Shown here in pieces: positions 1-64,000 of a stretch of DNA of 64,000 nucleotides. This stretch comes from a virus, in IMG/VR virus record IMGVR_UViG_3300012156_000141; one strand, written 5' to 3'. Positions within the stretch are counted from its first letter, which is position 1. Each line of letters opens with the position of its first letter. Below the pieces are notes generated by a model that was not told where the DNA came from, searched no databases, and saw only the letters and a program-made list of their open reading frames with translations. The position numbers were made by a program, and so were the translations under genes.

Positions 1-1
1 G

Positions 2-589
2 AAAGTATATGAGCAGGGTGGAATTGCTTTATTAGAGGAAATTAACTTGGCAGACCCGGCGGTCGTAATGGGTTCATTAGGCCAAGCGATTGAATATCCG
101 TTTATTGTTATGAAAGATGGATATAAACCAGTCAGAAGACATCCTTTATGTGTCATTATCGGAACGATGAATACTGGAACAGCGGGTTCTAAAAAATTGA
201 ATCAGGCATTATCTTCCAGATTTAAAGCGACTTATATTTTGGATGATCCTAGTGAGAGAACATTCGTTAAGATTTTGGAATCGAAAGGATTTGAAAAAGC
301 AAAATGTAAATATGTATATGATGCTTACAAAGATATCATGACTTATTTGCAGGATCCGTCCCGAAACCAATTAGAACTATGTGAAAACATCACCCTTCGA
401 GGATGCTTTGGTGCCCTTGAATGTTGGGAAGAGGGAGATGACCCAAAGGAAGCAATCAAAAATTCTATGATCGGTAAAATTGCTGAAGTGAATTTAGAGG
501 CTGCCAGAGAGGTAGAAAGACAAGTCCTTGATTCGTTCAGGGAATTTGGCGCAGCAACAAGTAGAAGAAGACCGTCTCGTAGGCGTTAA
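2..589 (+). CDS. MoxR/CobS/NorQ-type AAA+ ATPase, 5' end outside the window
   Basis: Frame is open from base 2 (KVYEQGGIALLEEINLADP, Walker B-like). Sensor-I/arginine-finger region IIGTMN...LNQALSSRF. Sits next to a vWA gene. Confidence 0.8.
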   Translation, partial: KVYEQGGIALLEEINLADPAVVMGSLGQAIEYPFIVMKDGYKPVRRHPLCVIIGTMNTGTAGSKKLNQALSSRFKATYILDDPSERTFVKILESKGFEKAKCKYVYDAYKDIMTYLQDPSRNQLELCENITLRGCFGALECWEEGDDPKEAIKNSMIGKIAEVNLEAAREVERQVLDSFREFGAATSRRRPSRRR

Positions 590-616
590 GATGATTACTA
601 TATAAGGAGAATAAAA

Positions 617-2626
617 ATGAGTAAATATGATAAAGAGTGGTTATATGAAAAGCAGGCCATGCAAAAAAGATATGCCGCTGTAATAAAGAAAAGAATTGCT
701 ATCAGGGATATTCCTGATGGTGATGAATCAATTGCATATACTTCTGATGAACCAGCAATCTATTTGAAAAAAGATAGTAAGTTCACGAAAGGTTTAGACG
801 AACACAAAGCCAGAGCTTTTCGTTTTGGAGTGTTCACCAGAGAAATGCTAAAGCAACATTTCACAAATTACAAATACATTAATGAGATTTCAGATGGATT
901 AGAGGCATATGAAGTGCCAGTATTTAAATTGATTTGTGACACTGTTGAAAGTGCTGTTATGGAGGTGGTTGCTCCATCGTTGATTGGTGGTTTCATTCTT
1001 AATAGCTTAAGATATTCATGCAAAAGAATCTATGATGAAATGGAAGATTTAGATACAGCAAAGACTCCACTTCAAGAATTTTTGTTAGCAATGGAGCAGG
1101 TTACAACAATTGGAAAACTAAAAGGAACTTTTAAAACTCCAGCCGCAAAAACCGTTTATTATAGAAGCCATATTAAACTTCTTGATGCTGTTGAAGAGTT
1201 GGATGATAAAAAACGAATTGATTTATGTCTTGAAATTCATAATATATCAAAACCGTTATGGGAAGTAGAAGCAAAAGAAGCCTATGATCTTAGTTCGAAA
1301 TCCTCTGGGTTGGAATCTCTGCTTGGTACTCTGGGTTGGATGCTTGGTGGTTCTCTAAGCTTTGGCTCTGGCTCCAGTAGTAAAGTGGATCCGGAAGAAC
1401 TTGAAGAATTAGCTGATTTTTCAAAAGGTGGATACCGTGAAACTGCTTATCATGACGTAAATGATTTAAGTGAGGAGGAACGGGAAGCATATGAAAAAGA
1501 AAAAGAAGCTCATGAAAAGATGAGAGAAGAGATGCTTTTAGCCCGAGATGAAGAGGAAGAGGACAACGAAATTCGTTATGCCAGTGGCTCTGGATATGAT
1601 AGAGATAATGTTTTTTATGACAAAACAGATGCCGGTGATTTATCAACAATCTATGATTATGATCCGGAAGAAGATGAAATCGATGCAAAAGGTTGTGACT
1701 ATTTCGACAATCTTATCAGAACAGAGTTAGAAATTCAACTAAGAGAAGACATTGCCGCATCAACTACAGCACTTGCAAAACCGCTTGATTTACCAGAAAT
1801 TTCTACAAAATATTCAGCAAGAAATTATCAATGTAAGAATCTCATGGTTAATTTGACGGAGAGATCAAAGGCTGTAGAAGGGTATAATAAAGTCGTATCA
1901 AATTTCGCCTCTTTGATTAACAATTGTGTCAATAAGTTGAAAGTCATCTTTGCTGAAGATGCTGAAGAAACAGTATATCGTTCCAGTGGAAAGCTTAGTT
2001 TAAAACGAAGCATGAGTGGCACAGTGACATCAAAAATGTTTACTAAGAAATTAGATCCAAAAGACAAATCTAACATGGCGGTTGAACTAGTGATTGATGA
2101 GTCAGGGTCCATGAGTGGAACAAGAATCTATAGGGCAAAAACAACAGCTATTTGTTTGGCAGAAGTCTTTAAAAAGTTGCATATTCCATTATACATTATG
2201 GGATTTACAGCTGACACCGGCGGTGCTGATGTATTGCATACTCATTACGCAATGTGGTCTGGAGCTACTGCTGATTTATTGAAGCTCACAACAATCCAGG
2301 CAAAAGCAAATAACTTCGATGGATATTCCATCAGGTATGCATCAAGGGTTTTGGAAAGACGATCCGAGGCACACAAAGTATTAATTATTATTAGTGATGG
2401 CCAACCAGCTTGTGATGAATATTCTGGCGATAAAGGTCTTAGGGACACTCGTGATGCGATTTCAGAAGCAAGAAACAAGGGACAAATCGTTTTAGGCATC
2501 GCCATTGGTGCAGACATAAAAGCTCTTCAAGAGATGTATGGTACCGACTTTATTTATATTAATGAAGAGGACGATTTGTTTTCTGGGATTATGAATAAAT
2601 TTACTGATATTGTAAAGGCATGGTAA
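617..2626 (+). CDS. vWA-domain protein (CobT/NorD-like partner of the AAA ATPase)
   Basis: C-terminal MIDAS motif VIDESGSMSG and IISDGQP, acidic linker, RBS AAGGAG. Confidence 0.85.
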   Translation: MSKYDKEWLYEKQAMQKRYAAVIKKRIAIRDIPDGDESIAYTSDEPAIYLKKDSKFTKGLDEHKARAFRFGVFTREMLKQHFTNYKYINEISDGLEAYEVPVFKLICDTVESAVMEVVAPSLIGGFILNSLRYSCKRIYDEMEDLDTAKTPLQEFLLAMEQVTTIGKLKGTFKTPAAKTVYYRSHIKLLDAVEELDDKKRIDLCLEIHNISKPLWEVEAKEAYDLSSKSSGLESLLGTLGWMLGGSLSFGSGSSSKVDPEELEELADFSKGGYRETAYHDVNDLSEEEREAYEKEKEAHEKMREEMLLARDEEEEDNEIRYASGSGYDRDNVFYDKTDAGDLSTIYDYDPEEDEIDAKGCDYFDNLIRTELEIQLREDIAASTTALAKPLDLPEISTKYSARNYQCKNLMVNLTERSKAVEGYNKVVSNFASLINNCVNKLKVIFAEDAEETVYRSSGKLSLKRSMSGTVTSKMFTKKLDPKDKSNMAVELVIDESGSMSGTRIYRAKTTAICLAEVFKKLHIPLYIMGFTADTGGADVLHTHYAMWSGATADLLKLTTIQAKANNFDGYSIRYASRVLERRSEAHKVLIIISDGQPACDEYSGDKGLRDTRDAISEARNKGQIVLGIAIGADIKALQEMYGTDFIYINEEDDLFSGIMNKFTDIVKAW

Positions 2627-2638
2627 AGGAGGTATTTC

Positions 2639-3196
2639 ATGGATGTTAATATCAGAATGTTAGATGATGAAAATAGATTTTATATAGTCTTTAATAATCC
2701 ATCTGCTGAAGAAAAAGTAAAAGCTCTAAAGTTAGTTGAAGAGATGTTTGGTGCAAAGGAAAGGGTTGAATATCCCGATAGTGTACTTCCCACCAAAGTG
2801 GCGCCTGTAACAGTTCCGGATTCTGCTAAGGAAGTAAAAGACGAAAGCGATCTGCAACAAGTCTATGGGATTAAAGATATTTCATCACCAAAGTCATTTA
2901 TTGAATGTTATCAGAAATACCCACGTTCAAATGATGAAGAAAAACAGACTTTTATTACTGCTGGAGGAAAATTTTTAAAGAGTCATATCAAAAAAATGGA
3001 TGAAAATAATTTAGAATCTATAAAAGGATTCCTAATGGATTTTCAACCAGCTTTATCAGGATCAATCAAAAAGATTCTATTAGCAAAGGGATATAATAAC
3101 TTAAAAGGATTTTTAAAAACAGCCAGTGAACAGGAAATCTTAGCTATGTATACACAATGCAAAGATGTCCTTTATAAAGGATTAAAGATAGCTTGA
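2639..3196 (+). CDS. Hypothetical protein
   Basis: 185 aa ORF with AAGGAGG RBS, followed by a terminator. Confidence 0.7.
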   Translation: MDVNIRMLDDENRFYIVFNNPSAEEKVKALKLVEEMFGAKERVEYPDSVLPTKVAPVTVPDSAKEVKDESDLQQVYGIKDISSPKSFIECYQKYPRSNDEEKQTFITAGGKFLKSHIKKMDENNLESIKGFLMDFQPALSGSIKKILLAKGYNNLKGFLKTASEQEILAMYTQCKDVLYKGLKIA

Positions 3197-3229
3197 ACTC
3201 ATCCGGCTAAGGATGTTGAATGGCAAAAT

Positions 3230-3256
3230 AAAAAAGACCATAATGGTCTTTTTTTA
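3230..3256. terminator. Bidirectional intrinsic terminator
   Basis: AAAAAAGACCA-TAA-TGGTCTTTTTT between convergent genes. Confidence 0.8.
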
Positions 3257-3943
3257 TGCTTTCTTTCTTATCTGTTTCTTTATTTGTTTTAACTGTAGAT
3301 TATTAAATACTTTAAATCTAAAATAATGGTACCAATATTCATCTTGCTGACTTCTTGGAAGTGATTCGTGCAGATAGTCAATAGGATGATCATAAATCTC
3401 ATTACATATATTGCTTAATCGATGCTGTTTTAATGCCCTTGAACTCGCCGGCTCTGAGAAAAATTTATACATTTCTTTGATACTTGTAAATGTATAATTT
3501 TGAGACAACATATATTGTAAACATATACTGGCTCTCATCATACCTTTTGTTCCAGATAAATATTCTTTTGGGAATTTGCAAAGCGTTCCCTCTAAAACAT
3601 CTTTATATGTTCTTAATACTAACTCTTTAATATCAATCCTAATTACATTGGGATAAATAAGTGCAGATAGATAGTAGTAATCTTTTGTTTTGTCCAGTTC
3701 TGGCGGGAACTCAATGTATTTCATGAGAGGTTCTAATTTTAACTGAATAGAAATTTCATGATTGTAATGATTTTTGAAATCCCAAGGATCCCATTTTAAG
3801 TAATTTTCTACAGCAAACTTAATAATATATAAAGCATAATTTTGAGATGTATCATCTCCATATTTAAAGTGGTAGGGTGTAAACCCTATCTTATTTCCGA
3901 GCAATATCTGCTCGTATTCGTATAGCAATACCTGCTTATCCAT
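3254..3943 (-). CDS. DUF4046-like clostridial protein with internal repeat
   Basis: Repeated motif YEQILLGNKIGFTP / YKDVLEGTLCKFPK and AVENYLKW. RBS AAGGAG. Family recalled from memory. Confidence 0.55.
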   Translation of the reverse strand: MDKQVLLYEYEQILLGNKIGFTPYHFKYGDDTSQNYALYIIKFAVENYLKWDPWDFKNHYNHEISIQLKLEPLMKYIEFPPELDKTKDYYYLSALIYPNVIRIDIKELVLRTYKDVLEGTLCKFPKEYLSGTKGMMRASICLQYMLSQNYTFTSIKEMYKFFSEPASSRALKQHRLSNICNEIYDHPIDYLHESLPRSQQDEYWYHYFRFKVFNNLQLKQIKKQIRKKA

Positions 3944-4067
3944 ATGGACATTCTCCTTTCCTAGTCAAAAAGTGCTTCAACGCACATAATATTAAGTCCT
4001 TCCGGCAGGCTCAATAATATTATGTGATAAATTTCATAAATGTTTATTATCCTCATGCAAAAAATCC

Positions 4068-4074
4068 CATAATA
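4068..4074 (+). promoter_or_regulatory. CATnnTA -10-like motif (representative copy of a recurring element)
   Basis: CATAATA 27 nt before the gmk-like start codon. More than 20 further copies are listed under findings. Confidence 0.65.
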
Positions 4075-4100
4075 CTGAAAATAAGAAAAAAGGAGTGTTT

Positions 4101-4673
4101 ATGAAATCACAATTGTTAGCTATTATTGGAAAATCAGGTTCTGGAAAAACCAGTATAAAAGCAGCTTTGGAAAAGAAAGGCTTTACTTCACTTCCAGAAT
4201 GTACAAATAGAGAGACTAGACCCGGAGAAGTAGATGGAAGAGAATACTATTTTTTTCCTGAAGAGAGAATGAAAAAGCCTGATGTTATTTGTAAAAAGGA
4301 ATATAAAACAACAAAAGGATTATGGATTTATGGGATTTTAAAGACAGAGTTAGAGGCAGATAAACAATATGTTGTAATTATTAACCCTTATCAGTATCAA
4401 GAATTAAAGAAAGAATATGAGGAGGCAGCAGACATAAATGTTTTTTACATAGATACTAATGAAGAGAATCGGATGACAAAACTGATTCAACGTGAGATGG
4501 AAAAACCCAACCCAGATTATCAAGAGTTATGTAGACGTTTTTGCACAGATGCATACGACTATTCAAATGACAATATCGATATGAAAAACTTAAGAAAAAA
4601 TGTCTTTTTGCTATATAACAATTATAAACAGTCTATTGAAAAAATGGTTGATGAATTGATGACATACATTTAA
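4101..4673 (+). CDS. Guanylate kinase-like nucleoside monophosphate kinase
   Basis: P-loop GKSGSGKT and TNRETRPGEVDGREYYF signature. ATG at 4101 follows AAGGAG. Confidence 0.85.
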   Translation: MKSQLLAIIGKSGSGKTSIKAALEKKGFTSLPECTNRETRPGEVDGREYYFFPEERMKKPDVICKKEYKTTKGLWIYGILKTELEADKQYVVIINPYQYQELKKEYEEAADINVFYIDTNEENRMTKLIQREMEKPNPDYQELCRRFCTDAYDYSNDNIDMKNLRKNVFLLYNNYKQSIEKMVDELMTYI

Positions 4674-4693
4674 TAAAAAGTAGAGGATGAAAA

Positions 4694-5821
4694 ATGAAGA
4701 ATTATAAATTTTCGGCAGCTATTGATGTAGATGATGTCCTTTTGGAATGTATTCCATTAGCCTGCCGCTTAGAAAACGAATTGAATAAAAATCAAAATAT
4801 GGATCCTAACAAAATTGTTAGCTGGATTAAACCAGGGACACCTTATGACTCATTATTAAAATATTTTAATGAGCCAGTATTTTATGAACAGCAAAGACCT
4901 TATCCGGGTGCCCAGGAGTTTGTTTGGAAATTAAGCAAGCAAGTAGAGATATTTATCGTAACTGCGGTTGAAGCAAATATCATGGGAATCAGAATGAAGC
5001 AAATCATGAAATACTTCCCGGAGATCAATCCTAAAAATATCATTCCGGCATCAAGAAAGGATGTTATTTCAGTTGACTTTGCCTTTGACGATGGAGCACA
5101 TAATATTTTAGCATCGAAAGCCACTTACCCAGTATTATTCAGGCGAGCTTGGAATCAACATTTAACGGGTATTCTTGCAGCGAATAACTATGATGAATTT
5201 TTAAACATTGTTGACTGCATTCAGAAATCTTACGCTTGTTCTGATATGGATTTTTCAGTACCACATGTATTATCGTTTGTTGGTGGTTCCGGTACCGGCA
5301 AGACAATGATAACAAATAAATTGCTTGAAAGAAATGATTTTGGCAGAGCAAAATCAACAACGACAAGAGCTCAGCGATTAGGAGAGTCATACGATGCTTA
5401 CAATTTTATTTGTGATGAAGAATTTAATCGAATGAAGGAAGATCACCTGTTTGCTGAAACAACGATGTATGCTGGAAATCAGTATGGTCTGGAACTAGCT
5501 GAGATTGATAAGGTTTTAGGCCAGAGAAAACATTGTGTTACAGTTACAGACATTAATGGTGCGATGGCCTTTAAGATGAGATATCCAACAGCTATTATTT
5601 ACATAAAAAGAGATAAAGACAAATTGATTGATGCCCTGATTCAGAGAGTAGAGTCCGGTGAAACAACCAGGCAAGATGTTGTAAACAGAATGGTTTCTCT
5701 TGATGATGAAAAGAAAAATGAAAAAGTCTGTGATTATATTATTAATAATAATGGTACGATTGAACAGGCACTTCACGAAATAGATACAATTCTAAGTTTT
5801 ACTAAGGAGGAACAACTTTGA
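4694..5821 (+). CDS. 5'(3')-deoxyribonucleotidase (HAD, NT5C-like) fused to a guanylate kinase-like domain
   Basis: N-terminal DVDDVL and DDGAHNI motifs. C-terminal GGSGTGKT, STTTRAQR...YNF and YAGNQYG. Confidence 0.8.
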   Translation: MKNYKFSAAIDVDDVLLECIPLACRLENELNKNQNMDPNKIVSWIKPGTPYDSLLKYFNEPVFYEQQRPYPGAQEFVWKLSKQVEIFIVTAVEANIMGIRMKQIMKYFPEINPKNIIPASRKDVISVDFAFDDGAHNILASKATYPVLFRRAWNQHLTGILAANNYDEFLNIVDCIQKSYACSDMDFSVPHVLSFVGGSGTGKTMITNKLLERNDFGRAKSTTTRAQRLGESYDAYNFICDEEFNRMKEDHLFAETTMYAGNQYGLELAEIDKVLGQRKHCVTVTDINGAMAFKMRYPTAIIYIKRDKDKLIDALIQRVESGETTRQDVVNRMVSLDDEKKNEKVCDYIINNNGTIEQALHEIDTILSFTKEEQL

Positions 5822-6123
5822 AAGGGATATCCTGTAACAACTTATCATGGCTAAAAAAATTATCTGAGTCATTAGAAAAGATTTTTAAGTATAATGAATT
5901 TAATTGTTTGTTTAGAAAAGTACCAGAGATTAAATTGAATGAAGATTTTGAAATTGAGTCTTTGGAATATAGCGGCTTCTTGGAATATGGCGGTATCGAT
6001 TATGTGACTATTTCAGATTCTGAAATATGGTATTATTCGGAACGCACAAACGAAAAGAAAAAAATTGTTGAATATGAGTGTCTGAGTAGCTTTTTAAAAG
6101 AAAATGGAATTACTTTAGATTAA
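5818..6123 (+). CDS. Hypothetical protein
   Basis: TTG start overlaps the upstream stop, AAGGAGG RBS, terminator at 6122-6144. Confidence 0.6.
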   Translation: MKGISCNNLSWLKKLSESLEKIFKYNEFNCLFRKVPEIKLNEDFEIESLEYSGFLEYGGIDYVTISDSEIWYYSERTNEKKKIVEYECLSSFLKENGITLD

Positions 6124-6227
6124 AGAGACGTAAGTCTCTTTTTTATTTAATATGTTTTTTAGTTATTCTTTTTATTTTCTTACATTATGTATATGAAATA
6201 GAAAACTAGAGAAAAAGGAGAATCGAT

Positions 6228-8282
6228 ATGGAATTTATTGAATTAAGAAAAAAGTTGCAGGAGAATTTTAGTGAAATGACAAAGGATGTTTCTCATCTAT
6301 TTGAGGTGGAATTAGATAAGGAGTCTCTGTGGAACTGTTACTTAGACAGCTTTCCTCTTGGTACCAACGATATTTTTAGAGAGAGAAGAGAGCATGACTG
6401 TAGTTGCTGTCGCCAGTTTATCAAGAACATTGGTAATGCTGTTGTAATCAAAGACAACCAAATCAAGACAGTTTGGGACTTTGATACAAATGATGATGTC
6501 TATCAGCCAGTTTTGAGTGCTATGTCTGAGTTTGTCAAATCACATGTTGTAAGTGAAGTGTATGTGAGCAAATTTAGTAAAATCGGGACAAAATGCAATC
6601 TTGAAGTTTTACCTACAGGGAAAACAATTGCCTGGAATCACTTTTATCTGGAACTTCCAGATGAATTTGTGGATAAAACTCATCGTTCAATAGGTGATAT
6701 TCAGGGCAATTTCCGGGATACCAGAAATGTTTTCAAAAGATCTCTTGATGAAATCTCAAAAGACAGCTTACTTACTGTACTTGAACTGATTGCACAAAAC
6801 TCCCTTTATAAGGGAGAAGAGTGGAAAGGCACTCTAAATGAGTTTCTAAACTACAAAAAAGCATATGAAAAGTTAACCTCAGAGGTTGAAAAGTCAAATT
6901 TTGCTTGGGAAAACTCTGTGAAGGTCGGCGGTGCTATTGGCAGAATTCGTAACCATAGTATAGGAACATTACTCACAAACATTAGTGAGGGAATGGATCT
7001 GGAAGGCGCTGTTAAAAAGTATGAGCAAATTGTTGCACCTTCTAATTACAAAAGGCCAAAGGCAATCTTCACAAAAAGAATGCTGGATGAAGCAAAAGAA
7101 ACACTTACTGAATTAGGCTATCTGGATTCTCTGGAACGAAGATATGCTAAAGCAGATGATATTTCTGTCAACAATGTTCTGTTTTTAAACAGAGATGCAG
7201 CCAAAAGGGTTATTGATGCAAATATCTTTGCAGAGATGGAAAGAGATGTTGTGGCTAATCCTAAGAAGTACTCAAAAGTGGAGGAAATCAGTATTGATCA
7301 CTTCATTGAAAAAGTATTGCCTACTGCTAATACACTTGAGGTTTACCTGGAAAATAAGCATTCCAGCCACATGGTATCATTAATTGCTCCAAAGAGAAAA
7401 GAAAGCAAGAGCATGTTTAAATGGAATAATGGGTTTAGTTGGGCTTATTCTGGTAACGTAACAGATTCAATCAAAGAAAGAGTAAAATCAGCTGGAGGAA
7501 GAGTCGATGGCGATTTGAGATTTTCAATTCAGTGGAATGATTCCTCTGAGTGGAGCCGCAATGATCTTGATGCCCATTGTATTGAACCTTCTGGTCGAGA
7601 AATTTATTATTCTCAGTATAGAAAACCAAGTGCTACGCCTAGTGGTGGACAGCTTGATGTTGACATCACAAACCCTGGCAAAGGCATCCCGGCGGTTGAA
7701 AATATCACATGGCTGGATAAGAAAAAAATGAAACCGGGTGTTTATAAATTCTTTGTTCATCAGTTTGCCAATAGAGGAGGCAGAGACGGCTTCCGAGCAG
7801 AAATTGAATTTGATGGAAAAATCTATTCATTTGATTACGACAAAGAATTGAGACAAAAGGAGAATGTTGTTGTAGCTGAAGTCGTATTAAGCTCTGATGG
7901 AACTTTTTCAATCAATGAGAAATTACCATCAAATGTATCCAGTCAGGAGATTTGGAATCTGAATACAAATCAGTTTGTCCCTGTCTCTGTGATGATGTAT
8001 TCACCAAACTATTGGGACGATCAGAAAGGCATTGGTAACAAACACTACTTTTTCATGTTAAAGGGCTGTGAAAATCCTGAGAATCCCAATGGATTTTACA
8101 ATGAATTTTTGAACCAGGAACTGGATAAGCATAAAAGAGTGTGTGAGGCATTGGGATCAAAGATGAGAGTCGAAAAATGCGATGATCAGTTATCTGGCCT
8201 CGGGTTTTCATCAACTCAAAGAAATGAGCTTTTAGTAAAAGTAATTGGCTCGACAGAGCGAGTGATAAAAGTTAAATTTTAA
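6228..8282 (+). CDS. Conserved phage-type protein with a YfaP/DUF2135-like domain
   Basis: 684 aa. HDCSCCRQF motif and LRFSIQWN..DLDAHCIEP..GQLDVDIT..VENITW module. Family recalled from phage genomes, not searched. Confidence 0.6.
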   Translation: MEFIELRKKLQENFSEMTKDVSHLFEVELDKESLWNCYLDSFPLGTNDIFRERREHDCSCCRQFIKNIGNAVVIKDNQIKTVWDFDTNDDVYQPVLSAMSEFVKSHVVSEVYVSKFSKIGTKCNLEVLPTGKTIAWNHFYLELPDEFVDKTHRSIGDIQGNFRDTRNVFKRSLDEISKDSLLTVLELIAQNSLYKGEEWKGTLNEFLNYKKAYEKLTSEVEKSNFAWENSVKVGGAIGRIRNHSIGTLLTNISEGMDLEGAVKKYEQIVAPSNYKRPKAIFTKRMLDEAKETLTELGYLDSLERRYAKADDISVNNVLFLNRDAAKRVIDANIFAEMERDVVANPKKYSKVEEISIDHFIEKVLPTANTLEVYLENKHSSHMVSLIAPKRKESKSMFKWNNGFSWAYSGNVTDSIKERVKSAGGRVDGDLRFSIQWNDSSEWSRNDLDAHCIEPSGREIYYSQYRKPSATPSGGQLDVDITNPGKGIPAVENITWLDKKKMKPGVYKFFVHQFANRGGRDGFRAEIEFDGKIYSFDYDKELRQKENVVVAEVVLSSDGTFSINEKLPSNVSSQEIWNLNTNQFVPVSVMMYSPNYWDDQKGIGNKHYFFMLKGCENPENPNGFYNEFLNQELDKHKRVCEALGSKMRVEKCDDQLSGLGFSSTQRNELLVKVIGSTERVIKVKF

Positions 8283-8350
8283 ATAAAAACTAATTAGCCA
8301 GGTTGGTACAATAAGGTTTCAACCAGCTACATCGAAAAAGGAGAAAAATA

Positions 8351-8731
8351 ATGGAAAAGATGTTTGAATTAGCAACAAGAAAGCGATTAAGATTTCCACA
8401 TAAAGGCCAGTCTACTGTTGAAGACTTATGGGAATTGCCAGTAAAAGAACTGGATAATATTTACAAAGTATTAAATTCAAAGAAAAAGCAGAACAGCGAA
8501 GACAGCCTGCTTAAGACAGTGTCAAAGACAGCTGAAGAAGAAATTTTAGAGCTTCAGATCGAAATTGTAAAAAACATTGTATCTACAAAGATTGAAGAAG
8601 CTAAGCAGAAGACTGAAGCGGCTGAGAAGAAAACCAGACAGGATAAGATCAAGGAAATTCTGGCCTCTCGAAATGAGGAAAAATATCTGGCAATGTCAGA
8701 TGAGGAACTCCAGAAATTGTTAGAAGAGTAA
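8351..8731 (+). CDS. Conserved phage-type coiled-coil protein
   Basis: MFELATRKRLRF...TVEDLWELP N-terminus, recalled as the usual partner of the upstream gene. Confidence 0.6.
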   Translation: MEKMFELATRKRLRFPHKGQSTVEDLWELPVKELDNIYKVLNSKKKQNSEDSLLKTVSKTAEEEILELQIEIVKNIVSTKIEEAKQKTEAAEKKTRQDKIKEILASRNEEKYLAMSDEELQKLLEE

Positions 8732-8759
8732 AAAAAAAGAGGCTAGGCCTCTTTTTTTT
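8730..8759 (+). terminator. Intrinsic terminator
   Basis: A-tract-GAGGC-TAG-GCCTC-T-tract. Confidence 0.8.
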
Positions 8760-8867
8760 AAAATAATTCTAAGAATTTTTTGAAAAATATATTTATGTTA
8801 AATCTTTTCACTACATAATAACTTTGAAATTAAGATATTAGGAGAACATTAGAAGAAAGGAAATAGT

Positions 8868-9671
8868 ATGAAGAAACTAAAAGTACTCTTGAAAAGAGCC
8901 GGTGTTATTCTAAAAGTACTCTTTAAAAGGGCCTGTGTTATTCTGTTTTTGTTAGTAGCTTGGTGGCAATTGTCAAAGAACATGAATCCCTTATTTGTAC
9001 CAAGTCCCAAAAGTGTTTATGAGGGAATTTTAGCTTTGATAGAAAATAAGCAATTGATTATGGGAACTTATTATTCGTTTTATCGAGTGGCTATAGCATC
9101 GATATTATCAGGAATTGTTTCAGTGATATTAGGATTATTGATTTATTCTTTTAAATTTGTAAGAACGACCATGTATCCTATCATAAATTCAATGAGATAT
9201 ATCCCAGTCACTGCATTCTATCCACTATTAATTATGTGGTGCGGTATTGGAGAACAGATGAAAATTATTTTTTTATTTATAGTTATATTTGTTTACATGA
9301 TGCCCAGTATGTACAACATCTTCTCTGAAATAAGTGAAGATTTAATAGATACTGGATATACGATAGGAATGAATAAATCTCAAGTAATATATATGGTTTT
9401 GTTACCTTCATCATTACCAGCAATAGTGCAGACATTCATTATGCTGTTTGCTGTTGGATTTACATATATCCCATTTGTTGAAAGCATTAATGCCAAATAC
9501 GGATTAGGATACGTAATCCAACAATCATCATCTCGTGGACGTACCGATTTAGTTTTCGTAGGTATTGTTGCAATTATGTTTATCAGCTTTTTGTTTGATA
9601 ATGGAGCAAGATACCTAGCTGGAAAAATATTCCCATGGAGGACAAACAATGATCAGTCTAAATGGTCTTAG
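8868..9671 (+). CDS. ABC transporter permease (NitT/TauT/SsuC type)
   Basis: Several TM helices, RYIPVTAFYPLLIMWCGIGE, EAA-like loop DLIDTGYTIG, GLGYVI. Confidence 0.9.
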   Translation: MKKLKVLLKRAGVILKVLFKRACVILFLLVAWWQLSKNMNPLFVPSPKSVYEGILALIENKQLIMGTYYSFYRVAIASILSGIVSVILGLLIYSFKFVRTTMYPIINSMRYIPVTAFYPLLIMWCGIGEQMKIIFLFIVIFVYMMPSMYNIFSEISEDLIDTGYTIGMNKSQVIYMVLLPSSLPAIVQTFIMLFAVGFTYIPFVESINAKYGLGYVIQQSSSRGRTDLVFVGIVAIMFISFLFDNGARYLAGKIFPWRTNNDQSKWS

Positions 9672-10263
9672 TATTGGATATAAAAAGAATCAGCCAATAT
9701 TAACAGGAGTAAACTATACTTTTGAAAATAATAAAATTTATGGGATTTTAGGAGCATCTGGTTGTGGAAAAACAACTTTATTAAGAACTATATCGGGATT
9801 GACTCAGCCTCTGGATGGAACGGTTATAAATGCTGAAAATATAAAACCTTATATGATGCATCAAAAATATACTAGCTTTGATTGGCTTAATTGTTTAAAC
9901 AATATATTGATTGCAGAAAAAGTATTAAAAACAGGAAAATTGACTGAAGCTCATGCAAGATATTCATTAAGTTGTGTTGACTTAGAAGCCCATGAGAAAA
10001 AGTATCCACATCAGTTATCCGGAGGCCAAAGACAACGTCTTGCATTAGCAAGGACATTATTTGTTAAACCTGAAATTGTATTAATGGATGAGCCGTTATC
10101 GGCATTAGATGAGGTTACCCGGACACAAATGCAGGACCTAATCATGAAAGTTCATAAGGAAACTCAAAACACAATTATTATGGTAACCCATAGTCAACGT
10201 GAAGCACAAAAAATGTGTGATGTAATCATAGAACTAGAACAGTTTAAGAGAAAGGAAAATTAA
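9649..10263 (+). CDS. ABC transporter ATP-binding protein
   Basis: GASGCGKT, LSGGQRQR, VLMDEP, H-loop MVTH. Confidence 0.95.
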   Translation: MISLNGLSIGYKKNQPILTGVNYTFENNKIYGILGASGCGKTTLLRTISGLTQPLDGTVINAENIKPYMMHQKYTSFDWLNCLNNILIAEKVLKTGKLTEAHARYSLSCVDLEAHEKKYPHQLSGGQRQRLALARTLFVKPEIVLMDEPLSALDEVTRTQMQDLIMKVHKETQNTIIMVTHSQREAQKMCDVIIELEQFKRKEN

Positions 10264-10266
10264 AAA

Positions 10267-10824
10267 ATGGCAAAGGGAATTTTTAATAAATTTTTTGAAG
10301 AAGTAGAAACGCAAGGTAGATTAAATGACGCATTCGAACCAACATATGACGTTTATGAAACACCTCTTACAGAAAGTGTTTCAGCAGCTGTACCAGAGAC
10401 AATGACAGAGAATATTATTGAAGATATCTATAGAGATAATGGATTATCGGATAGATCGAGATCCATTTACATGGTAGATATCTATATGGCCACATTACCT
10501 CCTGAAACACCTACAGAAGTTAAGAGTGTAACGGTTAAGAACATTTTAAAAGCTTCTGGAATCACAGAAGACGAAGTCGGAATTGATGCATTAAAGAGAG
10601 TTGAAGTTCTTGATGATGTTAAAAGAAAAGTTGTAGGGAGCAATGAGGATAAGATTAGTGAAGCCTGTATCCGGATTGAGGCTTTGAAAGCTCAAATCGA
10701 AATGCTGAATACAGAGATTTATGAGGCAAAAAACGATATGGCTCAGTATTCAGAAACTATTGATAGTGAAATTAAAAAAATCAACTCATTGGAAAATTTT
10801 ATTAAATTAGGTGGAGGTAAATAA
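10267..10824 (+). CDS. Hypothetical coiled-coil protein in the ABC/PspA operon
   Basis: 185 aa ORF coupled to its neighbours, with a C-terminal heptad pattern. Confidence 0.7.
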   Translation: MAKGIFNKFFEEVETQGRLNDAFEPTYDVYETPLTESVSAAVPETMTENIIEDIYRDNGLSDRSRSIYMVDIYMATLPPETPTEVKSVTVKNILKASGITEDEVGIDALKRVEVLDDVKRKVVGSNEDKISEACIRIEALKAQIEMLNTEIYEAKNDMAQYSETIDSEIKKINSLENFIKLGGGK

Positions 10825-10825
10825 T

Positions 10826-11578
10826 ATGACATTAGGTGTGTTTTTAGCAGCAGTTGCATTAGGTTTATCTGGATTTGCATTAGTTCTTTTTCCAGAAGTG
10901 CGAAAAAAAGTGGGAATCTTAACAAGAGGAACATTAAATGTATTTATTGAGGATAAAGCAAAGACTCCGGAGGGAGCAAAAGCTATTTTTCAACAGGCAA
11001 TTGATATTTCACAAGATAAATATGCAAAAGCCAGTAATTTGTTGAGACAACGGGCTGGAGAGTTAGAAACAGCAAAACAAGACTTATTAATTACCCAAAA
11101 GGAACTAAAGGAGTTAGAAACTACTTGTGAAAGACTTGTTCAAAACGGTAAATACGAAGAAGCCACTCTCATTGCTACTCAGAGAGAGGAAACGTTAGTG
11201 GATTTAGATCGACAGACAAAACTAATTGAAAGCTTAGGCCCAGTTGTTGAAGAATGTAAAGCTATTGCTAATCATCAGGAACGGAATTTGCGTGAACTAA
11301 AAGTTAAAAAGAAACAAATCATAACAGATCTTGAAATGAATAAGCAAATGACATCGATGTATGACGATTTAGATGAACTTAAAAAAGTGAGTCAGGTTGA
11401 TAAACTATTGGATAGTGTCAATGATGGCCATAAGGAATCACGTCAGCAAGCAATTGGCGCTAAAGTCCTTCATGAAAACAAACTGGAGACTAAGGTTGAC
11501 AGAGTTAAATTGAAGATGAAGGATGTCAAGAACAGTGATTATATTGAAGAACTGAAGAAAAAATACGAAAAAAAATAA
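10826..11578 (+). CDS. PspA/IM30-family protein with N-terminal TM anchor
   Basis: Long amphipathic helical protein (AIFQQAID...ELETAKQDL...YEEATLIA). ATG at 10826 follows GGAGG. Confidence 0.65.
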   Translation: MTLGVFLAAVALGLSGFALVLFPEVRKKVGILTRGTLNVFIEDKAKTPEGAKAIFQQAIDISQDKYAKASNLLRQRAGELETAKQDLLITQKELKELETTCERLVQNGKYEEATLIATQREETLVDLDRQTKLIESLGPVVEECKAIANHQERNLRELKVKKKQIITDLEMNKQMTSMYDDLDELKKVSQVDKLLDSVNDGHKESRQQAIGAKVLHENKLETKVDRVKLKMKDVKNSDYIEELKKKYEKK

Positions 11579-11640
11579 GTTGTAATGATTTTTTTCTTAC
11601 ATATTATTGATATCTAAAGAAAGAAAAGGAGAAAGAAATA

Positions 11641-13236
11641 ATGAAAAGATTTCGATTAACAAAGTTATCAAAGATAATTTTATTTGTATTGGTTGTATGT
11701 GCAGTCATTGGTGGTAGTGTTTTTGCAGTAAAGAAAGGTCTAATTAAGACAAAGTCGACAGCAAGAAACACAACTGAGACAACCATTGCAAAAACGAACG
11801 AAGCCAAAACAGAGTCAAAGGAAAATTCACCCGCAGCAGATAATAAAAACAATACTGCTGCAAGCACAAATACCATTAACTTATCGCTCGATGAGTGGAT
11901 TGGTTGGAAGTCTATAATTGATGCAAATGGTGGACTTACGACGAAAGCTGATTCTATTTATGGAAAGCTTGGGTTGAATGTCAATATTCATGTAATCAAT
12001 GATGCCATTCAGAGTTCAAATGCTCTTATTAAGGGCGACCTTGATGCAGCAGGATATACAATTAACCGAGTCGCTTTTTTATCAAAGAAGTTTACCGACT
12101 CTAAGGTTAATGTGGTTATGCCGTATATTACAAACTACTCAAATGGTGGTGATGGTATTATTGCAAATACTAAGTATACAACCGTTGAGTCATTGGTAGA
12201 TGCCAAGATTGGTATACCAGAGTTCTCAGAAGCTCACTCACTTGTTGTATGGTTTGTTAATCAGTCTGATTTGGCTGAAGAACAGAAGAACAAAATCATT
12301 GATAATTTAATTTGTTTCGAAACGCCGGATGAAGCAGCAAAGGCATTCTTTGCTGGACAGATTGATGTTGCGGCGACATGGCAGCCATATTTAAGTCAGG
12401 CACAGGATACATCAAATTGTCATGTGTTATTCAGTACAGCAAACTCAACAAAACTTATTATGGATGGTATTTTATTCAGAGAGGATTTTGCTCAGAAAAA
12501 TCCAGAAACTGTTCAGAGGTTTATTGATGGCGCACTTCAGGCTATGGATTTGTATGATAAAGAGTTTGATGCAATCCGTGAGGTTATGCCAATGTTTGCT
12601 GGTGAGAATGATGATTCGATTAGAGATATGACTGTAGATGCTGCTTTAGCAGATTGGAATAATAATATGACTACTCTTAAAGAAGAGGCACCAGTTGTAT
12701 TTACAGAAATGTGTGGTGTATGGGAATCTATTGGTGAAACAATTAATAGGGATATGAATTTATTTGATGCTTCCTATATGAGTGCTTTATCTGGAACCTA
12801 CCAAACCTTAGCTGCTAGTGAAGCAAAAGTAAATAGTCCCAAGATTACTGAAGAAAATCGCCAGTCTGTTATTGATGCTGAAGCCTTATTATCAAAATCG
12901 GCTACTGTAAACTTTGTCCCAAACACATGTAACTTTATGGATAATGCAGAAGCGGCAGCAGCACTTGATGATTTTGTTGCCATTGCGAAAACTCTTGATG
13001 GAACGGTTATTCAGTTAGAGGGAAATGTTGCATCAGATAATACTACTGAGGCTGAAAGGATTTTGTCAGAGCAGAGAGCTGAAACGGTTAAAAAATACCT
13101 TATTGTAAATGGTATTAATGCAAATCGTATCTTGACAATTGGTAATGGTGGAGATAAACCTGTAGATACTAATGATACCAGTGAAGGATGTCTCAAAAAT
13201 AGAAGAACAGATATTTATTTTAAAATTGTTGAATAA
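11641..13236 (+). CDS. NMT1/SsuA-like substrate-binding protein fused to a C-terminal OmpA-like peptidoglycan-binding domain
   Basis: N-terminal TM. SBP motifs DEWIGW and SNGGDGII. OmpA motifs LEGNVAS..LSEQRAETVKKYL..GINANRI..NRRTDI. Confidence 0.85.
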   Translation: MKRFRLTKLSKIILFVLVVCAVIGGSVFAVKKGLIKTKSTARNTTETTIAKTNEAKTESKENSPAADNKNNTAASTNTINLSLDEWIGWKSIIDANGGLTTKADSIYGKLGLNVNIHVINDAIQSSNALIKGDLDAAGYTINRVAFLSKKFTDSKVNVVMPYITNYSNGGDGIIANTKYTTVESLVDAKIGIPEFSEAHSLVVWFVNQSDLAEEQKNKIIDNLICFETPDEAAKAFFAGQIDVAATWQPYLSQAQDTSNCHVLFSTANSTKLIMDGILFREDFAQKNPETVQRFIDGALQAMDLYDKEFDAIREVMPMFAGENDDSIRDMTVDAALADWNNNMTTLKEEAPVVFTEMCGVWESIGETINRDMNLFDASYMSALSGTYQTLAASEAKVNSPKITEENRQSVIDAEALLSKSATVNFVPNTCNFMDNAEAAAALDDFVAIAKTLDGTVIQLEGNVASDNTTEAERILSEQRAETVKKYLIVNGINANRILTIGNGGDKPVDTNDTSEGCLKNRRTDIYFKIVE

Positions 13237-13238
13237 CT

Positions 13239-13263
13239 AAAGCTGCCAAATGGCAGCTTTTTT
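13239..13263 (+). terminator. Intrinsic terminator
   Basis: AAAGCTGCC-AAAT-GGCAGCTTT followed by a T-tract. Confidence 0.85.
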
Positions 13264-13302
13264 ATATAAAAAACTGAACAGAGTCAGCTTTTGAATAATG
13301 TA

Positions 13303-13574
13303 TTATATCATACTGTTATTGTCTAAATGAATTTCACCTAAATATAGGAACAATCGACATAGAACTCAGAAGAACCTTTCTCCAATAAAGTATAAAAATC
13401 CGAGAGATTGCAGGTGTCTCCGGTATAAAGAATATAGGTATTATCAACCTTCAAGGAATAACCAAAACATAATCCATTTAGTTCAAGAGCATGTTTTGTC
13501 GGAATAATATCATCTAACCAATCAATTGTTATTTTAGTATCAACAAATTCATTTAGTATTCTTTTTAAAATCAA
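13303..13574 (-). pseudogene. Fragment of a metallo-beta-lactamase/RNase Z-fold hydrolase
   Basis: TKHALEL..FGYSLK..ILYTGDT. No N-terminus or RBS. A frameshift near 13340 continues as LGEIHLD. Confidence 0.55.
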
Positions 13575-13630
13575 CTTTTTAGACTAAATAAAAAAGCATA
13601 ATATATACAAATATTCAAAGGAGGGTGTGT

Positions 13631-15037
13631 ATGGCGAAACTAAACGATGTTGAACTAAAGAATATTCTTTCAAAATTATTATTAAAATCATTATCTAATC
13701 CGGGACCAGCTAAAGAAATTGTTGAACAGGCTATGGCTGATGATGATTTTAAGAAACAAGTATCACTATTATGTGAAGCTTATATGATTCCAAAGCTAAG
13801 AGAATCCAAACTTATTGCAAAATCTATTGATATTCGAGCTTTAACAAGTCTGATAGAAATCTGCAGAAGAGAAAATATCGGAATTATTCCTATTGATTTT
13901 AGTGGCGATTATAAACATGTATATACTGATGATGAAAAAATAAGTGTATTAATCCTATCAGGTCAATTAAATGAATTTAATAAAATTATTTTAGAAGCTA
14001 ATGCTGTCTCTGGCACTATTTCTGAAATGGAACGACCAACCGCAGATTTATTTGCAAAAAAATTAAAAGATTCAAATCCGATGATAGAAATCACGGGTGT
14101 AAAGAAAGAAACTTATGAAATAATGAAGAAAAATATGGCGAAGTTACCATACGAAATGAGATTTACCTTATTTCCAGATGAAGTAGAAAATAAAAAAGTC
14201 AATGTAGGATTCTTTACAAAGACGGAGCCAATCATCATAAAGAAAGGCAGTTCTAAAGAAACAACTGGTCCATATGCTATTCCTAAAATAGCCTCTGTGT
14301 TATTAGCAAGTGCTATTTTAGAGAAACCGGATTTAGAAAAAAAGTATAAAAAGATACAAAAAAGAAATATGGAACTCATGAAAGAAATAATGGATATGTA
14401 TTATGAAAAAGATGAACCATATTATTTAGTACCAGCAACAATAAAAAGAGAGGGATACAATGTATTCATGGATCAGGCATATTATATTGACTATTATGAA
14501 AATGTAGATACACATGAAATGGACGGATTTATTGCAATGAAATTCAGTAGTTTAAATCATACTTTAGTTCCAATGACGGTTCGAGAATTTGATTTATATA
14601 AGAATGAAATTATGATTAATCCCAATTCAATTAGTTTCTATAATAGTAACCAGGCACCAGGATATACGGAGCCAGAAGAAATGTTAGACAAAGACATGTC
14701 AGAGTCACTAATCGAAATGCTAAATCGAAAAAGAGAACAAGTCCTACTTATGTCAGATGACTTTAATGGTAAAAATTTAATGAACTTAGATAATTATATC
14801 GCTGCGACAGTTCATGAAATTATTACCAGAGAAGATGAAGATTTTACCGATTGGTTAGAAGTAAATGAGCAAATAGACACTCGTGAGATGGAATTACTTA
14901 GTGATTTAGAAGAATCTTATTCAATGACAACAGTGTATGAATCTCATGACAAAGTAACTGAACTTATAAACAATGAAAGAACTGAACTGGAATCTTTACG
15001 CTCAAAATCTCCAGATCATGAAGAACTTTCACTTTAA
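13631..15037 (+). CDS. Hypothetical protein, paralog of the next gene
   Basis: 470 aa, GGAGG RBS. Shares NPMIEITG..RFTLFP..KVNVGF..GPY..YLVPATI blocks with 15058-16794. Confidence 0.8.
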   Translation: MAKLNDVELKNILSKLLLKSLSNPGPAKEIVEQAMADDDFKKQVSLLCEAYMIPKLRESKLIAKSIDIRALTSLIEICRRENIGIIPIDFSGDYKHVYTDDEKISVLILSGQLNEFNKIILEANAVSGTISEMERPTADLFAKKLKDSNPMIEITGVKKETYEIMKKNMAKLPYEMRFTLFPDEVENKKVNVGFFTKTEPIIIKKGSSKETTGPYAIPKIASVLLASAILEKPDLEKKYKKIQKRNMELMKEIMDMYYEKDEPYYLVPATIKREGYNVFMDQAYYIDYYENVDTHEMDGFIAMKFSSLNHTLVPMTVREFDLYKNEIMINPNSISFYNSNQAPGYTEPEEMLDKDMSESLIEMLNRKREQVLLMSDDFNGKNLMNLDNYIAATVHEIITREDEDFTDWLEVNEQIDTREMELLSDLEESYSMTTVYESHDKVTELINNERTELESLRSKSPDHEELSL

Positions 15038-15057
15038 TTACAAGGAGGTAATAAAAA

Positions 15058-16794
15058 ATGGCAGATACTGCAAGAGATGCCACTGCTTTAGCGAAGGCAT
15101 ATCAAGTAATTGCACATAGTCTAAGCATTAGTCTAGAAGCGGCAACAAAATTACTTGATAATTTATTAAAAAACCCGGGCACTAGTGAATTGGCAAAAAT
15201 GACACTAAAAGTCGTTAATGACCAAAATCATGATGAAAATAATAAACTGTTAATAAAAAATCTTCATCCAGAAGTGATTCCCGAAGTAGCTAATATATTA
15301 AAACGAGAAGAGCAATTAGCGGCTAACATAGTTAATGCTGATCAACATGATAAAGAAACAAAAAACTCAATTGCTTATTTTAGTTGTCAAAGCAAACAAG
15401 TCAATTTGGTTTTATCAGAAGCACTTGCCAGATCGGGAATTATGAAAGAAGTAGATAGAAATGTTGCCAATCAATATTTGGATAAATTAAAAGATAATCC
15501 TATGCTTGAAATTAAAGGATTACGTGTAGAAAAATATCAAATGCTAATGGATGATATTTCAAAAATGGAATTTCCATTAAATCGAATAACATTCTTTCCT
15601 AAATACTATGAAGAAAATGGCAGTCAAAAAGTTGATGTTGGCTTTTTAAGTAATACATCTAGTAAGAACATTAGGAATAAAGATGGTCAGATTAAAATAG
15701 CTGGACCATATTCAACGGCAGATATTATAAAAGGATTACTAGTTAAACAGCAAATTCTAGAAAACTCTAAAAACGGAGCAACTTATGAAGAATTTATTAA
15801 TAAAAAAGCTGAATATAGAAATTCAATTCAAACAAACTATTTAAATCTAAATAACATCAGTAGAGATGGAATATCTTTATCTAGTGTATATGATAGAATT
15901 AAGCGCTTAAACATTAGCAACAGAGATAAAGGTGTCTTAGTTGATTTGCTAAATAAATCAAAAAATTCAAGAAGCAGCCGAAATCTTTTTGTGTCTGAAC
16001 TAAACAAATTAGAAATAGATCAGCAAATGAAAGATAATATTACGCAGAAAGTAAATGAATTAAGTAATGTTGACTATTTGGTTCCTGCAACTGTCTCTAT
16101 TGTAAACAATGAACCCGTATATCAATTGGATAGAAACTATATTTCAATTGGTGCAACTGTAGTGGCACACGCTGATGGAAAAGCAACACCACTTAATCTA
16201 AATAAAGCTGAAGATGAAATTGATTACTTTATAAAAGCAAATCTTGGTGCAGATGATAGAACTGTGTTAGTATTAAATGAAAAGGAATTTGAAGCATACA
16301 ACAGCAAAAAGAAATTTAGAAAAGATCAAATTGAATTTGCTGCTAATGGAGGAGATAAGATTAGTGATGAATACATAAAGATTAAAGATATGGATAATCC
16401 ATCAGAGAGAATAACACATGTAATGAACGAGAATAAAGAATATTTCGAAGCTTCTCATGAGGGTATGGATATTCTTGATATAGAATCTGAAAAGAATTCA
16501 CCTGGATATATAAAAGATCTTTTTATGGATTATAAATCTCAAATCATTGGTGATTTAGAGCATCAAGAAAAATTAGAAATAGCGATAGAAGACGTTGAAG
16601 ACAGATTTATTATTAATCCAGTTGCAGATTTTCTTAGTGTAGATAAAATCTTAGAAGATATAGAGCAAGATGCAATTTTTGATGATAAAGATCATGATCG
16701 TCAGAATTATAATTTTGACCCAGCCTTTGAAGACAATCCGTATGACATAAACAAAGATGGTATAGATGATAGAGATCAATTCGAAATATTTTAA
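15058..16794 (+). CDS. Hypothetical protein, paralog of the previous gene
   Basis: 578 aa with NPMLEIKG..RITFFP..KVDVGF..GPY..YLVPATV and an acidic tail. Confidence 0.8.
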   Translation: MADTARDATALAKAYQVIAHSLSISLEAATKLLDNLLKNPGTSELAKMTLKVVNDQNHDENNKLLIKNLHPEVIPEVANILKREEQLAANIVNADQHDKETKNSIAYFSCQSKQVNLVLSEALARSGIMKEVDRNVANQYLDKLKDNPMLEIKGLRVEKYQMLMDDISKMEFPLNRITFFPKYYEENGSQKVDVGFLSNTSSKNIRNKDGQIKIAGPYSTADIIKGLLVKQQILENSKNGATYEEFINKKAEYRNSIQTNYLNLNNISRDGISLSSVYDRIKRLNISNRDKGVLVDLLNKSKNSRSSRNLFVSELNKLEIDQQMKDNITQKVNELSNVDYLVPATVSIVNNEPVYQLDRNYISIGATVVAHADGKATPLNLNKAEDEIDYFIKANLGADDRTVLVLNEKEFEAYNSKKKFRKDQIEFAANGGDKISDEYIKIKDMDNPSERITHVMNENKEYFEASHEGMDILDIESEKNSPGYIKDLFMDYKSQIIGDLEHQEKLEIAIEDVEDRFIINPVADFLSVDKILEDIEQDAIFDDKDHDRQNYNFDPAFEDNPYDINKDGIDDRDQFEIF

Positions 16795-16816
16795 AGAGCC
16801 AATAGGGCTCTTTTTT
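16793..16816 (+). terminator. Intrinsic terminator
   Basis: AAAGAGCC-AATAG-GGCTCTTT followed by further T residues. Confidence 0.8.
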
Positions 16817-16893
16817 AGTTAAAGCCATATATTTCTTGTTTTTGAATATCCCAAAATTCATACTAAAGTCAGGAAAATAGAAAGGAGATATTT

Positions 16894-19080
16894 ATGAAAC
16901 AAAAAAAACCAGATTATTTTACAATTATATTTACAGCAGTAGTGGGTTATCTTTTTGTTATTATTTTAGCATTACACTCTGGCCCAAGTTATTTGGAAAA
17001 GAAGAATGTTTTTACGGCAATAATAGAGGGTGCTTCATCACTAATAAATAGCCCAGCAAATATAGTTGTTAATTCAGGCACATTTATATGTTTAGCTTAC
17101 TATACCGTAATTTTTGCTTTTGTGGCATTATGGGCAAAAATACAAAGTGAAGTAAATGGGAAAATTGATAAAGAGCCGGGTGGTACTGCTAAGTTTGAAG
17201 TGAATTTTAAAAAATTTCAAAAAAAATATACCGATTTAAAAAATCCCTTCAACAATATTATCTTAACAGAAAATATAGCTTTAAACATGAACTCTTATCA
17301 AACTAGACGAAATAACAATGTATTAGTCGTCGGTGGCTCTGGCTCTGGTAAAACAAGATTCATGATTAAACCAAATTTGTTACAGGCAAATTGTTCATTT
17401 GTAATCACTGACCCAAAAGGTGAAATTTTGGAATCAGAAGGAGCAATGCTGGAAAAACATGGTTATCGTATCAAAGTATTTAATCTGGTGGATATGATGC
17501 ATTCCAATTCATATAACCCGTTTAAATACATAAGAGATGATTTAGGCGTTCTAATGATGATTAACTGCCTTATTAAAAATACAAATAATGGGCAAAAAGG
17601 TGGTGACCCATTCTGGGAAAAATCTGAAACAGCACTATTGCAAGCTTTGGTTTTCTATTTAAAAGACAATCCTTCAATACCTGATTCAGAGAAAAACTTC
17701 ACAGCTGTTATGAAACTTTTACAAGCAGCAGAAGTAAATGAAAACGACCCAAATACACAATCGCCATTAGATAAATTATTTGCAAAACTTGAAACTGAAC
17801 AACCCAATAGTATTGCCGTAAAACAATATAAAACATTTAAAATGGGTGCTGGAAAAACATTGAAATCAATTCTTATTTCCTGTGCGGTAAGATTAACCGT
17901 ATTTAACCTGCAGGAAATTGAAAATCTTACTATGATGGATGACTTAGAATTGAAACGTATTAGCGATGAGAAGACTGCTTTGTTCGTAGTTATTCCAGCA
18001 GCCGACGATACCTACAACTTCTTGGTATCTATGATGTACTCTCAATTATTTGAAACACTATATTATCATGCTGAAAATGAGTGCCCTTATGAATATTACA
18101 TTAAAGAAAGCAATGATGTATTAGCAATTGCTGAAAAAAATGAAAAGGGAGATAAGTATACTGAAAGAGATGCAAAAAGGTTATTGGAATCGATTAAACG
18201 AGCACCAATCAAAAGAAGTAATAAAGGTAAATATATAGTAAAAGCAAGAGGGTTTGAAAAAACATTTAATAGTGAAGAAAATGCTAAAGAATACAAAGCA
18301 AGAATAGATAAAGCTGAAATAGTGAGAGGTGCAATCAGACTACCTTATCCAGTAAGATTTCTGTTAGATGAATTTGCGAACATCGGCCAAATTCCAGATT
18401 TCACTAAAAAGCTCGCAACAATGAGGCAATATGAAATCAGCTGTACGATCATTCTTCAAAACTTAGCTCAGATTAAAACTATGTATAAAGATGATTGGGA
18501 ATCTATAGTTGGAAACTGTGATTCTTTCCTGTTTTTGGGTGGTCAAGAGTACTCAACTCTAGAATATATTTCTAAACTACTAGGGAAGACAACTATACAA
18601 AATAGAGGCAGAAGCAGAAACCGTAGCGCAAAAGGTGGTGGTTCTGGTTTGTCTATTCAAAATCAAGGAAAAGAGCTTATGGCTGTTAATGAAATATCAA
18701 CAATGCCTAAAGATGAGTGCTTACTGATTATAAATGGTATGAACCCATTTTATGATAAAAAATATAATTTGGAAAAGCACCCTCACTTTGATGAGAGTGG
18801 AGATTCTAAAAAAGGCAGCAAGTTTGATTGTAAGAAAAAAATCTTGAATTATGGATTGCAACAGCAAAATAAAAAAAATAAATTATCGGCAGGCGAAGAA
18901 ATTGGTGCAAATCAATACATTGGAAAAGCAGAGCAATTAGATCATGTATTCAAAGATAATAATATTAACTCTATTAGTGATGCTGTAGAGAGAATAACAT
19001 TAAAGAAGGGTCAGGTTATTGTAAATGAAAGTATTAACAAGGAAACTGGAGAAGCAGAGTTTGATTATAACATTGATTAA
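16894..19080 (+). CDS. virD4: Type IV coupling protein VirD4/TraG
   Basis: N-terminal TMs, GGSGSGKT, ITDPKGE, DPFWE, FLLDEFANIG, LQNLAQ. Confidence 0.95.
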   Translation: MKQKKPDYFTIIFTAVVGYLFVIILALHSGPSYLEKKNVFTAIIEGASSLINSPANIVVNSGTFICLAYYTVIFAFVALWAKIQSEVNGKIDKEPGGTAKFEVNFKKFQKKYTDLKNPFNNIILTENIALNMNSYQTRRNNNVLVVGGSGSGKTRFMIKPNLLQANCSFVITDPKGEILESEGAMLEKHGYRIKVFNLVDMMHSNSYNPFKYIRDDLGVLMMINCLIKNTNNGQKGGDPFWEKSETALLQALVFYLKDNPSIPDSEKNFTAVMKLLQAAEVNENDPNTQSPLDKLFAKLETEQPNSIAVKQYKTFKMGAGKTLKSILISCAVRLTVFNLQEIENLTMMDDLELKRISDEKTALFVVIPAADDTYNFLVSMMYSQLFETLYYHAENECPYEYYIKESNDVLAIAEKNEKGDKYTERDAKRLLESIKRAPIKRSNKGKYIVKARGFEKTFNSEENAKEYKARIDKAEIVRGAIRLPYPVRFLLDEFANIGQIPDFTKKLATMRQYEISCTIILQNLAQIKTMYKDDWESIVGNCDSFLFLGGQEYSTLEYISKLLGKTTIQNRGRSRNRSAKGGGSGLSIQNQGKELMAVNEISTMPKDECLLIINGMNPFYDKKYNLEKHPHFDESGDSKKGSKFDCKKKILNYGLQQQNKKNKLSAGEEIGANQYIGKAEQLDHVFKDNNINSISDAVERITLKKGQVIVNESINKETGEAEFDYNID

Positions 19081-19187
19081 AACGCAGTGGAAACACTGCT
19101 TTATTTTTTTAATAGGCTTTTTATTAAAAAATGCTCATTTTAACAAAATCCATATTTCATATTTAATTTGAGGAGGCGAAAAAAGTT

Positions 19188-19472
19188 ATGAAGAAAATAT
19201 ATAAGTTGATTCCATTTATGCAGATTTTAATTCCAATGAATGTCTTAGCAAGTGAAGCAGCGGCAGACAGATTGGACCGTAGAATGTTAGAAGCAATATT
19301 GATTTTTTTAAGATATTCATCATATCCACTTATTGCTATATCAATCGGGATGTTTGTTTATTCAATAAAAAATGAAGATGGTGCTATGAAGACATCATCT
19401 TTAAAAATATTTGGAATTTCAATGTTATTGTTTTCTCTTCATTCTCTTTGTGTAGCTTCTGGTCTTTGCTAA
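19188..19472 (+). CDS. VirB2/TrbC-like pilin, copy 1
   Basis: Leader plus two hydrophobic helices around SIKNEDGAMK. Confidence 0.6.
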   Translation: MKKIYKLIPFMQILIPMNVLASEAAADRLDRRMLEAILIFLRYSSYPLIAISIGMFVYSIKNEDGAMKTSSLKIFGISMLLFSLHSLCVASGLC

Positions 19473-19492
19473 TAAAAAAAGGAGATTTAACC

Positions 19493-19891
19493 ATGGTGAA
19501 AAATTTAAAATCAAAGATTTATGAGAAAAGAGAAAGCTTAAAAGAATTTGCTGCTTCAAACAAGACCATTCAAGCAGGACAAAATGCATTAATTAGTGCT
19601 GGGTTTTTAGCATTAACACCATTGAGTACATATGCACTTGCCACTGTAGCTAATCCAGGAGAGATGATTAATAAACTTATTTCAGTAGTTTGTGACATTT
19701 TTAGAATGATTGGTGCGATTTTACTTGTTTGGGCAATCGGCCAGCTTGTATTGGCATTTAAAAATGAAGATGCTGATTCAAAATCAAGAGCCATGCTGGT
19801 TTTAGTTTGTTCAATATTATTACTATCACTAAAAACATTGTATACAGCTGTTACTGGTGTAGATGTTGGAGATTCAGGACTAGGTCTGTAA
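19493..19891 (+). CDS. VirB2/TrbC-like pilin, copy 2
   Basis: Long leader and GQLVLAFKNEDADSKSRAMLVL. ATG at 19493 follows AAGGAG. Confidence 0.7.
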   Translation: MVKNLKSKIYEKRESLKEFAASNKTIQAGQNALISAGFLALTPLSTYALATVANPGEMINKLISVVCDIFRMIGAILLVWAIGQLVLAFKNEDADSKSRAMLVLVCSILLLSLKTLYTAVTGVDVGDSGLGL

Positions 19892-19944
19892 TATGATTAA
19901 AAATATAGAGGCTTTTGGTTATCCAAAGGCTTCTATCAAAAACA

Positions 19945-20162
19945 AAGCAGAGTACCACATCCTCTAAGGGTGTGGGTGAATGCGTTCGATTTTACATACT
20001 ATTTAGAGGAAATAAAAGTAATTGGATTTTATGAGTTAAATAAAAGTATTCCGGTAAAACGGATAGCGGTCTAATGAACAGACCATGGCGGTACGAACCC
20101 TAACGGGTCACGGCTACCTGAAACTATCACTTCTAAGCATTGCGAAAGTGGTGGTAGTTCAT
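19945..20162 (+). mobile_element. Non-autonomous IS200/IS605 derivative: left-end hairpin plus TnpB-type right end/omegaRNA scaffold, no tnpB
   Basis: Hairpin CCACATCCT-CTA-AGGGTGTGG (19955-19975). 3' part CCGGTAAAACGGATAGCGGT...CTATCACTT..AAGTGGTGGTAGTTCAT. Bases 20025-20162 closely match the reverse complement of 48804-48944. Confidence 0.7.
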
Positions 20163-20178
20163 AAAAAGGAGTATTTAT

Positions 20179-20586
20179 ATGAGAACTATAAGTAAAAAGA
20201 ATATATGTATTTTTTTATTAACAATATTTTTGGGTATGTGTTTTTTTAATATTACAAATACTTATGCAACTAATACTTCAACTGAAGCAGCAGGAGAAAC
20301 AATGAGCGTTATAATAGGAGAAGGTGAGGAACTTAATATCGGAGGCGATAGCGATGCGGCGGGCCAATTAGAAGAATTTATTATTGGCTCTGACGATAAT
20401 CCTGGGTTTCTAGATATTGTATCGCAATTGGGTTTTGTGCTAATAGCCTTTGGCCTTGGCCAAATTTTTTTGGCATTTAAAGATGATAATGCAGATTCTA
20501 AAGCCAGAGGAGCAATGATCCTTTTAGGTGGAGTATTCTGTGTGATGATAAAAGTTATATTAGGAAGCATAGGTGTAACTTTATAG
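20179..20586 (+). CDS. VirB2/TrbC-like pilin, copy 3
   Basis: Signal-like leader and GQIFLAFKDDNADSKARGAMIL. Confidence 0.7.
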   Translation: MRTISKKNICIFLLTIFLGMCFFNITNTYATNTSTEAAGETMSVIIGEGEELNIGGDSDAAGQLEEFIIGSDDNPGFLDIVSQLGFVLIAFGLGQIFLAFKDDNADSKARGAMILLGGVFCVMIKVILGSIGVTL

Positions 20587-20597
20587 GAGGGAATTAA

Positions 20598-21410
20598 ATG
20601 GAAACGATGTTAGTTAATATGGTGAATATGATTTTTGGAAGTGGTTTTATTCAAGATTGCATTGATGCTATTAATCATAGCATTTATGATGATAGCGGTA
20701 TAGTCCATGCTGAAATTACAAATGTAATAACATCTATTGAAGCACCGGTTAAGGCTGTGGCTGCAGTAATGCTGGTAATGTATTTATTAATTGAACTTAT
20801 GGAAAAGATGACTTCTGATTCTTTTAATTCAGAGCAATTTGTAAAATTATTAATGAAATTCGTTATTGGCCAGGTTATTATCAATAATGCAATTAGTTGG
20901 TCATTGACTTTTATGTCAGTAGGATCTGCGTTTATGTGTGATATCGCCAATAATTTAAGAGGATCAGTCATTTCAATAGAGGGAGTGGCAAGTGCTATTG
21001 AAGCTATGGGATTTTGGGATAAATTATGTTCAATAGTAATATTGCTACTTCCACTATTAGTATCATTTCTATTGAAAATAGCTGTATGTTTTATGGCATA
21101 TAGTCGTGCTATTGAAATTGTAGTAAGAGCTGCAATGTCTCCAATTGGTTGTGCTGATGTGGTGACAGGTGGTTCCCATTCATCAGGATTTCGATATTTA
21201 AGAAGAATGCTTGGAATTTCTTTACAAGGTGGAATGATGATTGTGGTTGTTATGGCTGCTTCAGCAGTATTGTCAACAAGTTCTATCTTTGATGCGGGAT
21301 TTCAAATTACAGATATCATGTTTTTAGGTCGATACTTTGGAGTTATGGCAGCAATGGTTGGAATGCTTGGAACTACAAAGCAAATAGCTAATGAAGTAGT
21401 TGGAGCCTAA
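20598..21410 (+). CDS. VirB6/TrbL-like polytopic T4SS membrane protein
   Basis: Multiple TMs, RAIEIVVRAAMSPIG..FRYLRRMLGISLQG, located between pilins and prgI. Confidence 0.8.
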   Translation: METMLVNMVNMIFGSGFIQDCIDAINHSIYDDSGIVHAEITNVITSIEAPVKAVAAVMLVMYLLIELMEKMTSDSFNSEQFVKLLMKFVIGQVIINNAISWSLTFMSVGSAFMCDIANNLRGSVISIEGVASAIEAMGFWDKLCSIVILLLPLLVSFLLKIAVCFMAYSRAIEIVVRAAMSPIGCADVVTGGSHSSGFRYLRRMLGISLQGGMMIVVVMAASAVLSTSSIFDAGFQITDIMFLGRYFGVMAAMVGMLGTTKQIANEVVGA

Positions 21411-21426
21411 TAGGAGGTGATAGTTC

Positions 21427-21840
21427 ATGTTGGTAGCTCAAATTCCAAAAGATATAAGAAAGTATGATGCCAAGTTAGTAGGCCCATTTACAGCGAGACA
21501 ACTAGTCTGTTTTATTGGAGGCACTGCTGCATCATATGGTTGTTATAAATTATTAGGTGCTGCATTGGGTGGCTCTACATTTACAGTATGTTCATTATTT
21601 GCAGTCCCATTCATTTTAGTGGGTTGGATAAAACCATATGGAATGGCTTTTGAAAAATTCTTTAAATCAGCCTTTATTAGTACAGTATTGGCACCTCGAA
21701 ATAGAAAATATAAAACAAAGAATTTCTATGCTCAAGCAGCAGATACAATAGAGAAAATGAGTGATTCTGAATATAAGAAACGAATAAGAAAAGAAAAGAA
21801 GCTCGTTCAAAAAAATGAAAAATTCATTGCCTATAAGTAA
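21427..21840 (+). CDS. prgI: PrgI-family (VirB3-like) protein
   Basis: IPKDIRKYDAKLVGPFTARQL, two TMs, KPYGMAFEKF. Confidence 0.9.
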   Translation: MLVAQIPKDIRKYDAKLVGPFTARQLVCFIGGTAASYGCYKLLGAALGGSTFTVCSLFAVPFILVGWIKPYGMAFEKFFKSAFISTVLAPRNRKYKTKNFYAQAADTIEKMSDSEYKKRIRKEKKLVQKNEKFIAYK

Positions 21841-21880
21841 TTAGAGAGTACTGATTTAGAAGTCAGTACTCTTTTTCTAA
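21841..21880 (+). terminator. Intrinsic terminator-like hairpin
   Basis: AGAGTACTGA-TTTAGAAG-TCAGTACTCT followed by TTTT. Confidence 0.75.
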
Positions 21881-21947
21881 TTAAAATGCCTGGTTTTTGT
21901 AAATTCAAATTTCATAATAATTTTGAATATAAAATCAGGAGGGCTAT

Positions 21948-24503
21948 ATGTTTAAAAATAAAAAAGTTGAAAGGAATCTGGGATTTGGAAACACAGATGA
22001 GAATATTACGGAAAACCAACAAAACAAAAGTAATAATAAGGAAAAAGATAAATCTACTTCTAAAAAAGTAAAGAAGGGCAAAAAAAATAAAAACATAATT
22101 TCAATCCCTAAAACAGTTCAAGAATCAATTCCTTATCTTGCTGTATATAAAAATGGAATAATGGAGTTAGAGCCAGGTGTATTTTCTAAATCATACAAAT
22201 TGGAAGATGTAAATTTTAAAGTGGCAACAGACGAAGAACAACGTAAGATTTTTGATAGATATGTTGACTTTTTAAATACATTTGATTCAGACATTCGAAT
22301 TGAGTTGACAATTTTCAATAGAAATATTGATGAGGAACATATACGAAAAAAAATCCTCATTCCATATGGGCGAGATGGTTTAAATGAATATCGTGAAGAG
22401 TATAACGCGATGCTTCGAGATAAAATGAAAGAAGGACGAAATAATATCGTCAAAGAAAAATATATTACTTTGACTATGAATGCCATGGATTCAGAAGACG
22501 CTTTTACTAAGTTTTCCAAAATAGATGGTGAAGTTAGTGCATCTATTAAACGAATTAATGGAATTGATACAGAGCCAATGACAGCAGTTGAAAGACTTGA
22601 AGTGTTAGCAGACATTTATGGAGATAATGTAAACGGAAATGAATTCTATAGAAAAGTAAAAGTTGCTGATCAAGAAGTAAAAAGTTTTGATTTTTCATGG
22701 ATGTTAAAACAAGGTTTAACAACAAAAGATTTAATTGGACCGTCTTCATTTTCATTTGAAAGAGAATACTGCATGATTGGCGATAAATATGCAAAATCAT
22801 TATTTATTGATAATCTGCCAACATGGATTGACTCAAACATATTAACCGAGATTACAGAGTTAAATTCTAATATGTTAACGAGTATTGTATTTAGAAAATT
22901 AAGAGCAGATAAGGCATCAACCTTGCTAAAAAATCAGTTAATTAATATTAACTCTAACGTGGTAGATGCACAAAAACGTGCCGCTAAGGCAGGCTACAGT
23001 GCGGATTTAATTTCTCCAGAATTATTAAGAGCACAAAAAGAAGCACAGGTACTAATGGATGATCTTACATTAAATAATCAAAGTTTGATTTTAGCAACTT
23101 TTGTTATCACACTTATGGGTTCTACATTAGATGAGTTAAATAAAAACTTAGAATTGTTAAAAACAATCATGGGTAAATATATGTGTCAAATTAAAAGTTT
23201 AAATTTCCAACAGGAAAAAGGACTTTCAACAGCTCTTCCTTTGGGTCGCTGTGACGTATTTACTGATCGATTATTGACGACAGAATCAGCTGCAATTTTT
23301 ATTCCATTTTCATCGCAGGAATTATCACAAGTAAATGGAATGTACTATGGTCTAAATGCTGTATCGAAGAACTTAATCCTATTTAACCGAAAGAACTCTA
23401 AAAATGCTAATGGTGTTATTTTAGGAACACCTGGTAGTGGAAAGAGTTTCTCTGCTAAAAGAGAAATGGTAAACGTTATTTTAAATACCGATGATGATAT
23501 TTATATTATTGACCCAGAACGAGAGTACTTGCCTCTAGCAGAACTTTTAGGCGGTTCAGTAATAAGAATAGCTGCTGGTGGAACTACATATTTGAACCCT
23601 ATGGATATGGATATTGATTATGGCCGAGATGATGAAAAAGTTGCAACCGATCCCATCGCTATGAAGTGTGACTTTATCGCTGGTTTATGTGAGACAATGT
23701 CAGGTGATAAGAGAGCTTTATCTGCAACACAAAAATCAATCGTGGATAGATGTGTCAGAATTATGTATCAGCCATATTTGAAACATATGAGTGATGTTCA
23801 AAAGAAAGATCCAAGCATCACTTGTGATATTACTGCATCTCCAACCTTAAAAGAATTTTATGAGATGTTATTAGGTCAGCCAGAGTTTGAATCACAATCT
23901 TTGGCTTTGTCCCTGGAGCGTTTCTGTATAGGTTCATTAGATACTTTTGCTCATCGTACCAATGTGCAGCGTAATAATCGCTTTGTCGTTTACGATATTA
24001 AAGACATTGGCGATGGTATGAAGGAATTAGGCCTTCAGGTATGCCTGAATGCCGTATGGAATCAGATTATTGAAAATAAAAAGAAAAATCGTTATACATG
24101 GTTCTATCTTGATGAGTTTTACTTGCTGACACAAACTGCTTCTTCCGCGGCATTTTTACAACAGGTCTACAAAAGAGCTAGGAAGTGGCAAGGCATTCCG
24201 ACCGGGATTACGCAGAATGTTGGCGATCTACTCGCATCACCACAAGTCGTAGCCATTTTAAATAACTGTGATTTTATCATGATGCTAAATCAATCTCCAA
24301 TGGATAAAATGCAGTTAGCCCAATTGTTAAATATCAGTCCCACTCAGTTAAGTTATATTACCAACTCTGACCCTGGACAGGGATTAATTTATACCGGGAA
24401 ATCAATCGTACCATTTATAGATAAATTTCCAACTAACAATAAGTTATACAAGGTTATGACAACAAAACCAGATGACTTAAAGGAACAGACTCGTCAATAT
24501 TAA
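21948..24503 (+). CDS. virB4: VirB4-like conjugative ATPase
   Basis: GTPGSGKS, IIDPEREY, YLDEFY, KRARKWQGIPTGITQN. Confidence 0.95.
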   Translation: MFKNKKVERNLGFGNTDENITENQQNKSNNKEKDKSTSKKVKKGKKNKNIISIPKTVQESIPYLAVYKNGIMELEPGVFSKSYKLEDVNFKVATDEEQRKIFDRYVDFLNTFDSDIRIELTIFNRNIDEEHIRKKILIPYGRDGLNEYREEYNAMLRDKMKEGRNNIVKEKYITLTMNAMDSEDAFTKFSKIDGEVSASIKRINGIDTEPMTAVERLEVLADIYGDNVNGNEFYRKVKVADQEVKSFDFSWMLKQGLTTKDLIGPSSFSFEREYCMIGDKYAKSLFIDNLPTWIDSNILTEITELNSNMLTSIVFRKLRADKASTLLKNQLININSNVVDAQKRAAKAGYSADLISPELLRAQKEAQVLMDDLTLNNQSLILATFVITLMGSTLDELNKNLELLKTIMGKYMCQIKSLNFQQEKGLSTALPLGRCDVFTDRLLTTESAAIFIPFSSQELSQVNGMYYGLNAVSKNLILFNRKNSKNANGVILGTPGSGKSFSAKREMVNVILNTDDDIYIIDPEREYLPLAELLGGSVIRIAAGGTTYLNPMDMDIDYGRDDEKVATDPIAMKCDFIAGLCETMSGDKRALSATQKSIVDRCVRIMYQPYLKHMSDVQKKDPSITCDITASPTLKEFYEMLLGQPEFESQSLALSLERFCIGSLDTFAHRTNVQRNNRFVVYDIKDIGDGMKELGLQVCLNAVWNQIIENKKKNRYTWFYLDEFYLLTQTASSAAFLQQVYKRARKWQGIPTGITQNVGDLLASPQVVAILNNCDFIMMLNQSPMDKMQLAQLLNISPTQLSYITNSDPGQGLIYTGKSIVPFIDKFPTNNKLYKVMTTKPDDLKEQTRQY

Positions 24504-24668
24504 TGTGCAGATACAAAATGGTTTTATACTTTTCGGAGCCAAAAAGACAAAATAGTTTCATATAAATCGGGATATACCTTTGTAAAACACCCTAATATTC
24601 GCATTTTTCGGTAGGCAGTATACAACTATTTTGTAATTTCCAGTATCAAACTATTTTGTCTGCATACA
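24504..24668. mobile_element. 165-bp MITE with TGT...ACA ends, paired subterminal repeats and flanking TTAA
   Basis: Four copies of (T/G)ACAAAATRGTT..ATA: direct at 24512 and 24546, inverted at 24617-24635 and 24642-24660. TTAA at 24500-24503 and 24669-24672. Confidence 0.65.
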
Positions 24669-24700
24669 TTAATGAGTTAATAGAGCACCTTAGTTAATAA

Positions 24701-24904
24701 GATGCTTTAAAATTGGCAGTAAAGAATGGTCACTTGGAAGTAGTCAAATTTTTGATAGAACATGGTGCTGATGTTCATGTCTTTAACGATTGGGCTTTAG
24801 CATGTGCTGCAAAAAATGGTCATTTAGAAGTCGTTAAATGTTTGGAGAATCAAGTCAAAAAAATAGCAAACATTAATGATACAGATATTCCGTTAAACAT
24901 ATAA
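24701..24904 (+). pseudogene. 5'-truncated ankyrin-repeat gene, paralog of 39043-39750
   Basis: DALKLAVKNGHLEVVKFLIEHGADVH with an in-frame stop just upstream. The C-terminus and about 60 nt of 3' flank match 39660-39810. Confidence 0.8.
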
Positions 24905-25025
24905 AAACAGAAAATTGATTGTAATACGATTTATCAAAAACAAAAAGAGGCCTTTGGGTTTCTTTTTGTTTTTTTAAGAGTATTTTTTACATAATAGTAT
25001 TAACAACAATATTTAGGAGGTAATT

Positions 25026-25754
25026 ATGAATTTAATAGATTTTATCAAAATGGCAAATGGTTTAGATGAAAAAAATTTGCCTAAAAGTACAGCAATTGTT
25101 TGCTTAACAGAATTATCAGAAAATGAAAATAACGAATTAGTTAGCAATATTAAACAAATGGTTACGTTATTAACACCTGAAATAAAAATAGATTATTTTA
25201 CTGATAGTAATGATGATAATGGATACATAGAAGTACGAGTTCGTTTTGATAGCCCAAATAGTAATGAATTAAGAATTTTATGGAATATGTTAGAAAAATA
25301 TAGAGAATTAAATTATATAGATGATATTCCAATTGACACAGATATCGAAATAAAAAGCGATACAATAATTGAAATGATGATTGTTCCAAGAGAGATTTCT
25401 GAAACAGATCCGATATTTTTAGAGTTAGCTTTTCCAATTAATTTTAATTTGTGTTCTGGTGAGCCAGGGAAAATTGCAGATACACTAGACTTCTTTTTTA
25501 ATGTTAATGGATGCCTATTCCATGAAAACGATTATATAGATATAGCGGAGTTAAGCAAGGAAACAGATGATTATGTCAGGGATATGGAAGTTGAACTCAG
25601 AAAAGAACAAGAATACTTAGAAGAACAACAAAAACAAGAAGAGGAAAATTTAAGAAAGCAAATGGATTCAATAAATCAAACAATAGATAATCCAGAGGAG
25701 ATTATTAGAATCAGACTTGGAGGCAAAGTCAATGAAAAAGACGATGATGAATAA
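25026..25754 (+). CDS. Hypothetical acidic protein in the transfer region
   Basis: 242 aa with AGGAGG RBS. Confidence 0.75.
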   Translation: MNLIDFIKMANGLDEKNLPKSTAIVCLTELSENENNELVSNIKQMVTLLTPEIKIDYFTDSNDDNGYIEVRVRFDSPNSNELRILWNMLEKYRELNYIDDIPIDTDIEIKSDTIIEMMIVPREISETDPIFLELAFPINFNLCSGEPGKIADTLDFFFNVNGCLFHENDYIDIAELSKETDDYVRDMEVELRKEQEYLEEQQKQEEENLRKQMDSINQTIDNPEEIIRIRLGGKVNEKDDDE

Positions 25755-26157
25755 TTTTTTAATGTTGTTTATCTTGTTTTTTGCAACCACATCTGTGGCT
25801 TGGTCGAACTCCATCGTTGATGGATTTGTTTTTGGATTCCAGTGTTTTGCTTCAGAAAAAGCAACTAATGAATCAGATTTTGACAATATGACAATAGACG
25901 AATTTATGGATACAATTGGAAATTTGAATATTAATGATTTTCAACAATCCTTTAAAAATCTTGAAGGAATCACAATACCGGTAGAAAAAATAGAGGAAGA
26001 CACAGAACCACTAGAAAATAGTATATTCCAGAATGCAAAAAATGCTTTTTTGTGGATTACAACACAATTATGGAACATTAAAGTATCTTTAATTATTCTA
26101 TTAGGATTGTTCAGTGCTTATCAATATATTATTATTAAAAAACGAAAGGAGGTATAA
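25732..26157 (+). CDS. Hypothetical membrane protein
   Basis: N- and C-terminal hydrophobic segments, overlaps the upstream gene, GGAGG at about 25719. Confidence 0.6.
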   Translation: MKKTMMNNFLMLFILFFATTSVAWSNSIVDGFVFGFQCFASEKATNESDFDNMTIDEFMDTIGNLNINDFQQSFKNLEGITIPVEKIEEDTEPLENSIFQNAKNAFLWITTQLWNIKVSLIILLGLFSAYQYIIIKKRKEV

Positions 26158-26158
26158 A

Positions 26159-29100
26159 GTGGCAAGAACACCAGGAAGAGTAAGAAGTCATACAGATGAG
26201 CGATTTAATTTAAACAACATCAAAAAAGGTGCTGAAAAAAGAGCTCATGATGATTTTTTTAGTAGTTTAAAAGAAAAAACAGGGATATCTTTAGAAAGTG
26301 GAGTAGCGAGAGATGTCGCTGGTATTGGAAACAATATTAATTCCATGACTAAGGAATTAGTAAATAGCAATATTCAGCAAATATCAAGAGCAGCGCTTAA
26401 TGCTGCAAGTAATGGAGAACGAAGTAATACCTTGCAAAACTTTATGGGTGTTTCGAAATTAGGAATTGTTATGTTATCTAATGCTGGAGTTAATATCCAA
26501 AATAAAGAAAATATGGCAAAAGCTATTGACCTTGAGAATAGTGTTTTTAATAAAACCAATTTAGAACAACTAAACCAAACACTAATTAGAAATAATGTTA
26601 TATATCCAGAAGATAAATTAATAATCAATAAAAACGATATGTATAAAAGCCTTACTAAAATGCAAAGTAAACTGGATATATATACAAGCGAAAAGTTTAG
26701 ATACGATGTCTCTAGAGAAAGCACAAAAGGTTTAGTTAATCGATTGCAAACAGCAAAAAAAAATGGGAACCAGCAAGATCTAGTAAATATTTTAGAAACC
26801 CAAATAGGAATTAATGAATTAATAAAAAGAAATTCACCAAAGATCCAAAGACAATCAAGATTAAGCGGGAATATTAAACTTTTAGTTAATATGAATGTCA
26901 ATAATGAAACTCTTCGTGGGTATAATAGTATTAATAATTACAGAGCTATGTCGAAAACACTGGTAAGAGGAACTCATATTTATTATAAATCCTTAGCTAA
27001 AGGACTGGTGAAAGTTACTGACTTTGGAATAAGAGGAACTGCTGTCGGATTAAATTATATTGGATTACAGCCAGCGGCTAATACTATATTATCAGCAAGA
27101 TCAAAAGCTATAAATGCTAGTAGTTCAGTAAATCATGCAATGAAAACCGCAAAGATTAGTATAAGAAATACAAAAAGACGAACTACTGGAAAAATTAAAC
27201 ATGGAGTTGTAGTGACTGGGCGAGCTACTGGTAAAGTGGTTGTAAAAGGTGCTCAAAAAGTTGGTGACAAAGTGACAAATACTCATGTCTATAGTAAAGT
27301 TGCTGGAGCAGCCCAAAACGTTGGTTCAAAAGTGGTTAATTCAAGAGTTGGAAAGACAACAAAAAAAGTACATACAGTTGGTAAAAAAGTTACTAAGAAA
27401 GTAGCGCCCAAAGCTAAAACAGTAGGAAGAGTACTTTCCAAGCCATTTAAGATGGTAGGACAGGCGACTAAAAGCTTATTAAAGGGATTAAATGTTTTTA
27501 GTTTGCTTATTAAAAAGGTTGCAATTGTTGTTGGTGCTGCAATAGGTGGTCTTGCAATCGCTTCGACGGCTTTTGTTCTAATAGTAGGAAGTCTTACAGT
27601 AGTTGGAGATGCTGTTAGTAAAAGTCTTAATGATTTCAAAACCAATACAACAATGGGTGCCACTTATGCGAAGCTACTTGAAAAAGAACAACAGTTTAAT
27701 GAAGCTGTTATGAATCTAACAAATACAGTACCTGTACCAACAGGCTATGAATCTTATAAAATTACACAATATACAAATGTTAATGTTCACTATCTTGGCG
27801 CTGATGGCAAGGAACTTTCTTGGAGTGGCGCTGTAGGTGATGTAAATGTTGATCCATCTGAAGTAACTGATACTGTGTGGACCTATATGAAAAAGAAGGG
27901 ATGGACGGATTTTGCTATAGCAGGACTACTGGGAAATATGCAGCAAGAGAGCTCTTTTAACACAACATGTCTTGAATCATCCGCAGATGATGGTAGTGCA
28001 ACTGCATTAAACAGCGGTTATGGATTATGTCAATGGACTAATACTCAAGGAAATACACATGGCCGAAGATATGGATTGTTTCAATATGCGGCGAGCCATG
28101 GTGGAGCACCAAGTGATATAAAAATGCAATTGGATTATTTATTGTATGGTGAAGGAAGTGACTCTGCACTTGCTAGAGAATATGGAAAAAAGGATTTTTC
28201 TTCAGTAGCAGAAGCTACTGCTTATTTTTGCAACAAATGGGAACGTCCTAATGCGGCATTAGCACATTTATCAGATGTAAGAATTCCAGCAGCTCAAAAA
28301 TTTTATAATTATTATTCAAGTAATGCCGAATTTTCCAGTATAGTTGCTGATGATATAGAAGAAGATACTTCTGGTGATGAGGCAATCATTGCTTCTGGAT
28401 ATTCTACTTCAAATACAACTACCATTAAGGGAATCCTATCAATGGCTGCAGTATATATTGATCAAGACTTCAAAAAATATGGAGCTTATACAGATGGAGT
28501 TTTCGCAGATAGCGTTTATAAAGATTATTGTGCTAAGTTATATGACTCTTCTCATATTATTGGCATTGATCAAACACCACCAGTGGTATATTATTGTCCC
28601 GCATATTCAGCAACTGAAGCAGAACCAGCATATCATGCAGCAACAGATACATGTAATAATAAAATTCCTGGAAGTAGTTCAGAAAGTGCCTGGCTAAGTG
28701 CAGGAACTGGAATAGATAGAAGCTGTAGTTTATCAATGAAAAAAGAAGAAGATTCTTATGAAACAACAAACAGTGAGGGAGATACAGAAACTCATTATTA
28801 TGATAAATATACGGTGTTAGAATACGGTCCACATGGAGCATTTAATTATACATATGATCATGATGATGATGACAGAGCCACAGTTGCAAAAAATGCACGA
28901 GAAAGTTTATTGGCAACAGGCTGTGAAAATTATTCATGGCGGGTAACAGGAAAAGGTGAGGGCTATACCAGCTATGTATATGTATGTCATTGTGATGAAT
29001 GTAGAGGACATGTCGATGCTAATGCCTATGTCTTTGTCTCTAACATCTATGACCCTACTTATAATACGGCTCCAACAACCACAGTAGATGATGGTTTGAC

Positions 29101-30367
29101 AGAAGGTACTGAAAGTGAAACAGAAGAAGGTAGTACTGGAGAATTAACATCAGATGGCAAAGCTTTTGATTATGTAGATAAAAAAGATCAAGAGTATAAA
29201 TACAGTCTATATGCATTGGACAAATATGCCACGGCATTTGATAACCCAGATAGTGGTACCCGTTTTGTTTACTGTACTAATACGGAATGTTCTCATTATC
29301 AACCATATGCTACTACAAATGGTGGTTATGATGATTATAGTGTTCCAATGATAGAAATAACAATAGATGATCCTACCTGTCCTGAATGTGGAACCGAACT
29401 AAATTATCCCGTTGTAGGACGTCCAGGAGACCAGGAATCATGCGATGAGGCAGATGAAACTGGAAACAGAGCTGCCGAGCAACATGTAATGGAAGATATA
29501 ACCGGATTGCCAATGAAAATAGTTGATTGGTGGAATAATGAAAGCTGGTTTACTAATCTGTCGACAACTAAAACCTATTTTAGATTACCAGATTTTGAAG
29601 AAAGTATTGATATTTTAAATTCAGAGCCAGATGAAAATGGCGATAAGAATATTGTAAATAAAAACAATTCTTCACCATACTGGTTTAATGCTTTTACTAG
29701 CGTAAGTGGTAGAAATTCAGACTTCGAAAAACATGGTTGGGACAATGATAGCATCACAAGAGTTCGTTTATTAATGGCAAATGACTGGACAGAAATGTAT
29801 GGCATAAAGGATTTCGGATATGTTCAGGGAGCACCAATGACAGCCGCTCAAATAGCTCAGATAATAGCCAATAATCCAGATTGGAAAGACTTACCGCTTT
29901 GGAGACAACAAGTTATGGCTGTATGTGCCTCTTTAAGCCCAGGGCATCCCTATGTATGGAGTGGAAAAGCATCTTCACCGGGATTACCAGTAAAAGGGCT
30001 TGATTGTTCCGGATTTACACAATGGGCGTATTGGACAGCTACAGGTGTCAAATTAGGAGGATCAACGGGACAACAGTCTCAAGAAGACGTAACTTCAGGG
30101 AAGTTAGTAAGAATATCAGCCTCAGAGTTACTACCAGGCGATATTGGATTTAAGTTTATCGGAGGTAGTAGTTCACAATCAAATAGTAACCATGTAGGAA
30201 TTTATGCTGGAATGGAAAATGGTGTGCCAGTGTGGTGCCATGAGTCTGGTAGTACGAGTGGATATAAATTCAAAGCTGCATATTCAAATTTCACTGTGTT
30301 TTTCAGAATAAGTCCAGATTTGGTGAATGATAATGAATTTTCTAACAATGCAAATGATACAGAATAA
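26159..30367 (+). CDS. Large conjugative cell-wall hydrolase (phage-tail-lysozyme-like plus NlpC/P60), VirB1-like role
   Basis: Basic N-terminus, TM near aa 460-490, AGLLGNMQQESSFN..GYGLCQWT, and C-terminal YVWSG..GLDCSGF..PGDIGF..HVGIY. GTG start at 26159 follows AAGGAGG. Confidence 0.9.
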   Translation: MARTPGRVRSHTDERFNLNNIKKGAEKRAHDDFFSSLKEKTGISLESGVARDVAGIGNNINSMTKELVNSNIQQISRAALNAASNGERSNTLQNFMGVSKLGIVMLSNAGVNIQNKENMAKAIDLENSVFNKTNLEQLNQTLIRNNVIYPEDKLIINKNDMYKSLTKMQSKLDIYTSEKFRYDVSRESTKGLVNRLQTAKKNGNQQDLVNILETQIGINELIKRNSPKIQRQSRLSGNIKLLVNMNVNNETLRGYNSINNYRAMSKTLVRGTHIYYKSLAKGLVKVTDFGIRGTAVGLNYIGLQPAANTILSARSKAINASSSVNHAMKTAKISIRNTKRRTTGKIKHGVVVTGRATGKVVVKGAQKVGDKVTNTHVYSKVAGAAQNVGSKVVNSRVGKTTKKVHTVGKKVTKKVAPKAKTVGRVLSKPFKMVGQATKSLLKGLNVFSLLIKKVAIVVGAAIGGLAIASTAFVLIVGSLTVVGDAVSKSLNDFKTNTTMGATYAKLLEKEQQFNEAVMNLTNTVPVPTGYESYKITQYTNVNVHYLGADGKELSWSGAVGDVNVDPSEVTDTVWTYMKKKGWTDFAIAGLLGNMQQESSFNTTCLESSADDGSATALNSGYGLCQWTNTQGNTHGRRYGLFQYAASHGGAPSDIKMQLDYLLYGEGSDSALAREYGKKDFSSVAEATAYFCNKWERPNAALAHLSDVRIPAAQKFYNYYSSNAEFSSIVADDIEEDTSGDEAIIASGYSTSNTTTIKGILSMAAVYIDQDFKKYGAYTDGVFADSVYKDYCAKLYDSSHIIGIDQTPPVVYYCPAYSATEAEPAYHAATDTCNNKIPGSSSESAWLSAGTGIDRSCSLSMKKEEDSYETTNSEGDTETHYYDKYTVLEYGPHGAFNYTYDHDDDDRATVAKNARESLLATGCENYSWRVTGKGEGYTSYVYVCHCDECRGHVDANAYVFVSNIYDPTYNTAPTTTVDDGLTEGTESETEEGSTGELTSDGKAFDYVDKKDQEYKYSLYALDKYATAFDNPDSGTRFVYCTNTECSHYQPYATTNGGYDDYSVPMIEITIDDPTCPECGTELNYPVVGRPGDQESCDEADETGNRAAEQHVMEDITGLPMKIVDWWNNESWFTNLSTTKTYFRLPDFEESIDILNSEPDENGDKNIVNKNNSSPYWFNAFTSVSGRNSDFEKHGWDNDSITRVRLLMANDWTEMYGIKDFGYVQGAPMTAAQIAQIIANNPDWKDLPLWRQQVMAVCASLSPGHPYVWSGKASSPGLPVKGLDCSGFTQWAYWTATGVKLGGSTGQQSQEDVTSGKLVRISASELLPGDIGFKFIGGSSSQSNSNHVGIYAGMENGVPVWCHESGSTSGYKFKAAYSNFTVFFRISPDLVNDNEFSNNANDTE

Positions 30368-30386
30368 GATAAAATGGAGGGTATTT

Positions 30387-31319
30387 ATGATAAAAATAAG
30401 CAATTATACAAAATATGTTATTTCAATAGTGAGCCTTTTACTTTTTACATCAACTGTTATCTATGGTGACCCTATAGAGCAAACATCTATATCGACAGAA
30501 AATATAGAGTCCATAAATGCAGATACCGATTGGGAAGATGAATTAAATATTTGGGAAGCAGCAGGGATTTCAGAAGATGAAATCCCTGAAAACGAATGGC
30601 TTTTTCAAGAAAACGTAGATGAAAGCGAGACCGATGGTGCCCTCGAAGAGACACCCGTTCCTAACGAAAAAACTGATAATGTTACAGTGTCAGTAATATT
30701 AAGTGATGAAATTTTAAATAGTGAAAATAACTATGCTTATGCAGTCCATATTGACTTTGATAATATGGATGAAGAAAATTCAGAAGAATTAGATAATGAA
30801 CCTGGAACATTTACAGAAGGCGATTATGGTATTGAAACAGAGCGATTAACTGTAATGCAAGATGATGGGTATGTTGTTAGTGGGTGCATAGGGCCTGGAG
30901 ACAGATTAGTAACTGTAACTATCCCAGGTGACTACAAAGCTCTATATTCATACACTATTAATGGAGTAGATATTAAAGAAATTGAATTTGCTGGAGAAAT
31001 TATAAAATATCCAATTATAAATACAAAAAATAAAACTTATAATATAGACATTGAAATTTATAGGAGGAAAGATTCCATTGATTACTTGGATAGCGACGAA
31101 TTATTACCAGACAATCTTGATTTAGATAAAATCTTATCAGGAGAATATGGAGAGTCAAGAGCACAAGAAATTGAAGAAATTCTGTCAAACACACCAGAGA
31201 ATAATGTCGATAATTCAAATCAAAATAATATTTTGATATTTGCTATCATTATTTTAGTCTTATTATCAGGTGTAGGAATTATTATCTATATAAGATATCG
31301 TGTTAACAATGATGACTAA
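30387..31319 (+). CDS. Secreted acidic protein with a C-terminal membrane anchor
   Basis: Signal peptide, acidic body, ILIFAIIILVLLSGVGIIIYIRYR tail. Confidence 0.75.
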   Translation: MIKISNYTKYVISIVSLLLFTSTVIYGDPIEQTSISTENIESINADTDWEDELNIWEAAGISEDEIPENEWLFQENVDESETDGALEETPVPNEKTDNVTVSVILSDEILNSENNYAYAVHIDFDNMDEENSEELDNEPGTFTEGDYGIETERLTVMQDDGYVVSGCIGPGDRLVTVTIPGDYKALYSYTINGVDIKEIEFAGEIIKYPIINTKNKTYNIDIEIYRRKDSIDYLDSDELLPDNLDLDKILSGEYGESRAQEIEEILSNTPENNVDNSNQNNILIFAIIILVLLSGVGIIIYIRYRVNNDD

Positions 31320-31346
31320 AAAGTAGGGAAAAATCCCTACTTTTCT
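31319..31346. terminator. Bidirectional terminator
   Basis: AAAAGTAGGGA-AAAA-TCCCTACTTTT between convergent genes. Confidence 0.8.
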
Positions 31347-32350
31347 TCTATGCTTTTAGAGTTGTATTTTCCTTTTTCGTATGCATTCTTACCGGTTAAT
31401 ACTAACTGATCTACTAAATTAACGATTGGCTCTTTATCATCTTGCACAGAAATACCTTTGATTAAATTTTCATATGTTTCACATTTTTCCTTGACGGTTT
31501 GGATAGAACCATATTCTCTTTCTAGTTCATCATAAGCATCCACCTTAATCTGATATTTGTTGAAAAACTCTTTATTTAAATGGCTTACTTCATTTTTGAT
31601 TGTCTGTTTCATTCCAAGGTTTAAATTCTCGTATTTATTTTCATAATACATAGCTTTTAAATTAGCATCTTTAAAAAGTTCATTTGTTCGTTGTCGATAT
31701 TCTTGTATGCATTCAGAATCTTTAGGTGGAGGAAGATCCCGCTGAATGGTTGCATTAAGTGAAGCATAATATCTTTTTATATCCTGATGCCTAGCTGTTG
31801 AATTTTTGATACCTCGATTTAAATTATGTTCCTTTTTCATTAATTTTCCATATGAATCCTGGAGTTCTATCATTTTTTGCCGACTCCTTACATAATAACG
31901 TGCATTTAGATTTCCTTTGTCATCAATTGGGACAACAATAGCATGACAATGAACATTTCCCTCTTCATCACCATGATATACAACAGAAAGTACATTGTCA
32001 CCATATTTAGGATTAGCATTAAATTCCTTCCTTAACCAATCAACATTATCTTTCTTCCATTTTTCTATGTCAACATTTTCTCTATCTTCTCGCGAAAAAG
32101 TTGTAATTACCTCAAAAGCATAAACCGCATTTGAACGTATTTTTTTATCAGAGCCATAACCCAGTGTTTTAGTATGTTCTTCAAATGCTTCTTTATAAGT
32201 TTTTCCATTCAAAGAAACTAATTCTTCATTTAAGTGCTCTTTATCTGGATCGGCATTCAATACATCAGCTTTTCGATAATTATGATTGTATTTACCAGCA
32301 AGCTTATTGAAACTTTTTACTTTTTCCAATGTCATAAAACAATATCCCAT
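31337..32350 (-). CDS. MOB_V (Pre/MobV) relaxase
   Basis: N-terminal NHNYR, NAVYAFEVITTFS, VVYHGDEEGNVHCHAIVVP (H-x-DE...H-x-H), QDSYG, GLKRG-like NLNRGIK. Confidence 0.85.
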   Translation of the reverse strand: MGYCFMTLEKVKSFNKLAGKYNHNYRKADVLNADPDKEHLNEELVSLNGKTYKEAFEEHTKTLGYGSDKKIRSNAVYAFEVITTFSREDRENVDIEKWKKDNVDWLRKEFNANPKYGDNVLSVVYHGDEEGNVHCHAIVVPIDDKGNLNARYYVRSRQKMIELQDSYGKLMKKEHNLNRGIKNSTARHQDIKRYYASLNATIQRDLPPPKDSECIQEYRQRTNELFKDANLKAMYYENKYENLNLGMKQTIKNEVSHLNKEFFNKYQIKVDAYDELEREYGSIQTVKEKCETYENLIKGISVQDDKEPIVNLVDQLVLTGKNAYEKGKYNSKSIEEK

Positions 32351-32543
32351 AAAAACCTCCTTTTGGTTTTTAATAGAATGTGTAAATATAAATTCAAATA
32401 AAAGTTATTTGCGTATATGCAATAATGATTAAAATACAAAAAGTAAGATGATTTAGTAAAAACGATTTAAAGAATTATGAATTATTCTTTTGTTTTTTGA
32501 AAAATATTTTCTAACATAATAAAGATAAAAGGATGGTGTGCTT

Positions 32544-33122
32544 ATGAAAATTCCCAGAGAGTTAAAAAATCAAATAATCGAATATGTAAGAAAATATGCA
32601 AATCGTATTTTGGAGAGTAAAAAACAAATTGAAACTATGAATGCATTTGACTCAAAGTCAGCAGCAGAAGCCGCAATTGAGGCTTTGAAAAGAAGTGAAA
32701 AGTTTGGAGAATTAGAGAAAGAAATTTTAGAAGACATGGAATTTTATCAATACCTTGTAGATTTTTTTAATGAGAAACTACCGATTAACTATTTGGCATT
32801 AAAAAGAGATATTGGATATTATGAAGCGAAAAGTTTATTGACAGATAAGGGAACTGATTTCTTCCCGGAATTAAAAGGATTAAAAAATAGTTTTTATAAG
32901 AAAAAAAACAATGATTATCCTGCCACAGAAAATCAAATTAAATATATTCTAGGATATGATGTTCGATTAGATCATATAAACGAGTTATCTGGAAGAGAAG
33001 CTTCTTTAATTATAACTTGTTTGAGAAATCCCAAAAAAATAAAACCAGCATATTATCCATATTACATTAAGAAAGCAAATTTAAAAGAAGAGGCAAAATT
33101 GAAAATCTTACTAACAGAATAA
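32544..33122 (+). CDS. Hypothetical protein
   Basis: About 192 aa, divergent from mobV, preceded by CATAATA. Confidence 0.7.
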   Translation: MKIPRELKNQIIEYVRKYANRILESKKQIETMNAFDSKSAAEAAIEALKRSEKFGELEKEILEDMEFYQYLVDFFNEKLPINYLALKRDIGYYEAKSLLTDKGTDFFPELKGLKNSFYKKKNNDYPATENQIKYILGYDVRLDHINELSGREASLIITCLRNPKKIKPAYYPYYIKKANLKEEAKLKILLTE

Positions 33123-33233
33123 AAACAAACATAAATGTTTCTTTTTCATAAAAGTTGAAAATCTTTCTAACATAATACTTCTAGGTAAGTAACAAACCAG
33201 AATTGAAACAATTAAAATTTCAGGAGGTAGGCA

Positions 33234-35483
33234 ATGATTAAACAAATTAAAAGAAAGGTGCTTAGTGCAGTAAGTGTATTAGCAGCTTTAACATTATTAT
33301 TTGGCATGACAGCAATAGCTGATGGTAATGTAGTAACTATTGGAGATTTTACATATGAAAGAACAACTGAAACAGTAGGTGGGCGAGAGGTTGATGCTTG
33401 GAGTGTAGTAGAATATCATGGCTCTGACTCTGCTGCAGTAATCCCGGATGCTATTGATGCAAGTGGTTCTACAGAAATTCTTGATGTAGTTAGTGCTGAT
33501 CTACAGGCTAATTTATCAGCAGGAAATATGGTTACTGAAGTATCCAGCTCTGCATTTAGTGGTAGTGATGTAGAACAAGTAAGATTGCCAGGATATTTGA
33601 TGAAAGCAAATTCAGATTTATTTGGTGAGGCTTTAGAACTTAAAGAAATTACTGGCGCTGGTAAAGTATCAGCGAATGGATTCAAAACAGATGGAACCGC
33701 TTTATATAAGGGAACAACTTTAATGGTATTTCCAAAGGGTTATACTGACTCATATGAAGTAATGGATGGTACAACAAAGTATACCTCTAGTGTTTTTGCA
33801 AATTGTTCTTTTGAGAAATTAACACTAACCGGTGATGTTACTTATGGTTCGGAAAATTCATATGGAAGAAGCTTATTTGTAAACTCTTCAATTGGTGAAG
33901 TAGATATTGATAATGCAACTGTAGATGAAAAAACATTCCTAGGTGCTAATATTGGTATATTTAGTGGGAGCAATACAGAGTCAGGATCAATCGTAAAAAA
34001 TAATGAACTATTGTATTATGGCTTTGACTCAGACTTTGATTTTAGTAGCATAACATCAATTAGTTCAGTGGCATTCCAAACCGAAGCTCTATATAAAAGT
34101 GTAGAATCATCAATTCCAGATTCAATAAAGGAATCAACGGTATTTAGATTTTATAATGGTACTGGTAGCGAATATACACAGAGATATTTTAATATTAATG
34201 GCAGAACGGCATTCTGTTACGACTATGGTAAAGATAATCCGGAAATAGTTGGTGATTTACTTGAGTATGATACAACGATTGAACCCAATACAGAAAGATA
34301 TAATCAAGTAAGAGCTTTGTTATATGGTGGTGTTCCTAATAATGCAGATGGTCTATTTGCAGAAATATTTGGAGATGACTATGAAGAATCCTCTTATGAC
34401 TTTTCTGGTGATGCGGCTAAAAATGCAGTGGGTGCATTGGTTTGGGAAGTAGTAAGTGGTCAGGATGTAAATATTGATGGGATTTATGGAATCAGCAGTA
34501 ATAACTTTTCAAAGTCAGATGTGAAAAAATATATTAATGCACTTAGAACAAGATATATTGAAAAAGCTGACAGTTTTGACTTAAGTGATTTTGAATTGGG
34601 TTTTTATCAACCCAAGCAGCCATCATCCGCACAGAGACTTGTTGTAATTAATGAAATATATCGTCCGGATCCAGTAGAACCAACAAAACCATCTGTGACT
34701 ATTTCTAAAAAGGATATGACCACAAGCAAAGAACTACCGGGAGCAATCCTTAAAATAGTTAAAGACAATGTTGTAATTGAACAATGGACTTCTACAACTA
34801 CACCACATGTAATCAGTGATTTAGAAGATGGCGAGTATGTGTTGATTGAAATAACTGCGCCAAATGGTTACTTGATCGCAGAATCTATTACATTCACAGT
34901 ATTTGATGGAAAAGTATCAACAGCAAATATCGTTATGTATGATGCGCCGGAAGATAACGAAGATTTATATATTAGTAAAAGGGACTTAACTACAGATGAA
35001 GAATTACCAGGTGCAACATTAAAAGTCACAAAAGACGGTGAATTAATTGCTCAATGGACTTCTACATCGAAGCCGCACAAGCTAACCAATTTGGAAGATG
35101 GCGAATATATTCTAACTGAAATTATAGCACCAAATGGCTATGAAATTGCAAGTGATATTACATTTACAATTAAAGATGGAAAGTCAGACAATTCTCCAGT
35201 AGTTATGTATGATGATGTATCACCTACAGCAACATCCTCTGATGCAAAACCTTCAAAACCAGGAAGTAATGGTGGATATTCGGGCGGCAGTTCAGACAAT
35301 AGTTCAGAGACGACGAAAACACCAGTCACTGAAATAGACCCAACTCAACAAAGTATAGAAGAACCAAGAACTGAACTTCCAGTAACGGGTGATATTGGCG
35401 GAGTGGTTAAGATCATGATAGGAGCATTACTAACATTAGCTTTTGGATATGCGGTTAAAAAGAAAATAAACTTTAAATTTTAA
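33234..35483 (+). CDS. Sortase-anchored adhesin: BspA-like LRR, putative thioester domain, two SpaA/CnaB-like repeats, LPVTG
   Basis: Signal peptide, EVSSSAFSGS, AFCYDYGKDNP..SAQRLV, two ISK(K/R)D...ELPGA.LK...WTS...LEDGEY.L.E..APNGY repeats, LPVTG-TM-KKK tail. Confidence 0.85.
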   Translation: MIKQIKRKVLSAVSVLAALTLLFGMTAIADGNVVTIGDFTYERTTETVGGREVDAWSVVEYHGSDSAAVIPDAIDASGSTEILDVVSADLQANLSAGNMVTEVSSSAFSGSDVEQVRLPGYLMKANSDLFGEALELKEITGAGKVSANGFKTDGTALYKGTTLMVFPKGYTDSYEVMDGTTKYTSSVFANCSFEKLTLTGDVTYGSENSYGRSLFVNSSIGEVDIDNATVDEKTFLGANIGIFSGSNTESGSIVKNNELLYYGFDSDFDFSSITSISSVAFQTEALYKSVESSIPDSIKESTVFRFYNGTGSEYTQRYFNINGRTAFCYDYGKDNPEIVGDLLEYDTTIEPNTERYNQVRALLYGGVPNNADGLFAEIFGDDYEESSYDFSGDAAKNAVGALVWEVVSGQDVNIDGIYGISSNNFSKSDVKKYINALRTRYIEKADSFDLSDFELGFYQPKQPSSAQRLVVINEIYRPDPVEPTKPSVTISKKDMTTSKELPGAILKIVKDNVVIEQWTSTTTPHVISDLEDGEYVLIEITAPNGYLIAESITFTVFDGKVSTANIVMYDAPEDNEDLYISKRDLTTDEELPGATLKVTKDGELIAQWTSTSKPHKLTNLEDGEYILTEIIAPNGYEIASDITFTIKDGKSDNSPVVMYDDVSPTATSSDAKPSKPGSNGGYSGGSSDNSSETTKTPVTEIDPTQQSIEEPRTELPVTGDIGGVVKIMIGALLTLAFGYAVKKKINFKF

Positions 35484-35652
35484 TAAAAAGCGGAAATAAC
35501 CGCTTTTTTAATTTATCTAAAAAAAAACCGAAACATAATATGAGTGTATACGAAACATGGAGTAAATTAAAAAATTAAATGAAGTAGGAGGATGTTCACC
35601 ATTTCCGTTCCATGTCGGATTAGTTAGCTGCTAAGGTGAACAAAGTAAGTTT

Positions 35653-36306
35653 ATGTACATGAGCAAATTGATGAGAACAGTTGTATTAGGTATGGGATTT
35701 TCTGTAATTATGGCTTTCTGTGGTTTTGCGGGTACTAATGATTTGGATACTGGTGTTGCTGAGGAAGAAATTTCTTGGGATTTTGACTGGGATGAACCAG
35801 AGCCAGAGACCGATGCTCCTGAAACCGATGCTCCAGAGACTGAAGCATCAACCGAGCCAGAGACTGAAGCATCAACCGAGCCAGAGACTGAGGCTCCAAC
35901 TGAGAAAGAAACCGAACCGGAAACGGAGGCTTCGACTGAACCAGTGAGTGAGACAGAAGAAGAGACCACAGCTAGTGAAACAGTTCCAGAATCAACTCCG
36001 GAGGGATCCTCTACTGAACAGACAAAGAAGTCTGGTGGTAGTAGTTCTTCAAACAACAGAACTTGGGATCCAGGTGATCCTAATCATGGTCCTGGAGTTG
36101 AAACAATTGTAGAGACCATTCCAGAGACAATAGTGTACTATGCTCCTCCGGAGACCAGTGTAGAGGTTATTCCGGAAATTCCATACAAGTCGCCAATTCC
36201 GAATACAGGAGACCTGGCAGGGATGTTTGGTGTTCTGAAAGTAATTGCTGCTGTATTGGTTGTTCTTGGCGGAGGATTTGCTGTTCAGGCAAACAGAAGA
36301 AAGTAA
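35653..36306 (+). CDS. Pro/Glu/Thr-rich surface protein with an IPNTG sorting signal
   Basis: Signal peptide, PETEASTE repeats, IPNTG followed by TM and NRRK. Confidence 0.8.
   Translation: MYMSKLMRTVVLGMGFSVIMAFCGFAGTNDLDTGVAEEEISWDFDWDEPEPETDAPETDAPETEASTEPETEASTEPETEAPTEKETEPETEASTEPVSETEEETTASETVPESTPEGSSTEQTKKSGGSSSSNNRTWDPGDPNHGPGVETIVETIPETIVYYAPPETSVEVIPEIPYKSPIPNTGDLAGMFGVLKVIAAVLVVLGGGFAVQANRRK
35803..35940 (+). repeat. Coding tandem repeats (15-bp PETDA and 24-bp PETEASTE units)
   Basis: CCAGAGACTGAAGCATCAACCGAG identical at 35833 and 35857, with variants following. Confidence 0.9.
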
Positions 36307-36325
36307 TTCATTTAATATTTTGCAA

Positions 36326-36351
36326 TAAAAAAAGAGCGTTTGCTCTTTTTT
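36326..36351. terminator. Bidirectional terminator
   Basis: AAAAAAAGAGC-GTTT-GCTCTTTTTTT. Confidence 0.8.
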
Positions 36352-37158
36352 TTATTTTACATCTGGAACATACGCTGAAGGAAGTTGACTGCTAATTGCG
36401 TTTTGTTCATTCAAAACATCAACATATTTTACACTACCATCAATTGTTGCAGTGTTCCATGCATGTGCATAGCCATTAAATGTTCCTGTTTCCAAAGTTG
36501 TTGGGATACCATTCATAGAACATAATTGGTAAACAGCCATAGAATAGCCTTTACAAAGTGTAGCTTTACCATCATAGAATCCATAATAACTTTTGAATGT
36601 CTCATCACTATCTTCTTTGCTAAGAAGGGAATAGTCATACCTCATATTAGCTTTTGCCCAATTGAATATATTGTTTACTGTAGTAGCAGCATCACTACCA
36701 GCCAACCTCTCAGCAATACCTTGAGCTTTCTTAACTTCTGACAAATAAGTTGCTATTTTCTGGTCTAAATTGTCTGTGTTACATAATGCTACCACATAAT
36801 TTGAAGAACCAGAGGTTCGATAAGCACTTAGCCGGATGTCATAAGTAAAACCATAGGCATAATTGAAATATTCACGAAAGATTTTACAGGAATCATAGTC
36901 GCCAGAATATACAACAATCGAACTTCTTGAATATTTGTTGTCTTCAATTAGTTTGAAAGCCTGAAAAACATACGTGTCTAACTCTGGAGATTCAGTGGTC
37001 TTATAAACACCTTTCATGTACTCAGATAAACTTATATATTCTGTTTGGCAAATTATAGAAGCTGGCTCAGCCATAGCACACATGGCAGGCCATAGACTTA
37101 GTGACACTGCACACATTAGTGATGCAAATACTGTTAGCGTTCTTCTTTTCATATTCAT
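36352..37158 (-). CDS. Secreted transglutaminase-like (Cys-His-Asp) protein
   Basis: Signal peptide, NMRYDY, LCKGYSMA, HAWNTATIDGSVKYVD. Confidence 0.85.
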   Translation of the reverse strand: MNMKRRTLTVFASLMCAVSLSLWPAMCAMAEPASIICQTEYISLSEYMKGVYKTTESPELDTYVFQAFKLIEDNKYSRSSIVVYSGDYDSCKIFREYFNYAYGFTYDIRLSAYRTSGSSNYVVALCNTDNLDQKIATYLSEVKKAQGIAERLAGSDAATTVNNIFNWAKANMRYDYSLLSKEDSDETFKSYYGFYDGKATLCKGYSMAVYQLCSMNGIPTTLETGTFNGYAHAWNTATIDGSVKYVDVLNEQNAISSQLPSAYVPDVK

Positions 37159-37476
37159 TCCTCATTCCTTTTTTCTTAACAAATTTCTTTTACATTATTA
37201 TTATGGTGTATTTTTTTTGAGATGACACCTAATTTTAGAAAAAAACTAAAAAATATATTTTCTTTCACACAATTCCCGGAAGAGTATCGTACCCTTAAAG
37301 TATTGTCTATTACTAAATTGAAATATAAAATGTAATTTAATTATATACTATAGTTCTTCAAAATGAAATATTATTGTCAGAAAACAAAAGAAATATAAAT
37401 TAAATTATTAATATCGTTTTAATTAATACTCTATGCAGATTCTTGCATAATGTTCATGATAAGGGAAGGAGTGGGC

Positions 37477-38070
37477 ATGATGGCAAAGATTAAGTGGTTT
37501 ATAAGAAAGATAAAAATTTTCATGTATTTATTTCCGGGAATATTAGTTTTCAGTATTACTTTTTGGCTGAGTTTTTTTGCTAAAGATAAGTATTTATATC
37601 CATATGAAAATCCACATAACGAATTGCAAGAATATGTATTTAATAAAGAGAAAATAGATAAATGGCCAGAAATAAAATCCTATAGGGTAATAGATAACCA
37701 AATAAATATTGAAATGGAATACAAAAATAACTATGTGGTGTTTGTTGATGTATATTACAAAAAAACAATTGGCCAAATCGGTTTACTGAAAACAGAGACA
37801 ATTCACAAGTGTGGTTATTATAAACAATCAATGGACACACAAATAGTAATATCAGGGTCTGAACTTAAACAATTATTATACCCGGAGAACCCTGACTCTG
37901 TATTTGACTTAAAAATAAACGATATTGTTATTATTAGTAGTGATAACAATAAAGTATCAAAGCCAGTAAGACTTTTAGTAAGTTCCTCTGGCAATTTAAC
38001 TACTCAATATTTTGATTCAATAAATTTTAGCAACATAGTAACAATCAATGATTCGGAGGGATTAAAGTGA
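37477..38070 (+). CDS. Hypothetical membrane-anchored protein
   Basis: N-terminal TM, AAGGAG RBS, coupled to the sortase gene. Confidence 0.65.
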   Translation: MMAKIKWFIRKIKIFMYLFPGILVFSITFWLSFFAKDKYLYPYENPHNELQEYVFNKEKIDKWPEIKSYRVIDNQINIEMEYKNNYVVFVDVYYKKTIGQIGLLKTETIHKCGYYKQSMDTQIVISGSELKQLLYPENPDSVFDLKINDIVIISSDNNKVSKPVRLLVSSSGNLTTQYFDSINFSNIVTINDSEGLK

Positions 38071-38981
38071 ATAAAAGAAAAATGAAAATGATAGGTGTAG
38101 CAATTGTCATATTAATGTTTTTAATCATAATAAGGTATGTATCATCTTCAATAACATCAATAAAAAAATACAAGGATCTTAAGTCAGAAGTTGTAGAAAT
38201 AGTCGTGAATTTAAGTGAAGAAGAAAGTAAATCCACTGAGGTATTAGAAACACAAGAGACAACTAAAGAAACAGAGCCTGAGTTTAGAGAACCCATACTT
38301 GAAAGCAAAAAAGAAATTGTCGAAGAGACAACATTGGAGCAAATATCAGTGCCAGAGGAAAAATCCAAGTTATGTTCGCTCTCAGACTATAATGGATATA
38401 CTCCAACATTAAATGTTGACTATGCAAAGCTAAAAACAATAAATAGTGATTATAGAGGATGGCTAAATATTACTGATAGCAATATTTCATATCCGATACC
38501 ACAAGGCATGGATAATGAATATTATTTACATAAATTATTTGAGACTCAACAATATGAATATGCTGGTTCGCTATATATTGATGCATATTCTACTAAATAT
38601 GAAAACCAGGATAATCTAATTATATATGGACACAACATGAAAAATGGAACAATGTTTGGCTCTTTAAAGAAATTTAAAGATAGAAAATATTTTACAGACC
38701 ATCCATATATTGAATTCTATACTAAAAATGAAAGCAGGGTATATCTGATTTTTTCGGTCAGAACAGTAAAATCAGATATTACATCTCTTGACTATCAGTT
38801 AGATTCATTTGATCTGCAGACTTATATAGATAAAGCGGTGGCAGAGTCAGAGCAGTCTCGTGTGATTGACATTAATACAAATGGATTTGAGTCTAATCCA
38901 TATAGCCAAATAATCACATTATCTACATGTGTAGGAGATACAAGCAAGAGATTAATCGTGAATGGTTTAAGAATAAAGTAA
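38067..38981 (+). CDS. srtB: Class B sortase
   Basis: GWLNI..ISYPIPQG.DNEYYL, IIYGHNMKNGTMFGSL, ITLSTC, RLIV. Confidence 0.9.
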   Translation: MNKRKMKMIGVAIVILMFLIIIRYVSSSITSIKKYKDLKSEVVEIVVNLSEEESKSTEVLETQETTKETEPEFREPILESKKEIVEETTLEQISVPEEKSKLCSLSDYNGYTPTLNVDYAKLKTINSDYRGWLNITDSNISYPIPQGMDNEYYLHKLFETQQYEYAGSLYIDAYSTKYENQDNLIIYGHNMKNGTMFGSLKKFKDRKYFTDHPYIEFYTKNESRVYLIFSVRTVKSDITSLDYQLDSFDLQTYIDKAVAESEQSRVIDINTNGFESNPYSQIITLSTCVGDTSKRLIVNGLRIK

Positions 38982-39042
38982 AGTTTATCTGAGGAAAAAT
39001 CATACATACTATTTCCATCAAAGAATAGATGGAGGATTACAT

Positions 39043-39750
39043 ATGTATTACAAGATTTTAAAGAAAGATATGTTGCACTATGATATGCAGTATAAGGAAG
39101 GTTTGAATGTTGATATAAAACCTTTTGATTCCAGTCCTTGTTGTGGAGGCGGCTTATTTTTTTCAGACGTAAAAAACATATTAGGTTTTTGCAGCTATGG
39201 TGATTTGATTGCAGAGGTTACGGTGCCCGAGGGAGAAATGGTTATTTCAGTAGGAAATAAGTATAAAGCGAACAAAATCAATTTATCGAATATCCGAAAT
39301 TTGTGGGATGTTGAAGTATTTAAGGAACTCGTTAAGCAAGGGCTCGATATTCATGCAGATAATGACTTGGCTTTACTATTGGTTGCAGGAAATGGGTTCT
39401 TGGATGTAGTCAAATACTTAGTAGAACAGGGCGCATATATTCATGCGGATAATGAATATCCTTTGCAAAGGGCTGCATGTAATGGACATTTGAATGTAGT
39501 CAAATATTTGATAGAGCAGGGAGCCGATATTCATGCGGACAACGAGCTTGCTTTGCGATGGGCCGCAGAAAATGGACGTTTGAAAATTGTTAAATATTTA
39601 GTAGATCAGGGTGCTAATATTCATGCGGATAATGATTCTACTTTAAGATGGACCGCGGAAAATGGTCATTTGGAAGTCGTTGAATATTTGGAGAATCAAG
39701 TCAAAAAAACATCAAACATTAATGATACATACATTCCGTTGAATATATAA
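39043..39750 (+). CDS. Ankyrin-repeat protein with an N-terminal YYKI..QYKEGLN..GGLFF domain
   Basis: Four repeats of the type L..A..NG.L.VVKYL.EQGA.IHADN. Confidence 0.9.
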   Translation: MYYKILKKDMLHYDMQYKEGLNVDIKPFDSSPCCGGGLFFSDVKNILGFCSYGDLIAEVTVPEGEMVISVGNKYKANKINLSNIRNLWDVEVFKELVKQGLDIHADNDLALLLVAGNGFLDVVKYLVEQGAYIHADNEYPLQRAACNGHLNVVKYLIEQGADIHADNELALRWAAENGRLKIVKYLVDQGANIHADNDSTLRWTAENGHLEVVEYLENQVKKTSNINDTYIPLNI

Positions 39751-39896
39751 AAATAGAAATTTAGTTGTATGCGATTAGTCAAAAACAAAAAGAGGCATTT
39801 GTGCCTCTTTTTATAAAAATTATCATTCAAAAATTAATTATTTTAAAAGCAAATCGTGCATTATATAAATATAATTTATAAAGGAGACACATAAAC

Positions 39897-41021
39897 ATGA
39901 AAAATAAAGTTTTAATATTGGCATTAAGCGGTATGATGCTTGGCACTATGAGCATTCCAATATTTGCAGCAGAACCCGTACAAGATGTGCGTATTTCAAT
40001 TGCACCAGATAATGATGATGAGTTCAGTCCAGGTGAAATTGAAGCCGGCTTTGAACCCACCACTGATTCAAGTCAGTATTATGTAGATGAATATGATACA
40101 TCGAGTTCAAGCTACACACCAAAGAAATCCTATACTTATACAATAGACATTCTTCCAGAAGATGGATATAAATTTGATTCGAATGCTAAAGTCGTTGTAT
40201 ATGGAGCAACTGAAGTAACTGTGAAATCCCGATCAACAAGTAAGATCGTAATTAAAGCTAAGACATTTCCATTTTATGTTTTGGATGAACCAACAAATAT
40301 TGTAATTGATGAATCGGAAAAGGAAGCTACTTGGGATAAAGTGGAATATGCAAAAAAATACAATGTAGTTGTTCGTTATACAAATAAAGATGGCGATGAA
40401 AGAGAAACAAAAAAAACAGTAACTAAAACGGAAATTGATTTGTCTGGCTATATTGGAAAGTATGAAGATGTATCAATATCTGTACAGGCAGTAAAAGGTA
40501 CTACAGATGGAGATAAATTTATTAGCAATTCAGATTACATTTTATCAACAGATGGAAGTATAGATAGCGATCGGTCAGATGATGAGTATACATTTTCTAT
40601 TCCTACATCAGCTTCTGATGGTAGCACTGTAACTGATTCATCTTCTAGCTCTAGTTCATCAGGTCCTTCTAACTCATCCTCTTCTGCTTTAAGTGAAGGC
40701 TGGAGCGGAAGCGGAGATAATTGGTATTATACAAAAGATGGCAAGAAAGTTACCGGATGGCTTGGTATTGGTGGTGAGTGGTACTTATTAAACAGCAATG
40801 GCCTCATGAAGTTTGGCTGGCAGCAGGTTGATGGCAATTGGTATTTTCTAAATACTGTTCATGATGGTGCTTTTGGAAAGATGCTTAGCGGCTGGCAATT
40901 TATTAATAACAAATGGTATTACTTAAATGAAATACATGATGGTACCTTCGGCGCTATGTATGCAAACAGAACAACTCCAGATGGATATAAAGTCGGTTCC
41001 GATGGAGTATGGATTCAGTAA
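39897..41021 (+). CDS. Secreted protein with C-terminal cell-wall-binding (YG/GW) repeats
   Basis: Signal peptide, Ser-rich linker, GW..GGEWYLLN..GWQQVDGNWYFL..TPDGYKVGSDGVWIQ. Confidence 0.85.
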   Translation: MKNKVLILALSGMMLGTMSIPIFAAEPVQDVRISIAPDNDDEFSPGEIEAGFEPTTDSSQYYVDEYDTSSSSYTPKKSYTYTIDILPEDGYKFDSNAKVVVYGATEVTVKSRSTSKIVIKAKTFPFYVLDEPTNIVIDESEKEATWDKVEYAKKYNVVVRYTNKDGDERETKKTVTKTEIDLSGYIGKYEDVSISVQAVKGTTDGDKFISNSDYILSTDGSIDSDRSDDEYTFSIPTSASDGSTVTDSSSSSSSSGPSNSSSSALSEGWSGSGDNWYYTKDGKKVTGWLGIGGEWYLLNSNGLMKFGWQQVDGNWYFLNTVHDGAFGKMLSGWQFINNKWYYLNEIHDGTFGAMYANRTTPDGYKVGSDGVWIQ

Positions 41022-41234
41022 ATCATATTAATAAAGACATGAGTAGTAAAAACTATTCGTGTTTTTTAAATTCTCACATTATATAAGTAAATTTGAAAAG
41101 AGGAAATTGCATGAAAGAGTGGAAGCTTATTGTATAATAATTATTTTTATCAGATGCAATACAGGTTGTTAAACAAATAACATAAAATAAACCAAATATA
41201 AAAAATCCTACATACTAAAAATAAACGGGAGGGT

Positions 41235-42239
41235 ATGATGGGATTTTTTTTATGCGCAAGTAAAATAGGTCGAGTTTGGTATCCATTAAAAGCAAATTCA
41301 TCTAAAGAAATGATCAATCAAATAGAGCAGGATGCAAACCATCAAATAGGCTATTTAGTAAGCGGAATTCATCATTTTAATATACTGCAGGAAATGAATA
41401 TTGATACTAGTCGAATTGGAATGATTAATGTATTAGCTCCATGCAAAGTGTATAACGAATTACTTAGCAAAGGAGTTTCCTTTTATATAATTGATGATTT
41501 TAAAATACTAAAGCAATTTGTAGAACAAAACAATTCTAATATCTGCATCGGAATACGCTTGTCTCTTTCTTCAATATTCAAAGAACATATTACGCATTTA
41601 GGAGTAACTAGAGAAGAGTGTAAAGAGATGATTGCTTATTTGAAGTCCCAGAAGTGTAATTATGGACTGACTATATATATTGAAGATAATTATAAAGATA
41701 AAAGATATCAAAAAATAATATTTGATTATATACTAGCTAATTTTAGAGAAGTACCTTTTTTATCTATTGGTGGAATAACATCTGATTTTGAAGTACTAAA
41801 ATATCTAAAAGGCACTTACAAAGGAGAAATTAATTTAGAAATTGGAGATGAACTAATTAAAGATAAACGAAACTGCGATACAGAAATAATTAGAAAAAAG
41901 ATAGTTAATGATTCAGTCACAATTACTATCAATAAAGGAATTTATACGGGTTTTTTTGATGTCTTATTAAAAAATAGAGAATTTGTTATGAAGATAAAAG
42001 ATCGTCCCAATTGTGTCTTGTGTAATAAAAAAACAAAAGACAGAGATATCCTTGTTGAAGTTTTTGGAGGCTCCGGAAATGCAGATGATCATATTGGAAA
42101 GTTTTATACCAATGAAGAAACTCTTTTCCATTTAACAGATGGGAACATATTAACGATTCAAAATACAGGATCCTATTTTGATGAATTGACAACAAAATAT
42201 GGGTACGAATTAGAAAAAGGAGAGTCCTATGAAATTTAA
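41235..42239 (+). CDS. Divergent PLP-dependent fold-III (Orn/DAP/Arg decarboxylase-like) enzyme
   Basis: WYPLKAN (PLP lysine), IGIRL, SIGG, LEIG (EPGR-like), VFGGSGNADD (GPTCD-like without Cys), NTGSY. Confidence 0.7.
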   Translation: MMGFFLCASKIGRVWYPLKANSSKEMINQIEQDANHQIGYLVSGIHHFNILQEMNIDTSRIGMINVLAPCKVYNELLSKGVSFYIIDDFKILKQFVEQNNSNICIGIRLSLSSIFKEHITHLGVTREECKEMIAYLKSQKCNYGLTIYIEDNYKDKRYQKIIFDYILANFREVPFLSIGGITSDFEVLKYLKGTYKGEINLEIGDELIKDKRNCDTEIIRKKIVNDSVTITINKGIYTGFFDVLLKNREFVMKIKDRPNCVLCNKKTKDRDILVEVFGGSGNADDHIGKFYTNEETLFHLTDGNILTIQNTGSYFDELTTKYGYELEKGESYEI

Positions 42240-43101
42240 ACTATTTAGTGTTATCGTTGGCAATGAAGCTTGTATTGCAAGTTGCCCATTCTGTGTATCC
42301 GGTATTAAACCAGATACTGAGAATATGAGATGCCCAGATATTAACTGGCGTAATTTTAAGATTGCTTGCAATTTAGCAAATCGAAGTAATGTAGACACTG
42401 TTATGCTTACCAGCAGAGGAGAACCTTTGCTATTTCCAAAACAAATTACAGAATACCTTGAACGCCTGGAAATATACAATTTTCCATTTATTGAACTTCA
42501 AACAAATGGTATCTTATTCGGAAATAAACCAGATTATTATAAGGCATATTTAAAAAAGTGGTATAAACTTGGCCTAACAACAATCTGTTTATCTGTTGTA
42601 AGCAATCACTATGATCGTAATAAAAAAATATACACACCAAATGGTAAATATATCGATTTAAAAGCTGTAATTAAATATTTACATACATTTGGCTTTTCTA
42701 TACGACTTACCTGCGTTATGTGTTCTGGAATGATGGATAGTATTCAGAATGTGGAAGAATTTATCCTATATGCTAAAGCAAATAATGTAGAGCAAGTTAC
42801 TCTTAGACCAGTAAATGATGAATTCAGACGACAATCCGCTAAGAGATGGATAGAGGAAAACAGACTTAGCGAAGAAGAAAAAGAATCAATTAGTCAATAT
42901 TTGGAAAAAGAAGGAACCAGATTATTAGAACTTGATAGGCTTGGTGCAGTATATGATGTTTATGGACAAAACGTGATGTTATCAGTTCCATTAAATAAAG
43001 ATACTAGAGACATGGACCCGGAGAATGGAAGACAATTAATTTTCTTTCAAGATGGACATTTAAAATATGAATGGGAAAAAGAGGGAGGTATCTTACTGTG
43101 A
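42229..43101 (+). CDS. Radical SAM enzyme
   Basis: CIASCPFC (CxxxCxxC), LTSRGEPLL, IELQTNG. No obvious SPASM domain. Confidence 0.9.
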   Translation: MKFKLFSVIVGNEACIASCPFCVSGIKPDTENMRCPDINWRNFKIACNLANRSNVDTVMLTSRGEPLLFPKQITEYLERLEIYNFPFIELQTNGILFGNKPDYYKAYLKKWYKLGLTTICLSVVSNHYDRNKKIYTPNGKYIDLKAVIKYLHTFGFSIRLTCVMCSGMMDSIQNVEEFILYAKANNVEQVTLRPVNDEFRRQSAKRWIEENRLSEEEKESISQYLEKEGTRLLELDRLGAVYDVYGQNVMLSVPLNKDTRDMDPENGRQLIFFQDGHLKYEWEKEGGILL

Positions 43102-44093
43102 AAGTATATACAAAACAATCTGACCGAACATTATGTAATGAGCTGCAGGCTAAACTTGCAGAAATTAGATCTAAAAGAGCATTTAGTCCCGAACAATATA
43201 TAAAAGAAAAAACAGAAATACTAAATAAATACATGAAAAAATGTCATTTATCCAGCTGCGTGGTTGCTGTAAGTGGAGGCATTGACTCTGCAGTTGTATT
43301 GGCTCTGGTAGTTAAAGCAGCAGCAGAACCAGACTCTTATATTCATAATGTAATGCCACTATTATTACCATGCAGAGAAAATAGTGGTGTTGTAAATCAA
43401 TCAGATGCCACAACCAGAGGAATGGAATTATGCCAGGCTTTAAATGTTAAACCATATGAGATTGAAATGAATTTGATTGTAAAGGCTATTCAAGACTCAG
43501 TATGCAATGCTCTTGATATTGAGGGCGGAGACTGGGCTATCGGACAATTAGTTCCTTATAGCAGGACACCGGTATTGTTTTTCACAACTTCTTTATTAAC
43601 CCAGGAAAATGCTTCAGCTGTTATTTGTGGAACAACTAATTTAGACGAAGGTGGATACTTAGGTTATGTGGGAAAAGCATCAGATGGAATAGTCGATTTA
43701 CAATTAATCTCTGATATTCATAAATCAGAAGTATTTGAGGTGGCAAAATGTTTAAATATTCCACAATCGATTCTTCAAGTTACGCCAGCTGGAGATATGT
43801 ATGATAATCGTGTGGACGAAGAAGTATTCGGTGCATCCTATGATTTTGTCGAGCTGTATTTAAATTATCTAAATATGAATGATGAAGAAAAAAATATTCT
43901 TGAAAGTGATTTGAGTGAATACGCAATGGAACAATTTAAGTTTTATCAAACCAATATTGAAGAATTGCATAAATATAATGCTCATAAGTATCTTTCAAAA
44001 TCTCCAGCAATCCATCTGGATTTGTATGATAGTGGGATAAAGGGTGGATGGGAGAACTATCGTGATACAATCATAAGATTTTTAGGTGAATAA
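43098..44093 (+). CDS. nadE: NH3-dependent NAD+ synthetase-like protein
   Basis: VAVSGGIDSAV, GTTNLDE..GY.GKASDG, DIHKSEV, PAGDM..DEE. GTG start overlaps the radical SAM stop. Confidence 0.85.
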   Translation: MKVYTKQSDRTLCNELQAKLAEIRSKRAFSPEQYIKEKTEILNKYMKKCHLSSCVVAVSGGIDSAVVLALVVKAAAEPDSYIHNVMPLLLPCRENSGVVNQSDATTRGMELCQALNVKPYEIEMNLIVKAIQDSVCNALDIEGGDWAIGQLVPYSRTPVLFFTTSLLTQENASAVICGTTNLDEGGYLGYVGKASDGIVDLQLISDIHKSEVFEVAKCLNIPQSILQVTPAGDMYDNRVDEEVFGASYDFVELYLNYLNMNDEEKNILESDLSEYAMEQFKFYQTNIEELHKYNAHKYLSKSPAIHLDLYDSGIKGGWENYRDTIIRFLGE

Positions 44094-45411
44094 CATGGAT
44101 TTATTTGAAGTTCTAAAATTAAAACCAGATTGTACAAGAGAAGATGTTGATAAATCCTATTTAAAATCAGAAAAAAACGCAGAGATAGAGTTTGCATGGA
44201 AGGTACTTAGAGATCCATATTACCGTTTGGTATACAGAAAATACAAGTCTATGGAAATTATAAATAAAGCAGGCTTTTTTAAAGATAATTTGGATATGGA
44301 TGATAAAGACTTTTATAAGTTGAACCTTTTGACGACTCCATGCAAAAAACTAATTAAAAAGAAAAATCCGGTAGTCCTACTTTCTACCGGAGGTTTCTTT
44401 CCAATACATAAAGGTCACATTCACATGATGGAGCTGGCAAGAGAGTCGATTGAAAAAGAAGGCTATTCCGTTGTAGGTGGATATTTATCACCATCACATG
44501 ACAGTTACATGATAACAAAACCATATTGTAATCAAAATCTCTCTGAAAGAATATATAAGTGTAAAGAAGTTTTAGAAGATCATCCTTGGCTACAGATAGA
44601 TTCATTTGAATCTCAATATATGAGAACCTATGTTAATTTTACAGAAATCATTGAACGCCTGGAACAATACCTAAAAAAACATTACGATAATAATATTTCG
44701 GTAGCCTACGTCTTTGGCTCTGACAATGCTGGATTTGCTTATTGTTTTGAAGATAAGGGATTAGCGGTTTGCATTGAACGTGAAAACTATCAGGAAGAAT
44801 ATAATAAAATGAAAGCAAAAATTATTTCACGGAATGTTGTTTTTGTTAATAATAAATCGGATAAAGCAAAACTTTGTTCACGGGATATTAGAAAACAGAT
44901 GCTATTAAGAAAGGAGCCGCCATCAGGTGGTTTGTTTATGATTCGAGATGAAGGGATTGAACCATTAAAACATTTATCAAAGGTAGCAAAAGAAGAAGTA
45001 CATCAGGCTCAAACAATTTTCATCAAACAACTATCGCAGCTATTTAAAGAGACTTTATATGCAGATGTTAAGATAGTGAAAGTGTCTGATCAAATAAAAT
45101 ATGCAGATGAAAGGCTGAAAGATAAAAACACAATTAGTCTGGATAGCTATTATAACGGCACAAATAATTTAAGAGTTAGTCGTTTATTTCACCTATCTGA
45201 TATTCAGATAAAGTATGATAAGATGGTAACATCAGAAAAAAATGATGTATCACAGATTATAAGTAGGGTCAAAGCCGGTCGATACATCTTAGTAGATGAT
45301 GATAGTGTATCCGGAAATACTATAAGAAGCATAAAAGAACAATTACCAAAAGGTGTAGAAATCGAAGATATATTCTTGCTATCATCATACATGAAAAAAA
45401 AAACCATTTGA
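44086..45411 (+). CDS. J-like domain, NMN/NaMN adenylyltransferase and PRTase-like fusion, interrupted by an A10 tract
   Basis: DLFEVLKL..AWKVLRDP (J-like, no HPD), STGGFFPIHKGH, VVGGYLSPSHDSY, FGSDN, ILVDDDSVSGNT. Confidence 0.8.
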   Translation: MNNMDLFEVLKLKPDCTREDVDKSYLKSEKNAEIEFAWKVLRDPYYRLVYRKYKSMEIINKAGFFKDNLDMDDKDFYKLNLLTTPCKKLIKKKNPVVLLSTGGFFPIHKGHIHMMELARESIEKEGYSVVGGYLSPSHDSYMITKPYCNQNLSERIYKCKEVLEDHPWLQIDSFESQYMRTYVNFTEIIERLEQYLKKHYDNNISVAYVFGSDNAGFAYCFEDKGLAVCIERENYQEEYNKMKAKIISRNVVFVNNKSDKAKLCSRDIRKQMLLRKEPPSGGLFMIRDEGIEPLKHLSKVAKEEVHQAQTIFIKQLSQLFKETLYADVKIVKVSDQIKYADERLKDKNTISLDSYYNGTNNLRVSRLFHLSDIQIKYDKMVTSEKNDVSQIISRVKAGRYILVDDDSVSGNTIRSIKEQLPKGVEIEDIFLLSSYMKKKTI

Positions 45412-45730
45412 TGTAGTTGATTGTAGAGACTTTATAATTGGTGCAGAAAATGCCGGGCTTATGGTATCTGATTTTAAAAATCAAATTATTAGGGTGCCAT
45501 ACACCCTACCATATGTGTCTTTAGTAACAAAAGCAAGTATTTTATATGAAAAAAAAAAAGAATTCGCAATTAATGTATGGAATTTAAATAAAAACTTTTA
45601 TCAAACATTAGGCATTATCTATTTAAAAGATGTTAATTATGATTTTCAATATTTGATGAGCTTAATAGGATTTAAAGGAAACGCGTTGCTAGAAGATATA
45701 TGTGATTGGCATATTAAAAATTTACAATAA
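45404..45730 (+). pseudogene. Out-of-frame C-terminal continuation of the NMNAT/PRTase fusion
   Basis: The +1 frame is open from 45404 (PFDVVDCRDFIIGAENAGLMV...) to 45730. Removing one A from A10 (45394-45403) fuses the two parts. Confidence 0.75.
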
Positions 45731-45754
45731 AAAACAGGAAGAATCCTGTTTTTT
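45729..45754. terminator. Bidirectional terminator
   Basis: AAAAACAGGA-AGAA-TCCTGTTTTT. Confidence 0.8.
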
Positions 45755-45761
45755 GTTTTTA

Positions 45762-45947
45762 TTATTCTTTTTCAAATCCGTCACAATACTCTAACCATAC
45801 CGGGTCAAAATTATATGGATGAAAGAACCAACCATTACTGATGCCGTGGTCAGAACCTCTTACAAGTGCGAAAGAGTTTCTACATGATAAATGACAGTCT
45901 CTAGGAATAGAAACTTGATACTTACAGTTATAACAAGCATCTGTCAT
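45762..45947 (-). CDS. Small Cys-rich phage-type protein
   Basis: CYNCKY..CHLSC..HGISNGWFFHPYNFDPVWLEYCDGF, recalled as a motif of small phage proteins. Confidence 0.6.
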   Translation of the reverse strand: MTDACYNCKYQVSIPRDCHLSCRNSFALVRGSDHGISNGWFFHPYNFDPVWLEYCDGFEKE

Positions 45948-46294
45948 GGATTCTGATTTTAGCTATTAATTCAAAAAGTACCTTTTGGTATCTAGCAATA
46001 AAGTGATCTGTTCTTCCTCTGGAAGCGACTTAAGATGTTCCTGAGCAAACTCTGGATTTTTTTGTAAAAGTTCAATATAGTTTAAGGTGTCTTGTAAATT
46101 CAAAATACAACATCCATTCAATGATAAATACAATTTTATAATAAAAGAAAACTTACATAATAATATTGTAGGATGAAAGAAAGAGATTTATAATTTGTTT
46201 TTGTCTATTTATACAGCTACAGGCGATCCATTTAAAAACTTCCTTCATTAAAAAGAATATTTTAAAGATAATTAGTTTTTAAGCTTATCGCATT

Positions 46295-46320
46295 AGAGAG
46301 CATTTGTGTTCTCTTTTTTT
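46295..46320 (+). terminator. Intrinsic terminator ending an ORF-less unit
   Basis: AGAGAGCA-TTTG-TGTTCTCT followed by a T-tract. Confidence 0.7.
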
Positions 46321-46379
46321 GTCCAAAATATAATATCTGACATACTAATAATAAACTATATTTCATTTGGAGGTATTTG

Positions 46380-48737
46380 ATGAATTCAAAATTAAACGAG
46401 ATATTATTAAACCGCAAAGACATGATTTCTATTAACTATGAAAAGGATGATTCCTCGGAATTAGATAAATGGCTTATTGCTGCCACTGCATCAAAAAATT
46501 TAGAGGGCTTAGGTTATAAGTTTTCATCTAGACTAATTGAACAACTAAAGAAAACCTCTGTAGAAGAAATTTTAGAAATTGAAAATCAGATTTCAGCTAA
46601 TATAGAAAACAGACAAGGAGACGATGTTGATTATAAGCCAATGTATCCGGGTTTTCCTGATAGCGTGATGGATAAGTCAAAGGCAGAGTTGTATTTAGAT
46701 GCTATCATTTATGCAGAAAGCGGATTTAAGACATTACCTCTGGAATATGAGTTCTATGGAAAAGAAAAAAAAGAAGAGGTAATCAATTTATCAAAAAAAC
46801 TTCAAAATTTAAAGACAATTGATGTTGGAACACAAAAGGATGTAATTGAAATTGCAGTTAATCTAATGTCTTCACCAATTGCCTATTCACCAGATGATAA
46901 ATGTGATTTGGCTATAATCTCAAAAGAAGTTAAATCATTTAAAAAGAATATTCCAGGTAAAATTCCTAATAAAGAGAACTTGGCCTGGATGGCAGCCTCA
47001 TTAGCTAGACAAGATAGAAAAAATTCATTTATAGTACATTTGACCAGTGCAACAGATATTTTAAGGGCATTAACTGTCCGCAATGGAGGAGACGCATCAT
47101 TAACTCAACCAGTAAAATTCGGAAAGATACCCGCTTATGAAGTGAAACAATATGCTATACAATTAGCAAAAGTAAAAAATATTGAAAAAGATATATCTCA
47201 AAGACCAGAAACTTTTAAAAGAGTTTTTAAACAATATCATCTACCAAATATGTATAAAACACAGCTAAAAAGTGAACTAAGTATGGAATCTCGGGATAAG
47301 ATGATTGCTGTCTCGAATCACTTGTATGAGGATAAATTGGAACCAACCTTTGAGGCACGAAGAAATCAATTGATTAAAGAAAATGATTTCAAATCTTTAA
47401 TCAATTTGTATTACGCTGTTCCGGGAAAATTGGCTGCAGATATGGATTATATTTTGATTCTGGCTGATAAAATAGCTAAAGACCATAGTGATTATATAGC
47501 CGGAAAAGAAAAAAATTATGCCGAAGTTTGCAAAGTGTTTAATTCTGTAGTAAACAGAATTGCGCCAAACACATTATTAAGAATGCAATCAGCAATTGGT
47601 GAAAGAACAGCTGAAAAACAATATCGTGTATATGCAGCAAATAAAGGGTTGAGCAATCCTTACATGAAAGAAGATACACGTAATCCGTTACCTAAAAAAA
47701 TTGTTGAAAGTATAAATAATATTATTGATAATGACCTGTCAATGAGGTATTCTAAAAAAAGACCGTTAGGAAAAGTTTATTTAGATGATGATTTGAAAAA
47801 TGTCAAAATCCCTTCAGCTCAAAGAACTAATTCAAAAGGAGCACAGACCTTAAGTTATGGTTCTCAAATAGATATTAGAAAAAATACAGAGAAGTTAAGA
47901 AGCTTTATATGGTGGACTAACGCTGGACATGATAGTATTGACATTGATTTGTCTGCAACATTTTATGATGAGAACTGGAGAAAATTCACCGATGTTTCTT
48001 ATTACAATCTCAAGGGTAATGGATATGGTGTCCATTCTGGAGATATTAGGGATGGCGGTAGTCCTAATGGAAAAGGTGCAGCTGAGTTTATAGATGTTGA
48101 TTTGTCGAACTTAAAAGCAAAAAATGTTGGATATGTAGTTTTTTCAGTGAATAACTTTAGTGAACATACCTTCAGTAATACACCATGTAAATTTGGTTGG
48201 ATGGAATTGGAAGAAAAAGAAAATTTCTTATTTGATCCACTAGCAGTGCAAAAGACAGTTAACTTAAATTGTCCTAGTACAAAAGCAATAACAATGACCT
48301 TGGATGTAGAAAACGAAAAAATTATCTGGATGGATAGAAATCCAAGAAACGTGAAAACCTTTGTTATTAATCATAAAGCCAATAATGTAGAAACACATGC
48401 TAGTTCAATGATGGTAGAGGCTTATAAAGCAATTAATTTGCCAGCACCATCTTTGCACCATTTAATGTCTTTACATATCATGTCAAGAGGTGAGTTAGTA
48501 GAAGATCCTAAAGAGGCAGATGTTATTTTTAGTCTCAACCGAATTAATGAACCAAAGGAATTTCCTAATATGAAAGAGAATATTTGCGCATATGACAATG
48601 ACGTAATATTAGGAGATCTGCTATCTACAGAATTATCCATGAAGGATACAGAATACTTTGAGAAACTTGCAAAGCAAATGGAAACAGATAAAGTCAAAGA
48701 AAATCTAGAACCTTCAAAAGATGGAATAACAAAATAG
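46380..48737 (+). CDS. Large TerD-domain protein (helical N-terminal region plus C-terminal TerD)
   Basis: FIWWTN..IDIDLSA..SYYNL..VHSGDIRDG..GAAEFIDVDL. N-terminal ENLAW..SATDILR. Confidence 0.75.
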   Translation: MNSKLNEILLNRKDMISINYEKDDSSELDKWLIAATASKNLEGLGYKFSSRLIEQLKKTSVEEILEIENQISANIENRQGDDVDYKPMYPGFPDSVMDKSKAELYLDAIIYAESGFKTLPLEYEFYGKEKKEEVINLSKKLQNLKTIDVGTQKDVIEIAVNLMSSPIAYSPDDKCDLAIISKEVKSFKKNIPGKIPNKENLAWMAASLARQDRKNSFIVHLTSATDILRALTVRNGGDASLTQPVKFGKIPAYEVKQYAIQLAKVKNIEKDISQRPETFKRVFKQYHLPNMYKTQLKSELSMESRDKMIAVSNHLYEDKLEPTFEARRNQLIKENDFKSLINLYYAVPGKLAADMDYILILADKIAKDHSDYIAGKEKNYAEVCKVFNSVVNRIAPNTLLRMQSAIGERTAEKQYRVYAANKGLSNPYMKEDTRNPLPKKIVESINNIIDNDLSMRYSKKRPLGKVYLDDDLKNVKIPSAQRTNSKGAQTLSYGSQIDIRKNTEKLRSFIWWTNAGHDSIDIDLSATFYDENWRKFTDVSYYNLKGNGYGVHSGDIRDGGSPNGKGAAEFIDVDLSNLKAKNVGYVVFSVNNFSEHTFSNTPCKFGWMELEEKENFLFDPLAVQKTVNLNCPSTKAITMTLDVENEKIIWMDRNPRNVKTFVINHKANNVETHASSMMVEAYKAINLPAPSLHHLMSLHIMSRGELVEDPKEADVIFSLNRINEPKEFPNMKENICAYDNDVILGDLLSTELSMKDTEYFEKLAKQMETDKVKENLEPSKDGITK

Positions 48738-48770
48738 AAAGCCCTATTCAGGGCTTTTTTAAATTAGTGC

Positions 48771-48799
48771 TTTACATTTTGCTATTTATTTGGTATTAT
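48771..48799 (+). promoter_or_regulatory. sigmaA-like promoter pointing into the omegaRNA relic from its 3' end
   Basis: TTTACA-N17-TATTAT with TG at the extended -10 position. Confidence 0.5.
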
Positions 48800-48803
48800 A
48801 CCT

Positions 48804-48944
48804 ATGAGCTACCACCACTTTCGCAAAGCTTAGAAGTGATGGTTTCAGGTAGCATTGACCCACTAAGGTTCGTACTACCACGGTCTGTCCATCAGACCGC
48901 TATCCGTTTTACCGGAATACTTTTATTTAATTCATAGTAAAATC
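48804..48944 (-). mobile_element. Orphan TnpB-type IS200/IS605 right end/omegaRNA scaffold
   Basis: Inverted copy of 20025-20162. Hairpins GGTCTG..CAGACC and CCATCACTT..AAGTGGTGG, ending GTAGCTCAT. Confidence 0.7.
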
Positions 48945-49011
48945 TTGTTTCAGATAGTTTTTCTCGTTTTAAATAGTTTTTTCTTGTTTCAAATCCCATA
49001 AACATTAAAGA

Positions 49012-49395
49012 TTAATTAATTGGAATTAAGTCGCCTTCTTCTTCATCAAATGGATCCAATTTTTTAATTATAACCTCCAAAAGACCGTTGTTAAAATTAG
49101 CAACAACATCCTTTTTCACAATTGAGTCAGAAAATGAAATCAGTCTTTCTCTTTCAAAATGATATCGTTCACTTATAAGATAGCTTTTATCATTATCATA
49201 GTCGGACTCACTATCATTTATTTTTAATAATAACTGCTCACCCTGAAACTTTACCTTGATGTCCTTTTTTTCTTGACCGGGAAACTCTGCATAAATGTAG
49301 AAAAACTGATCATCATCTAAAACGTCAATTATAATTTTGCCTTCTGAATTCAAATTATCACCCATTTCTTTTTTATTGTTTGTGAATAGTGCCAT
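49012..49395 (-). CDS. Hsp20/alpha-crystallin small heat-shock protein
   Basis: IDVLDDD..IYAEFPG..KKDIKV..ER..A.FNNGLLEVII. Confidence 0.9.
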   Translation of the reverse strand: MALFTNNKKEMGDNLNSEGKIIIDVLDDDQFFYIYAEFPGQEKKDIKVKFQGEQLLLKINDSESDYDNDKSYLISERYHFERERLISFSDSIVKKDVVANFNNGLLEVIIKKLDPFDEEEGDLIPIN

Positions 49396-49545
49396 GAAAA
49401 ACTCCTTTCAAATGTATATTTGTAAATAGTATGTTGGGTAGACTTTATATTAAAATGAAATTTTAAATTATATAGTGAGAAATGTAAAAGTATAAGACCA
49501 AAGATTGCATTATATAAAAAGAAATATAATATCTGGGAGGAATTT

Positions 49546-51291
49546 ATGAATAAAAAAGAGTTAAATGCGAGTTGTATAAATATATTAATGATGTCAGAAG
49601 AGCTTATCTCTGATTACACTGAAGAGAAAACAGAATCACTTAGTAATGCTCGGTTTGAAGAAGAAGAAATCTTCTATGAGCAAAGTTATAATAAGCTTAT
49701 TGATTCTTGTGCAAAAATAAAAAATAATGCTTTGATTTTTTTTCTCTTAAATAAAAATGAAGCAAAGTGTGAGTTAATAGACCCACAAACCTATGAGATA
49801 TCTACAGAATACGGGAAGCACCAAATTGCAGTAAGTCAATTAAAAAGTTTATTGGGCAAAGACTTTAATGCTATAACAAAAAAGATAAAAGGTCAAGAGG
49901 ATAGTGCAAAGAAACAAAAAGAAGAAAAACCAGTAAAACAAGGTGAATCCAGTTGTACTGGAGTTCGAAGCTCGACAAGTCGAGTTTGCATAACACCAAC
50001 TCCAATAGAACAAGGTCCTGTAGATAAACAACAGCCCGAGTCAAAAGAACCTAAGATAGAGAAGTCTAAAGTAATCGAGCCCAAGATAGCAAAGCCTATT
50101 GCAGCTGAGTCAGTTAATCCTAAAAAGAAAAATAACACAAAAAAACAAAAGGAAGATAAAAAACAAAAAGCTGACTTTGATTCTAACACTGTCCCAGACC
50201 TTGATTTTTCGCTTGATTTTATGGATGATGAATTCGAAGATTTATTACTACAGGAAAATGATATTGAGATAGCTATAAAAAAACCGGTTTGGAATCCAAT
50301 CTCTAAACCTGTAAGGAATAAAGAACAACTATTAGAAAATAAAGCAGAAAACCAGATTATTGCAGAGAAAGAGTCAGAGCCAAAGATTCCGAAAGTGATA
50401 GTTCGGGATCCAAAAGAATCAGAGGTTCTAGCTACTAATCATATTTTATTAAAGAAACCTAAAAAAACAGAAATTAGAAATGACGGTGAATCGGAAGAGA
50501 CTAAAGCTGAAAAGGTAAAAGGAATAATGGTTTCTTCTAAAAAAATAAAACAGAACAGCCCGGCAGAAGAAATAGAAGAAGATATTCCCATCATCTCAGA
50601 TAATGATGATAAGCTAACTAATTTCATTCAGCCTCGAACTCCGATGAAATCGGATTTGCCAGCTAATGGATTTACTAATAGCAATATGCAAATCGAAAAT
50701 GCAGATAACATAGTTATTTCAAAACAAGATTTGATTATAGACAATTACCTTATTACCTATATGAATCAGAACAAAGAAAAGGTTAAAACGGTTTCTATAT
50801 TAGTAACACCTTTAAAACTAGATGCTCAGCAGAGTAATGCGATTCCTATAATGGTTATTGCAAAAAGTGGAAGAGAGGTAAAGACTGTTGTTTCTCAGAA
50901 TATAGAAAGACCATCAATTCCCATTACAATTGGTGATGAAACCTTTATTATCAGAGGAAGTTATAATGAATCAGGATTCCAGACATTATTATATTCCAAG
51001 GGTGATAATAATTATGAGACAAAGAAAGAATTACATAAGATTCGCCCTAGAATAATAGAGAACAATAGCCACAATACAAAAGTTGTAGGAGATGATATTA
51101 TTCATATCTTTCCACTTTCGACTAAAAATAATGGAGAGAACTATGTGAAAGTGTTAGTTTGCATAGAAAATAAAAAAAATAAAAGTTTCCAAACAGAATT
51201 AACCTCACATAATAATTTCATGATGGGTAATTATGAAATATCAAATAGTTGGAATGGTGACAAATTAGACACAAAAATAAAAATAAAATGA
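49546..51291 (+). CDS. Hypothetical protein with two ordered regions joined by a long K/E/P-rich linker
   Basis: 581 aa, GGAGG RBS, preceded by CATTATA. Confidence 0.75.
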   Translation: MNKKELNASCINILMMSEELISDYTEEKTESLSNARFEEEEIFYEQSYNKLIDSCAKIKNNALIFFLLNKNEAKCELIDPQTYEISTEYGKHQIAVSQLKSLLGKDFNAITKKIKGQEDSAKKQKEEKPVKQGESSCTGVRSSTSRVCITPTPIEQGPVDKQQPESKEPKIEKSKVIEPKIAKPIAAESVNPKKKNNTKKQKEDKKQKADFDSNTVPDLDFSLDFMDDEFEDLLLQENDIEIAIKKPVWNPISKPVRNKEQLLENKAENQIIAEKESEPKIPKVIVRDPKESEVLATNHILLKKPKKTEIRNDGESEETKAEKVKGIMVSSKKIKQNSPAEEIEEDIPIISDNDDKLTNFIQPRTPMKSDLPANGFTNSNMQIENADNIVISKQDLIIDNYLITYMNQNKEKVKTVSILVTPLKLDAQQSNAIPIMVIAKSGREVKTVVSQNIERPSIPITIGDETFIIRGSYNESGFQTLLYSKGDNNYETKKELHKIRPRIIENNSHNTKVVGDDIIHIFPLSTKNNGENYVKVLVCIENKKNKSFQTELTSHNNFMMGNYEISNSWNGDKLDTKIKIK

Positions 51292-51293
51292 TG

Positions 51294-51322
51294 TTGACAC
51301 AGACTGTGTTCGGGTTTATAAT
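51294..51322 (+). promoter_or_regulatory. Perfect consensus sigmaA promoter upstream of the sigma-factor operon
   Basis: TTGACA (51294-51299), 17-nt spacer, TATAAT (51317-51322). Confidence 0.85.
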
Positions 51323-51431
51323 TAACATCACAAAAGCAAACAGATGTTCGAAAAAATAAATAATCCCACAAGTTAACATTTTGCTTGGATTAAACTATAA
51401 TATATATGCTAATGTTTAGGAGGAATGAAAT

Positions 51432-51650
51432 ATGGAGAATGTTGAAAAGTTATATGAGAACATATCAAATATGATCTTAAAAGAAGATGTTGAACCATCA
51501 GCGTCTCCGATAGAGATGTATAACTACTGGGTACAAAAAAGCGGAGTATGTGTCGATAATTTAGCACTGGCTTCTAGATTACTTGATTTTATCGAAGAGG
51601 CTTTGGTAAATAAAAATATTTTATCAGAATTTTGCAAAGGAGGGAACTAA
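51432..51650 (+). CDS. Small hypothetical protein coupled to the sigma gene
   Basis: AGGAGG RBS. Its stop directly abuts the sigma ATG. Confidence 0.7.
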   Translation: MENVEKLYENISNMILKEDVEPSASPIEMYNYWVQKSGVCVDNLALASRLLDFIEEALVNKNILSEFCKGGN

Positions 51651-52775
51651 ATGCTAGACGAGATTTTTTTACTGGAAGCTATTGAAGATGATGAGGTTGA
51701 TTCATTAGATGATGTCGATGCTGATATAGATGATGATACTGATATTGTTGAGAAAGCAAAAAAGCAGGATGATCTTAGTAAAGAAGAGCGGAGTCAAATT
51801 TTTATTGATATTATGAGTCGATATAATCAGGGCAAACAAATTGCTAAACCTGCAGTAATTACGATTAAAAGTATATTAAAACTTGATGAATCAGCAAAAT
51901 TACCAAATATTATTTGGAAAAAAGAAATAGTCGATGAGATTGACCAAGTCGAATATAAAGAGGCTGTAAGCGAATATAATAGAGGGATGCAAATAACTCT
52001 TGATGCTAAGGCAGAATTGTTAGAGAAACTTGATCATTGGATCTATTATGTAATCAATAAGCACTTCCCTACATTTAAACTTCATACAAAGGATCTTTAT
52101 CAGGAAGGAGTCATTGGAATCCTAAAAGGTATTGATAACTATGATGCAAAAAGAAGTATGCCAACCACCTATTTTTTTTTCTACGTAAGACATGAGATGA
52201 CAGAATATATTAATTCTAATATCAATAAGACAACATCTCATTACTCTACTAGCATCGTAAAAGTTAAAAAAGCAATTAATCATTTTGCTAGAGAAGGTCG
52301 GGAGTGGACAATAACTGATATTGCCCAGGAAACAGGGTTATCGACAGAAACAATTATGCAGGCTGTTAAAATTATGGAATACAGCAAAGAAAAGCACTAT
52401 GATTCGGTTGATTACCTTGACTCTGAAATTAGTCAAAATGTTGCATCACCAGAAATAGAAATCCTTAAAAATGAAGCGAATGAAATCCTATATAATGCGG
52501 TCAGATCTTTACCAGAAGATGAAGCTTCGATTATTGTTCTGAAATATGGAGAGAGTTTATCATATAAAAATATTGCAGAGAAATTAAACATTCCGATTGA
52601 TAAGGTGAAAAAGAAAAAAAACTCTGCAATCAGAAAACTGAGAAAGAATAAAACAATTCATGGTAACTTCAACCTAAATAAAGAGGATAAAGCAATTAAC
52701 TCAAAAGAACTTGGTGTTATCCCAATAAGTGTTGGCGAAAATATTATGGAACAGCTCTTAGCAGAAGAAATATAA
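51651..52775 (+). CDS. RNA polymerase sigma-70 family factor, group 3 (SigB/SigF/SigG-like)
   Basis: Region 2 DLYQEGVIGILKGIDNYD, region 3 TITDIAQETGLS, region 4 LPEDEASIIVLKY..SYKNIAEKL..AIRKLR, acidic N-terminus. Confidence 0.9.
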   Translation: MLDEIFLLEAIEDDEVDSLDDVDADIDDDTDIVEKAKKQDDLSKEERSQIFIDIMSRYNQGKQIAKPAVITIKSILKLDESAKLPNIIWKKEIVDEIDQVEYKEAVSEYNRGMQITLDAKAELLEKLDHWIYYVINKHFPTFKLHTKDLYQEGVIGILKGIDNYDAKRSMPTTYFFFYVRHEMTEYINSNINKTTSHYSTSIVKVKKAINHFAREGREWTITDIAQETGLSTETIMQAVKIMEYSKEKHYDSVDYLDSEISQNVASPEIEILKNEANEILYNAVRSLPEDEASIIVLKYGESLSYKNIAEKLNIPIDKVKKKKNSAIRKLRKNKTIHGNFNLNKEDKAINSKELGVIPISVGENIMEQLLAEEI

Positions 52776-52936
52776 GTGAACTACCTACCACTTAAATACT
52801 GACGGCTTTTGAAGTGGATGCAAATCCGTCTTTGACGGCGTTCAACCATATCACTGACGTGGTTGCTTCTGAAAGGGAGCCTGTTTACCAGACTAAGCTA
52901 CAGAAATCTCACCGCTTAAGGAGGTGGAGTATTCTT
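52776..52936 (+). mobile_element. Non-autonomous IS200/IS605 derivative with an IscB/HEARO-type omegaRNA 5' part
   Basis: Starts GTGAACTACC. Four internal hairpins, then GTTTACCAGACTAAGC (52883-52898), then a terminal hairpin CTCACC..GGTGGAGTATTCT. Confidence 0.6.
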
Positions 52937-52990
52937 TAAAATGATAAAAAACAGGCATCTCACTTAGTGATATGTCTGTTTTTATTACGA

Positions 52991-53257
52991 TCACAATAAG
53001 TTCTCGCTATAATATGAATCTAAATGCTTAATAAACGCATGGTCTGATGAAAAACCAGCATCTATTAGTTTTTTTTGCAAAATGTCATTTTTAATGATTT
53101 TATTATTGACTGGGATTTTATAGTAATGAGACTGAATCCCATCAGCATTATTGGTTATTACTAATCCACCCTTTCTGAATATAAAAAAGGCAATATCATT
53201 AATATCATCAAAACCATGTAGTTCAATTTCAGTTTTTCCTACTGATAAAATGTTCAT
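52991..53257 (-). CDS. Hypothetical protein
   Basis: Likely start at 53257 after AAGGAG. The ORF track extends further upstream. Confidence 0.55.
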   Translation of the reverse strand: MNILSVGKTEIELHGFDDINDIAFFIFRKGGLVITNNADGIQSHYYKIPVNNKIIKNDILQKKLIDAGFSSDHAFIKHLDSYYSENLL

Positions 53258-53460
53258 ATTAATCTCCTTAGTGAAAATTGATTTATTCACATATATATCC
53301 ACAATATATTGTGTATAACTACATATATATAATAGTCCATTAAATCGGATTTGACAACATTTCTTAAAAAATTTTTCAAAAATCAATCCAAAAACCATTT
53401 TTTTTAATTTATCATCTAACATATTCATTATGAAAACTAAAATATAAGGAGAATTTAATT

Positions 53461-54099
53461 ATGGAAATGTTAGAGAAACAAGATTTAAATCAAATTGTAC
53501 TACAGGGTCCCATTGTAAGAAAGTTCGCAAATGAGGTAGCTACAAATTTTACAATCAAGACACCAAGACTTAATATGCCAAACAAAGCAAATGATAATGA
53601 TATTTGCTATAATTACCCAGAGGTATCATTTTATGGTAATAAATTAGTTGATGATACCTACAAAGAGGGTGATGTAGTTAAAATTGAAGGCATGATCCAA
53701 ACTAAAAGAAAAAAAGCAAAAGATACGGGTAGGGATTATTATGATCAACAAATAGTTGGTTTATCCATTGAAGAAGCAAAAGGTGAACTGCAATTTTTTG
53801 GTCATCAAGGCGGAAGTCCCGAAGACTCTTTGAATAAGGTTTATTTAAAGGGAACTATTTCTAAAATCGTGATTCCTGCAAAAGGTGTATTAACTATCAA
53901 TGTACGTGCTTTTGATAACGGCCGAGTAAATAATATTCAGACATTCCTGTACGAAAGAAATGTGGAGAAATACGTTGAAAACTTTAATGTTGGTGATCGT
54001 ATTTGTGCTGTGGGCAGAATCCAGACACCAACAAAGGAAACTGATGAGGGAAAACGATATTATAGAAATATTGTGTTGAGTTCAATTTGTAAGGAATAA
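53461..54099 (+). CDS. Tandem-OB-fold SSB-like protein
   Basis: Two repeats: LNQIVLQG..VKIEGMIQT and LNKVYLKG..ICAVGRIQT. Confidence 0.8.
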   Translation: MEMLEKQDLNQIVLQGPIVRKFANEVATNFTIKTPRLNMPNKANDNDICYNYPEVSFYGNKLVDDTYKEGDVVKIEGMIQTKRKKAKDTGRDYYDQQIVGLSIEEAKGELQFFGHQGGSPEDSLNKVYLKGTISKIVIPAKGVLTINVRAFDNGRVNNIQTFLYERNVEKYVENFNVGDRICAVGRIQTPTKETDEGKRYYRNIVLSSICKE

Positions 54100-54115
54100 G
54101 AAAGATCGGTTTAAT

Positions 54116-54595
54116 ATGCCCAAAAAAATAATATCTGAAGATAAAAAGAACATTTTCATTAAAGCTTGTGAAGATATAGATCCGTTAAAGGTTCTGCCTG
54201 AAAAACTATTAAGAGCAAGGCAACTAACTGAAATGCTATCGAGAGATGAGATTGAGGCAACTATGTTATATAAGTGTGGATGCCCTTGTGAATGGGTTAA
54301 ATCATCTTATAAATATTGTGATAAAAACGATACTAAAACTAGAAAACCTCGGTATAGTAATGATTGTACTCGCTGTTGGGTAGATAATATAACAGAAGAC
54401 GTTACGGAAACAGATTATTTGGAATCGAAACAAGAGTTATTAAGTAAATTAAACAACTTTGAAAAATTCAGATTGACCTCAGAACAATTAGAACAAATAT
54501 TATCAATTCTTGATTGGGATAAAACCTATGATTTTGATAAATTTGTTCTAAAAATAAAAAAAATAAAATCCCAATATTCAGAAAAAGATGAGTGA
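54116..54595 (+). CDS. Hypothetical Cys-rich protein
   Basis: CGCPC..C..CTRC pattern, followed by a terminator. Confidence 0.65.
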   Translation: MPKKIISEDKKNIFIKACEDIDPLKVLPEKLLRARQLTEMLSRDEIEATMLYKCGCPCEWVKSSYKYCDKNDTKTRKPRYSNDCTRCWVDNITEDVTETDYLESKQELLSKLNNFEKFRLTSEQLEQILSILDWDKTYDFDKFVLKIKKIKSQYSEKDE

Positions 54596-54667
54596 GAGTT
54601 CTCACTCTTTTTATTTTGTTTTTTTTTACACCATTATATACACAAATACAGATATAAGGAGGTTTAA

Positions 54668-57600
54668 ATGAAAAAAAGACTAAAATCAATTCTGCACTGT
54701 CATAGTGAAAACTCAAGATATGACTCCACAATGAGTGTTAAAGATATGTGCAATAAAGCTAAAGAATTAGGCTATGAGGCTTTAACTTTAACAGATCATG
54801 GTACTTTAACTGCAATTGATGATTTTGTCTCAGCAGCTAAGGACGTTGGGATTAGGCCAATTCCTGGAGTAGAAGTTTATATGCAGGATAACAGCAATGT
54901 ACTAGATAGTCGTTTCCATTTAGTTTTGTTGGCAGTCGATGATTTGGGATATCAATGTATCACAAAAATCGTCTCTGAATCTAACAGACATATTGATGAG
55001 AAAGGATATCCAAGAGTAACTAAAGAAATCCTGGAAAAATATTGTGCAAAAAAACCATATCATGGACACATTATTGCAACCAGTGCTTGTGTTGGTGGTG
55101 TCTTGGCCGGAATTTTAATCAGTCCGTTATCACTTGACAAAGAAATATCGAAACTTAAAAAGAAGCAGAGTAAATATGAGGATCCAAGTTCAGAAGAACA
55201 TAAAAAAAATCTAAAGGCTTTTGCCGATAAGATTGAAAAACTGGAAGAACAGAAAAAGATTAAAAATGAGCTAAAGGCTCTTTCCAAAAAACCATATAAA
55301 AAGAAAGAAAAAGCTGTTGAAAAATTAAAAGGTACTGAAGAATATGAAGAAGCCTTAGCAAAGTTAGAAGCTGAAAAAGCAGAGTCAGAAGCCGCAAAAG
55401 AAAGGCTTGAGGATATTAATGTTTCAATAGCAGTACTACAAAGAGACAAAACAAGTATTAATGGCAGAATCAAAGATAGTGAAAAAAGCCATAATAGATT
55501 TAATGAATTTCAATCTAAAATTGATGAAATTGAGTCAAGTAAATTACCATTTGATAAGTTATATGAAATGGCAAAGGAAGAAGCTTTATACTACGATGAA
55601 TTGTTTGGACACAATAACTTTTATATCGAAATCCAGTATCATGGTTACCTAGGCGATAATGGAGAACCTATTGAAGAAGCATCCTTTAAGCATTTAGCTA
55701 AAATGGCACAAGAACTCAACATCCCTATCGCTGCTGGTCAAGACGCACATATGGTTGATAGCAGCAAAGAATCAATTAGAGCAAGACAGATTATTCGTTC
55801 TCTCCCATATGCTAAAAACTCATTTGTATTTTCAGTAAGTGAGGGAGATAAACAGCTGCATCTAAAAGATGAGCATGACTTTAAAAAAGCTTTATCGTAT
55901 GTACTGACTGAATCTGAAGTTGAAACAGCCATCCAAAATACTTATGAGATTTGTAGCCGTTGTGAGTGTTCTTTCGAGTATGGAACACATTATCCAAAGT
56001 ATACACAACTGCCACTGGGAGAAACAGCTGATTCGTTATTAAGAAAAATGGCCTATGAAAAAATCAATTCCAGATATCCGGAAAGTGAGATGTGGACAGC
56101 GGTTCATAAAGAACGTTTGGAATATGAGTTGAGTGTGATTGCTCAGATGGGTTATTCTGATTACTTTCTGATCGTACAAGACTTCTTGAATTTTGGAAGA
56201 AAGTTAGGATATTTAACAAAGGAAAATGTAAAGTATTTGACACAAAATATTAAATCCTTGACCTTAAAGGAATTTGTAGATTTTGTTGACGCTCATAATG
56301 AAGTCCCTGGCTTTGTCATTGGCCCTGGCCGTGGATCCGCTGCGGGAAGTATTGTAGCATACTTAGTTGGAATTACCGATATTGACCCAATCAAATATGA
56401 TTTGCTGTTCGAACGCTTCTTAAACAAAGACAGGGTTAGCATGCCAGATATCGATTCTGATTTCGGTCGTGAAATTAGAGATTTAGTGGTTGAATACTGC
56501 AAGATGCTATATGGTGTTGAAACAGTAGCTAATATTGTAACCAAGGGCTACATTGCACCCAGAGGAGCTATAAGGAATGCTGGTAGAATTATTGGTGTGG
56601 AAAAAGAACAGCAAGATTATTATAAAGTCTTAAACGATAGAATTGCTAAAATGGTTCCAAATGAAGTAGGAATTAATTTTGCTAAGTGCGAGGAGCTGTT
56701 AAGACAACCTTTTATTCCGGATGAACGAGATGATTCGAAAAGCAAAAAGTGGAAATCTAATGCAAATGAGTTAATTGATCAAGCTAAGATGATTGAAGGT
56801 GCTTTCCTAAATTATGGAATGCATGCAGCTGGTGTTATTATTGCGGATGGAAATCCTATCGATGATTATGTTCCTCTGATGCTTGATGAAAAATCAGGAG
56901 ATATGAAGGTTCAGTGTGATATGGTTCAAGCTGAAGAAACTCATGGACTTTTAAAATTTGACTTTTTAGGATTAAGAACCCTTGATATTATCACAGAAGC
57001 TATAAGAACTATTTATAAAAATACTGGCAGGATTATCGATGTTCTAAAAATACCTTTTGATTCCAAGGTATTTAAGTATATTTTTGCTACCGGCAAAACC
57101 GGATGCGTATTCCAGTTTGAGTCAGCAGGAATGAGACAAATGCTAAGAGAGTCAAGACCAGATAATTTCGAGGATTTAATTGCTCTTGTATCTTTATATA
57201 GGCCTGGTCCAATGGACTATATTCCACTGTACATTGATAACAAGACTCATCCTGAAAGCATCGTATATTTATGCCCGGAACTTAAGCCAATTCTAAAAAA
57301 AACATATGGTGTAATTGTATACCAAGAACAGGTTATGGAAATTTTCCAAAAACTGGCCGGATACAGCTTGTCACAAGCTGATAATGTAAGAAGGTTTATG
57401 TCTAAAAAGAAGATGGATAAACTGGTACATGAAAGAGAATCCTTTATCGATGGAGATTTCGAACGAGCTATTGACGGATGCCTAAAAAGAGGGATTTCTC
57501 TTGAAGTTGCAAATGAAATTTTCGATCAGATGGTTGAATTTGCAAAGTATGCCTTCAACAAGTCACATGCAGCAGCTTATTCTTTGGTCGCATATATTAC

Positions 57601-58789
57601 GGCTTATTTAAAATATTACTATCCAGTTGAATATATGTGTGAAGCCTTAAACTTTATAGAAAAGATTGCCGATATTCCATCAGCACTAAATGACTGCCGT
57701 GAAATGAATGTTGTTGTTCTTCCACCGGAAATAAACAAGTCTGAGTTCGGTTTTAGTACTTATAATGGGCAAATCTTATTTGGACTTGACTCAATCAAAG
57801 ATACAAAAGGAGCTTGTGTCCAGAGAATTTTGGATGAAAGAGAAGCAAAAGGTGAGTTCCTGTCATTTAAGAGTTTGCTGCTAAAAAATGTAATAGATAA
57901 ATCAACTTGTGAAGCAATGATTAAAGCTGGTGCAATGGATGAATTTAATAAAAATCGTATGGCCCTTGCTAACTATTACAGTGAGGTATCAGATTTAGTT
58001 GGTAGTATTGCAAAGAAGAAGAAAGATATTGAAACAATATCATTAGAACTAGAAGAAAACCCTAAAGATGAAAAGATAGAAAAACGCTTAATGACTGCTA
58101 ATAATGCTTTGAATCTACTATATGAACAGTTATCTGTGATAAGGATTGTAAACTGTCCAGAAGATCATGATCAAAGAATGAAAAACGAGAAAGATGTCTT
58201 GGGTTTTTTTGTTTCTGCACATCCGATGGACAGCTATCGGGAACCTGAATCTATGGGCTGTGTTAGCATTCATGATTTAAGTGATAACGGAAAAGAAGTC
58301 AGCATTATTGGATTAATCGAATCGGTAAAAAACACAGTTACCAAAAAAGATCAAAAGCCAATGGCAGTTTTCCAACTCGAAGACAAAACCGGAAGCATAG
58401 ACGTTTGTTGTTTTCCGAAAAGTTATGCAAAGTGTGGCGAGATGATACAAGAGGATGCTGTTGTTAAAATGGCGGGTTATGTACATTCCGAAGAGGTTAT
58501 ATCTAACTCTGATGATGAAGATGATGAAAAAGTCAATATCCGGTTGCAGTTCTATGTAAATAGGATAGAGACAATAAAGCCGGATCTATCCAGTATTAAG
58601 ATTGAAGTACCAAGTATGTTGGAGTGGAATGATACGCTAAAACGTTTAAAAGAAAAAAAACTGGTATGCAAAGAAGGCCATCCGCTTGTTATATTGGATA
58701 AATTAACTGGCGAATTCAGAAGCACATATTGTTATATAAAAGAGGCTGTTTTACTTGATAAGCAATTTGTAACAGCAATAAGCAACTAA
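54668..58789 (+). CDS. dnaE: DNA polymerase III alpha subunit (C family)
   Basis: PHP motifs HCHSENS and TDHG, GPGRGSAAGS, FERFLN..SMPDIDSDF, KFDFLGL, YAFNKSHAAAY, C-terminal OB fold. Confidence 0.97.
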   Translation: MKKRLKSILHCHSENSRYDSTMSVKDMCNKAKELGYEALTLTDHGTLTAIDDFVSAAKDVGIRPIPGVEVYMQDNSNVLDSRFHLVLLAVDDLGYQCITKIVSESNRHIDEKGYPRVTKEILEKYCAKKPYHGHIIATSACVGGVLAGILISPLSLDKEISKLKKKQSKYEDPSSEEHKKNLKAFADKIEKLEEQKKIKNELKALSKKPYKKKEKAVEKLKGTEEYEEALAKLEAEKAESEAAKERLEDINVSIAVLQRDKTSINGRIKDSEKSHNRFNEFQSKIDEIESSKLPFDKLYEMAKEEALYYDELFGHNNFYIEIQYHGYLGDNGEPIEEASFKHLAKMAQELNIPIAAGQDAHMVDSSKESIRARQIIRSLPYAKNSFVFSVSEGDKQLHLKDEHDFKKALSYVLTESEVETAIQNTYEICSRCECSFEYGTHYPKYTQLPLGETADSLLRKMAYEKINSRYPESEMWTAVHKERLEYELSVIAQMGYSDYFLIVQDFLNFGRKLGYLTKENVKYLTQNIKSLTLKEFVDFVDAHNEVPGFVIGPGRGSAAGSIVAYLVGITDIDPIKYDLLFERFLNKDRVSMPDIDSDFGREIRDLVVEYCKMLYGVETVANIVTKGYIAPRGAIRNAGRIIGVEKEQQDYYKVLNDRIAKMVPNEVGINFAKCEELLRQPFIPDERDDSKSKKWKSNANELIDQAKMIEGAFLNYGMHAAGVIIADGNPIDDYVPLMLDEKSGDMKVQCDMVQAEETHGLLKFDFLGLRTLDIITEAIRTIYKNTGRIIDVLKIPFDSKVFKYIFATGKTGCVFQFESAGMRQMLRESRPDNFEDLIALVSLYRPGPMDYIPLYIDNKTHPESIVYLCPELKPILKKTYGVIVYQEQVMEIFQKLAGYSLSQADNVRRFMSKKKMDKLVHERESFIDGDFERAIDGCLKRGISLEVANEIFDQMVEFAKYAFNKSHAAAYSLVAYITAYLKYYYPVEYMCEALNFIEKIADIPSALNDCREMNVVVLPPEINKSEFGFSTYNGQILFGLDSIKDTKGACVQRILDEREAKGEFLSFKSLLLKNVIDKSTCEAMIKAGAMDEFNKNRMALANYYSEVSDLVGSIAKKKKDIETISLELEENPKDEKIEKRLMTANNALNLLYEQLSVIRIVNCPEDHDQRMKNEKDVLGFFVSAHPMDSYREPESMGCVSIHDLSDNGKEVSIIGLIESVKNTVTKKDQKPMAVFQLEDKTGSIDVCCFPKSYAKCGEMIQEDAVVKMAGYVHSEEVISNSDDEDDEKVNIRLQFYVNRIETIKPDLSSIKIEVPSMLEWNDTLKRLKEKKLVCKEGHPLVILDKLTGEFRSTYCYIKEAVLLDKQFVTAISN

Positions 58790-58815
58790 AAGAGGGCGAT
58801 AACCCTCTTTTTTTT
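58787..58815 (+). terminator. Intrinsic terminator
   Basis: AAAAGAGGG-CGATAA-CCCTCTTTT. Confidence 0.8.
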
Positions 58816-58942
58816 AACCTTATGTGCCATTTCATTGGAATCTGACATTATATTATAGAAAAATTAATAGAACAAAGCCATAAAAATGAAAAATTTGAAG
58901 ATGATATTACATATTTTCATTAGAAGGAAAAGGAGGTCTATT

Positions 58943-59776
58943 ATGGCAAGACACAATTATGTATTTTTATATGGTCGGGTGACAAAAAATCCCAAGATCA
59001 TTACAGATGCAGAGGGAAATTATTTAAGAGGAACAGCAATCTTAACTACAATTAGAGGCGACCGTAGTGTAGATGATGACACTCTTAGTAATATCCAGTA
59101 TGACTGTCCAGTTATTTTAACTAAGAATCAAGATCTTATTCATGAAATGGCTACTTGGCATGAAAATGATATGGTCGAAATCAAAGGGACTATTAGTACA
59201 AGAAACATAACAAGAACCACTGTGTGTAAACATTGTGCACATCAAAACTCAAAAGCGGGTGTATTGCTCTATATCACACCAATTTATTTATCTGCAGTTG
59301 AACGAGACTTAATTGAGGAGCAGTGCTTTGAACTATTAAAAAAGAAAGCTGAAATTTCTAATCAGTGTATTGTCGCTGGGAATGTATGTAACGAACCACA
59401 ATTTTACCGACACGCGAATGGACTATGTCAAACTCAATACCAAATAGCATTAAATCGAAAATTCAGAGTTAAAGAAGACCCTCCAGAACTTAAAACAGAT
59501 TTTCCCTGGATTAAATCTCAAGGAGAAGCTGCAGAAAGTGATGTGAAGTTCCTTGTAAAAGGCTCGTCTGTTTTAGTCGATGGAATGATTCAAACCAGGA
59601 AGTTTGTTCAGAAAACCGTTTGTGAAGAATGTGGCCAAGAATATGAGTATAAGGATGATGCAATGGAAATTGTTCCACATTGCACCGAGTACTTACTAAA
59701 CTGTAGAACTTCAGAAGAAATAGAAGAAATGGAAAATGACTCAACTGATGAAATTTTCCAACGATTATTTGGATAA
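58943..59776 (+). CDS. Tandem-OB SSB-like protein with CxxC inserts
   Basis: HNYVFLYGRV..VEIKGTISTR..CKHC and NQCIVAGNV..VLVDGMIQTR..CEECG. Confidence 0.8.
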   Translation: MARHNYVFLYGRVTKNPKIITDAEGNYLRGTAILTTIRGDRSVDDDTLSNIQYDCPVILTKNQDLIHEMATWHENDMVEIKGTISTRNITRTTVCKHCAHQNSKAGVLLYITPIYLSAVERDLIEEQCFELLKKKAEISNQCIVAGNVCNEPQFYRHANGLCQTQYQIALNRKFRVKEDPPELKTDFPWIKSQGEAAESDVKFLVKGSSVLVDGMIQTRKFVQKTVCEECGQEYEYKDDAMEIVPHCTEYLLNCRTSEEIEEMENDSTDEIFQRLFG

Positions 59777-59863
59777 ATAATAAAAAAGGGAGTAATCCCT
59801 TTTTTATTTTGCATTTTTATTTTGCATTATATCTTTGAAGTGAGTTGATAAAGGGAGGAATAT

Positions 59864-60091
59864 ATGTATTCAGTAGAGAATAGCAGACAATTATTAATGC
59901 TTCTACAAGAATTGTATCAGCAAAAAGTCATTTCAAGAGAATCAAAAAATGACTTAGCGTTAGCAATAAAAAGGTCTTTTAAAACAAAAACCTTTATAGA
60001 AGTAGAACTGTTATGGAAAACAATACCCTGTTTAAGAGATGAAAAACAATATCTATTAGATGAAATAGATATAATATTAGGAGGAAAATAA
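59864..60091 (+). CDS. Hypothetical protein
   Basis: GGAGG RBS, TAATG coupling to the next gene. Confidence 0.65.
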   Translation: MYSVENSRQLLMLLQELYQQKVISRESKNDLALAIKRSFKTKTFIEVELLWKTIPCLRDEKQYLLDEIDIILGGK

Positions 60092-61362
60092 TGGACTTTT
60101 TAAAAGATGATTGGATGATAGAAGGTACCTCAATGGAGGACTTTGAAAATAAATTAAGAGATTTTGCAGATCAAACTCATGTAATGAAACGAAATATGGA
60201 TGATTTTCAGTTTTTAAATATCACTGATATTGGAACCGAACTTGCCGGCTTTCCATTAAATACTAGAAATTTATGGAAAAAGACAAAAGCTTCCTTATCC
60301 CTAAAGAAGTTTCCTATTGATGAATTGGTTTTGGAAACCAGATATAAGGAAGAGACAACAAAAGAAGCATTAAATAATGGCTTATTGGTGTTGTTTTCGA
60401 ATAAACGATTAACCTTAGCCACATCAGCAAATAGTTACGAAACTGGAAGATATATGCCGATTTCAGATAAGGCGATTAACACCATTGCAAACCGCATTAA
60501 ATTGGGAGGATATAATTTCTCAAATCCAGGCCTTGTAAGGGACTTGGCAATTGCTAACTACTTTTCAAAGCCAGCTCCGGTGTATACAGTTGAACGGAAT
60601 CACCCTGACTCTGGCTATACAAAAATTTTCGCAGTTATGAGTGAGAAATATATGCCAATTCCACAAACGACTCTTTTGGACATTGTTAAGACTGTCCTCA
60701 AGGAAGCAAAAAGCGATTTAGGTACAGGTGAATGCACTTATTGGTCAGTTGATCACTCGACAACAAAAATATATATTGATTTTCCAGAATGTGCAAAGCA
60801 GTTTGCTGATGACTATAAACTACCAGATGAAATTGTTCCCGGAATTATGTTGGAAACATCTGACATTGGTGATTGCTCATTACGAGTTAGAGGATATTTT
60901 CGGTTAGGTGGAAACTTAACTTATATGGAAAGCGAGTTTACCCAGATTCATTCGGGAGAGTTGAATTATAAGGAAATGCTCAATACAATCGTTAATCATA
61001 TTTTTCCAGAATACCGTGTGTACCCGGAGAGGCTAGCTAATCTTATGCTTATTGACTTAGTGGATGCATCCATGTCAAAAGCTCAAAAACATAAGACAAT
61101 GTCTTCTTTATATAGGGACATTTCCAAAAAGATTGGATTAGTAAAAGCAATCGGCAAAAAGCGAGAAAAAGCACTTATTGACCAGCTGATTCAGGGTATT
61201 AACTCTGATCTGGATTATACGGCTTATGACGTTGCGGAAACCTTTTTAACATTGTCAAGTACAATTATTATTGAAAACAAGTCTGTAGTCGACTCTGTAT
61301 CGAAGGTGGTACGGAATGTCCTTAATTATGAATTCGAAGAAGAATCCATTTTAATTGCATAA
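60091..61362 (+). CDS. DUF932-like phage/plasmid protein
   Basis: IFAVMSEKYMPI, PGIMLETSDIG..SLRV, QIHSG. Family recalled from memory. Confidence 0.55.
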   Translation: MDFLKDDWMIEGTSMEDFENKLRDFADQTHVMKRNMDDFQFLNITDIGTELAGFPLNTRNLWKKTKASLSLKKFPIDELVLETRYKEETTKEALNNGLLVLFSNKRLTLATSANSYETGRYMPISDKAINTIANRIKLGGYNFSNPGLVRDLAIANYFSKPAPVYTVERNHPDSGYTKIFAVMSEKYMPIPQTTLLDIVKTVLKEAKSDLGTGECTYWSVDHSTTKIYIDFPECAKQFADDYKLPDEIVPGIMLETSDIGDCSLRVRGYFRLGGNLTYMESEFTQIHSGELNYKEMLNTIVNHIFPEYRVYPERLANLMLIDLVDASMSKAQKHKTMSSLYRDISKKIGLVKAIGKKREKALIDQLIQGINSDLDYTAYDVAETFLTLSSTIIIENKSVVDSVSKVVRNVLNYEFEEESILIA

Positions 61363-61435
61363 TTAAGAGTTATTGAAAGAAAAAAGAACACATCTTACTT
61401 GTGTATATAAAAATAATAAATAGAAGGAGATATTT

Positions 61436-62074
61436 ATGAGATTAAATATTGCAAAAGTTGATGACAACAGAAGAATTGTTTTAGGTACTGTTAAATCAGT
61501 AAAGGTTGGAAAAGATGGAGAGGTTGTAAATGTACAGCTTGAAGGAACCGTTTGGGATAAAGATGACCAGGTTGAAAAGACGGAAACTATTGATATTGCG
61601 TTCTGGAACAATGATGAAATTAAGAACGCAGACAGAGTTGTTGCTGCAAAAGTAAGCGAAGGTTCTGTTATTTCTGTTTTGATTCATGAAAAGGATGGCA
61701 AGGTCTCCGGTAATAATTTTAAGTACAAAGGGCACTGGGTTATTCCTGCAAGAGGTGAACAGAAGGAACGCAACATTTTCCATGGTGTAGTGGCTTCTAT
61801 GACTCCTGATAAAGAGGGCCGCTATGTAAGAGTATCTATGCCGGTTGATGGAAAAAATGACGAGGAACCAACTTGGCATTCCATGACGTTCTGGAATAAT
61901 GAAAAATCTAATGTCGCAGACAGAGCTAAAAAATGTCTGGGCAAGAGAACTGTTAAGAATAGTGAAGGCGAAGATGTTGAAAAAAGTGCAAGAGCTTTGA
62001 TTATTTGTGGCGAGAATCGTCCTTACAATGGAACAGCCCAGTACAGCGCCTATGATTTTGTTTTACTTAGCTAA
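61436..62074 (+). CDS. Third tandem-OB-fold protein (SSB-like)
   Basis: Internal repeat IDIAFWNN..ADRV / HSMTFWNN..ADRA. Confidence 0.55.
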   Translation: MRLNIAKVDDNRRIVLGTVKSVKVGKDGEVVNVQLEGTVWDKDDQVEKTETIDIAFWNNDEIKNADRVVAAKVSEGSVISVLIHEKDGKVSGNNFKYKGHWVIPARGEQKERNIFHGVVASMTPDKEGRYVRVSMPVDGKNDEEPTWHSMTFWNNEKSNVADRAKKCLGKRTVKNSEGEDVEKSARALIICGENRPYNGTAQYSAYDFVLLS

Positions 62075-62164
62075 ACTTTAAACCCACTTTTGTGGGTTTT
62101 TTATTATATGCTAAAAAAACTTACATTATATTTATATAGAAAATAAAAAAGGAGAAATAAAAAT

Positions 62165-62893
62165 ATGACATTAATGCTAAAGAGCGATGTTATTGGTAAG
62201 GAATTTGAAGTTGATACTTATGAAGCTGGCTCTGGTAAATTAGGAATTAAAGATGATTGTCTATACAATATTCTTGTTAATGAAATGCCAAGCGAATTAG
62301 AAATCAATCATGATATTGTTGCAATTACAGCAACTGCTGATTATTGTGCGGTAAGATGTACGATTACTGATATTAATGGGCGTAAAGTGCAAGCATTCAA
62401 TGATGTGAGTCTTGGCCATCTGGAAAAAAATGATGATTTCGTTAAACAACATCCACTAACACAGGCGGTTCAATCAGCAGTAGCGGCAGCGGTTAAACGG
62501 TACTTGGGTTGGCCAAGACTATTAACAAGTGACGGTTCTGATTCAACAACTGTAATCGCTTATGATGAAAGTGAGACTAAGAAAACTGAAACAGAAACTG
62601 TAGCAGAAAATACAGAAGTAACTGAAACATCAGAAGCTCAGACAGGTGCAGAGGCAGATGTTAAACCGGAAGCTAAGAATAAAGCCCAAGAAGTTGCTCA
62701 GGAAATTGAATCTAAAGAATTAGATGATTACTCCACTGAAGAACTTGGTGCTATGGTGATTACGTCTGGCACACATAAGGATAAAGCCATTGCAGAAGTG
62801 TGGGAGAGTCAACCTTCATGGTTTGACTTTATTCAGAAATACAGTTCTGAAAAGTACAAATATGCAAAGGAATATGCAAAAAGAAAATCTTAA
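62165..62893 (+). CDS. Hypothetical protein with a C-terminal G.H.DK.I.EV...P.WF domain
   Basis: AAGGAG RBS, E/T-rich linker, followed by a hairpin at 62903-62923. Confidence 0.7.
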   Translation: MTLMLKSDVIGKEFEVDTYEAGSGKLGIKDDCLYNILVNEMPSELEINHDIVAITATADYCAVRCTITDINGRKVQAFNDVSLGHLEKNDDFVKQHPLTQAVQSAVAAAVKRYLGWPRLLTSDGSDSTTVIAYDESETKKTETETVAENTEVTETSEAQTGAEADVKPEAKNKAQEVAQEIESKELDDYSTEELGAMVITSGTHKDKAIAEVWESQPSWFDFIQKYSSEKYKYAKEYAKRKS

Positions 62894-62934
62894 AGGAGGG
62901 AAGAGAGTGAGGAAACTCACTCTCTGTTAAATAT

Positions 62935-63852
62935 ATGGCTGATAAAAAATGGAAAGACCATTCCTTATCAAAAAAAAACCTTGAGATGATAGATAAGGAA
63001 GGATTTATCGTCTTTTATGATTTGGAGACTACTGGGTTTAGTAGCAAGAATGATAGAATCATACAGTTCTCAGCAATTCGCTGCAGGTTAAAAGACTTGG
63101 AAGAAGTTGAAAAACTTAATTTATTTATTAAATGTCCATTCAGTGTTCCAACAAAAATTACAGCAATTAATCACATTGATGATGCATTGTTAGAAGAAAA
63201 AGGAGTCGAAGAACACATTGCGTTTGAAAAAATAAATAATTTCATAGTGCCCGGTGATATCATTTCGGGTTATAACAATGAGTCATTTGATGACAAGTTT
63301 CTTACTGCTTTGTATAATACATATAGACAAACATTAGATATCAATAAAAATATCGACGTTTATAAGTATGCGAAGACTGTCATTGATCCAGAAAAGTTAA
63401 TGATCAAAGATGAGAAAACCGGAAAAATGAAACCAAGTTACAAATTAATAAATGTGGTGAATCATTATGATCCGGAAAATACATATAAATTTCATGATGC
63501 TTCAGATGACATTGCGGCAACAAAGTTTGTTTTCAGAAAATTATTGGAAGATAGCAAGAAACATATTGCAGAAGCTAAAGAGGAAGAGGAACAAAGAAAA
63601 TCTATTCCGAGACAAAAAGTAAAAGTTTCTTCACTTGGTTTTTACTCACCAAGTCAGAATATTCAAAGGGTTTATGTTAATACCGATCAAGGAAAGTACT
63701 ATTATGATCATGTAAAACACTTATGGAATACGAAAAGCGGAAATCTGGATTCCATAGATGCTGAAGATATGAAAAATCAAGCATTTTCAATGATTGGAGT
63801 AACGAATGAGGGTGATTTTTATAAAGAAATGAGAAAAATTAAGTTTGCCTAG
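62935..63852 (+). CDS. DEDDh 3'-5' exonuclease (DnaQ/epsilon-like)
   Basis: YDLETTG, GYNNESFD, HDASDD. Confidence 0.9.
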   Translation: MADKKWKDHSLSKKNLEMIDKEGFIVFYDLETTGFSSKNDRIIQFSAIRCRLKDLEEVEKLNLFIKCPFSVPTKITAINHIDDALLEEKGVEEHIAFEKINNFIVPGDIISGYNNESFDDKFLTALYNTYRQTLDINKNIDVYKYAKTVIDPEKLMIKDEKTGKMKPSYKLINVVNHYDPENTYKFHDASDDIAATKFVFRKLLEDSKKHIAEAKEEEEQRKSIPRQKVKVSSLGFYSPSQNIQRVYVNTDQGKYYYDHVKHLWNTKSGNLDSIDAEDMKNQAFSMIGVTNEGDFYKEMRKIKFA

Positions 63853-63984
63853 CTAAATTAGAAAGAGCCTATTAGGTTCTTTTTTTGCTTTACTATACTA
63901 TATGACCTGTTCATTGTTTTGAAATTAACATTAGGGATTTACTCACATAATATTTTTATAAAAATAACAGATGGAGGATTACAT

Positions 63985-64000
63985 ATGTATTACAAGATTT
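63985..64000 (+). CDS. Start of another copy of the ankyrin gene, truncated by the window end
   Basis: 63969-64000 is identical over 32 nt to 39027-39058 (RBS plus MYYKI). Confidence 0.75.

What the first reader, a model, noticed from the sequence alone, without database searches (positions are those of the whole stretch)
3983..63960. Element-wide CATnnTA promoter-like motif: a private sigma regulon?
Seen: CAT(A/T)(A/C/T)T(A/G) sits mostly 20-60 nt upstream of the start codon of nearly every unit, often just after a terminator. Plus-strand copies: 4068, 6183, 8814, 11600, 13597, 16859, 19995, 21913, 24990, 32515, 33171, 35534, 37446, 39005, 39859, 41077, 41211, 46156, 46341, 49508, 53427, 54632, 58846, 59825, 62124, 63946. 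Minus-strand copies lie ahead of 3943, 37158 and 49395, with a CATTCTA variant ahead of 32350. No fixed -35 box was evident by eye. Known: CATnnTA is the -10 consensus of sporulation sigmaG-type factors. Inference: transfer, replication and accessory genes are all read by the element's own SigF/G-like sigma (51651-52775), or by the host forespore sigmaG, which would tie conjugation and replication to sporulation.
Basis: partly seen in the sequence, partly recalled or inferred. Interest (0 to 1): 0.85.

Follow-up and report, generated by a model that had tools for sequence, protein, structure and literature searches.

The report
Private sigma-factor promoters across a giant conjugative element
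Nearly every transcription unit of this giant conjugative element of a Clostridia-type bacterium starts with the same unusual promoter (CATAATA, no -35 box), most likely read by the element's own sigma factor, whose gene alone has ordinary host promoters guarded by DNA-damage (LexA) operator sites.

Summary
CAT(AA|TA|AC)TA occurs 26 times on the sense strand of about 6 kb of intergenic DNA, against 3.0 expected, usually 23-63 nt before a start codon. The host box TATAAT is not enriched.

The motif behaves as a -10 hexamer with C at -12. It has a C/T extension at -16/-15, a pyrimidine-purine start site at the expected distance, and no -35 box.

It recurs in five related elements that carry the same sigma family (42-58% identity) and in both flanks of the 246.5-kb source contig. 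It is not enriched in 240 kb of a Lachnospiraceae host chromosome.

The 374-aa sigma is not a SigF/G orthologue. It belongs to an unannotated sigma-70 clade with an invariant His at the position of E. coli sigma-70 Gln437. Q437H is the classic change that suppresses a -12 T-to-C promoter mutation.

Only the sigma operon has consensus sigmaA promoters. They carry clostridial-type LexA boxes in 6 of 8 loci.

Best reading: host sigmaA under SOS control makes the element sigma, which then reads the element-wide private regulon. This is analogous to, but not homologous with, pBS32 SigN. I found no support for the sporulation link. No transcript data exist.

The scan has noted comparable private-promoter systems on other elements, but not this family.

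The parts
51651..52775 (+). Element sigma factor, 374 aa. It has an acidic N-terminus, sigma-70 regions 2, 3 and 4, and a roughly 40-aa C-terminal tail. His181 sits at the position of E. coli sigma-70 Q437.
   Evidence: Pfam Sigma70_r2, r3 and r4. Best NCBIfam hits are generic and far below the SigF/G cut-offs. Family alignment with invariant H181. Alignments to SigA and SigG. Fold matches full-length sigmaA chains.
51432..51650 (+). Conserved 72-aa ORF. Its stop codon abuts the sigma start codon (TAAATG). Function unknown; it could be a sigma partner or anti-sigma.
   Evidence: Sequence. Homologues sit upstream of sigma in L003, L010, L012 and L011 at 27-32% identity. No Pfam hit.
51294..51322 (+). 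P1: perfect host sigmaA promoter, TTGACA-17-TATAAT.
   Evidence: With P2, it is one of the only two intergenic matches of 11/12 or better in the 64 kb. The same 12/12 promoter is found in L012, L004 and L011.
51337..51350 (.). LexA (Cheo/SOS) box CAAACAGATGTTCG, which is GAAC-N4-GTTT on the other strand. It lies just downstream of P1.
   Evidence: It is the only CGAACNNNNGTTYG match in the window, against 0.02 expected. Boxes lie at the same promoter in L003, L012, L013, L004 and L010. Clostridial consensus from PMC4234289.
51373..51401 (+). P2: second sigmaA promoter, TTAACA-17-TATAAT (11/12), with no LexA box.
   Evidence: Equivalent TTAACA-16-TATAAT promoters occur in L012 and L004.
51204..51214 (+). 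CTCACATAATA inside the 3' end of the upstream gene, about 86 nt before P1. Candidate sigma-dependent promoter for positive feedback.
   Evidence: Similarly placed CATAATA/CATACTA words lie upstream of the sigma operon in L003 (9496), L013 (9630) and L001 (9766).
4068..4074 (+). CATAATA promoter before the guanylate-kinase-like gene and the NT5C-guanylate kinase gene.
4018..4024 (-). CATAATA, 81 nt before the minus-strand gene 3254-3943.
6183..6189 (+). CATTATG promoter before 6228-8282.
8814..8820 (+). CATAATA promoter before the ABC/PspA/OmpA unit.
11600..11606 (+). CATATTA variant before 11641-13236.
13597..13603 (+). CATAATA promoter before the paralogue pair upstream of virD4.
16859..16865 (+). 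CATACTA promoter before the VirD4 coupling protein gene.
19995..20001 (+). CATACTA, 184 nt before 20179. Assignment is less certain.
21913..21919 (+). CATAATA promoter before the VirB4 ATPase gene.
24990..24996 (+). CATAATA promoter before 25026 and the lysozyme/NlpC-P60 gene.
32374..32380 (-). CATTCTA variant, 30 nt before the Mob_Pre relaxase gene (minus strand).
32515..32521 (+). CTAACATAATA promoter before 32538.
33171..33177 (+). CTAACATAATA promoter before the SpaA/TED adhesin gene.
35534..35540 (+). CATAATA, 119 nt before 35653.
37199..37205 (-). CATAATA, 47 nt before the minus-strand gene 36352-37158.
37446..37452 (+). CATAATG, 31 nt before the likely true start codon (ATG after GGAGTG).
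39005..39011 (+). CATACTA promoter before 39043.
39859..39865 (+). CATTATA promoter before the choline-binding-repeat protein gene.
41077..41083 (+). CTCACATTATA, 158 nt before 41235.
41211..41217 (+). CATACTA promoter before the 41235-45411 operon.
46156..46162 (+). CTTACATAATA, 221 nt before 46377.
46341..46347 (+). CTGACATACTA promoter before the TerD-like 786-aa gene. It is kept at the same distance in L003 and L004.
49427..49433 (-). CATACTA promoter before the HSP20 gene (minus strand). It is conserved in L003, L004, L010 and L012.
49508..49514 (+). CATTATA promoter before the 581-aa gene. It is conserved in L003 and L004.
53426..53432 (+). CATTATG promoter before the SSB-like gene.
54632..54638 (+). 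CATTATA promoter before the DnaE-type Pol III alpha gene. It is conserved in L003.
58846..58852 (+). CTGACATTATA promoter before the second SSB gene.
59825..59831 (+). CATTATA promoter, 39 nt before a 75-aa gene. It is conserved in L003.
62124..62130 (+). CTTACATTATA promoter before 62165.
63946..63952 (+). CTCACATAATA promoter before the gene that starts at 63985.

Best explanation
The CAT(A/T)(A/C)TA words are the -10 elements (positions -12 to -6) of a private promoter class. The consensus is roughly C(-16)T(-15)nA-CATAATA, with no -35 box and a pyrimidine-purine start site 6-7 nt downstream.

These promoters are read by host core RNA polymerase carrying the element's own 374-aa sigma-70-family factor. 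That factor naturally has His where primary sigmas have the Gln (E. coli Q437) that contacts base -12. This explains C in place of T at -12. Its -35-reading residues are replaced, which explains the missing -35 box.

The sigma gene and a translationally coupled 72-aa gene are the only unit with consensus host sigmaA promoters. One of these promoters is flanked or overlapped by LexA operators. The inferred circuit runs in four steps:
1. DNA damage leads to LexA cleavage.
2. sigmaA then transcribes the sigma operon.
3. The element sigma switches on more than 30 units in this window: T4SS, relaxase, adhesins, nucleotide metabolism, SSBs and the DnaE polymerase.
4. A CATAATA promoter upstream of the operon probably gives positive feedback.

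Shown here: motif enrichment, strand and position bias, conservation in relatives, absence from a host chromosome, the sigma residue pattern, and the promoter and operator layout. Inferred, not shown: that this sigma binds these promoters, where transcripts actually start, and the SOS induction.
For: 1. Enrichment and strand bias: 26 sense vs 3.0 expected and 7 antisense. 24 of 33 upstream regions carry the motif.

2. Promoter geometry. If CATAAT occupies -12 to -7, position +1 is a purine in 50 of 55 pooled sites and is preceded by a pyrimidine. C at -16 occurs in 30/55 and T at -15 in 37/55.

3. Co-occurrence with the sigma family. Sense counts against shuffle expectation: L003 14 vs 1.7, L010 12 vs 3.0, L012 19 vs 4.1, L011 11 vs 1.9, element part of L001 9 vs 1.8. 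Both flanks of the window's own contig also carry the motif.

4. Footprinting. Orthologous upstream regions keep the word at 32-45 nt from the start codon while the flanking sequence has diverged beyond alignment.

5. Host control. In 240 kb of the Lacrimispora amygdalina chromosome the motif is 15 vs 10.8 with no strand bias, while TATAAT is 57 vs 26.4. In the window the pattern is reversed: motif 23 vs 2.8, TATAAT 9 vs 8.3. CTNACATWMTA occurs 11 times in the 64-kb window (1.04 expected) but only 44 times in the 5.5-Mb genome.

6. Sigma determinants. Region 2.4 reads TTYFFFYVRHEMTE against SigA STYATWWIRQAITR. The His is invariant in 21 family members. Q437H in sigma-70 suppresses a -12 T:A to C:G promoter mutation (PMC2613000). 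The -35-reading segment of SigA, TRERIRQ, aligns with IDKVKKK here.

7. Control region. The only two intergenic sigmaA matches of 11/12 or better in 64 kb precede the sigma operon. The single CGAACNNNNGTTYG match (0.02 expected) lies between them. The same promoter-plus-box layout is found in L003, L012, L013 and L004, and partly in L010.

8. Precedent. pBS32 SigN has a LexA-repressed sigmaA promoter, a weak constitutive one and an autoregulated one, and its regulon is confined to the plasmid (PMC6751061).
Against: - There are no transcript data. No RNA run holds this DNA, so start sites and induction are untested.
- The link between sigma and motif rests on co-occurrence and on one residue analogy from E. 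coli.
- The sigma keeps a conserved region 4 although no -35 element is seen.
- In the most distant relative (L011) and in L013 several units lack the strict word.
- L001 and L011 show no LexA box, so SOS gating is not universal.
- The chromosomal parts of L001 and L013 are too short to serve as controls.
- The host of this particular contig is unknown.
Confidence: 0.72

Rival explanations
1. The host forespore sigma G (or sigma F) reads the motif, so that transfer and replication are tied to sporulation.
For: The word CATnnTA equals the sigmaG -10 consensus (established knowledge for B. subtilis; one search states that C. difficile promoters are very similar). Lachnospiraceae commonly sporulate.
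Against: - sigmaF/G promoters have both a -35 and a -10 element (PMC3789822). None of 55 sites has the -35 consensus (recalled from memory as GHATR or GYATR) at a 17-18 nt spacing.
- The motif is not enriched and shows no strand bias in 240 kb of a host chromosome.
- The motif travels with the element sigma family across relatives.
- The element sigma has its own -12 determinant, His where SigG has Gly.
- The control region carries SOS boxes, not sporulation signals.
Confidence: 0.04
2. The words are weak or activator-dependent host sigmaA promoters. A -10 box with C at -12 still has A-11 and T-7. The element sigma would then have a narrower or different target set.
For: CATAAT differs from TATAAT at one base. 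Host SigA in a relative is canonical.
Against: - There is no -35 box and no TG extension, and the invariant C sits at the one position where sigmaA strongly prefers T.
- TATAAT itself is not enriched in the element but is enriched in a host chromosome.
- The sigma operon shows that the element uses perfect sigmaA promoters where it needs them.
- No other candidate motif for the element sigma emerged from the 6-mer screen.
Confidence: 0.1
3. Another element-encoded factor reads the motif, such as an unrecognised RNA polymerase or a DNA-binding activator.
For: Many element genes have no annotation, for example 49546-51291. Only 84 kb of the 246.5-kb contig was inspected.
Against: - No RNA polymerase-like gene was seen.
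- The large neighbour of the sigma gene is TerD-like, not polymerase-like.
- The motif has the geometry of a sigma-70-type -10 box with a start site at the right distance.
- The sigma carries the matching residue change.
Confidence: 0.08
4. The motif is not a promoter. It could be an RNA-processing site, a leader element, or a site for nicking or methylation.
For: It lies in 5' leader regions at a fairly fixed distance from start codons.
Against: - It typically follows terminators and precedes the Shine-Dalgarno sequence by about 25 nt.
- It shows -10-like base conservation and start-site dinucleotide statistics.
- It is absent from the one unit that has sigmaA promoters.
Confidence: 0.03

Closest known systems
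SigN (ZpdN) of Bacillus subtilis plasmid pBS32 (PMC6751061)
   Same: - The sigma is plasmid-borne and its regulon is essentially confined to the element. That regulon includes nucleotide-metabolism and replication genes.
- The sigma gene is driven by a strong LexA-repressed sigmaA promoter, a second sigmaA promoter and a sigma-dependent promoter.
- pBS32 also carries a PHP/DnaE-like polymerase, a DHH/RecJ-like protein and guanylate kinase, all co-oriented.
   Different: - There is no detectable sequence similarity between the two sigmas (BLASTP E 1.4; 199 vs 374 aa).
- SigN promoters have both -35 and -10 elements.
- pBS32 is typed as non-mobilizable, whereas this regulon includes a complete T4SS and spans at least 84 kb of an element of at least 246 kb.
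- The candidate autoregulatory promoter lies upstream, not downstream, of the sigmaA promoters.
E. coli sigma-70 Q437H altered-specificity mutant (Waldburger et al. 1990, as reviewed in PMC2613000)
   Same: His at the region 2.4 position that faces base -12, paired with C instead of T at -12.
   Different: Here the His is a natural, family-invariant residue in a divergent sigma. It is combined with loss of the Trp pair and of the -35-reading residues. Specificity has not been measured.
Sporulation sigma G / sigma F promoters (-10 CATnnTA)
   Same: The same seven-base -10 word.
   Different: The sigma is not an orthologue (36-41 bits vs cut-offs of 321-457). Its region 2.4 residues differ. There is no sigmaG/F-type -35 element.
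Tn916 split sigma factor Sig7-8 (Gomberg and Grossman, bioRxiv 10.64898/2026.10.01.756105)
   Same: A conjugative element of Firmicutes that is kept silent until its own sigma is made, with an autoactivating switch.
   Different: Sig7-8 is a two-subunit sigma described as acting at one promoter, Psig7. Here a single full-length sigma appears to serve dozens of unit-by-unit promoters and seems to be SOS-gated.
Phage sigma cascades and -35-less late promoters (T4 gp55 with TATAAATA; SPO1 gp28 and gp33/34). Recalled from memory.
   Same: Host sigmaA makes an element sigma, which then redirects host core polymerase to a short, -10-only promoter word that repeats before each unit.
   Different: This is a T4SS-bearing element, not a virion-forming phage. 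The sigma retains regions 3 and 4, unlike gp55. No clamp or co-activator dependence is evident.
'Hodor' conjugative megaplasmids of gut Bacillota (PMC12934698)
   Same: Size over 200 kb, T4SS (VirB4, VirD4), several sortases with surface-protein modules, Phage_lysozyme2 domains and TnpB insertions (searches compared).
   Different: Hodors have 44-47% G+C and MOBH-like relaxases. This element has 33% G+C and a Mob_Pre relaxase. Rep_3 and ParAB were not looked for. That paper does not mention a sigma factor or promoters.

Membership tests
SigF/SigG sporulation sigma factors | Scores above the curated cut-off of the equivalog models (TIGR02850 sigG 457 bits; TIGR02885 sigF 321 bits; NF006071 372 bits). 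| tested here: not met
   36.2, 41.2 and 41.6 bits.
SigF/SigG sporulation sigma factors | Region 2.4 sequence of the SigF/G type (PMIIGEI[RQ]R). | tested here: not met
   The element sigma has FYVRHEMTE. Clostridial SigG has PMIIGEIRR and Geobacillus SigF has PMIIGEIQR.
SigF/SigG-type promoters | A -35 element (recalled from memory as GHATR / GYATR) 17-18 nt upstream of the -10 CATnnTA. | tested here: not met
   0 of 55 pooled sites at a spacing of 17 or 18 nt.
Sigma-70 family (groups 1-3 architecture) | Regions 2, 3 and 4 are present and the fold matches solved sigma factors. | tested here: met
   Pfam r2, r3 (weak) and r4. PDB sequence hits to FliA, SigF and SigA. Foldseek top hits are full-length sigmaA chains at probability 1.00.
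pBS32 SigN family | Sequence homology to SigN. | tested here: not met
   BLASTP E 1.4.
SigN-like circuit (functional analogy) | The sigma gene sits behind a LexA-operated sigmaA promoter and a second sigmaA promoter, with a candidate autoregulatory promoter. The regulon is confined to the element. | tested here: met
   Layout. Confinement. This is sequence inference only; no expression data exist.
LexA (Cheo-box) operators of Bacillota | GAAC-N4-GTTC/T palindrome overlapping or adjoining a promoter. | tested here: met
   51337 in the window; L003 9594 and 9630; L012 9585 and 9615; L013 9808 and 9837; L004 8128; L010 9419. Consensus from PMC4234289. LexA binding itself was not tested.
Tn916 Sig7-8 split sigma | Two separate polypeptides supply the sigma-2 and sigma-4 functions. 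| tested here: not met
   One 374-aa protein holds regions 2 and 4. The adjacent 72-aa ORF has no sigma domain.
Hodor megaplasmids | Rep_3/ParA/ParB backbone, MOBH-like relaxase, 44-47% G+C. | tested here: inconclusive
   G+C is 33% and the relaxase is Mob_Pre, which argues against close membership. The Rep/Par genes lie outside the DNA inspected.

The most novel reading that the evidence does not exclude
An unannotated clade of sigma-70 factors, carried only by giant T4SS elements of Lachnospiraceae-type Clostridia, is a natural 'Q437H' sigma. It reads a -35-independent promoter with C at -12 (CTnACATAATA). It acts as an SOS-gated master switch that keeps an element of 246 kb or more transcriptionally silent until DNA damage, and then turns on conjugation, surface-adhesin and replication genes unit by unit.
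Probability: 0.55. Interest if true: 0.72.

Novelty: new variant of a known kind. Interest (0 to 1): 0.66.

Why it matters
- It would explain how a very large conjugative element stays cheap to carry. With no host-readable promoters except one SOS-gated operon, the whole element is off by default.
- It offers a natural test of the thirty-year-old Q437H result on how region 2.4 reads base -12.
- It gives a simple sequence rule (sigma gene plus CATAATA words) for delimiting these elements in metagenomes and predicting their transcription units.
- It predicts that DNA-damaging drugs would trigger transfer of such elements among anaerobic Firmicutes.

Tried and rejected
- Whole genome of the window: none is held.
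- Near-identity searches of 10 kb against PLSDB plasmids and INPHARED phages found nothing.
- Protein-level searches there found only distant sigmas, at most 27% identity over half or more of the query.
- Sequencing-run search found DNA holders only, labelled 'fungus metagenome', and no RNA run. I therefore did not use read laying, and no start-site evidence could be obtained.
- Search for a -35 element by per-position information content and by fixed-spacing tests for sigmaG, sigmaF, sigmaA and sigmaE-type boxes found nothing.
- I considered that the sigma's unknown neighbours might be a private RNA polymerase. The 786-aa protein is TerD-like and the 581-aa protein has no usable match.
- Complex prediction of the sigma with the 72-aa upstream protein gave no verdict (score 0.04). 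This is not evidence either way.
- The chromosomal flanks in L001 and L013 were meant as internal controls. They contain too little intergenic DNA (38 and 401 nt) to be informative, so a 240-kb host chromosome sample replaced them.
- The extended pattern CTNACATWMTA scarcely matches inside the Lacrimispora locus L004, where the C often sits one base closer, so that pattern is too strict for relatives.

Full report
**What the window is.** The 64-kb window has 33% G+C and a constant positive GC skew, and almost all genes lie on the plus strand. It encodes:
- a VirD4 coupling protein, a VirB4 ATPase, a Phage_lysozyme2/NlpC-P60 wall hydrolase, a Mob_Pre relaxase and a SpaA/thioester adhesin;
- nucleotide-metabolism enzymes, three SSB-like proteins, a DnaQ-like exonuclease and a 1373-aa DnaE-type polymerase;
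- one sigma-70-family protein of 374 aa.

The window sits at about 156-220 kb of a 246.5-kb metagenome contig. The flanks of that contig have the same organisation, with RecD2, RecJ, SbcCD-like and sortase genes. Nothing similar at the DNA level exists in PLSDB or INPHARED.

**The observation.** Counts against dinucleotide-preserving shuffles of the intergenic DNA:

| Word | Sense | Expected | Antisense |
|---|---|---|---|
| CAT(AA/TA/AC)TA | 26 | 3.0 +/- 1.7 | 7 |
| TATAAT | 13 | 9.4 | 14 |

C is only 12% of intergenic bases. Even so, C-first versions of the word are more frequent on the sense strand (36) than A-first (28), G-first (9) or T-first (30) versions. The strict word is present in 24 of 33 upstream regions of at least 40 nt, against 3.8 expected. 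A blind 6-mer screen of upstream regions returns three signals only: the ribosome-binding site, terminator T-tracts and this word.

**Anatomy of the motif.** I aligned 26 window sites, and then 55 sites pooled with the contig flanks and relatives. The conserved block is C(-16) T(-15) n A(-13) C A T A/T A/C T A(-6), numbered with CATAAT as -12 to -7.
- Twelve bases after the C there is a purine in 50 of 55 sites. It is usually preceded by a pyrimidine, which is what a transcription start looks like at the correct distance from a -10 hexamer.
- No position from -45 to -25 carries information beyond general T-richness. Much of that T-richness is the tail of the preceding terminator.
- The median distance from motif to start codon is 39 nt, which implies leaders of about 27 nt.

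**Comparative evidence.**
- The sigma has about 75 relatives, nearly all from metagenomes. One is in the isolate Lacrimispora amygdalina, a member of the Lachnospiraceae.
- Loci around relatives with 42-58% identical sigmas show the same enrichment in sense intergenic DNA: 14 vs 1.7, 12 vs 3.0, 19 vs 4.1, 11 vs 1.9 and 9 vs 1.8.
- Orthologous upstream regions (TerD-like gene, HSP20, the 581-aa gene, DnaE, the 75-aa gene) have diverged beyond alignment. They still keep the word 32-45 nt from the start codon.
- As a host control I took 240 kb of the Lacrimispora chromosome. There the word is at background (15 vs 10.8; 16 antisense) and TATAAT is enriched (57 vs 26.4). In the window the situation is the reverse (23 vs 2.8; TATAAT 9 vs 8.3).
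- The extended word CTNACATWMTA occurs 11 times in the window (1.04 expected) and 44 times in that whole 5.5-Mb genome, fewer than a reversed-pattern control.

The motif is therefore a property of the element family, not of the host.

**Who reads it.** The sigma is not a SigF/G orthologue. It scores 36-41 bits against models with cut-offs of 321-457. Its best solved relatives are FliA, SigF and primary sigmas at E 1e-13 or weaker. Its predicted fold matches full-length sigmaA chains.

In region 2.4 the three types align without gaps:

| Sigma | Region 2.4 |
|---|---|
| Element family | TTYFFFYVRHEMTE |
| Primary sigma (SigA) | STYATWWIRQAITR |
| Clostridial SigG | STYGVPMIIGEIRR |

The His, invariant in 21 family members, occupies the position of E. 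coli Gln437. The Thr at the position of Thr440 is retained. Q437H and T440I are the substitutions known to suppress a -12 T:A to C:G promoter mutation (PMC2613000). This is a specific, independent reason to expect this sigma to prefer C at -12. The segment of region 4.2 that reads the -35 box in primary sigmas (TRERIRQ) is IDKVKKK here, which fits the missing -35 element. I saw no RNA-polymerase-like gene. The large conserved neighbour is TerD-like.

**How the sigma itself is controlled.** In all 64 kb the only intergenic matches of 11/12 or better to TTGACA-N16-18-TATAAT are two promoters in front of a 72-aa ORF and the sigma gene. They are 51294 (12/12) and 51373 (11/12). Between them lies CAAACAGATGTTCG. 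It is the only CGAACNNNNGTTYG match in the window (0.02 expected), and it matches the clostridial LexA operator GAAC-N4-GTTT (PMC4234289).

The layout is conserved:
- A 12/12 or 11/12 sigmaA promoter has a LexA box inside its spacer and usually a second box just downstream in L003, L012, L013 and L004.
- There is a box in L010.
- There is a perfect promoter without a box in L011.
- A second TTAACA-16/17-TATAAT promoter without a box follows in the window, L012 and L004.
- A CATAATA-type word lies upstream of the operon in the window (51208, inside the end of the preceding gene), L003, L013 and L001. This suggests positive feedback.

**Model.** At rest LexA holds the strong sigmaA promoter, and the element is nearly silent because host sigmaA has nothing else to read. 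DNA damage removes LexA. The sigma accumulates, reinforces its own synthesis and directs host core polymerase to the private promoters in front of the transfer, adhesin, nucleotide-metabolism and replication units.

Each step after 'the sequences are there' is inference. No RNA data set holds this DNA.

**Comparison with known systems.**
- **pBS32 SigN** is the closest functional precedent. It has a LexA-repressed and a constitutive sigmaA promoter plus an autoregulated one, and a plasmid-restricted regulon rich in replication and nucleotide genes (PMC6751061). The proteins are unrelated at the sequence level (E 1.4). SigN promoters have a -35 box, and pBS32 is typed as non-mobilizable.
- **Tn916** is switched on by its own split sigma, Sig7-8, described as acting at one promoter (bioRxiv 10.64898/2026.10.01.756105).
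- **Phage sigma cascades** and T4's -35-less late promoters (from memory) are the conceptual parents.
- **'Hodor' megaplasmids** share size, T4SS, sortases and lysozyme domains, but differ in G+C and relaxase type. That paper does not mention sigma factors or promoters.
- **The sigmaG reading fails.** None of 55 sites has a sigmaG/F-type -35 element, taking the consensus from memory. The residues differ, and the control region responds to SOS signals, not sporulation signals.

**Verdict.**
- The SigF/G identity and the sporulation link are not supported.
- This is a new variant of a known kind, a mobile-element sigma with a private regulon. Four features are notable: its scale, its -35-less C(-12) promoter, the natural Q437H-type residue, and the conserved SOS gate.
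- The same scan has described analogous private-promoter systems on unrelated elements, but none with this sigma family.

Noticed in passing
window 31887-31897 (+): A full extended promoter word, CTTACATAATA, lies inside the Mob_Pre relaxase gene on the opposite strand. It could be an antisense promoter against the relaxase mRNA, or a chance match.
   Followed up: no
window 46377-48737 (+): The 786-aa protein with no Pfam hit is TerD-family-like by language-model features (0.98) and by predicted structure (TM 0.68-0.81). It is conserved in synteny just upstream of the sigma region in relatives.
   Followed up: partly
L004 8957-9700 (Lacrimispora amygdalina): A 247-aa ORF is inserted between the LexA-guarded sigmaA promoters (8121-8200) and the sigma gene (9869). 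Read by eye, its C-terminus looks like the zinc-ribbon end of a TnpB, but I did not check this with any tool. The insertion may uncouple the sigma from its SOS control in the only cultured carrier.
   Followed up: partly
L003 13305-19078; L012 12994-18215: In two relatives the DnaE gene is split by a LAGLIDADG homing-endonuclease or intein-like insertion. The window's copy (54668-58789) is uninterrupted.
   Followed up: no
L001 1-5500; L013 1-9475: Two relatives of the sigma region lie directly beside housekeeping genes (dnaG-rpoD-trmK; PTS, nrdR, shikimate pathway). Some family members are therefore integrated in chromosomes rather than carried on plasmids.
   Followed up: partly
window 52776-52990 and sigma residues 334-374: The sigma has a conserved C-terminal tail of about 40 aa after region 4 (consensus GNF..L.REEKALN...GIVPI..GE.LM.ELD) and an acidic N-terminus that resembles region 1.1. 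Neither has an assigned role. A docking function is conceivable, for example to a replication protein.
   Followed up: no
L014 (pBS32 40000-84215): pBS32 shares the type of cargo seen here: a PHP/DnaE-like polymerase (28% identical over 656 aa), a DHH/RecJ-like protein, guanylate kinase and co-oriented genes. The SigN analogy may reflect a wider class of self-replicating, sigma-driven elements.
   Followed up: partly
window 46001-56000 (sequencing runs): The only public runs that hold this DNA are labelled 'fungus metagenome' (2018). The element's habitat may therefore not be the human gut.
   Followed up: no

What the first reader, a model, noticed from the sequence alone, without database searches (positions are those of the whole stretch)
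19945..20162. tnpB-less IS200/IS605 relic inside the pilin cluster may provide both a promoter and a guide RNA
Seen: a left-end-like hairpin, a CATACTA motif (19995) and a TnpB-type right-end scaffold ending 17 nt before pilin 3. A terminator-like hairpin lies upstream (about 19905-19935), and no other CATnnTA was seen before 20179. Known: TnpB omegaRNAs take their guide from the 3' flank and can load TnpB or nuclease-dead TldR proteins in trans. Inference: the relic is the 5' leader of the pilin3-virB6-prgI transcript, and its guide would be the pilin RBS and start (AAAAGGAGTATTTATATG). This suggests domestication as a regulator of transfer genes.
Basis: partly seen in the sequence, partly recalled or inferred. 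Interest (0 to 1): 0.6.

Follow-up and report, generated by a model that had tools for sequence, protein, structure and literature searches.

The report
Gene-less mini-transposon with guide-RNA scaffold
The structured stretch between two small membrane-protein genes of this plasmid's transfer operon is a 224-base, gene-less miniature of an IS200/IS605 jumping element that still carries both transposon ends and the guide-RNA scaffold of its lost TnpB nuclease, which is a real but already described kind of element with no sign of having become a regulator.

Summary
Window 19939-20162 (+) is a non-autonomous IS200/IS605 (IS605-group) mini-element with three parts:
- a left end that matches the left ends of tnpA/tnpB-bearing relatives (profile E 3e-5);
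- the last 28 codons of tnpB (75 of 86 TnpB queries hit here, best E 4e-5);
- a right-end omegaRNA scaffold (custom covariance model 60.7 bits, E 6e-16) that ends at 20162, 16 nt before the ATG.

A second copy lies inverted at 48804-48981, 90% identical over 134 nt and without a recognisable left end. A probable third, more diverged mini-element lies at 52776-52941 (-).

The 64 kb hold no tnpB, tldR or tnpA. The "guide" equals the flanking RBS simply because a guide is always the DNA next to the right end, so it is not evidence of retargeting. I found no second target for it.

CATACTA at 19995 matches only the low-information core of the plasmid's recurrent promoter-like motif. It sits 184 nt from the start codon, against 20-63 nt at other genes, and about 0.4 such matches are expected by chance.

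The upstream hairpin is a native intercistronic stem-loop without a U tract.

Gene-less omegaRNA carriers (PATEs) are already published, and this scan has met similar relics on other DNA. Verdict: an ordinary insertion. Domestication is unsupported.

The parts
19905..19936 (+). Native intercistronic stem-loop downstream of the second small-membrane-protein gene. It has 14 bp, two of them G-U pairs that work only on the + strand, and no U tract follows it.
   Evidence: Fold. The terminator scan found none. Read directly from the sequence.
19932..19938 (+). Candidate target motif (TAM) just outside the left end. The heptamer ends in TATCA and overlaps the 3' arm of the stem-loop.
   Evidence: The same motif lies 14 nt upstream of the left-end hairpin in L008 and L012, with variants TATTA in L005 and TATAA in L033. 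It also lies next to the third element at 52942-52946 (-).
19939..19984 (+). Transposon left end (LE), with its subterminal hairpin at 19955-19975.
   Evidence: Alignment to the LE of L005, L008 and L012. LE profile hit at E 3.3e-5. In the stem, an A-T pair replaces the G-C pair of the relatives.
19988..20074 (+). Remnant of tnpB: the last 28 codons plus the TAA stop.
   Evidence: tblastn with 86 full-length TnpBs: 75 hit here, best E 4e-5. A TnpB family HMM finds only this frame in the window, at E 3.4e-5.
19995..20001 (+). CATACTA, a core match to the plasmid's recurrent promoter-like motif. It lies inside the tnpB remnant.
   Evidence: The second copy has a different heptamer at the homologous place.
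20040..20162 (+). omegaRNA scaffold and right end (RE). It has two 5' hairpins (the second carries the conserved TGAAC loop and contains the tnpB stop), a short three-way region, a terminal helix (20123-20132 paired with 20146-20155) and a 7-nt tail.
   Evidence: R1 60.7 bits, E 6e-16. R2 ends at 20162. nhmmer E 3e-9. Covariation. Folds.
20163..20178 (+). The 16 nt in guide position. They are the native flank and include the RBS of the third small-membrane-protein gene (ATG at 20179).
   Evidence: Position relative to the RE. The only exact match in the window is this site itself.
48804..48981 (-). Second copy (B): RE scaffold plus about 29 tnpB codons, with no recognisable LE. It abuts the stop codon of an Hsp20 gene.
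   Evidence: Inverted repeat I1: 134 nt, 90%. R1 47.6 bits, E 6e-12. R2 17.4 bits, E 9e-4. nhmmer E 1e-7. No LE found.
52776..52941 (-). Probable third mini-element (C), more diverged. It has TATCA, then 14 nt, then an LE-like hairpin at its left, and the same RE tail decamer at its right. The RE abuts the stop codon of the sigma gene on the opposite strand.
   Evidence: The RE decamer occurs exactly three times in the window, at A, B and C. Local alignments to A: the LE score is reached in 0.5% of shuffles and the RE score in 0 of 2000. Not hit by R1, R2 or the HMMs. Fold z-score is only -2.2.

Best explanation
Window 19939-20162 is a 224-bp non-autonomous IS200/IS605 (IS605-group) mini-element of the kind called PATE-like. 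It has a left end with its hairpin, then an internal deletion that removed tnpA and all but the last 28 codons of tnpB, then the right end carrying a compact TnpB omegaRNA scaffold.

It inserted 3' of a TATCA site, between a native intercistronic stem-loop and the ribosome-binding site of the third paralogous small membrane-protein gene of the type IV secretion operon. The RBS and the gene were left intact.

Shown: the identity of each part, its strand, its boundaries, and the absence of any transposase or nuclease gene in the 64 kb.

Inferred:
- It is transcribed passively as part of the operon mRNA.
- If a cognate TnpB from a full-length copy elsewhere in the host or on the unseen rest of the plasmid loads this RNA, the guide (the flank) would direct cutting of copies of this site that lack the element (TATCA followed by the RBS region). 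That is the normal selfish homing function, not regulation.
- A cognate TnpA could move the element in trans.

Copies B and C are further insertions of the same family on the same plasmid.
For: - tnpB linkage and strand. The same scaffold directly overlaps the 3' end of tnpB in metagenome loci L002 and L004. The L004 fragment retrieves 130 TnpB proteins of about 455-465 aa carrying PF01385 and PF07282.
- tnpB remnant.
- Right end. Ten tnpB-linked relatives share the 5' hairpins, the TGAAC loop, the terminal helix and the tail. nhmmer gives E 3e-9, R1 gives 60.7 bits, and R2 ends at 20162. Covariation: 91% of cells paired and 7 of 10 pairs changed on both sides, against at most 52% paired in the slid controls.
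- Left end.
- Family. L008 is a complete element: LE, a divergent Y1 tnpA (PF01797, E 3e-35), tnpB and RE.
- No tnpA in the window.
- Literature. PATE elements often encode omegaRNAs that must be used in trans (PMC10055086).
Against: - No empty site and no related plasmid could be found, so the insertion event itself is inferred.
- The scaffold is only about 90 nt past the stop codon, against about 190 nt in the relatives. It lacks their long central hairpin, so it may not be a competent omegaRNA.
- The 3' module scores weakly: 11.4 bits.
- Copies A and B are 89% identical in the scaffold but 58% identical just upstream. This could hint at constraint on the scaffold, although intact pairs show the same trend: 76 against 54, and 85 against 69.
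- There are no expression data.
Confidence: 0.85

Rival explanations
1. One reading: the mini-element has been domesticated. Its CATACTA would act as the promoter of the downstream three-gene transcript. Its scaffold plus the RBS 'guide' would load a TnpB or a nuclease-dead TldR in trans to regulate the transfer genes.
For: - The core heptamer is identical to the one found 24-38 nt upstream of five other genes.
- The spacer holds no sigma-70-like promoter on the + strand and no other CATNNTA.
- The scaffold would then lie wholly within the leader, directly followed by the RBS.
- Copy B has a different heptamer at the homologous place, so the motif in A needed two substitutions.
Against: - The motif carries only five fixed bases. 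Its density of 219 matches over both strands of the window gives about 0.4 matches expected in 224 nt.
- It sits 184 nt from the ATG, against 20-63 nt at other genes.
- Its flanks are not AT-rich like those of the other sites: a position matrix ranks it 560th.
- The 64 kb hold no TnpB or TldR.
- Known TldR guide RNAs lie next to tldR and match a distant promoter flanked by a TAM (10.1101/2023.11.30.569447). Here the guide matches only its own flank.
- At its own locus the flank is preceded by the right end, not by TATCA.
Confidence: 0.08
2. An independent small RNA gene on the minus strand, antisense to the operon. It would be driven from within the start of the downstream gene and end at the 19905-19936 hairpin, which has a T run on that strand.
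For: - Copy B is preceded, in that orientation, by a good sigma-70-like promoter with an extended -10 (10 of 12 matches, 48771-48799) right after a terminator.
- My first reading of the A/B differences suggested G-U pairs on that strand.
Against: - In L002, L004 and ten viral loci the scaffold is on the tnpB strand and overlaps its stop codon.
- With the correct helix register, the A/B difference in the terminal helix is U-G against C-G on the + strand and would be a mismatch on the other strand.
- The fold z-score is -5.3 on + against -3.3 on -.
- The 19905-19936 stem has two mismatches on the - strand.
- No promoter-like site was found for copy A on the - strand near 20163-20230.
Confidence: 0.03
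3. A structured operon leader or intercistronic RNA element with no transposon origin, such as an antitermination or processing signal, whose likeness to a transposon end is due to chance.
For: - The spacer folds strongly (z -5.3).
- Rfam gives no family match.
- The flanking genes have no named relatives.
Against: Three independent profiles built only from transposon-borne sequences hit adjacent parts of the spacer, in the correct order and on the correct strand: left end E 3e-5, TnpB C-terminus E 3e-5, right-end scaffold E 6e-16. A second copy lies in an unrelated context.
Confidence: 0.02

Closest known systems
PATE-like non-autonomous IS200/IS605 elements that encode omegaRNAs (Geobacillus stearothermophilus; Meers et al. 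2023, PMC10055086)
   Same: It has no protein-coding gene. It keeps a left and a right end like those of autonomous relatives. It carries an omegaRNA scaffold that would have to be used in trans by a TnpB from another element.
   Different: - This one retains 28 tnpB codons.
- Its scaffold is shortened and lacks the central hairpin of its relatives.
- It sits on a conjugative plasmid-like element, 16 nt upstream of a start codon.
- Mobilisation and copy number in the host could not be examined because no genome is held.
Full-length IS605-group elements of gut Firmicute phages and metagenomes (loci L005-L015; L008 has tnpA and tnpB)
   Same: The left-end flanks and hairpin, the TATCA-type motif outside the left end, the 5' omegaRNA hairpins with the TGAAC loop, the terminal helix, and a right-end tail ending in TTCAT or TTCAC.
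   Different: These elements are about 1.5-2.3 kb with intact tnpB (and tnpA in L008). Scaffold identity to copy A is only 52-58%. The window copy has an internal deletion of everything between the left end and the last 28 tnpB codons.
TldR guide-RNA repressors (Wiegand et al., 10.1101/2023.11.30.569447)
   Same: A TnpB-type scaffold followed by a guide. In principle it could bind promoter or RBS DNA.
   Different: - TldR guide RNAs are encoded directly downstream of a tldR gene, and none is present here.
- Their guides match a distant conserved promoter next to a cognate TAM.
- Here the guide matches only its own flank, which is not preceded by the TAM.

Membership tests
Non-autonomous IS200/IS605 element (PATE-like) | Left end with a subterminal hairpin like that of autonomous relatives | tested here: met
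   (E 3.3e-5). One stem pair is changed on both sides.
Non-autonomous IS200/IS605 element (PATE-like) | Right end with a hairpin and a conserved terminal motif like that of autonomous relatives | tested here: met
   R2 ends exactly at 20162 but scores only 11.4 bits.
Non-autonomous IS200/IS605 element (PATE-like) | No intact transposase or nuclease gene inside | tested here: met
   Only 28 tnpB codons remain. No tnpA.
Non-autonomous IS200/IS605 element (PATE-like) | Insertion 3' of a fixed short target motif, without target duplication | tested here: inconclusive
   TATCA or a one-base variant lies at the same distance from the hairpin in A, C, L005, L008, L012 and L033. No empty site was found to fix the exact junction.
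Non-autonomous IS200/IS605 element (PATE-like) | Mobilised in trans by a Y1 TnpA of a related autonomous element in the same cell | not testable with these tools
   No genome is held for the window. A relative with a Y1 tnpA exists (L008).
TnpB omegaRNA (reRNA) | Encoded across the 3' end of tnpB and running to the right end, on the tnpB strand | tested here: met
   The tnpB stop codon lies inside the second scaffold hairpin. The arrangement is the same in L002, L004 and L005-L015.
TnpB omegaRNA (reRNA) | Conserved scaffold structure supported by covariation | tested here: inconclusive
   The 5' module is met. The terminal helix is present but weak. The long central hairpin of all ten relatives is missing.
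TnpB omegaRNA (reRNA) | Expressed, bound and used by a TnpB protein | not testable with these tools
   No transcript data. No tnpB in the 64 kb.
TldR-type RNA-guided repressor system | A nuclease-dead TnpB homologue encoded next to the guide RNA | tested here: not met
   The TnpB HMM against all six-frame ORFs finds only the 28-codon remnant. Pfam on 39 ORFs finds none.
TldR-type RNA-guided repressor system | The guide matches a separate target flanked by the cognate TAM | tested here: not met
   Only the guide's own flank matches exactly. The one 1-mismatch site (4087-4102) is a generic RBS. The same holds for copies B and C.
Plasmid-specific CATnnTA promoter-like motif | Core heptamer 20-63 nt upstream of a start codon, in AT-rich DNA | tested here: inconclusive
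   The core is met (19995). The distance is 184 nt, and the flanks are GC-richer, so a matrix ranks it 560th. The motif is not enriched overall: 219 found against 239 expected.

The most novel reading that the evidence does not exclude
The omegaRNA scaffold, fused as a leader directly to the RBS of a transfer gene, makes that gene sensitive to TnpB. In a host that carries the cognate full-length IS, TnpB would bind the leader, hold the RBS as its 'guide' and process the RNA. Transfer-gene expression would then depend on the host's transposon content, and the element's own CATACTA would supply the transcript.
Probability: 0.05. Interest if true: 0.65.

Novelty: new member of a known kind. Interest (0 to 1): 0.3.

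Why it matters
This settles an unexplained structured spacer in a transfer operon: it is a transposon scar, not a new RNA class or regulator.

It also gives concrete handles for follow-up:
- exact ends for the element;
- a candidate TATCA target motif;
- a predicted empty site;
- an unusually compact scaffold, about 120 nt from its first hairpin to the right end, shared by two copies. If it is still bound by TnpB, it would mark a natural minimal omegaRNA for this family.

Three insertions of one IS family on a plasmid with no nuclease gene in 64 kb also show how such plasmids collect guide-RNA-bearing passengers from their hosts.

Tried and rejected
- Strand. I first inferred the opposite strand from apparent G-U pairs between copies A and B. 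I withdrew this when the scaffold proved to overlap tnpB 3' ends and the helix register was corrected.
- Left-end hairpin. I first placed the 19955-19975 hairpin inside the tnpB remnant, because tblastn alignments ran back to 19970. I withdrew this when the left ends of L005, L008 and L012 matched it.
- Rfam: no match at the gathering threshold, and only unrelated low-score matches at E up to 10.
- blastn of the spacer against PLSDB plasmids and GenBank phages: no match.
- Scans of species-representative genomes with the downstream protein and with a 30-mer of the scaffold: nothing.
- PLSDB and IMG/VR searches with the next downstream 270-aa protein: no relatives. No empty allele could therefore be examined.
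- Chance pattern matches: L001, L003, L028 and L029.
The rest of the plasmid and the host could not be searched for tnpB, tnpA or tldR.
- A position matrix for the CATnnTA motif was dominated by the AT-richness of its flanks and did not help.
- Copy C was not recovered by any profile or covariance model. It rests on pairwise likeness and motif spacing only.
- A script with my own dinucleotide shuffle timed out.

Full report
**Context.** The finding lies in the 287-nt spacer (19892-20178) between two + strand genes, 19448-19891 and 20179-20586. Both encode paralogous small hydrophobic proteins (BLASTP E 5e-12). A third paralogue lies just upstream (repeat family D4).

These genes sit between a type IV coupling protein (16894-19080) and PrgI and VirB4-like genes. 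Pfam and NCBIfam give no name to the small proteins or to the next 270-aa protein.

**Is the structure real?** The spacer folds far better than shuffles on the + strand (z -5.3) and less so on the - strand (z -3.3). Rfam gives no match at the gathering threshold, and only unrelated low-score matches at E up to 10.

**A second copy.** The repeat search showed that 20030-20163 is 90% complementary to 48803-48936. The element therefore occurs twice, in opposite orientation and in unrelated surroundings.

I first guessed that the RNA strand was the - strand at copy A. I based this on apparent G-U pairs and on a good sigma-70-like promoter facing copy B. That guess was wrong, as the next step showed.

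**Link to tnpB.**
- A 22-mer shared by both copies found two metagenome contigs, L002 and L004.
- In both, the same hairpins directly overlap the 3' end of a tnpB reading frame. L002:527-913(-) hits PF07282, and L004:1-162 is the C-terminus of a TnpB cut by the contig end.
- That C-terminal fragment retrieves 130 proteins. Most are 455-465 aa with PF01385 and PF07282, and the named ones come from Lachnospiraceae and Oribacterium.
- tblastn of 86 full-length members against the window hits only 19970-20071 on the + strand (75 queries, best E 4e-5) and, weakly, the homologous part of copy B.
- A family HMM run against every six-frame ORF finds only that frame (E 3.4e-5).
- The frame ending at the TAA at 20072-20074 encodes the last 28 residues of a TnpB. 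The stop codon lies inside the second scaffold hairpin, as in the intact relatives.

**The right end.** Ten viral-contig relatives with intact tnpB (L005-L015) plus L002 and L004 share one architecture:
- a first hairpin at the end of the ORF;
- a second hairpin with a conserved TGAAC loop;
- a variable middle region;
- a terminal helix;
- a short tail ending in TTCAT or TTCAC, where homology between independent copies stops.

Evidence that copies A and B belong to this family:
- An nhmmer profile of eleven such right ends, with no window sequence included, hits copy A at E 3e-9 and copy B at E 1e-7.
- On the two 5' hairpins, 91% of cells pair and 7 of 10 pairs change on both sides. Slid controls give at most 52% paired.
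- Covariance model R1, built from seven tnpB-linked sequences only, scores copy A at 60.7 bits (E 6e-16) and copy B at 47.6 bits (E 6e-12), both on the predicted strands.
- Model R2 for the terminal helix and tail places both ends exactly, at 20162 and 48804. It is weak for A (11.4 bits, E 0.27) and modest for B (17.4 bits, E 9e-4).

One difference stands out. Copies A and B have only about 90 nt after the stop codon, against about 190 nt in all relatives. They lack the relatives' long central hairpin, and another hairpin is shortened.

**The left end.**
- Full-length relatives carry, upstream of tnpB, a hairpin with the same stem as their right-end helix, set between two conserved flanks. A short motif ending in TATCA (TATTA in L005, TATAA in L033) lies 14 nt further upstream.
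- L008 is a complete IS605-type element: this left end, a divergent Y1 transposase gene (PF01797, E 3e-35), tnpB and the right end.
- Window 19932-19984 has the same motif, the same flanks and the same stem. Its loop is shortened, and one stem pair is changed on both sides.
- A profile of four left ends finds only this place in the window (E 3.3e-5).

Copy A is thus a complete mini-element spanning 19939-20162: left end, 28 tnpB codons, right end. The window holds no tnpA and no other tnpB or TldR-like gene.

**The insertion site.** The TATCA motif overlaps the 3' arm of the 14-bp stem-loop at 19905-19936. With the element removed, the stem-loop would be followed directly by 20163-20178 and the ATG.

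The stem-loop never had a U tract. Its two G-U pairs work only on the + strand, and the terminator scan finds nothing there. It is therefore a native intercistronic stem-loop, not a terminator that would force a new promoter downstream.

I could not find an empty site or any related plasmid.

**The other copies.**
- Copy B (48804-48981, -) keeps the scaffold and about 29 tnpB codons. It has no recognisable left end, and it abuts the stop codon of an Hsp20 gene.
- A and B are 89% identical in the scaffold but 58% identical in the 90 nt upstream. Intact pairs show the same trend (76 against 54, 85 against 69). This fits two related parent copies and does not require selection after decay.
- Copy C (52776-52941, -) shares the right-end decamer, which occurs exactly three times in the window. 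It also has a left side with TATCA, 14 nt, and then a left-end-like hairpin.
- In alignments of C to A, the left-side score is reached in 0.5% of shuffles and the right-side score in none of 2000. No profile or model recovers C, so I rate it as probable only.
The end motifs argue for a TnpB-type mini-element on the - strand.

**Promoter claim.**
- CATNNTA is not enriched in the window (219 found, 239 expected).
- It does sit 20-63 nt upstream of more than twenty start codons, often as CATAATA or CATACTA. This agrees with an earlier follow-up on the sigma operon.
- The site at 19995 has the perfect core and is the only one in the spacer.
- Against it: the core carries five fixed bases, so about 0.4 matches are expected in 224 nt; it lies 184 nt from the ATG inside the tnpB remnant; its flanks are not AT-rich; and copy B has a different heptamer at the homologous position.

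The site may be a promoter, but the evidence does not rise above chance. Read-through from the operon is an equally good source of transcripts.

**Guide claim.** By position, the 16 nt at 20163-20178 are the guide. This holds for any insertion of this family, because the sequence beyond the right end invariably forms the guide (10.1101/2023.11.30.569447).

At its own locus the matching DNA is preceded by the right end, not by the TATCA motif, so the locus would not be a target. The natural target is an element-free copy of the site, which is the homing function described for TnpB (PMC10055086). The guides of A, B and C have no other near-perfect match in the window apart from a generic RBS.

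**Comparison with known systems.** Meers et al. state that PATE elements often encode omegaRNAs that must be acted on in trans by TnpB proteins from other IS elements (PMC10055086). TnpB can process its own mRNA into omegaRNA (PMC10278001). Embedding in a longer transcript would therefore not in itself prevent use of the scaffold.

TldR systems differ in the two features tested here. They have an adjacent tldR gene, and their guide matches a distant target flanked by a TAM. Neither is met.

This scan has already reported several gene-less TnpB scaffold relics on other DNA.

**Verdict.** The regulatory and domestication reading is unsupported, and the ordinary explanation fits all the data: a passenger mini-transposon, one of three on this plasmid. 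The remaining points of interest are the compact scaffold and its position directly against an RBS.

Noticed in passing
window 48771-48799 (+): A strong sigma-70-like promoter (10 of 12 matches, extended -10) lies just after the terminator of gene 46377-48737. It points into the right end of copy B, so it would be antisense to the scaffold and then to the Hsp20 gene. The 'guide' position of copy B is the reverse complement of its -10 region.
   Followed up: partly
window 52776-52941 (-): A probable third mini IS200/IS605 element lies between a bidirectional terminator and the stop codon of the sigma gene. Its guide position would be antisense to the last codons of the sigma gene.
   Followed up: partly
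window 20040-20162 and 48804-48926: Both copies share a compact scaffold that lacks the long central hairpin present in all ten tnpB-linked relatives. Copy B also has a substitution in the otherwise nearly invariant TGAAC loop, and it forms a more stable middle helix than copy A.
   Followed up: partly
window 19985-20044 compared with 48922-48990 (-): The tnpB remnants of copies A and B differ by two indels of 3 and 9 nt, both in frame. This suggests the two parent copies diverged while still coding.
   Followed up: no
window, upstream of more than 20 genes (for example 16859, 21913, 39005, 41211, 46341, 49433-): The heptamer CATAATA, CATACTA or CATTATA recurs 20-63 nt upstream of start codons, although the loose pattern CATNNTA is not enriched overall.
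   Followed up: partly
L002:533-1012 (-): This metagenome contig carries a 5'-truncated tnpB (residues about 242-454) that still has its full right end, next to AIM24-family and clostripain-family genes. It is another example of decay from the 5' side.
   Followed up: no
L008:888-3191: A complete IS605-type element on an IMG/VR contig, with a left end, a divergent Y1 tnpA, tnpB and a right end. Subgroup L010/L011/L013/L015 appears to be tnpB-only, with homology between copies starting only about 40 nt before the ATG and no such left-end hairpin seen.
   Followed up: partly

What the first reader, a model, noticed from the sequence alone, without database searches (positions are those of the whole stretch)
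41205..45754. Coupled PLP enzyme / radical SAM / NadE / J-NMNAT-PRTase operon: candidate NAD-rebuilding or NAD-analogue pathway
Seen: four overlapping or abutting genes between one CATACTA motif (41211) and one terminator (45729). They encode a fold-III PLP enzyme lacking the usual GPxCD cysteine, a radical SAM protein, NadE, and a fusion of a J-like domain, an adenylyltransferase and a type I PRPP-binding loop (VDDDSVSGNT). The adenylyltransferase motif VVGGYLSPSHDSY resembles eukaryotic-type NMNAT. Known: NadD/NMNAT and NadE are the last two steps of NAD synthesis; phage NARP pathways rebuild NAD+ against NAD-depleting defences such as Thoeris and Sir2 systems; the PLP enzyme SbzP uses NAD and SAM in altemicidin synthesis. 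Nicotinate PRTases are type II, so a type I loop here is unexpected. Inference: the operon either restores NAD+ after host defence is triggered by plasmid entry, or builds a non-canonical base and converts it to an NAD-like dinucleotide.
Basis: partly seen in the sequence, partly recalled or inferred. Interest (0 to 1): 0.85.

Follow-up and report, generated by a model that had tools for sequence, protein, structure and literature searches.

The report
Mobile NAD-building gene cassette, broken copy
The four genes are a real and widely conserved but uncharacterised cassette that most likely feeds the cell's NAD pool by an unusual enzyme set, though the copy on this conjugative element carries a frameshift in its key fusion gene.

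Summary
Window 41235-45730 carries four coupled genes:
- an ornithine-decarboxylase-like PLP enzyme that lacks the catalytic cysteine;
- a MoaA/viperin-like radical SAM enzyme;
- a NadE-family amidase;
- a fusion of an HPD-less J-like segment, a eukaryote-type NMNAT and a divergent type I phosphoribosyltransferase.

The fusion gene is split by an A10 run; A9 would restore the ~547-aa protein seen in about 290 intact homologues.

The same four genes, in the same order, occur in 28 Firmicute-type loci. The deeper unit is a triad present in 73 of 78 loci across more than 10 phyla. It comprises the NadE-like gene, the NMNAT-PRT fusion and exactly one radical or oxidative enzyme. That enzyme is this radical SAM, a 2OG-Fe(II) oxygenase (often fused to NadE), or a RaSEA-like radical SAM.

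NrtR, the NAD-metabolism repressor, lies beside the triad in 14 loci from at least five phyla. PncB, glutamine-NadE or NadD are adjacent in several others. In four CPR genomes the fusion is the only NMNAT.

I read it as an NAD-homeostasis module (about 0.5). An NAD-analogue pathway (about 0.25) and a dedicated anti-defence role (about 0.12) are not excluded. I found no published description. Two first-reader notes from this scan flagged the same fusion on other DNA.

The parts
41128..41218 (+). Upstream control region. It holds an extended -10-like TGTATAAT (about 41131-41138) and the element's recurrent ACATACTAA motif (41210-41218). A GGGAGGG Shine-Dalgarno sequence lies at 41227-41233.
   Evidence: Sequence read. 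The motif occurs 3 times in the window against 0.87 expected. Promoter scan. Function was not tested.
41235..42239 (+). g1: ornithine/lysine/DAP-decarboxylase-like fold-III PLP protein, 334 aa. It lacks the ODC catalytic cysteine. It is N-terminally about 17-20 aa shorter than homologues and has D where homologues have R/K in the E-x-G-[RK] motif.
42229..43101 (+). g2: compact radical SAM enzyme, 290 aa (C15-x3-C19-x2-C22). It is 62-68% identical across Clostridia, Bacilli and Elusimicrobia. The fold is nearest to MoaA and viperin.
43071..44093 (+). g3: NadE-family PP-loop ATP pyrophosphatase/amidase (SGGIDS). The probable true start is GTG 43098, overlapping the g2 stop.
44086..45411 (+). g4, 5' part (441 aa from GTG 44086, or 438 aa from ATG 44095). 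It comprises an HPD-less J-like helical segment (aa 1-~90), a eukaryote-type NMNAT domain (aa ~95-275; GGFFPIHKGH, GGYLSPSHDSY, CSRDIRK) and the first half of a type I PRTase-like domain with the PRPP loop VDDDSVSGNT.
45394..45403 (+). A10 homopolymer that shifts g4 out of frame, giving a stop at 45409-45411. A9 would restore the family-length protein.
   Evidence: It is the only one of 31 homopolymer runs in the window that lies at a frame break.
45410..45730 (+). g4, 3' part in the +1 frame (106 aa). This is the second half of the PRTase-like domain plus a C-terminal helical extension. It still carries the family-invariant DxRDF, R..PY.LPYV and W residues.
   Evidence: (139 bits to HMM positions 447-558).
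45726..45757 (+). Intrinsic-terminator-like hairpin and T run that end the unit.

Best explanation
The cassette is the Firmicute form of a horizontally mobile NAD-homeostasis module.

The invariant core is an assembly line for a pyridine dinucleotide, arranged like the Preiss-Handler pathway:
1. The type I PRTase-like domain joins a carboxylated pyridine-type base to PRPP.
2. The fused eukaryote-type NMNAT domain adenylylates the mononucleotide.
3. The NadE-like enzyme converts the carboxylate to the carboxamide.
4. One obligatory radical or oxidative enzyme (here the MoaA/viperin-like radical SAM g2) performs a C-H-activating step coupled to the NadE-like step.

My preferred reading of step 4 is that the oxidative enzyme supplies or unmasks the amide nitrogen. 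In that scheme the NadE-like enzyme ligates an amino-acid amine, as ArgG and PurC do, and the radical enzyme removes the carbon skeleton, as RaSEA does for preQ0-lysine. The ODC-like PLP enzyme g1 (or an aspartate racemase in other phyla) would then provide the donor. This sub-mechanism is pure inference, with an absolute probability of about 0.25.

What is shown: domain identities, conservation of the triad, its NrtR/NAD gene context, and displacement of NadD in four CPR genomes. What is inferred: substrates, order of steps and product.

In this window the module is plasmid cargo and is probably impaired. The A10 frameshift removes half of the PRTase-like domain, although transcriptional slippage on A10 could restore some full-length protein. 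g1 is N-terminally shortened.
For: Conservation:
- g1-g4 lie in the same order in L001-L030 and L050.
- Of 78 loci with g4, 72 have g3 and 73 have exactly one of three unrelated oxidative partners, never two.
- The partners are g2 rSAM, 2OG-Fe(II) oxygenase PF13640 and RaSEA-like TIGR01210 at 184-196 bits.

Rosetta-stone fusions:
- NadE-like fused to 2OG oxygenase in many phyla.
- NadE-oxygenase-NMNAT-PRT in a single polypeptide in Legionella and Myxococcota.

NAD context:
- NrtR (Nudix plus NrtR_WHD) lies within 10 kb in 14 loci from at least 11 organisms in at least five phyla.
- The pncB start overlaps the g4 stop, and nadE-nrtR follows, in L003.
- There is a NadD / Gln-NadE / NrtR / PncB island in Saccharibacteria.

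Pathway hole: CPR genomes G003, G024, G025 and G026 have NadA, NadC and a second NadE, but g4 is their only NMNAT. The two NadA-positive CPR genomes without g4 have NadD.

Domains:
- The NMNAT profile hits eukaryotic NMNATs at E 3e-23.
- The best solved hit for g3 is 3fiu, the Francisella NadE, at E 3e-27.
- The PRT domain model has pLDDT 95, its top ~20 structural neighbours are type I PRTases, and the VDDD..TG.T loop is invariant.

Precedent for an amino-acid nitrogen donor with a radical SAM enzyme: ArcS/RaSEA (PMC11298593).
Against: - No enzyme was assayed.
- PncB in the same operon (L003) argues that the PRT domain does not simply use nicotinate.
- Most cluster-bearing genomes also have canonical NadD and NadE, so the module is not merely a replacement.
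- g2 most resembles MoaA and viperin, which alter the nucleotide itself.
- Tailoring-type neighbours point towards a specialised metabolite. These are a GNAT, a second SPASM/YydG-like rSAM, a methyltransferase-like protein, a cyanophycin-synthetase-like ATP-grasp and a 617-aa unknown.
- The distribution is patchy, at 3 of 201 genomes in each of two sampled clades.
- The 'only NMNAT' argument fails for gut Clostridia, because only 64 of 201 genomes of that order have NadD at all.
- The CPR displacement rests on 4 genomes against 2.
- The PRT fold match is modest (Z at most 7.1) and there is no Pfam PF00156 hit.
Confidence: 0.5

Rival explanations
1. The module builds a non-canonical NAD relative. 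This could be a ring- or ribose-modified NAD, or a dinucleotide of a different carboxylated heterocycle, used as a specialised cofactor, signal or antimetabolite. In this reading the radical or oxidative enzyme modifies the nucleotide, and g1 plus the accessory enzymes make or tailor the base.
For: - g2's fold is nearest to MoaA and viperin, both of which transform free nucleotides.
- The cluster coexists with complete canonical NAD pathways.
- pncB sits in the same operon, which would be redundant if the PRT domain used nicotinate.
- Lineage-variable tailoring genes are present.
- The distribution is patchy and MGE-borne.
- The PRT domain is type I, unlike all known pyridine PRTases, and its top structural neighbours are orotate PRTases.
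Against: - NrtR adjacency across at least five phyla fits NAD supply rather than a secondary metabolite.
- g4 is the only NMNAT in CPR genomes that otherwise have NadA, NadC and NadE.
- The NMNAT domain is close to genuine NMNATs.
- A 3-gene form is kept in 1-Mb CPR genomes, which are unlikely hosts of secondary metabolism.
Confidence: 0.25
2. The module is a dedicated counter-defence device of mobile elements. It would rebuild NAD+ after NADase defences (Thoeris, SIR2, DSR, TIR) fire on plasmid or phage entry.
For: - It is carried on this conjugative element, on Variovorax, Streptomyces and Leptospira plasmids/chromids and on a 433-kb viral-type contig with g3, g4 and the oxygenase.
- L001 lies beside serine recombinases and Hachiman genes.
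- The L. interrogans copy lies beside TIR, Abi and HNH genes.
- NrtR responds to ADP-ribose, the NADase product (own knowledge of Rodionov et al. 2008).
Against: - There are no hits to PADLOC models.
- None of 50,697 phage records matches, and only 2 real matches appear in 2.9 million viral contigs.
- The enzyme set differs from NARP1 (Adps+Namat), NARP2 (Nampt+NMNAT) and NARP3 (PnuC+NadR).
- NADases release nicotinamide, which needs no NadE step.
- Many copies are chromosomal and sit with housekeeping NAD genes.
- The window copy is frameshifted.
Confidence: 0.12
3. Whatever the family does, the window copy is a decaying, non-functional remnant. The frameshift and the short g1 would be real inactivating lesions in cargo that is no longer selected.
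For: - The A10 frameshift removes invariant residues of the PRT domain.
- g1 lacks about 17-20 N-terminal residues and has D for the R/K that binds PLP phosphate in ODC-type enzymes.
- g4 is also split in L060, L066, L071, L072 and G190.
- The window has none of the g5-g7 genes found in 17 loci.
Against: - All family-invariant residues of g2, g3 and both g4 pieces are intact, so any break is recent.
- A single-base error in a homopolymer cannot be excluded, though no other run in the window shows one.
- A9/A10 runs allow transcriptional or replicative slippage (own knowledge).
- Eleven other loci also have only g1-g4.
Confidence: 0.35

Closest known systems
Preiss-Handler pathway (PncB, NadD, NadE)
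   Same: It uses the same three chemical steps in the same logic: base + PRPP, then adenylylation, then ATP-dependent amidation. g3 is a NadE-family member and the g4 middle domain is an NMNAT. The module is co-located with pncB, nadE, nadD and the regulator NrtR.
   Different: - The PRTase is a divergent type I fold, not the type II fold of PncB, NadV and NadC.
- The NMNAT is of the eukaryotic type and is fused to the PRTase.
- A radical SAM or 2OG oxygenase partner is obligatory.
- g3 scores below the equivalog cut-offs of NadE models.
Francisella route (NadE* NMN synthetase, then NadM), PDB 3fiu
   Same: The g3 family profile's best solved relative is the F. tularensis NadE (E 3e-27). From my own knowledge (Sorci et al. 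2009), that enzyme amidates NaMN before adenylylation. An NMN-accepting NMNAT follows.
   Different: Substrate preference of g3 is untested. Francisella has no PRT fusion and no oxidative partner.
Phage NAD+ reconstitution pathways NARP1, NARP2, NARP3
   Same: These are compact, mobile gene sets that rebuild NAD. NARP1's Adps also has a PRPP-synthetase/type I PRT-like fold, and NARP2 and NARP3 contain an NMNAT activity.
   Different: - None contains NadE, a radical SAM or 2OG oxygenase, a PLP enzyme or an NMNAT-PRT fusion.
- This cluster is almost absent from phage collections.
- The NARP pathways start from nicotinamide, ADPR or NR, not from a carboxylate.
ArcS-RaSEA archaeosine synthesis
   Same: In CPR loci the oxidative partner is a close paralogue of RaSEA (TIGR01210, 184-196 bits against a cut-off of 212). 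RaSEA removes the lysine skeleton after lysine has served as nitrogen donor, leaving -C(=NH)NH2 (PMC11298593). This is the chemical precedent for my nitrogen-donor model.
   Different: There is no ArcS or TGT homologue here, and the substrate would be a pyridine nucleotide, not tRNA. The window's own partner (g2) is not of this family.
Bifunctional NAD enzymes NadR and NadM-Nudix
   Same: Both fuse an NMNAT to the enzyme that makes or handles its mononucleotide substrate, and both are regulated within NAD regulons.
   Different: The partner domain there is a ribosylnicotinamide kinase or a Nudix hydrolase. The NMNAT there is of the archaeal/NadR type.

Membership tests
NadE / NAD synthetase (PF02540, TIGR00552) | PP-loop SGGxDS and a family HMM score above the curated cut-off | tested here: met
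   SGGIDS is present. Pfam scores 107.8 bits (cut-off 21) and TIGR00552 scores 96.2 bits (cut-off 63.65). The profile hits 16 solved NadEs at E<1e-10.
NadE / NAD synthetase (equivalog level) | Score above the equivalog cut-offs, implying the same substrate (NaAD) and NH3 as donor | tested here: not met
   The best equivalog, NF010587, scores 112 bits against a cut-off of 255. Substrate and nitrogen donor are not testable here.
NMNAT / NadD nucleotidyltransferase | (H/T)xGH and ISSTxxR-type motifs, with similarity to characterised NMNATs | tested here: met
   GGFFPIHKGH and CSRDIRK are present. PF01467 scores 28.9 bits (cut-off 21). The family profile hits plant and human NMNATs at E 3e-23 to 9e-14. 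TIGR00482 scores 42.3 bits, below its 112.45 cut-off.
Type I phosphoribosyltransferase | PRPP-binding loop (acidic pair + TG.T) on the PRT Rossmann-like core | tested here: inconclusive
   The VDDD..(S/T)G.T loop is invariant in 43 sequences. The model has pLDDT 95. The top ~20 VIA matches are type I PRTases, but Z is only 5.5-7.1. The HMM against PDB gives APRT at E 0.02. There is no PF00156 hit and Foldseek finds no match at E<1e-3.
J domain (DnaJ, PF00226) | HPD tripeptide between helices II and III, with a score above the cut-off | tested here: not met
   DnaJ scores E 0.013, 16.1 bits against a cut-off of 27.8. No HPD appears in any of 22 aligned members. The segment is missing in many non-Firmicute members.
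Radical SAM superfamily | CX3CX2C cluster motif on a partial TIM barrel | tested here: met
   C15/C19/C22 are invariant. The model has pLDDT 86. Foldseek gives MoaA at TM 0.70, E 1e-11, and viperins at TM 0.63-0.65. Pfam scores 28.9 bits, just under the 29.5 cut-off.
Fold-III PLP decarboxylases (Orn/Lys/Arg/DAP, PF02784) | PLP lysine, glycine-rich phosphate loop and E-x-G-R motif | tested here: met
   YPLKAN K19, SIGG and LE.G are conserved. The profile hits 5gjm at E 5e-13 and ODCs. Homologues carry PF02784. The window copy alone gives no Pfam hit and has D at the R/K position.
Fold-III PLP decarboxylases (catalytic competence as decarboxylase) | Active-site cysteine of the GPxC(D/E)SxD motif (ODC C360) | tested here: not met
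   All four aligned members have GGS(S/G)(D/N)(S/A)xD, with no cysteine.
NARP1/NARP2/NARP3 anti-defence pathways | Adps+Namat, or Nampt+NMNAT, or PnuC+NadR gene sets on phages | tested here: not met
   The enzyme sets differ (papers read). There are no phage-record matches and no PADLOC hits.
NrtR regulon (NAD metabolism) | NrtR gene adjacent to the cluster, or an NrtR operator upstream | tested here: inconclusive
   The NrtR gene lies within 10 kb in 14 related loci. A candidate shared palindrome is present in L003, but it was derived post hoc. There is no NrtR gene and no such site near the operon in the window itself.

The most novel reading that the evidence does not exclude
The triad is a previously unrecognised route of NAD formation. 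A type I PRTase makes the pyridine mononucleotide. The carboxamide nitrogen comes from an amino acid rather than from ammonia or glutamine: the NadE-like enzyme forms an N-substituted amide, and an interchangeable radical SAM or 2OG oxygenase partner oxidatively removes the carbon skeleton. This would be the NAD counterpart of ArcS/RaSEA and of peptide alpha-amidation. The alternative reading is equally novel: the module would make a new NAD-like cofactor.
Probability: 0.3. Interest if true: 0.9.

Novelty: new variant of a known kind. Interest (0 to 1): 0.7.

Why it matters
NAD biosynthesis is regarded as fully mapped in bacteria, and every known pyridine phosphoribosyltransferase is type II. 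The module described here challenges that picture in three ways:
- It is conserved across many phyla and linked to NrtR.
- It fuses a eukaryote-type NMNAT to a type I PRTase.
- It always recruits one radical or oxidative enzyme: radical SAM in anaerobes, 2OG oxygenase in aerobes, and a RaSEA-like enzyme in CPR.

This implies either a missing branch of NAD metabolism or a new NAD-related cofactor.

The module would fill the NadD gap in some CPR genomes. It would affect vitamin-B3 auxotrophy predictions for gut Clostridia and Bacilli. It also offers a compact three- or four-gene target for biochemical testing.

Its carriage on plasmids, chromids and a giant viral contig raises the separate question of whether mobile elements use it to buffer NAD depletion.

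Tried and rejected
- **Nucleotide identity search.** Megablast of the operon against plasmid and phage collections gave no match. No whole genome is held for the window.
- **Defence and phage family scans.** PADLOC and PHROGs scans of g1-g7 gave nothing diagnostic.
- **Protein search in phages.** tblastn of an intact g4 homologue against 50,697 phage records gave no match. The 'Uroviricota' label in the ESM Atlas clusters reduces to two giant viral-type contigs in IMG/VR.
- **Complex prediction of g3 with g2.** The result was 'no answer' (score 0.00). It is not evidence either way.
- **'Missing gene' argument.** In 13 of 30 cluster-bearing genomes g4 is the only NMNAT. I rejected this argument for gut Clostridia after a baseline showed that only 64 of 201 genomes of that order have NadD and 43 of 201 have a NadM/NadR-type NMNAT. 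I kept it only for the CPR genomes that have NadA, NadC and NadE.
- **Possible remnant of the missing g1 N-terminus upstream (41040-41234).** There is only a vague in-frame resemblance interrupted by stops. I did not claim it.
- **Foldseek of the PRT-domain model.** Searches against PDB and Swiss-Prot gave only weak matches. VIA-align was needed.
- **Literature.** Six full-text searches found no description of this cluster.
- **SbzP-type chemistry.** I considered and dropped it, because g1 is an ODC-like fold-III protein with no other link.
- **Diphthamide-like protein modification (J-like domain + rSAM + amidase + methyltransferase).** I considered and set it aside, because the NMNAT/NrtR context points to a nucleotide substrate.

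Full report
**Setting.** The window is low-GC DNA (about 32%) from a large Firmicute-type conjugative element. It encodes a VirD4-type coupling protein, a VirB4/TraG-like ATPase, a lysozyme/NlpC-P60 wall hydrolase, a sortase, a thioester-domain adhesin, a sigma factor and a PolIII alpha subunit. The database copy of g4 lies on a 246.5-kb contig. No whole genome is held, and no plasmid or phage record is near-identical.

**The observation.** Four tightly coupled plus-strand ORFs lie between a recurrent ACATACTAA motif (41210) and a terminator-like hairpin (45726-45757). The gene junctions overlap.
- g2 starts 11 nt before the g1 stop.
- g3 most probably starts at GTG 43098, overlapping the g2 stop (GTGA) behind a GAGGGAGG Shine-Dalgarno sequence.
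- g4 starts at ATG 44095, one base after the g3 stop, behind AGGTGA.

**g1.** The window copy gives no Pfam hit by itself. Its homologues carry PF02784. The family profile finds Lys/Orn decarboxylase 5gjm at E 5e-13, followed by ornithine, arginine and diaminopimelate decarboxylases. The PLP lysine (YPLKAN), the SIGG phosphate loop and the E-x-G motif are conserved. The window copy is about 17-20 residues shorter at the N-terminus and has Asp where the others have Arg/Lys after E-x-G.

**g2.** It has an invariant CX3CX2C motif and is unusually conserved, at 62-68% identity from Clostridia to Elusimicrobia. Its model (pLDDT 86) is closest to MoaA (TM 0.70, E 1e-11) and then to viperins.

**g3.** It is a NadE-family enzyme. 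Its best solved relative is the Francisella NadE, 3fiu.

**g4.** This is the fusion.
- The N-terminal ~90 residues resemble J-domain helices but lack HPD and score below threshold.
- Residues ~95-275 are an NMNAT that matches plant and human NMNATs at E 3e-23 to 1e-13.
- The C-terminal third carries an invariant VDDD..(S/T)G.T loop.
- That third folds with pLDDT 95 into a domain whose ~20 best structural neighbours are all type I PRTases or PRPP synthetase, at modest Z of 5.5-7.1 (weaker signals).

**The frameshift.** An A10 run (45394-45403) puts a stop at 45409. The +1 frame to 45730 aligns residue for residue with the conserved C-terminus of about 290 homologues of 546-587 aa. It is the only one of 31 homopolymer runs in the window that coincides with a frame break. 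General assembly noise is therefore unlikely, though a single error, phase variation or transcriptional slippage cannot be told apart without reads. All invariant residues on both sides are intact, so any lesion is recent.

**Conservation of the four genes.** Look-ups of three g4 homologues returned the same four genes in the same order. A scan of 185,579 species genomes, followed by an HMM census of 78 loci, showed g1-g2-g3-g4 in 28 loci. In 17 of these the four genes are followed by a GNAT, a second SPASM/YydG-like radical SAM and a 617-aa unknown. The GNAT is fused to g4 in Bacilli, Mollicutes and Gastranaerophilales MAGs.

**The triad.** The pair g3+g4 extends far beyond Firmicutes. It occurs in Elusimicrobia, several CPR lineages, Armatimonadota, Legionella, Myxococcota, Bdellovibrionota, Leptospira, Saprospiraceae, Obscuribacterales and Streptomyces, on Variovorax plasmids, and on a 433-kb viral-type contig. 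In these, g2 is replaced by other enzymes:
- a specific 2OG-Fe(II) oxygenase, in 34 loci; it is often fused to the C-terminus of the NadE-like protein, and in Legionella and Myxococcota the whole set is one polypeptide;
- in five CPR-type loci, a close paralogue of the archaeosine radical SAM enzyme RaSEA.

Seventy-three of the 78 loci have exactly one of the three partners, and none has two. The conserved unit is thus a triad: a NadE-like enzyme, one C-H-activating enzyme and NMNAT-PRT. Anaerobes use a radical SAM where aerobes use an oxygenase. Recurrent accessories are an aspartate-type racemase, a cyanophycin-synthetase-like ATP-grasp and a methyltransferase-like protein.

**Link to NAD homeostasis.**
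- In L003, pncB starts inside the g4 stop codon and nadE-nrtR follows.
- In a Saccharibacteria genome the order is Gln-NadE, NrtR, racemase, g3-oxygenase, g4, with NadD and a NAPRTase nearby.
- In L. interrogans, NrtR directly precedes the three genes.
- An NrtR HMM finds the regulator within 10 kb of the cluster in 14 loci from at least 11 organisms in at least five phyla.
- In L003 the two promoter regions share an 18-bp palindrome, TTATTAA-N4-RTAATAA. I derived that pattern from these same sites, so the statistic is biased.

**Phyletic tests.** In 13 of 30 cluster-bearing genomes g4 is the only NMNAT-family gene. For gut Clostridia this means little, because only 64 of 201 genomes of that order have NadD and 3 of 201 have g4. 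In CPR the test is cleaner. G003, G024, G025 and G026 have NadA, NadC and a second NadE but no NadD other than g4. The only two NadA-positive genomes without g4, in a 201-genome sample, both have NadD. This points to displacement of NadD by the g4 NMNAT, on small numbers.

**Interpretation.** The domain set reproduces Preiss-Handler chemistry plus one radical step, under NAD-type regulation. I therefore favour an NAD-supplying module (0.5).

The role of the oxidative partner is the open point. Three things lead me to propose that it supplies or unmasks the amide nitrogen from an amino-acid donor:
- its fusion to the NadE-like enzyme;
- the RaSEA paralogue, given that RaSEA removes the lysine skeleton after lysine donates nitrogen, in a system that does not use NH4+ or glutamine (PMC11298593);
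- the amino-acid-handling accessories.

This sub-model is inference only (about 0.25).

The main rival (0.25) is that the partner modifies the nucleotide and the product is an NAD relative. That fits the MoaA/viperin-like fold of g2, the coexistence with canonical pathways, the co-operonic pncB and the tailoring genes.

A dedicated anti-defence role (0.12) is suggested by carriage on mobile elements and by defence-island neighbours. It lacks support from PADLOC and from phage collections, and the enzyme set is unlike NARP1-3.

**State of the window copy.** It has only g1-g4, as do 11 other loci. g4 is frameshifted and g1 is shortened. g4 is also split in L060, L066, L071, L072 and G190. The copy is probably impaired (0.35 that it is a dead remnant), but it is not eroded.

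**Novelty.** Six literature searches found no description of the cluster. Two earlier first-reader notes of this scan saw the same NMNAT-PRT fusion next to nadE in other genomes, without follow-up.

Noticed in passing
window 45549-45559: A second long homopolymer (A11) lies inside the 3' piece of g4. It is in frame (EKKKE) and is another slippage-prone site in the same gene.
   Followed up: partly
window 41128-41138: An extended -10-like TGTATAAT lies about 95 nt upstream of g1, in addition to the element's ACATACTAA motif at 41210. The same ACATACTAA also precedes the 786-aa gene at 46377 and occurs on the minus strand at 32169.
   Followed up: partly
L003 4866-4883 and 11373-11390: An 18-bp palindrome, TTATTAA-N4-RTAATAA, occurs in both the cassette promoter region and the nadE-nrtR promoter region of Clostridiales bacterium GWE2_32_10. 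It is a candidate NrtR operator, but the pattern was derived post hoc.
   Followed up: partly
L088 (IMGVR_UViG_3300010403_000705, 433 kb) 7887-13221: A giant viral-type contig carries g4, g3 and the 2OG oxygenase together with an AAA_33 kinase-like gene. It is the only clear viral occurrence found.
   Followed up: partly
L055/L070/L059 (Legionella santicrucis, L. longbeachae, L. shakespearei): A single ~1114-aa polypeptide fuses NadE-like, 2OG oxygenase, NMNAT and PRT domains. It is preceded by a cyanophycin-synthetase-like ATP-grasp and a methyltransferase-like gene.
   Followed up: partly
L001 11307-13157 and homologues in 20 loci: A conserved 617-aa protein (g7) has no Pfam, NCBIfam, PADLOC or PHROG hit. 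It always follows the GNAT and the second radical SAM in the long form of the cluster.
   Followed up: no
L060, L066, L071, L072; G190:C22:16155-17762: g4 is split into two ORFs, or contains stops, in five other genomes. This is either recurrent inactivation or MAG assembly errors.
   Followed up: no
Order of G006 (201 small gut Clostridia genomes): Only 64 of 201 have a NadD and 43 of 201 a NadM/NadR-type NMNAT. About half of these 0.9-2 Mb genomes show no recognisable NMNAT at all.
   Followed up: partly
window 39043-39750 and 39897-41021: An ankyrin-repeat protein and a choline-binding-repeat protein lie directly upstream of the cassette. A sortase and a thioester-domain adhesin lie further upstream.
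   Followed up: no
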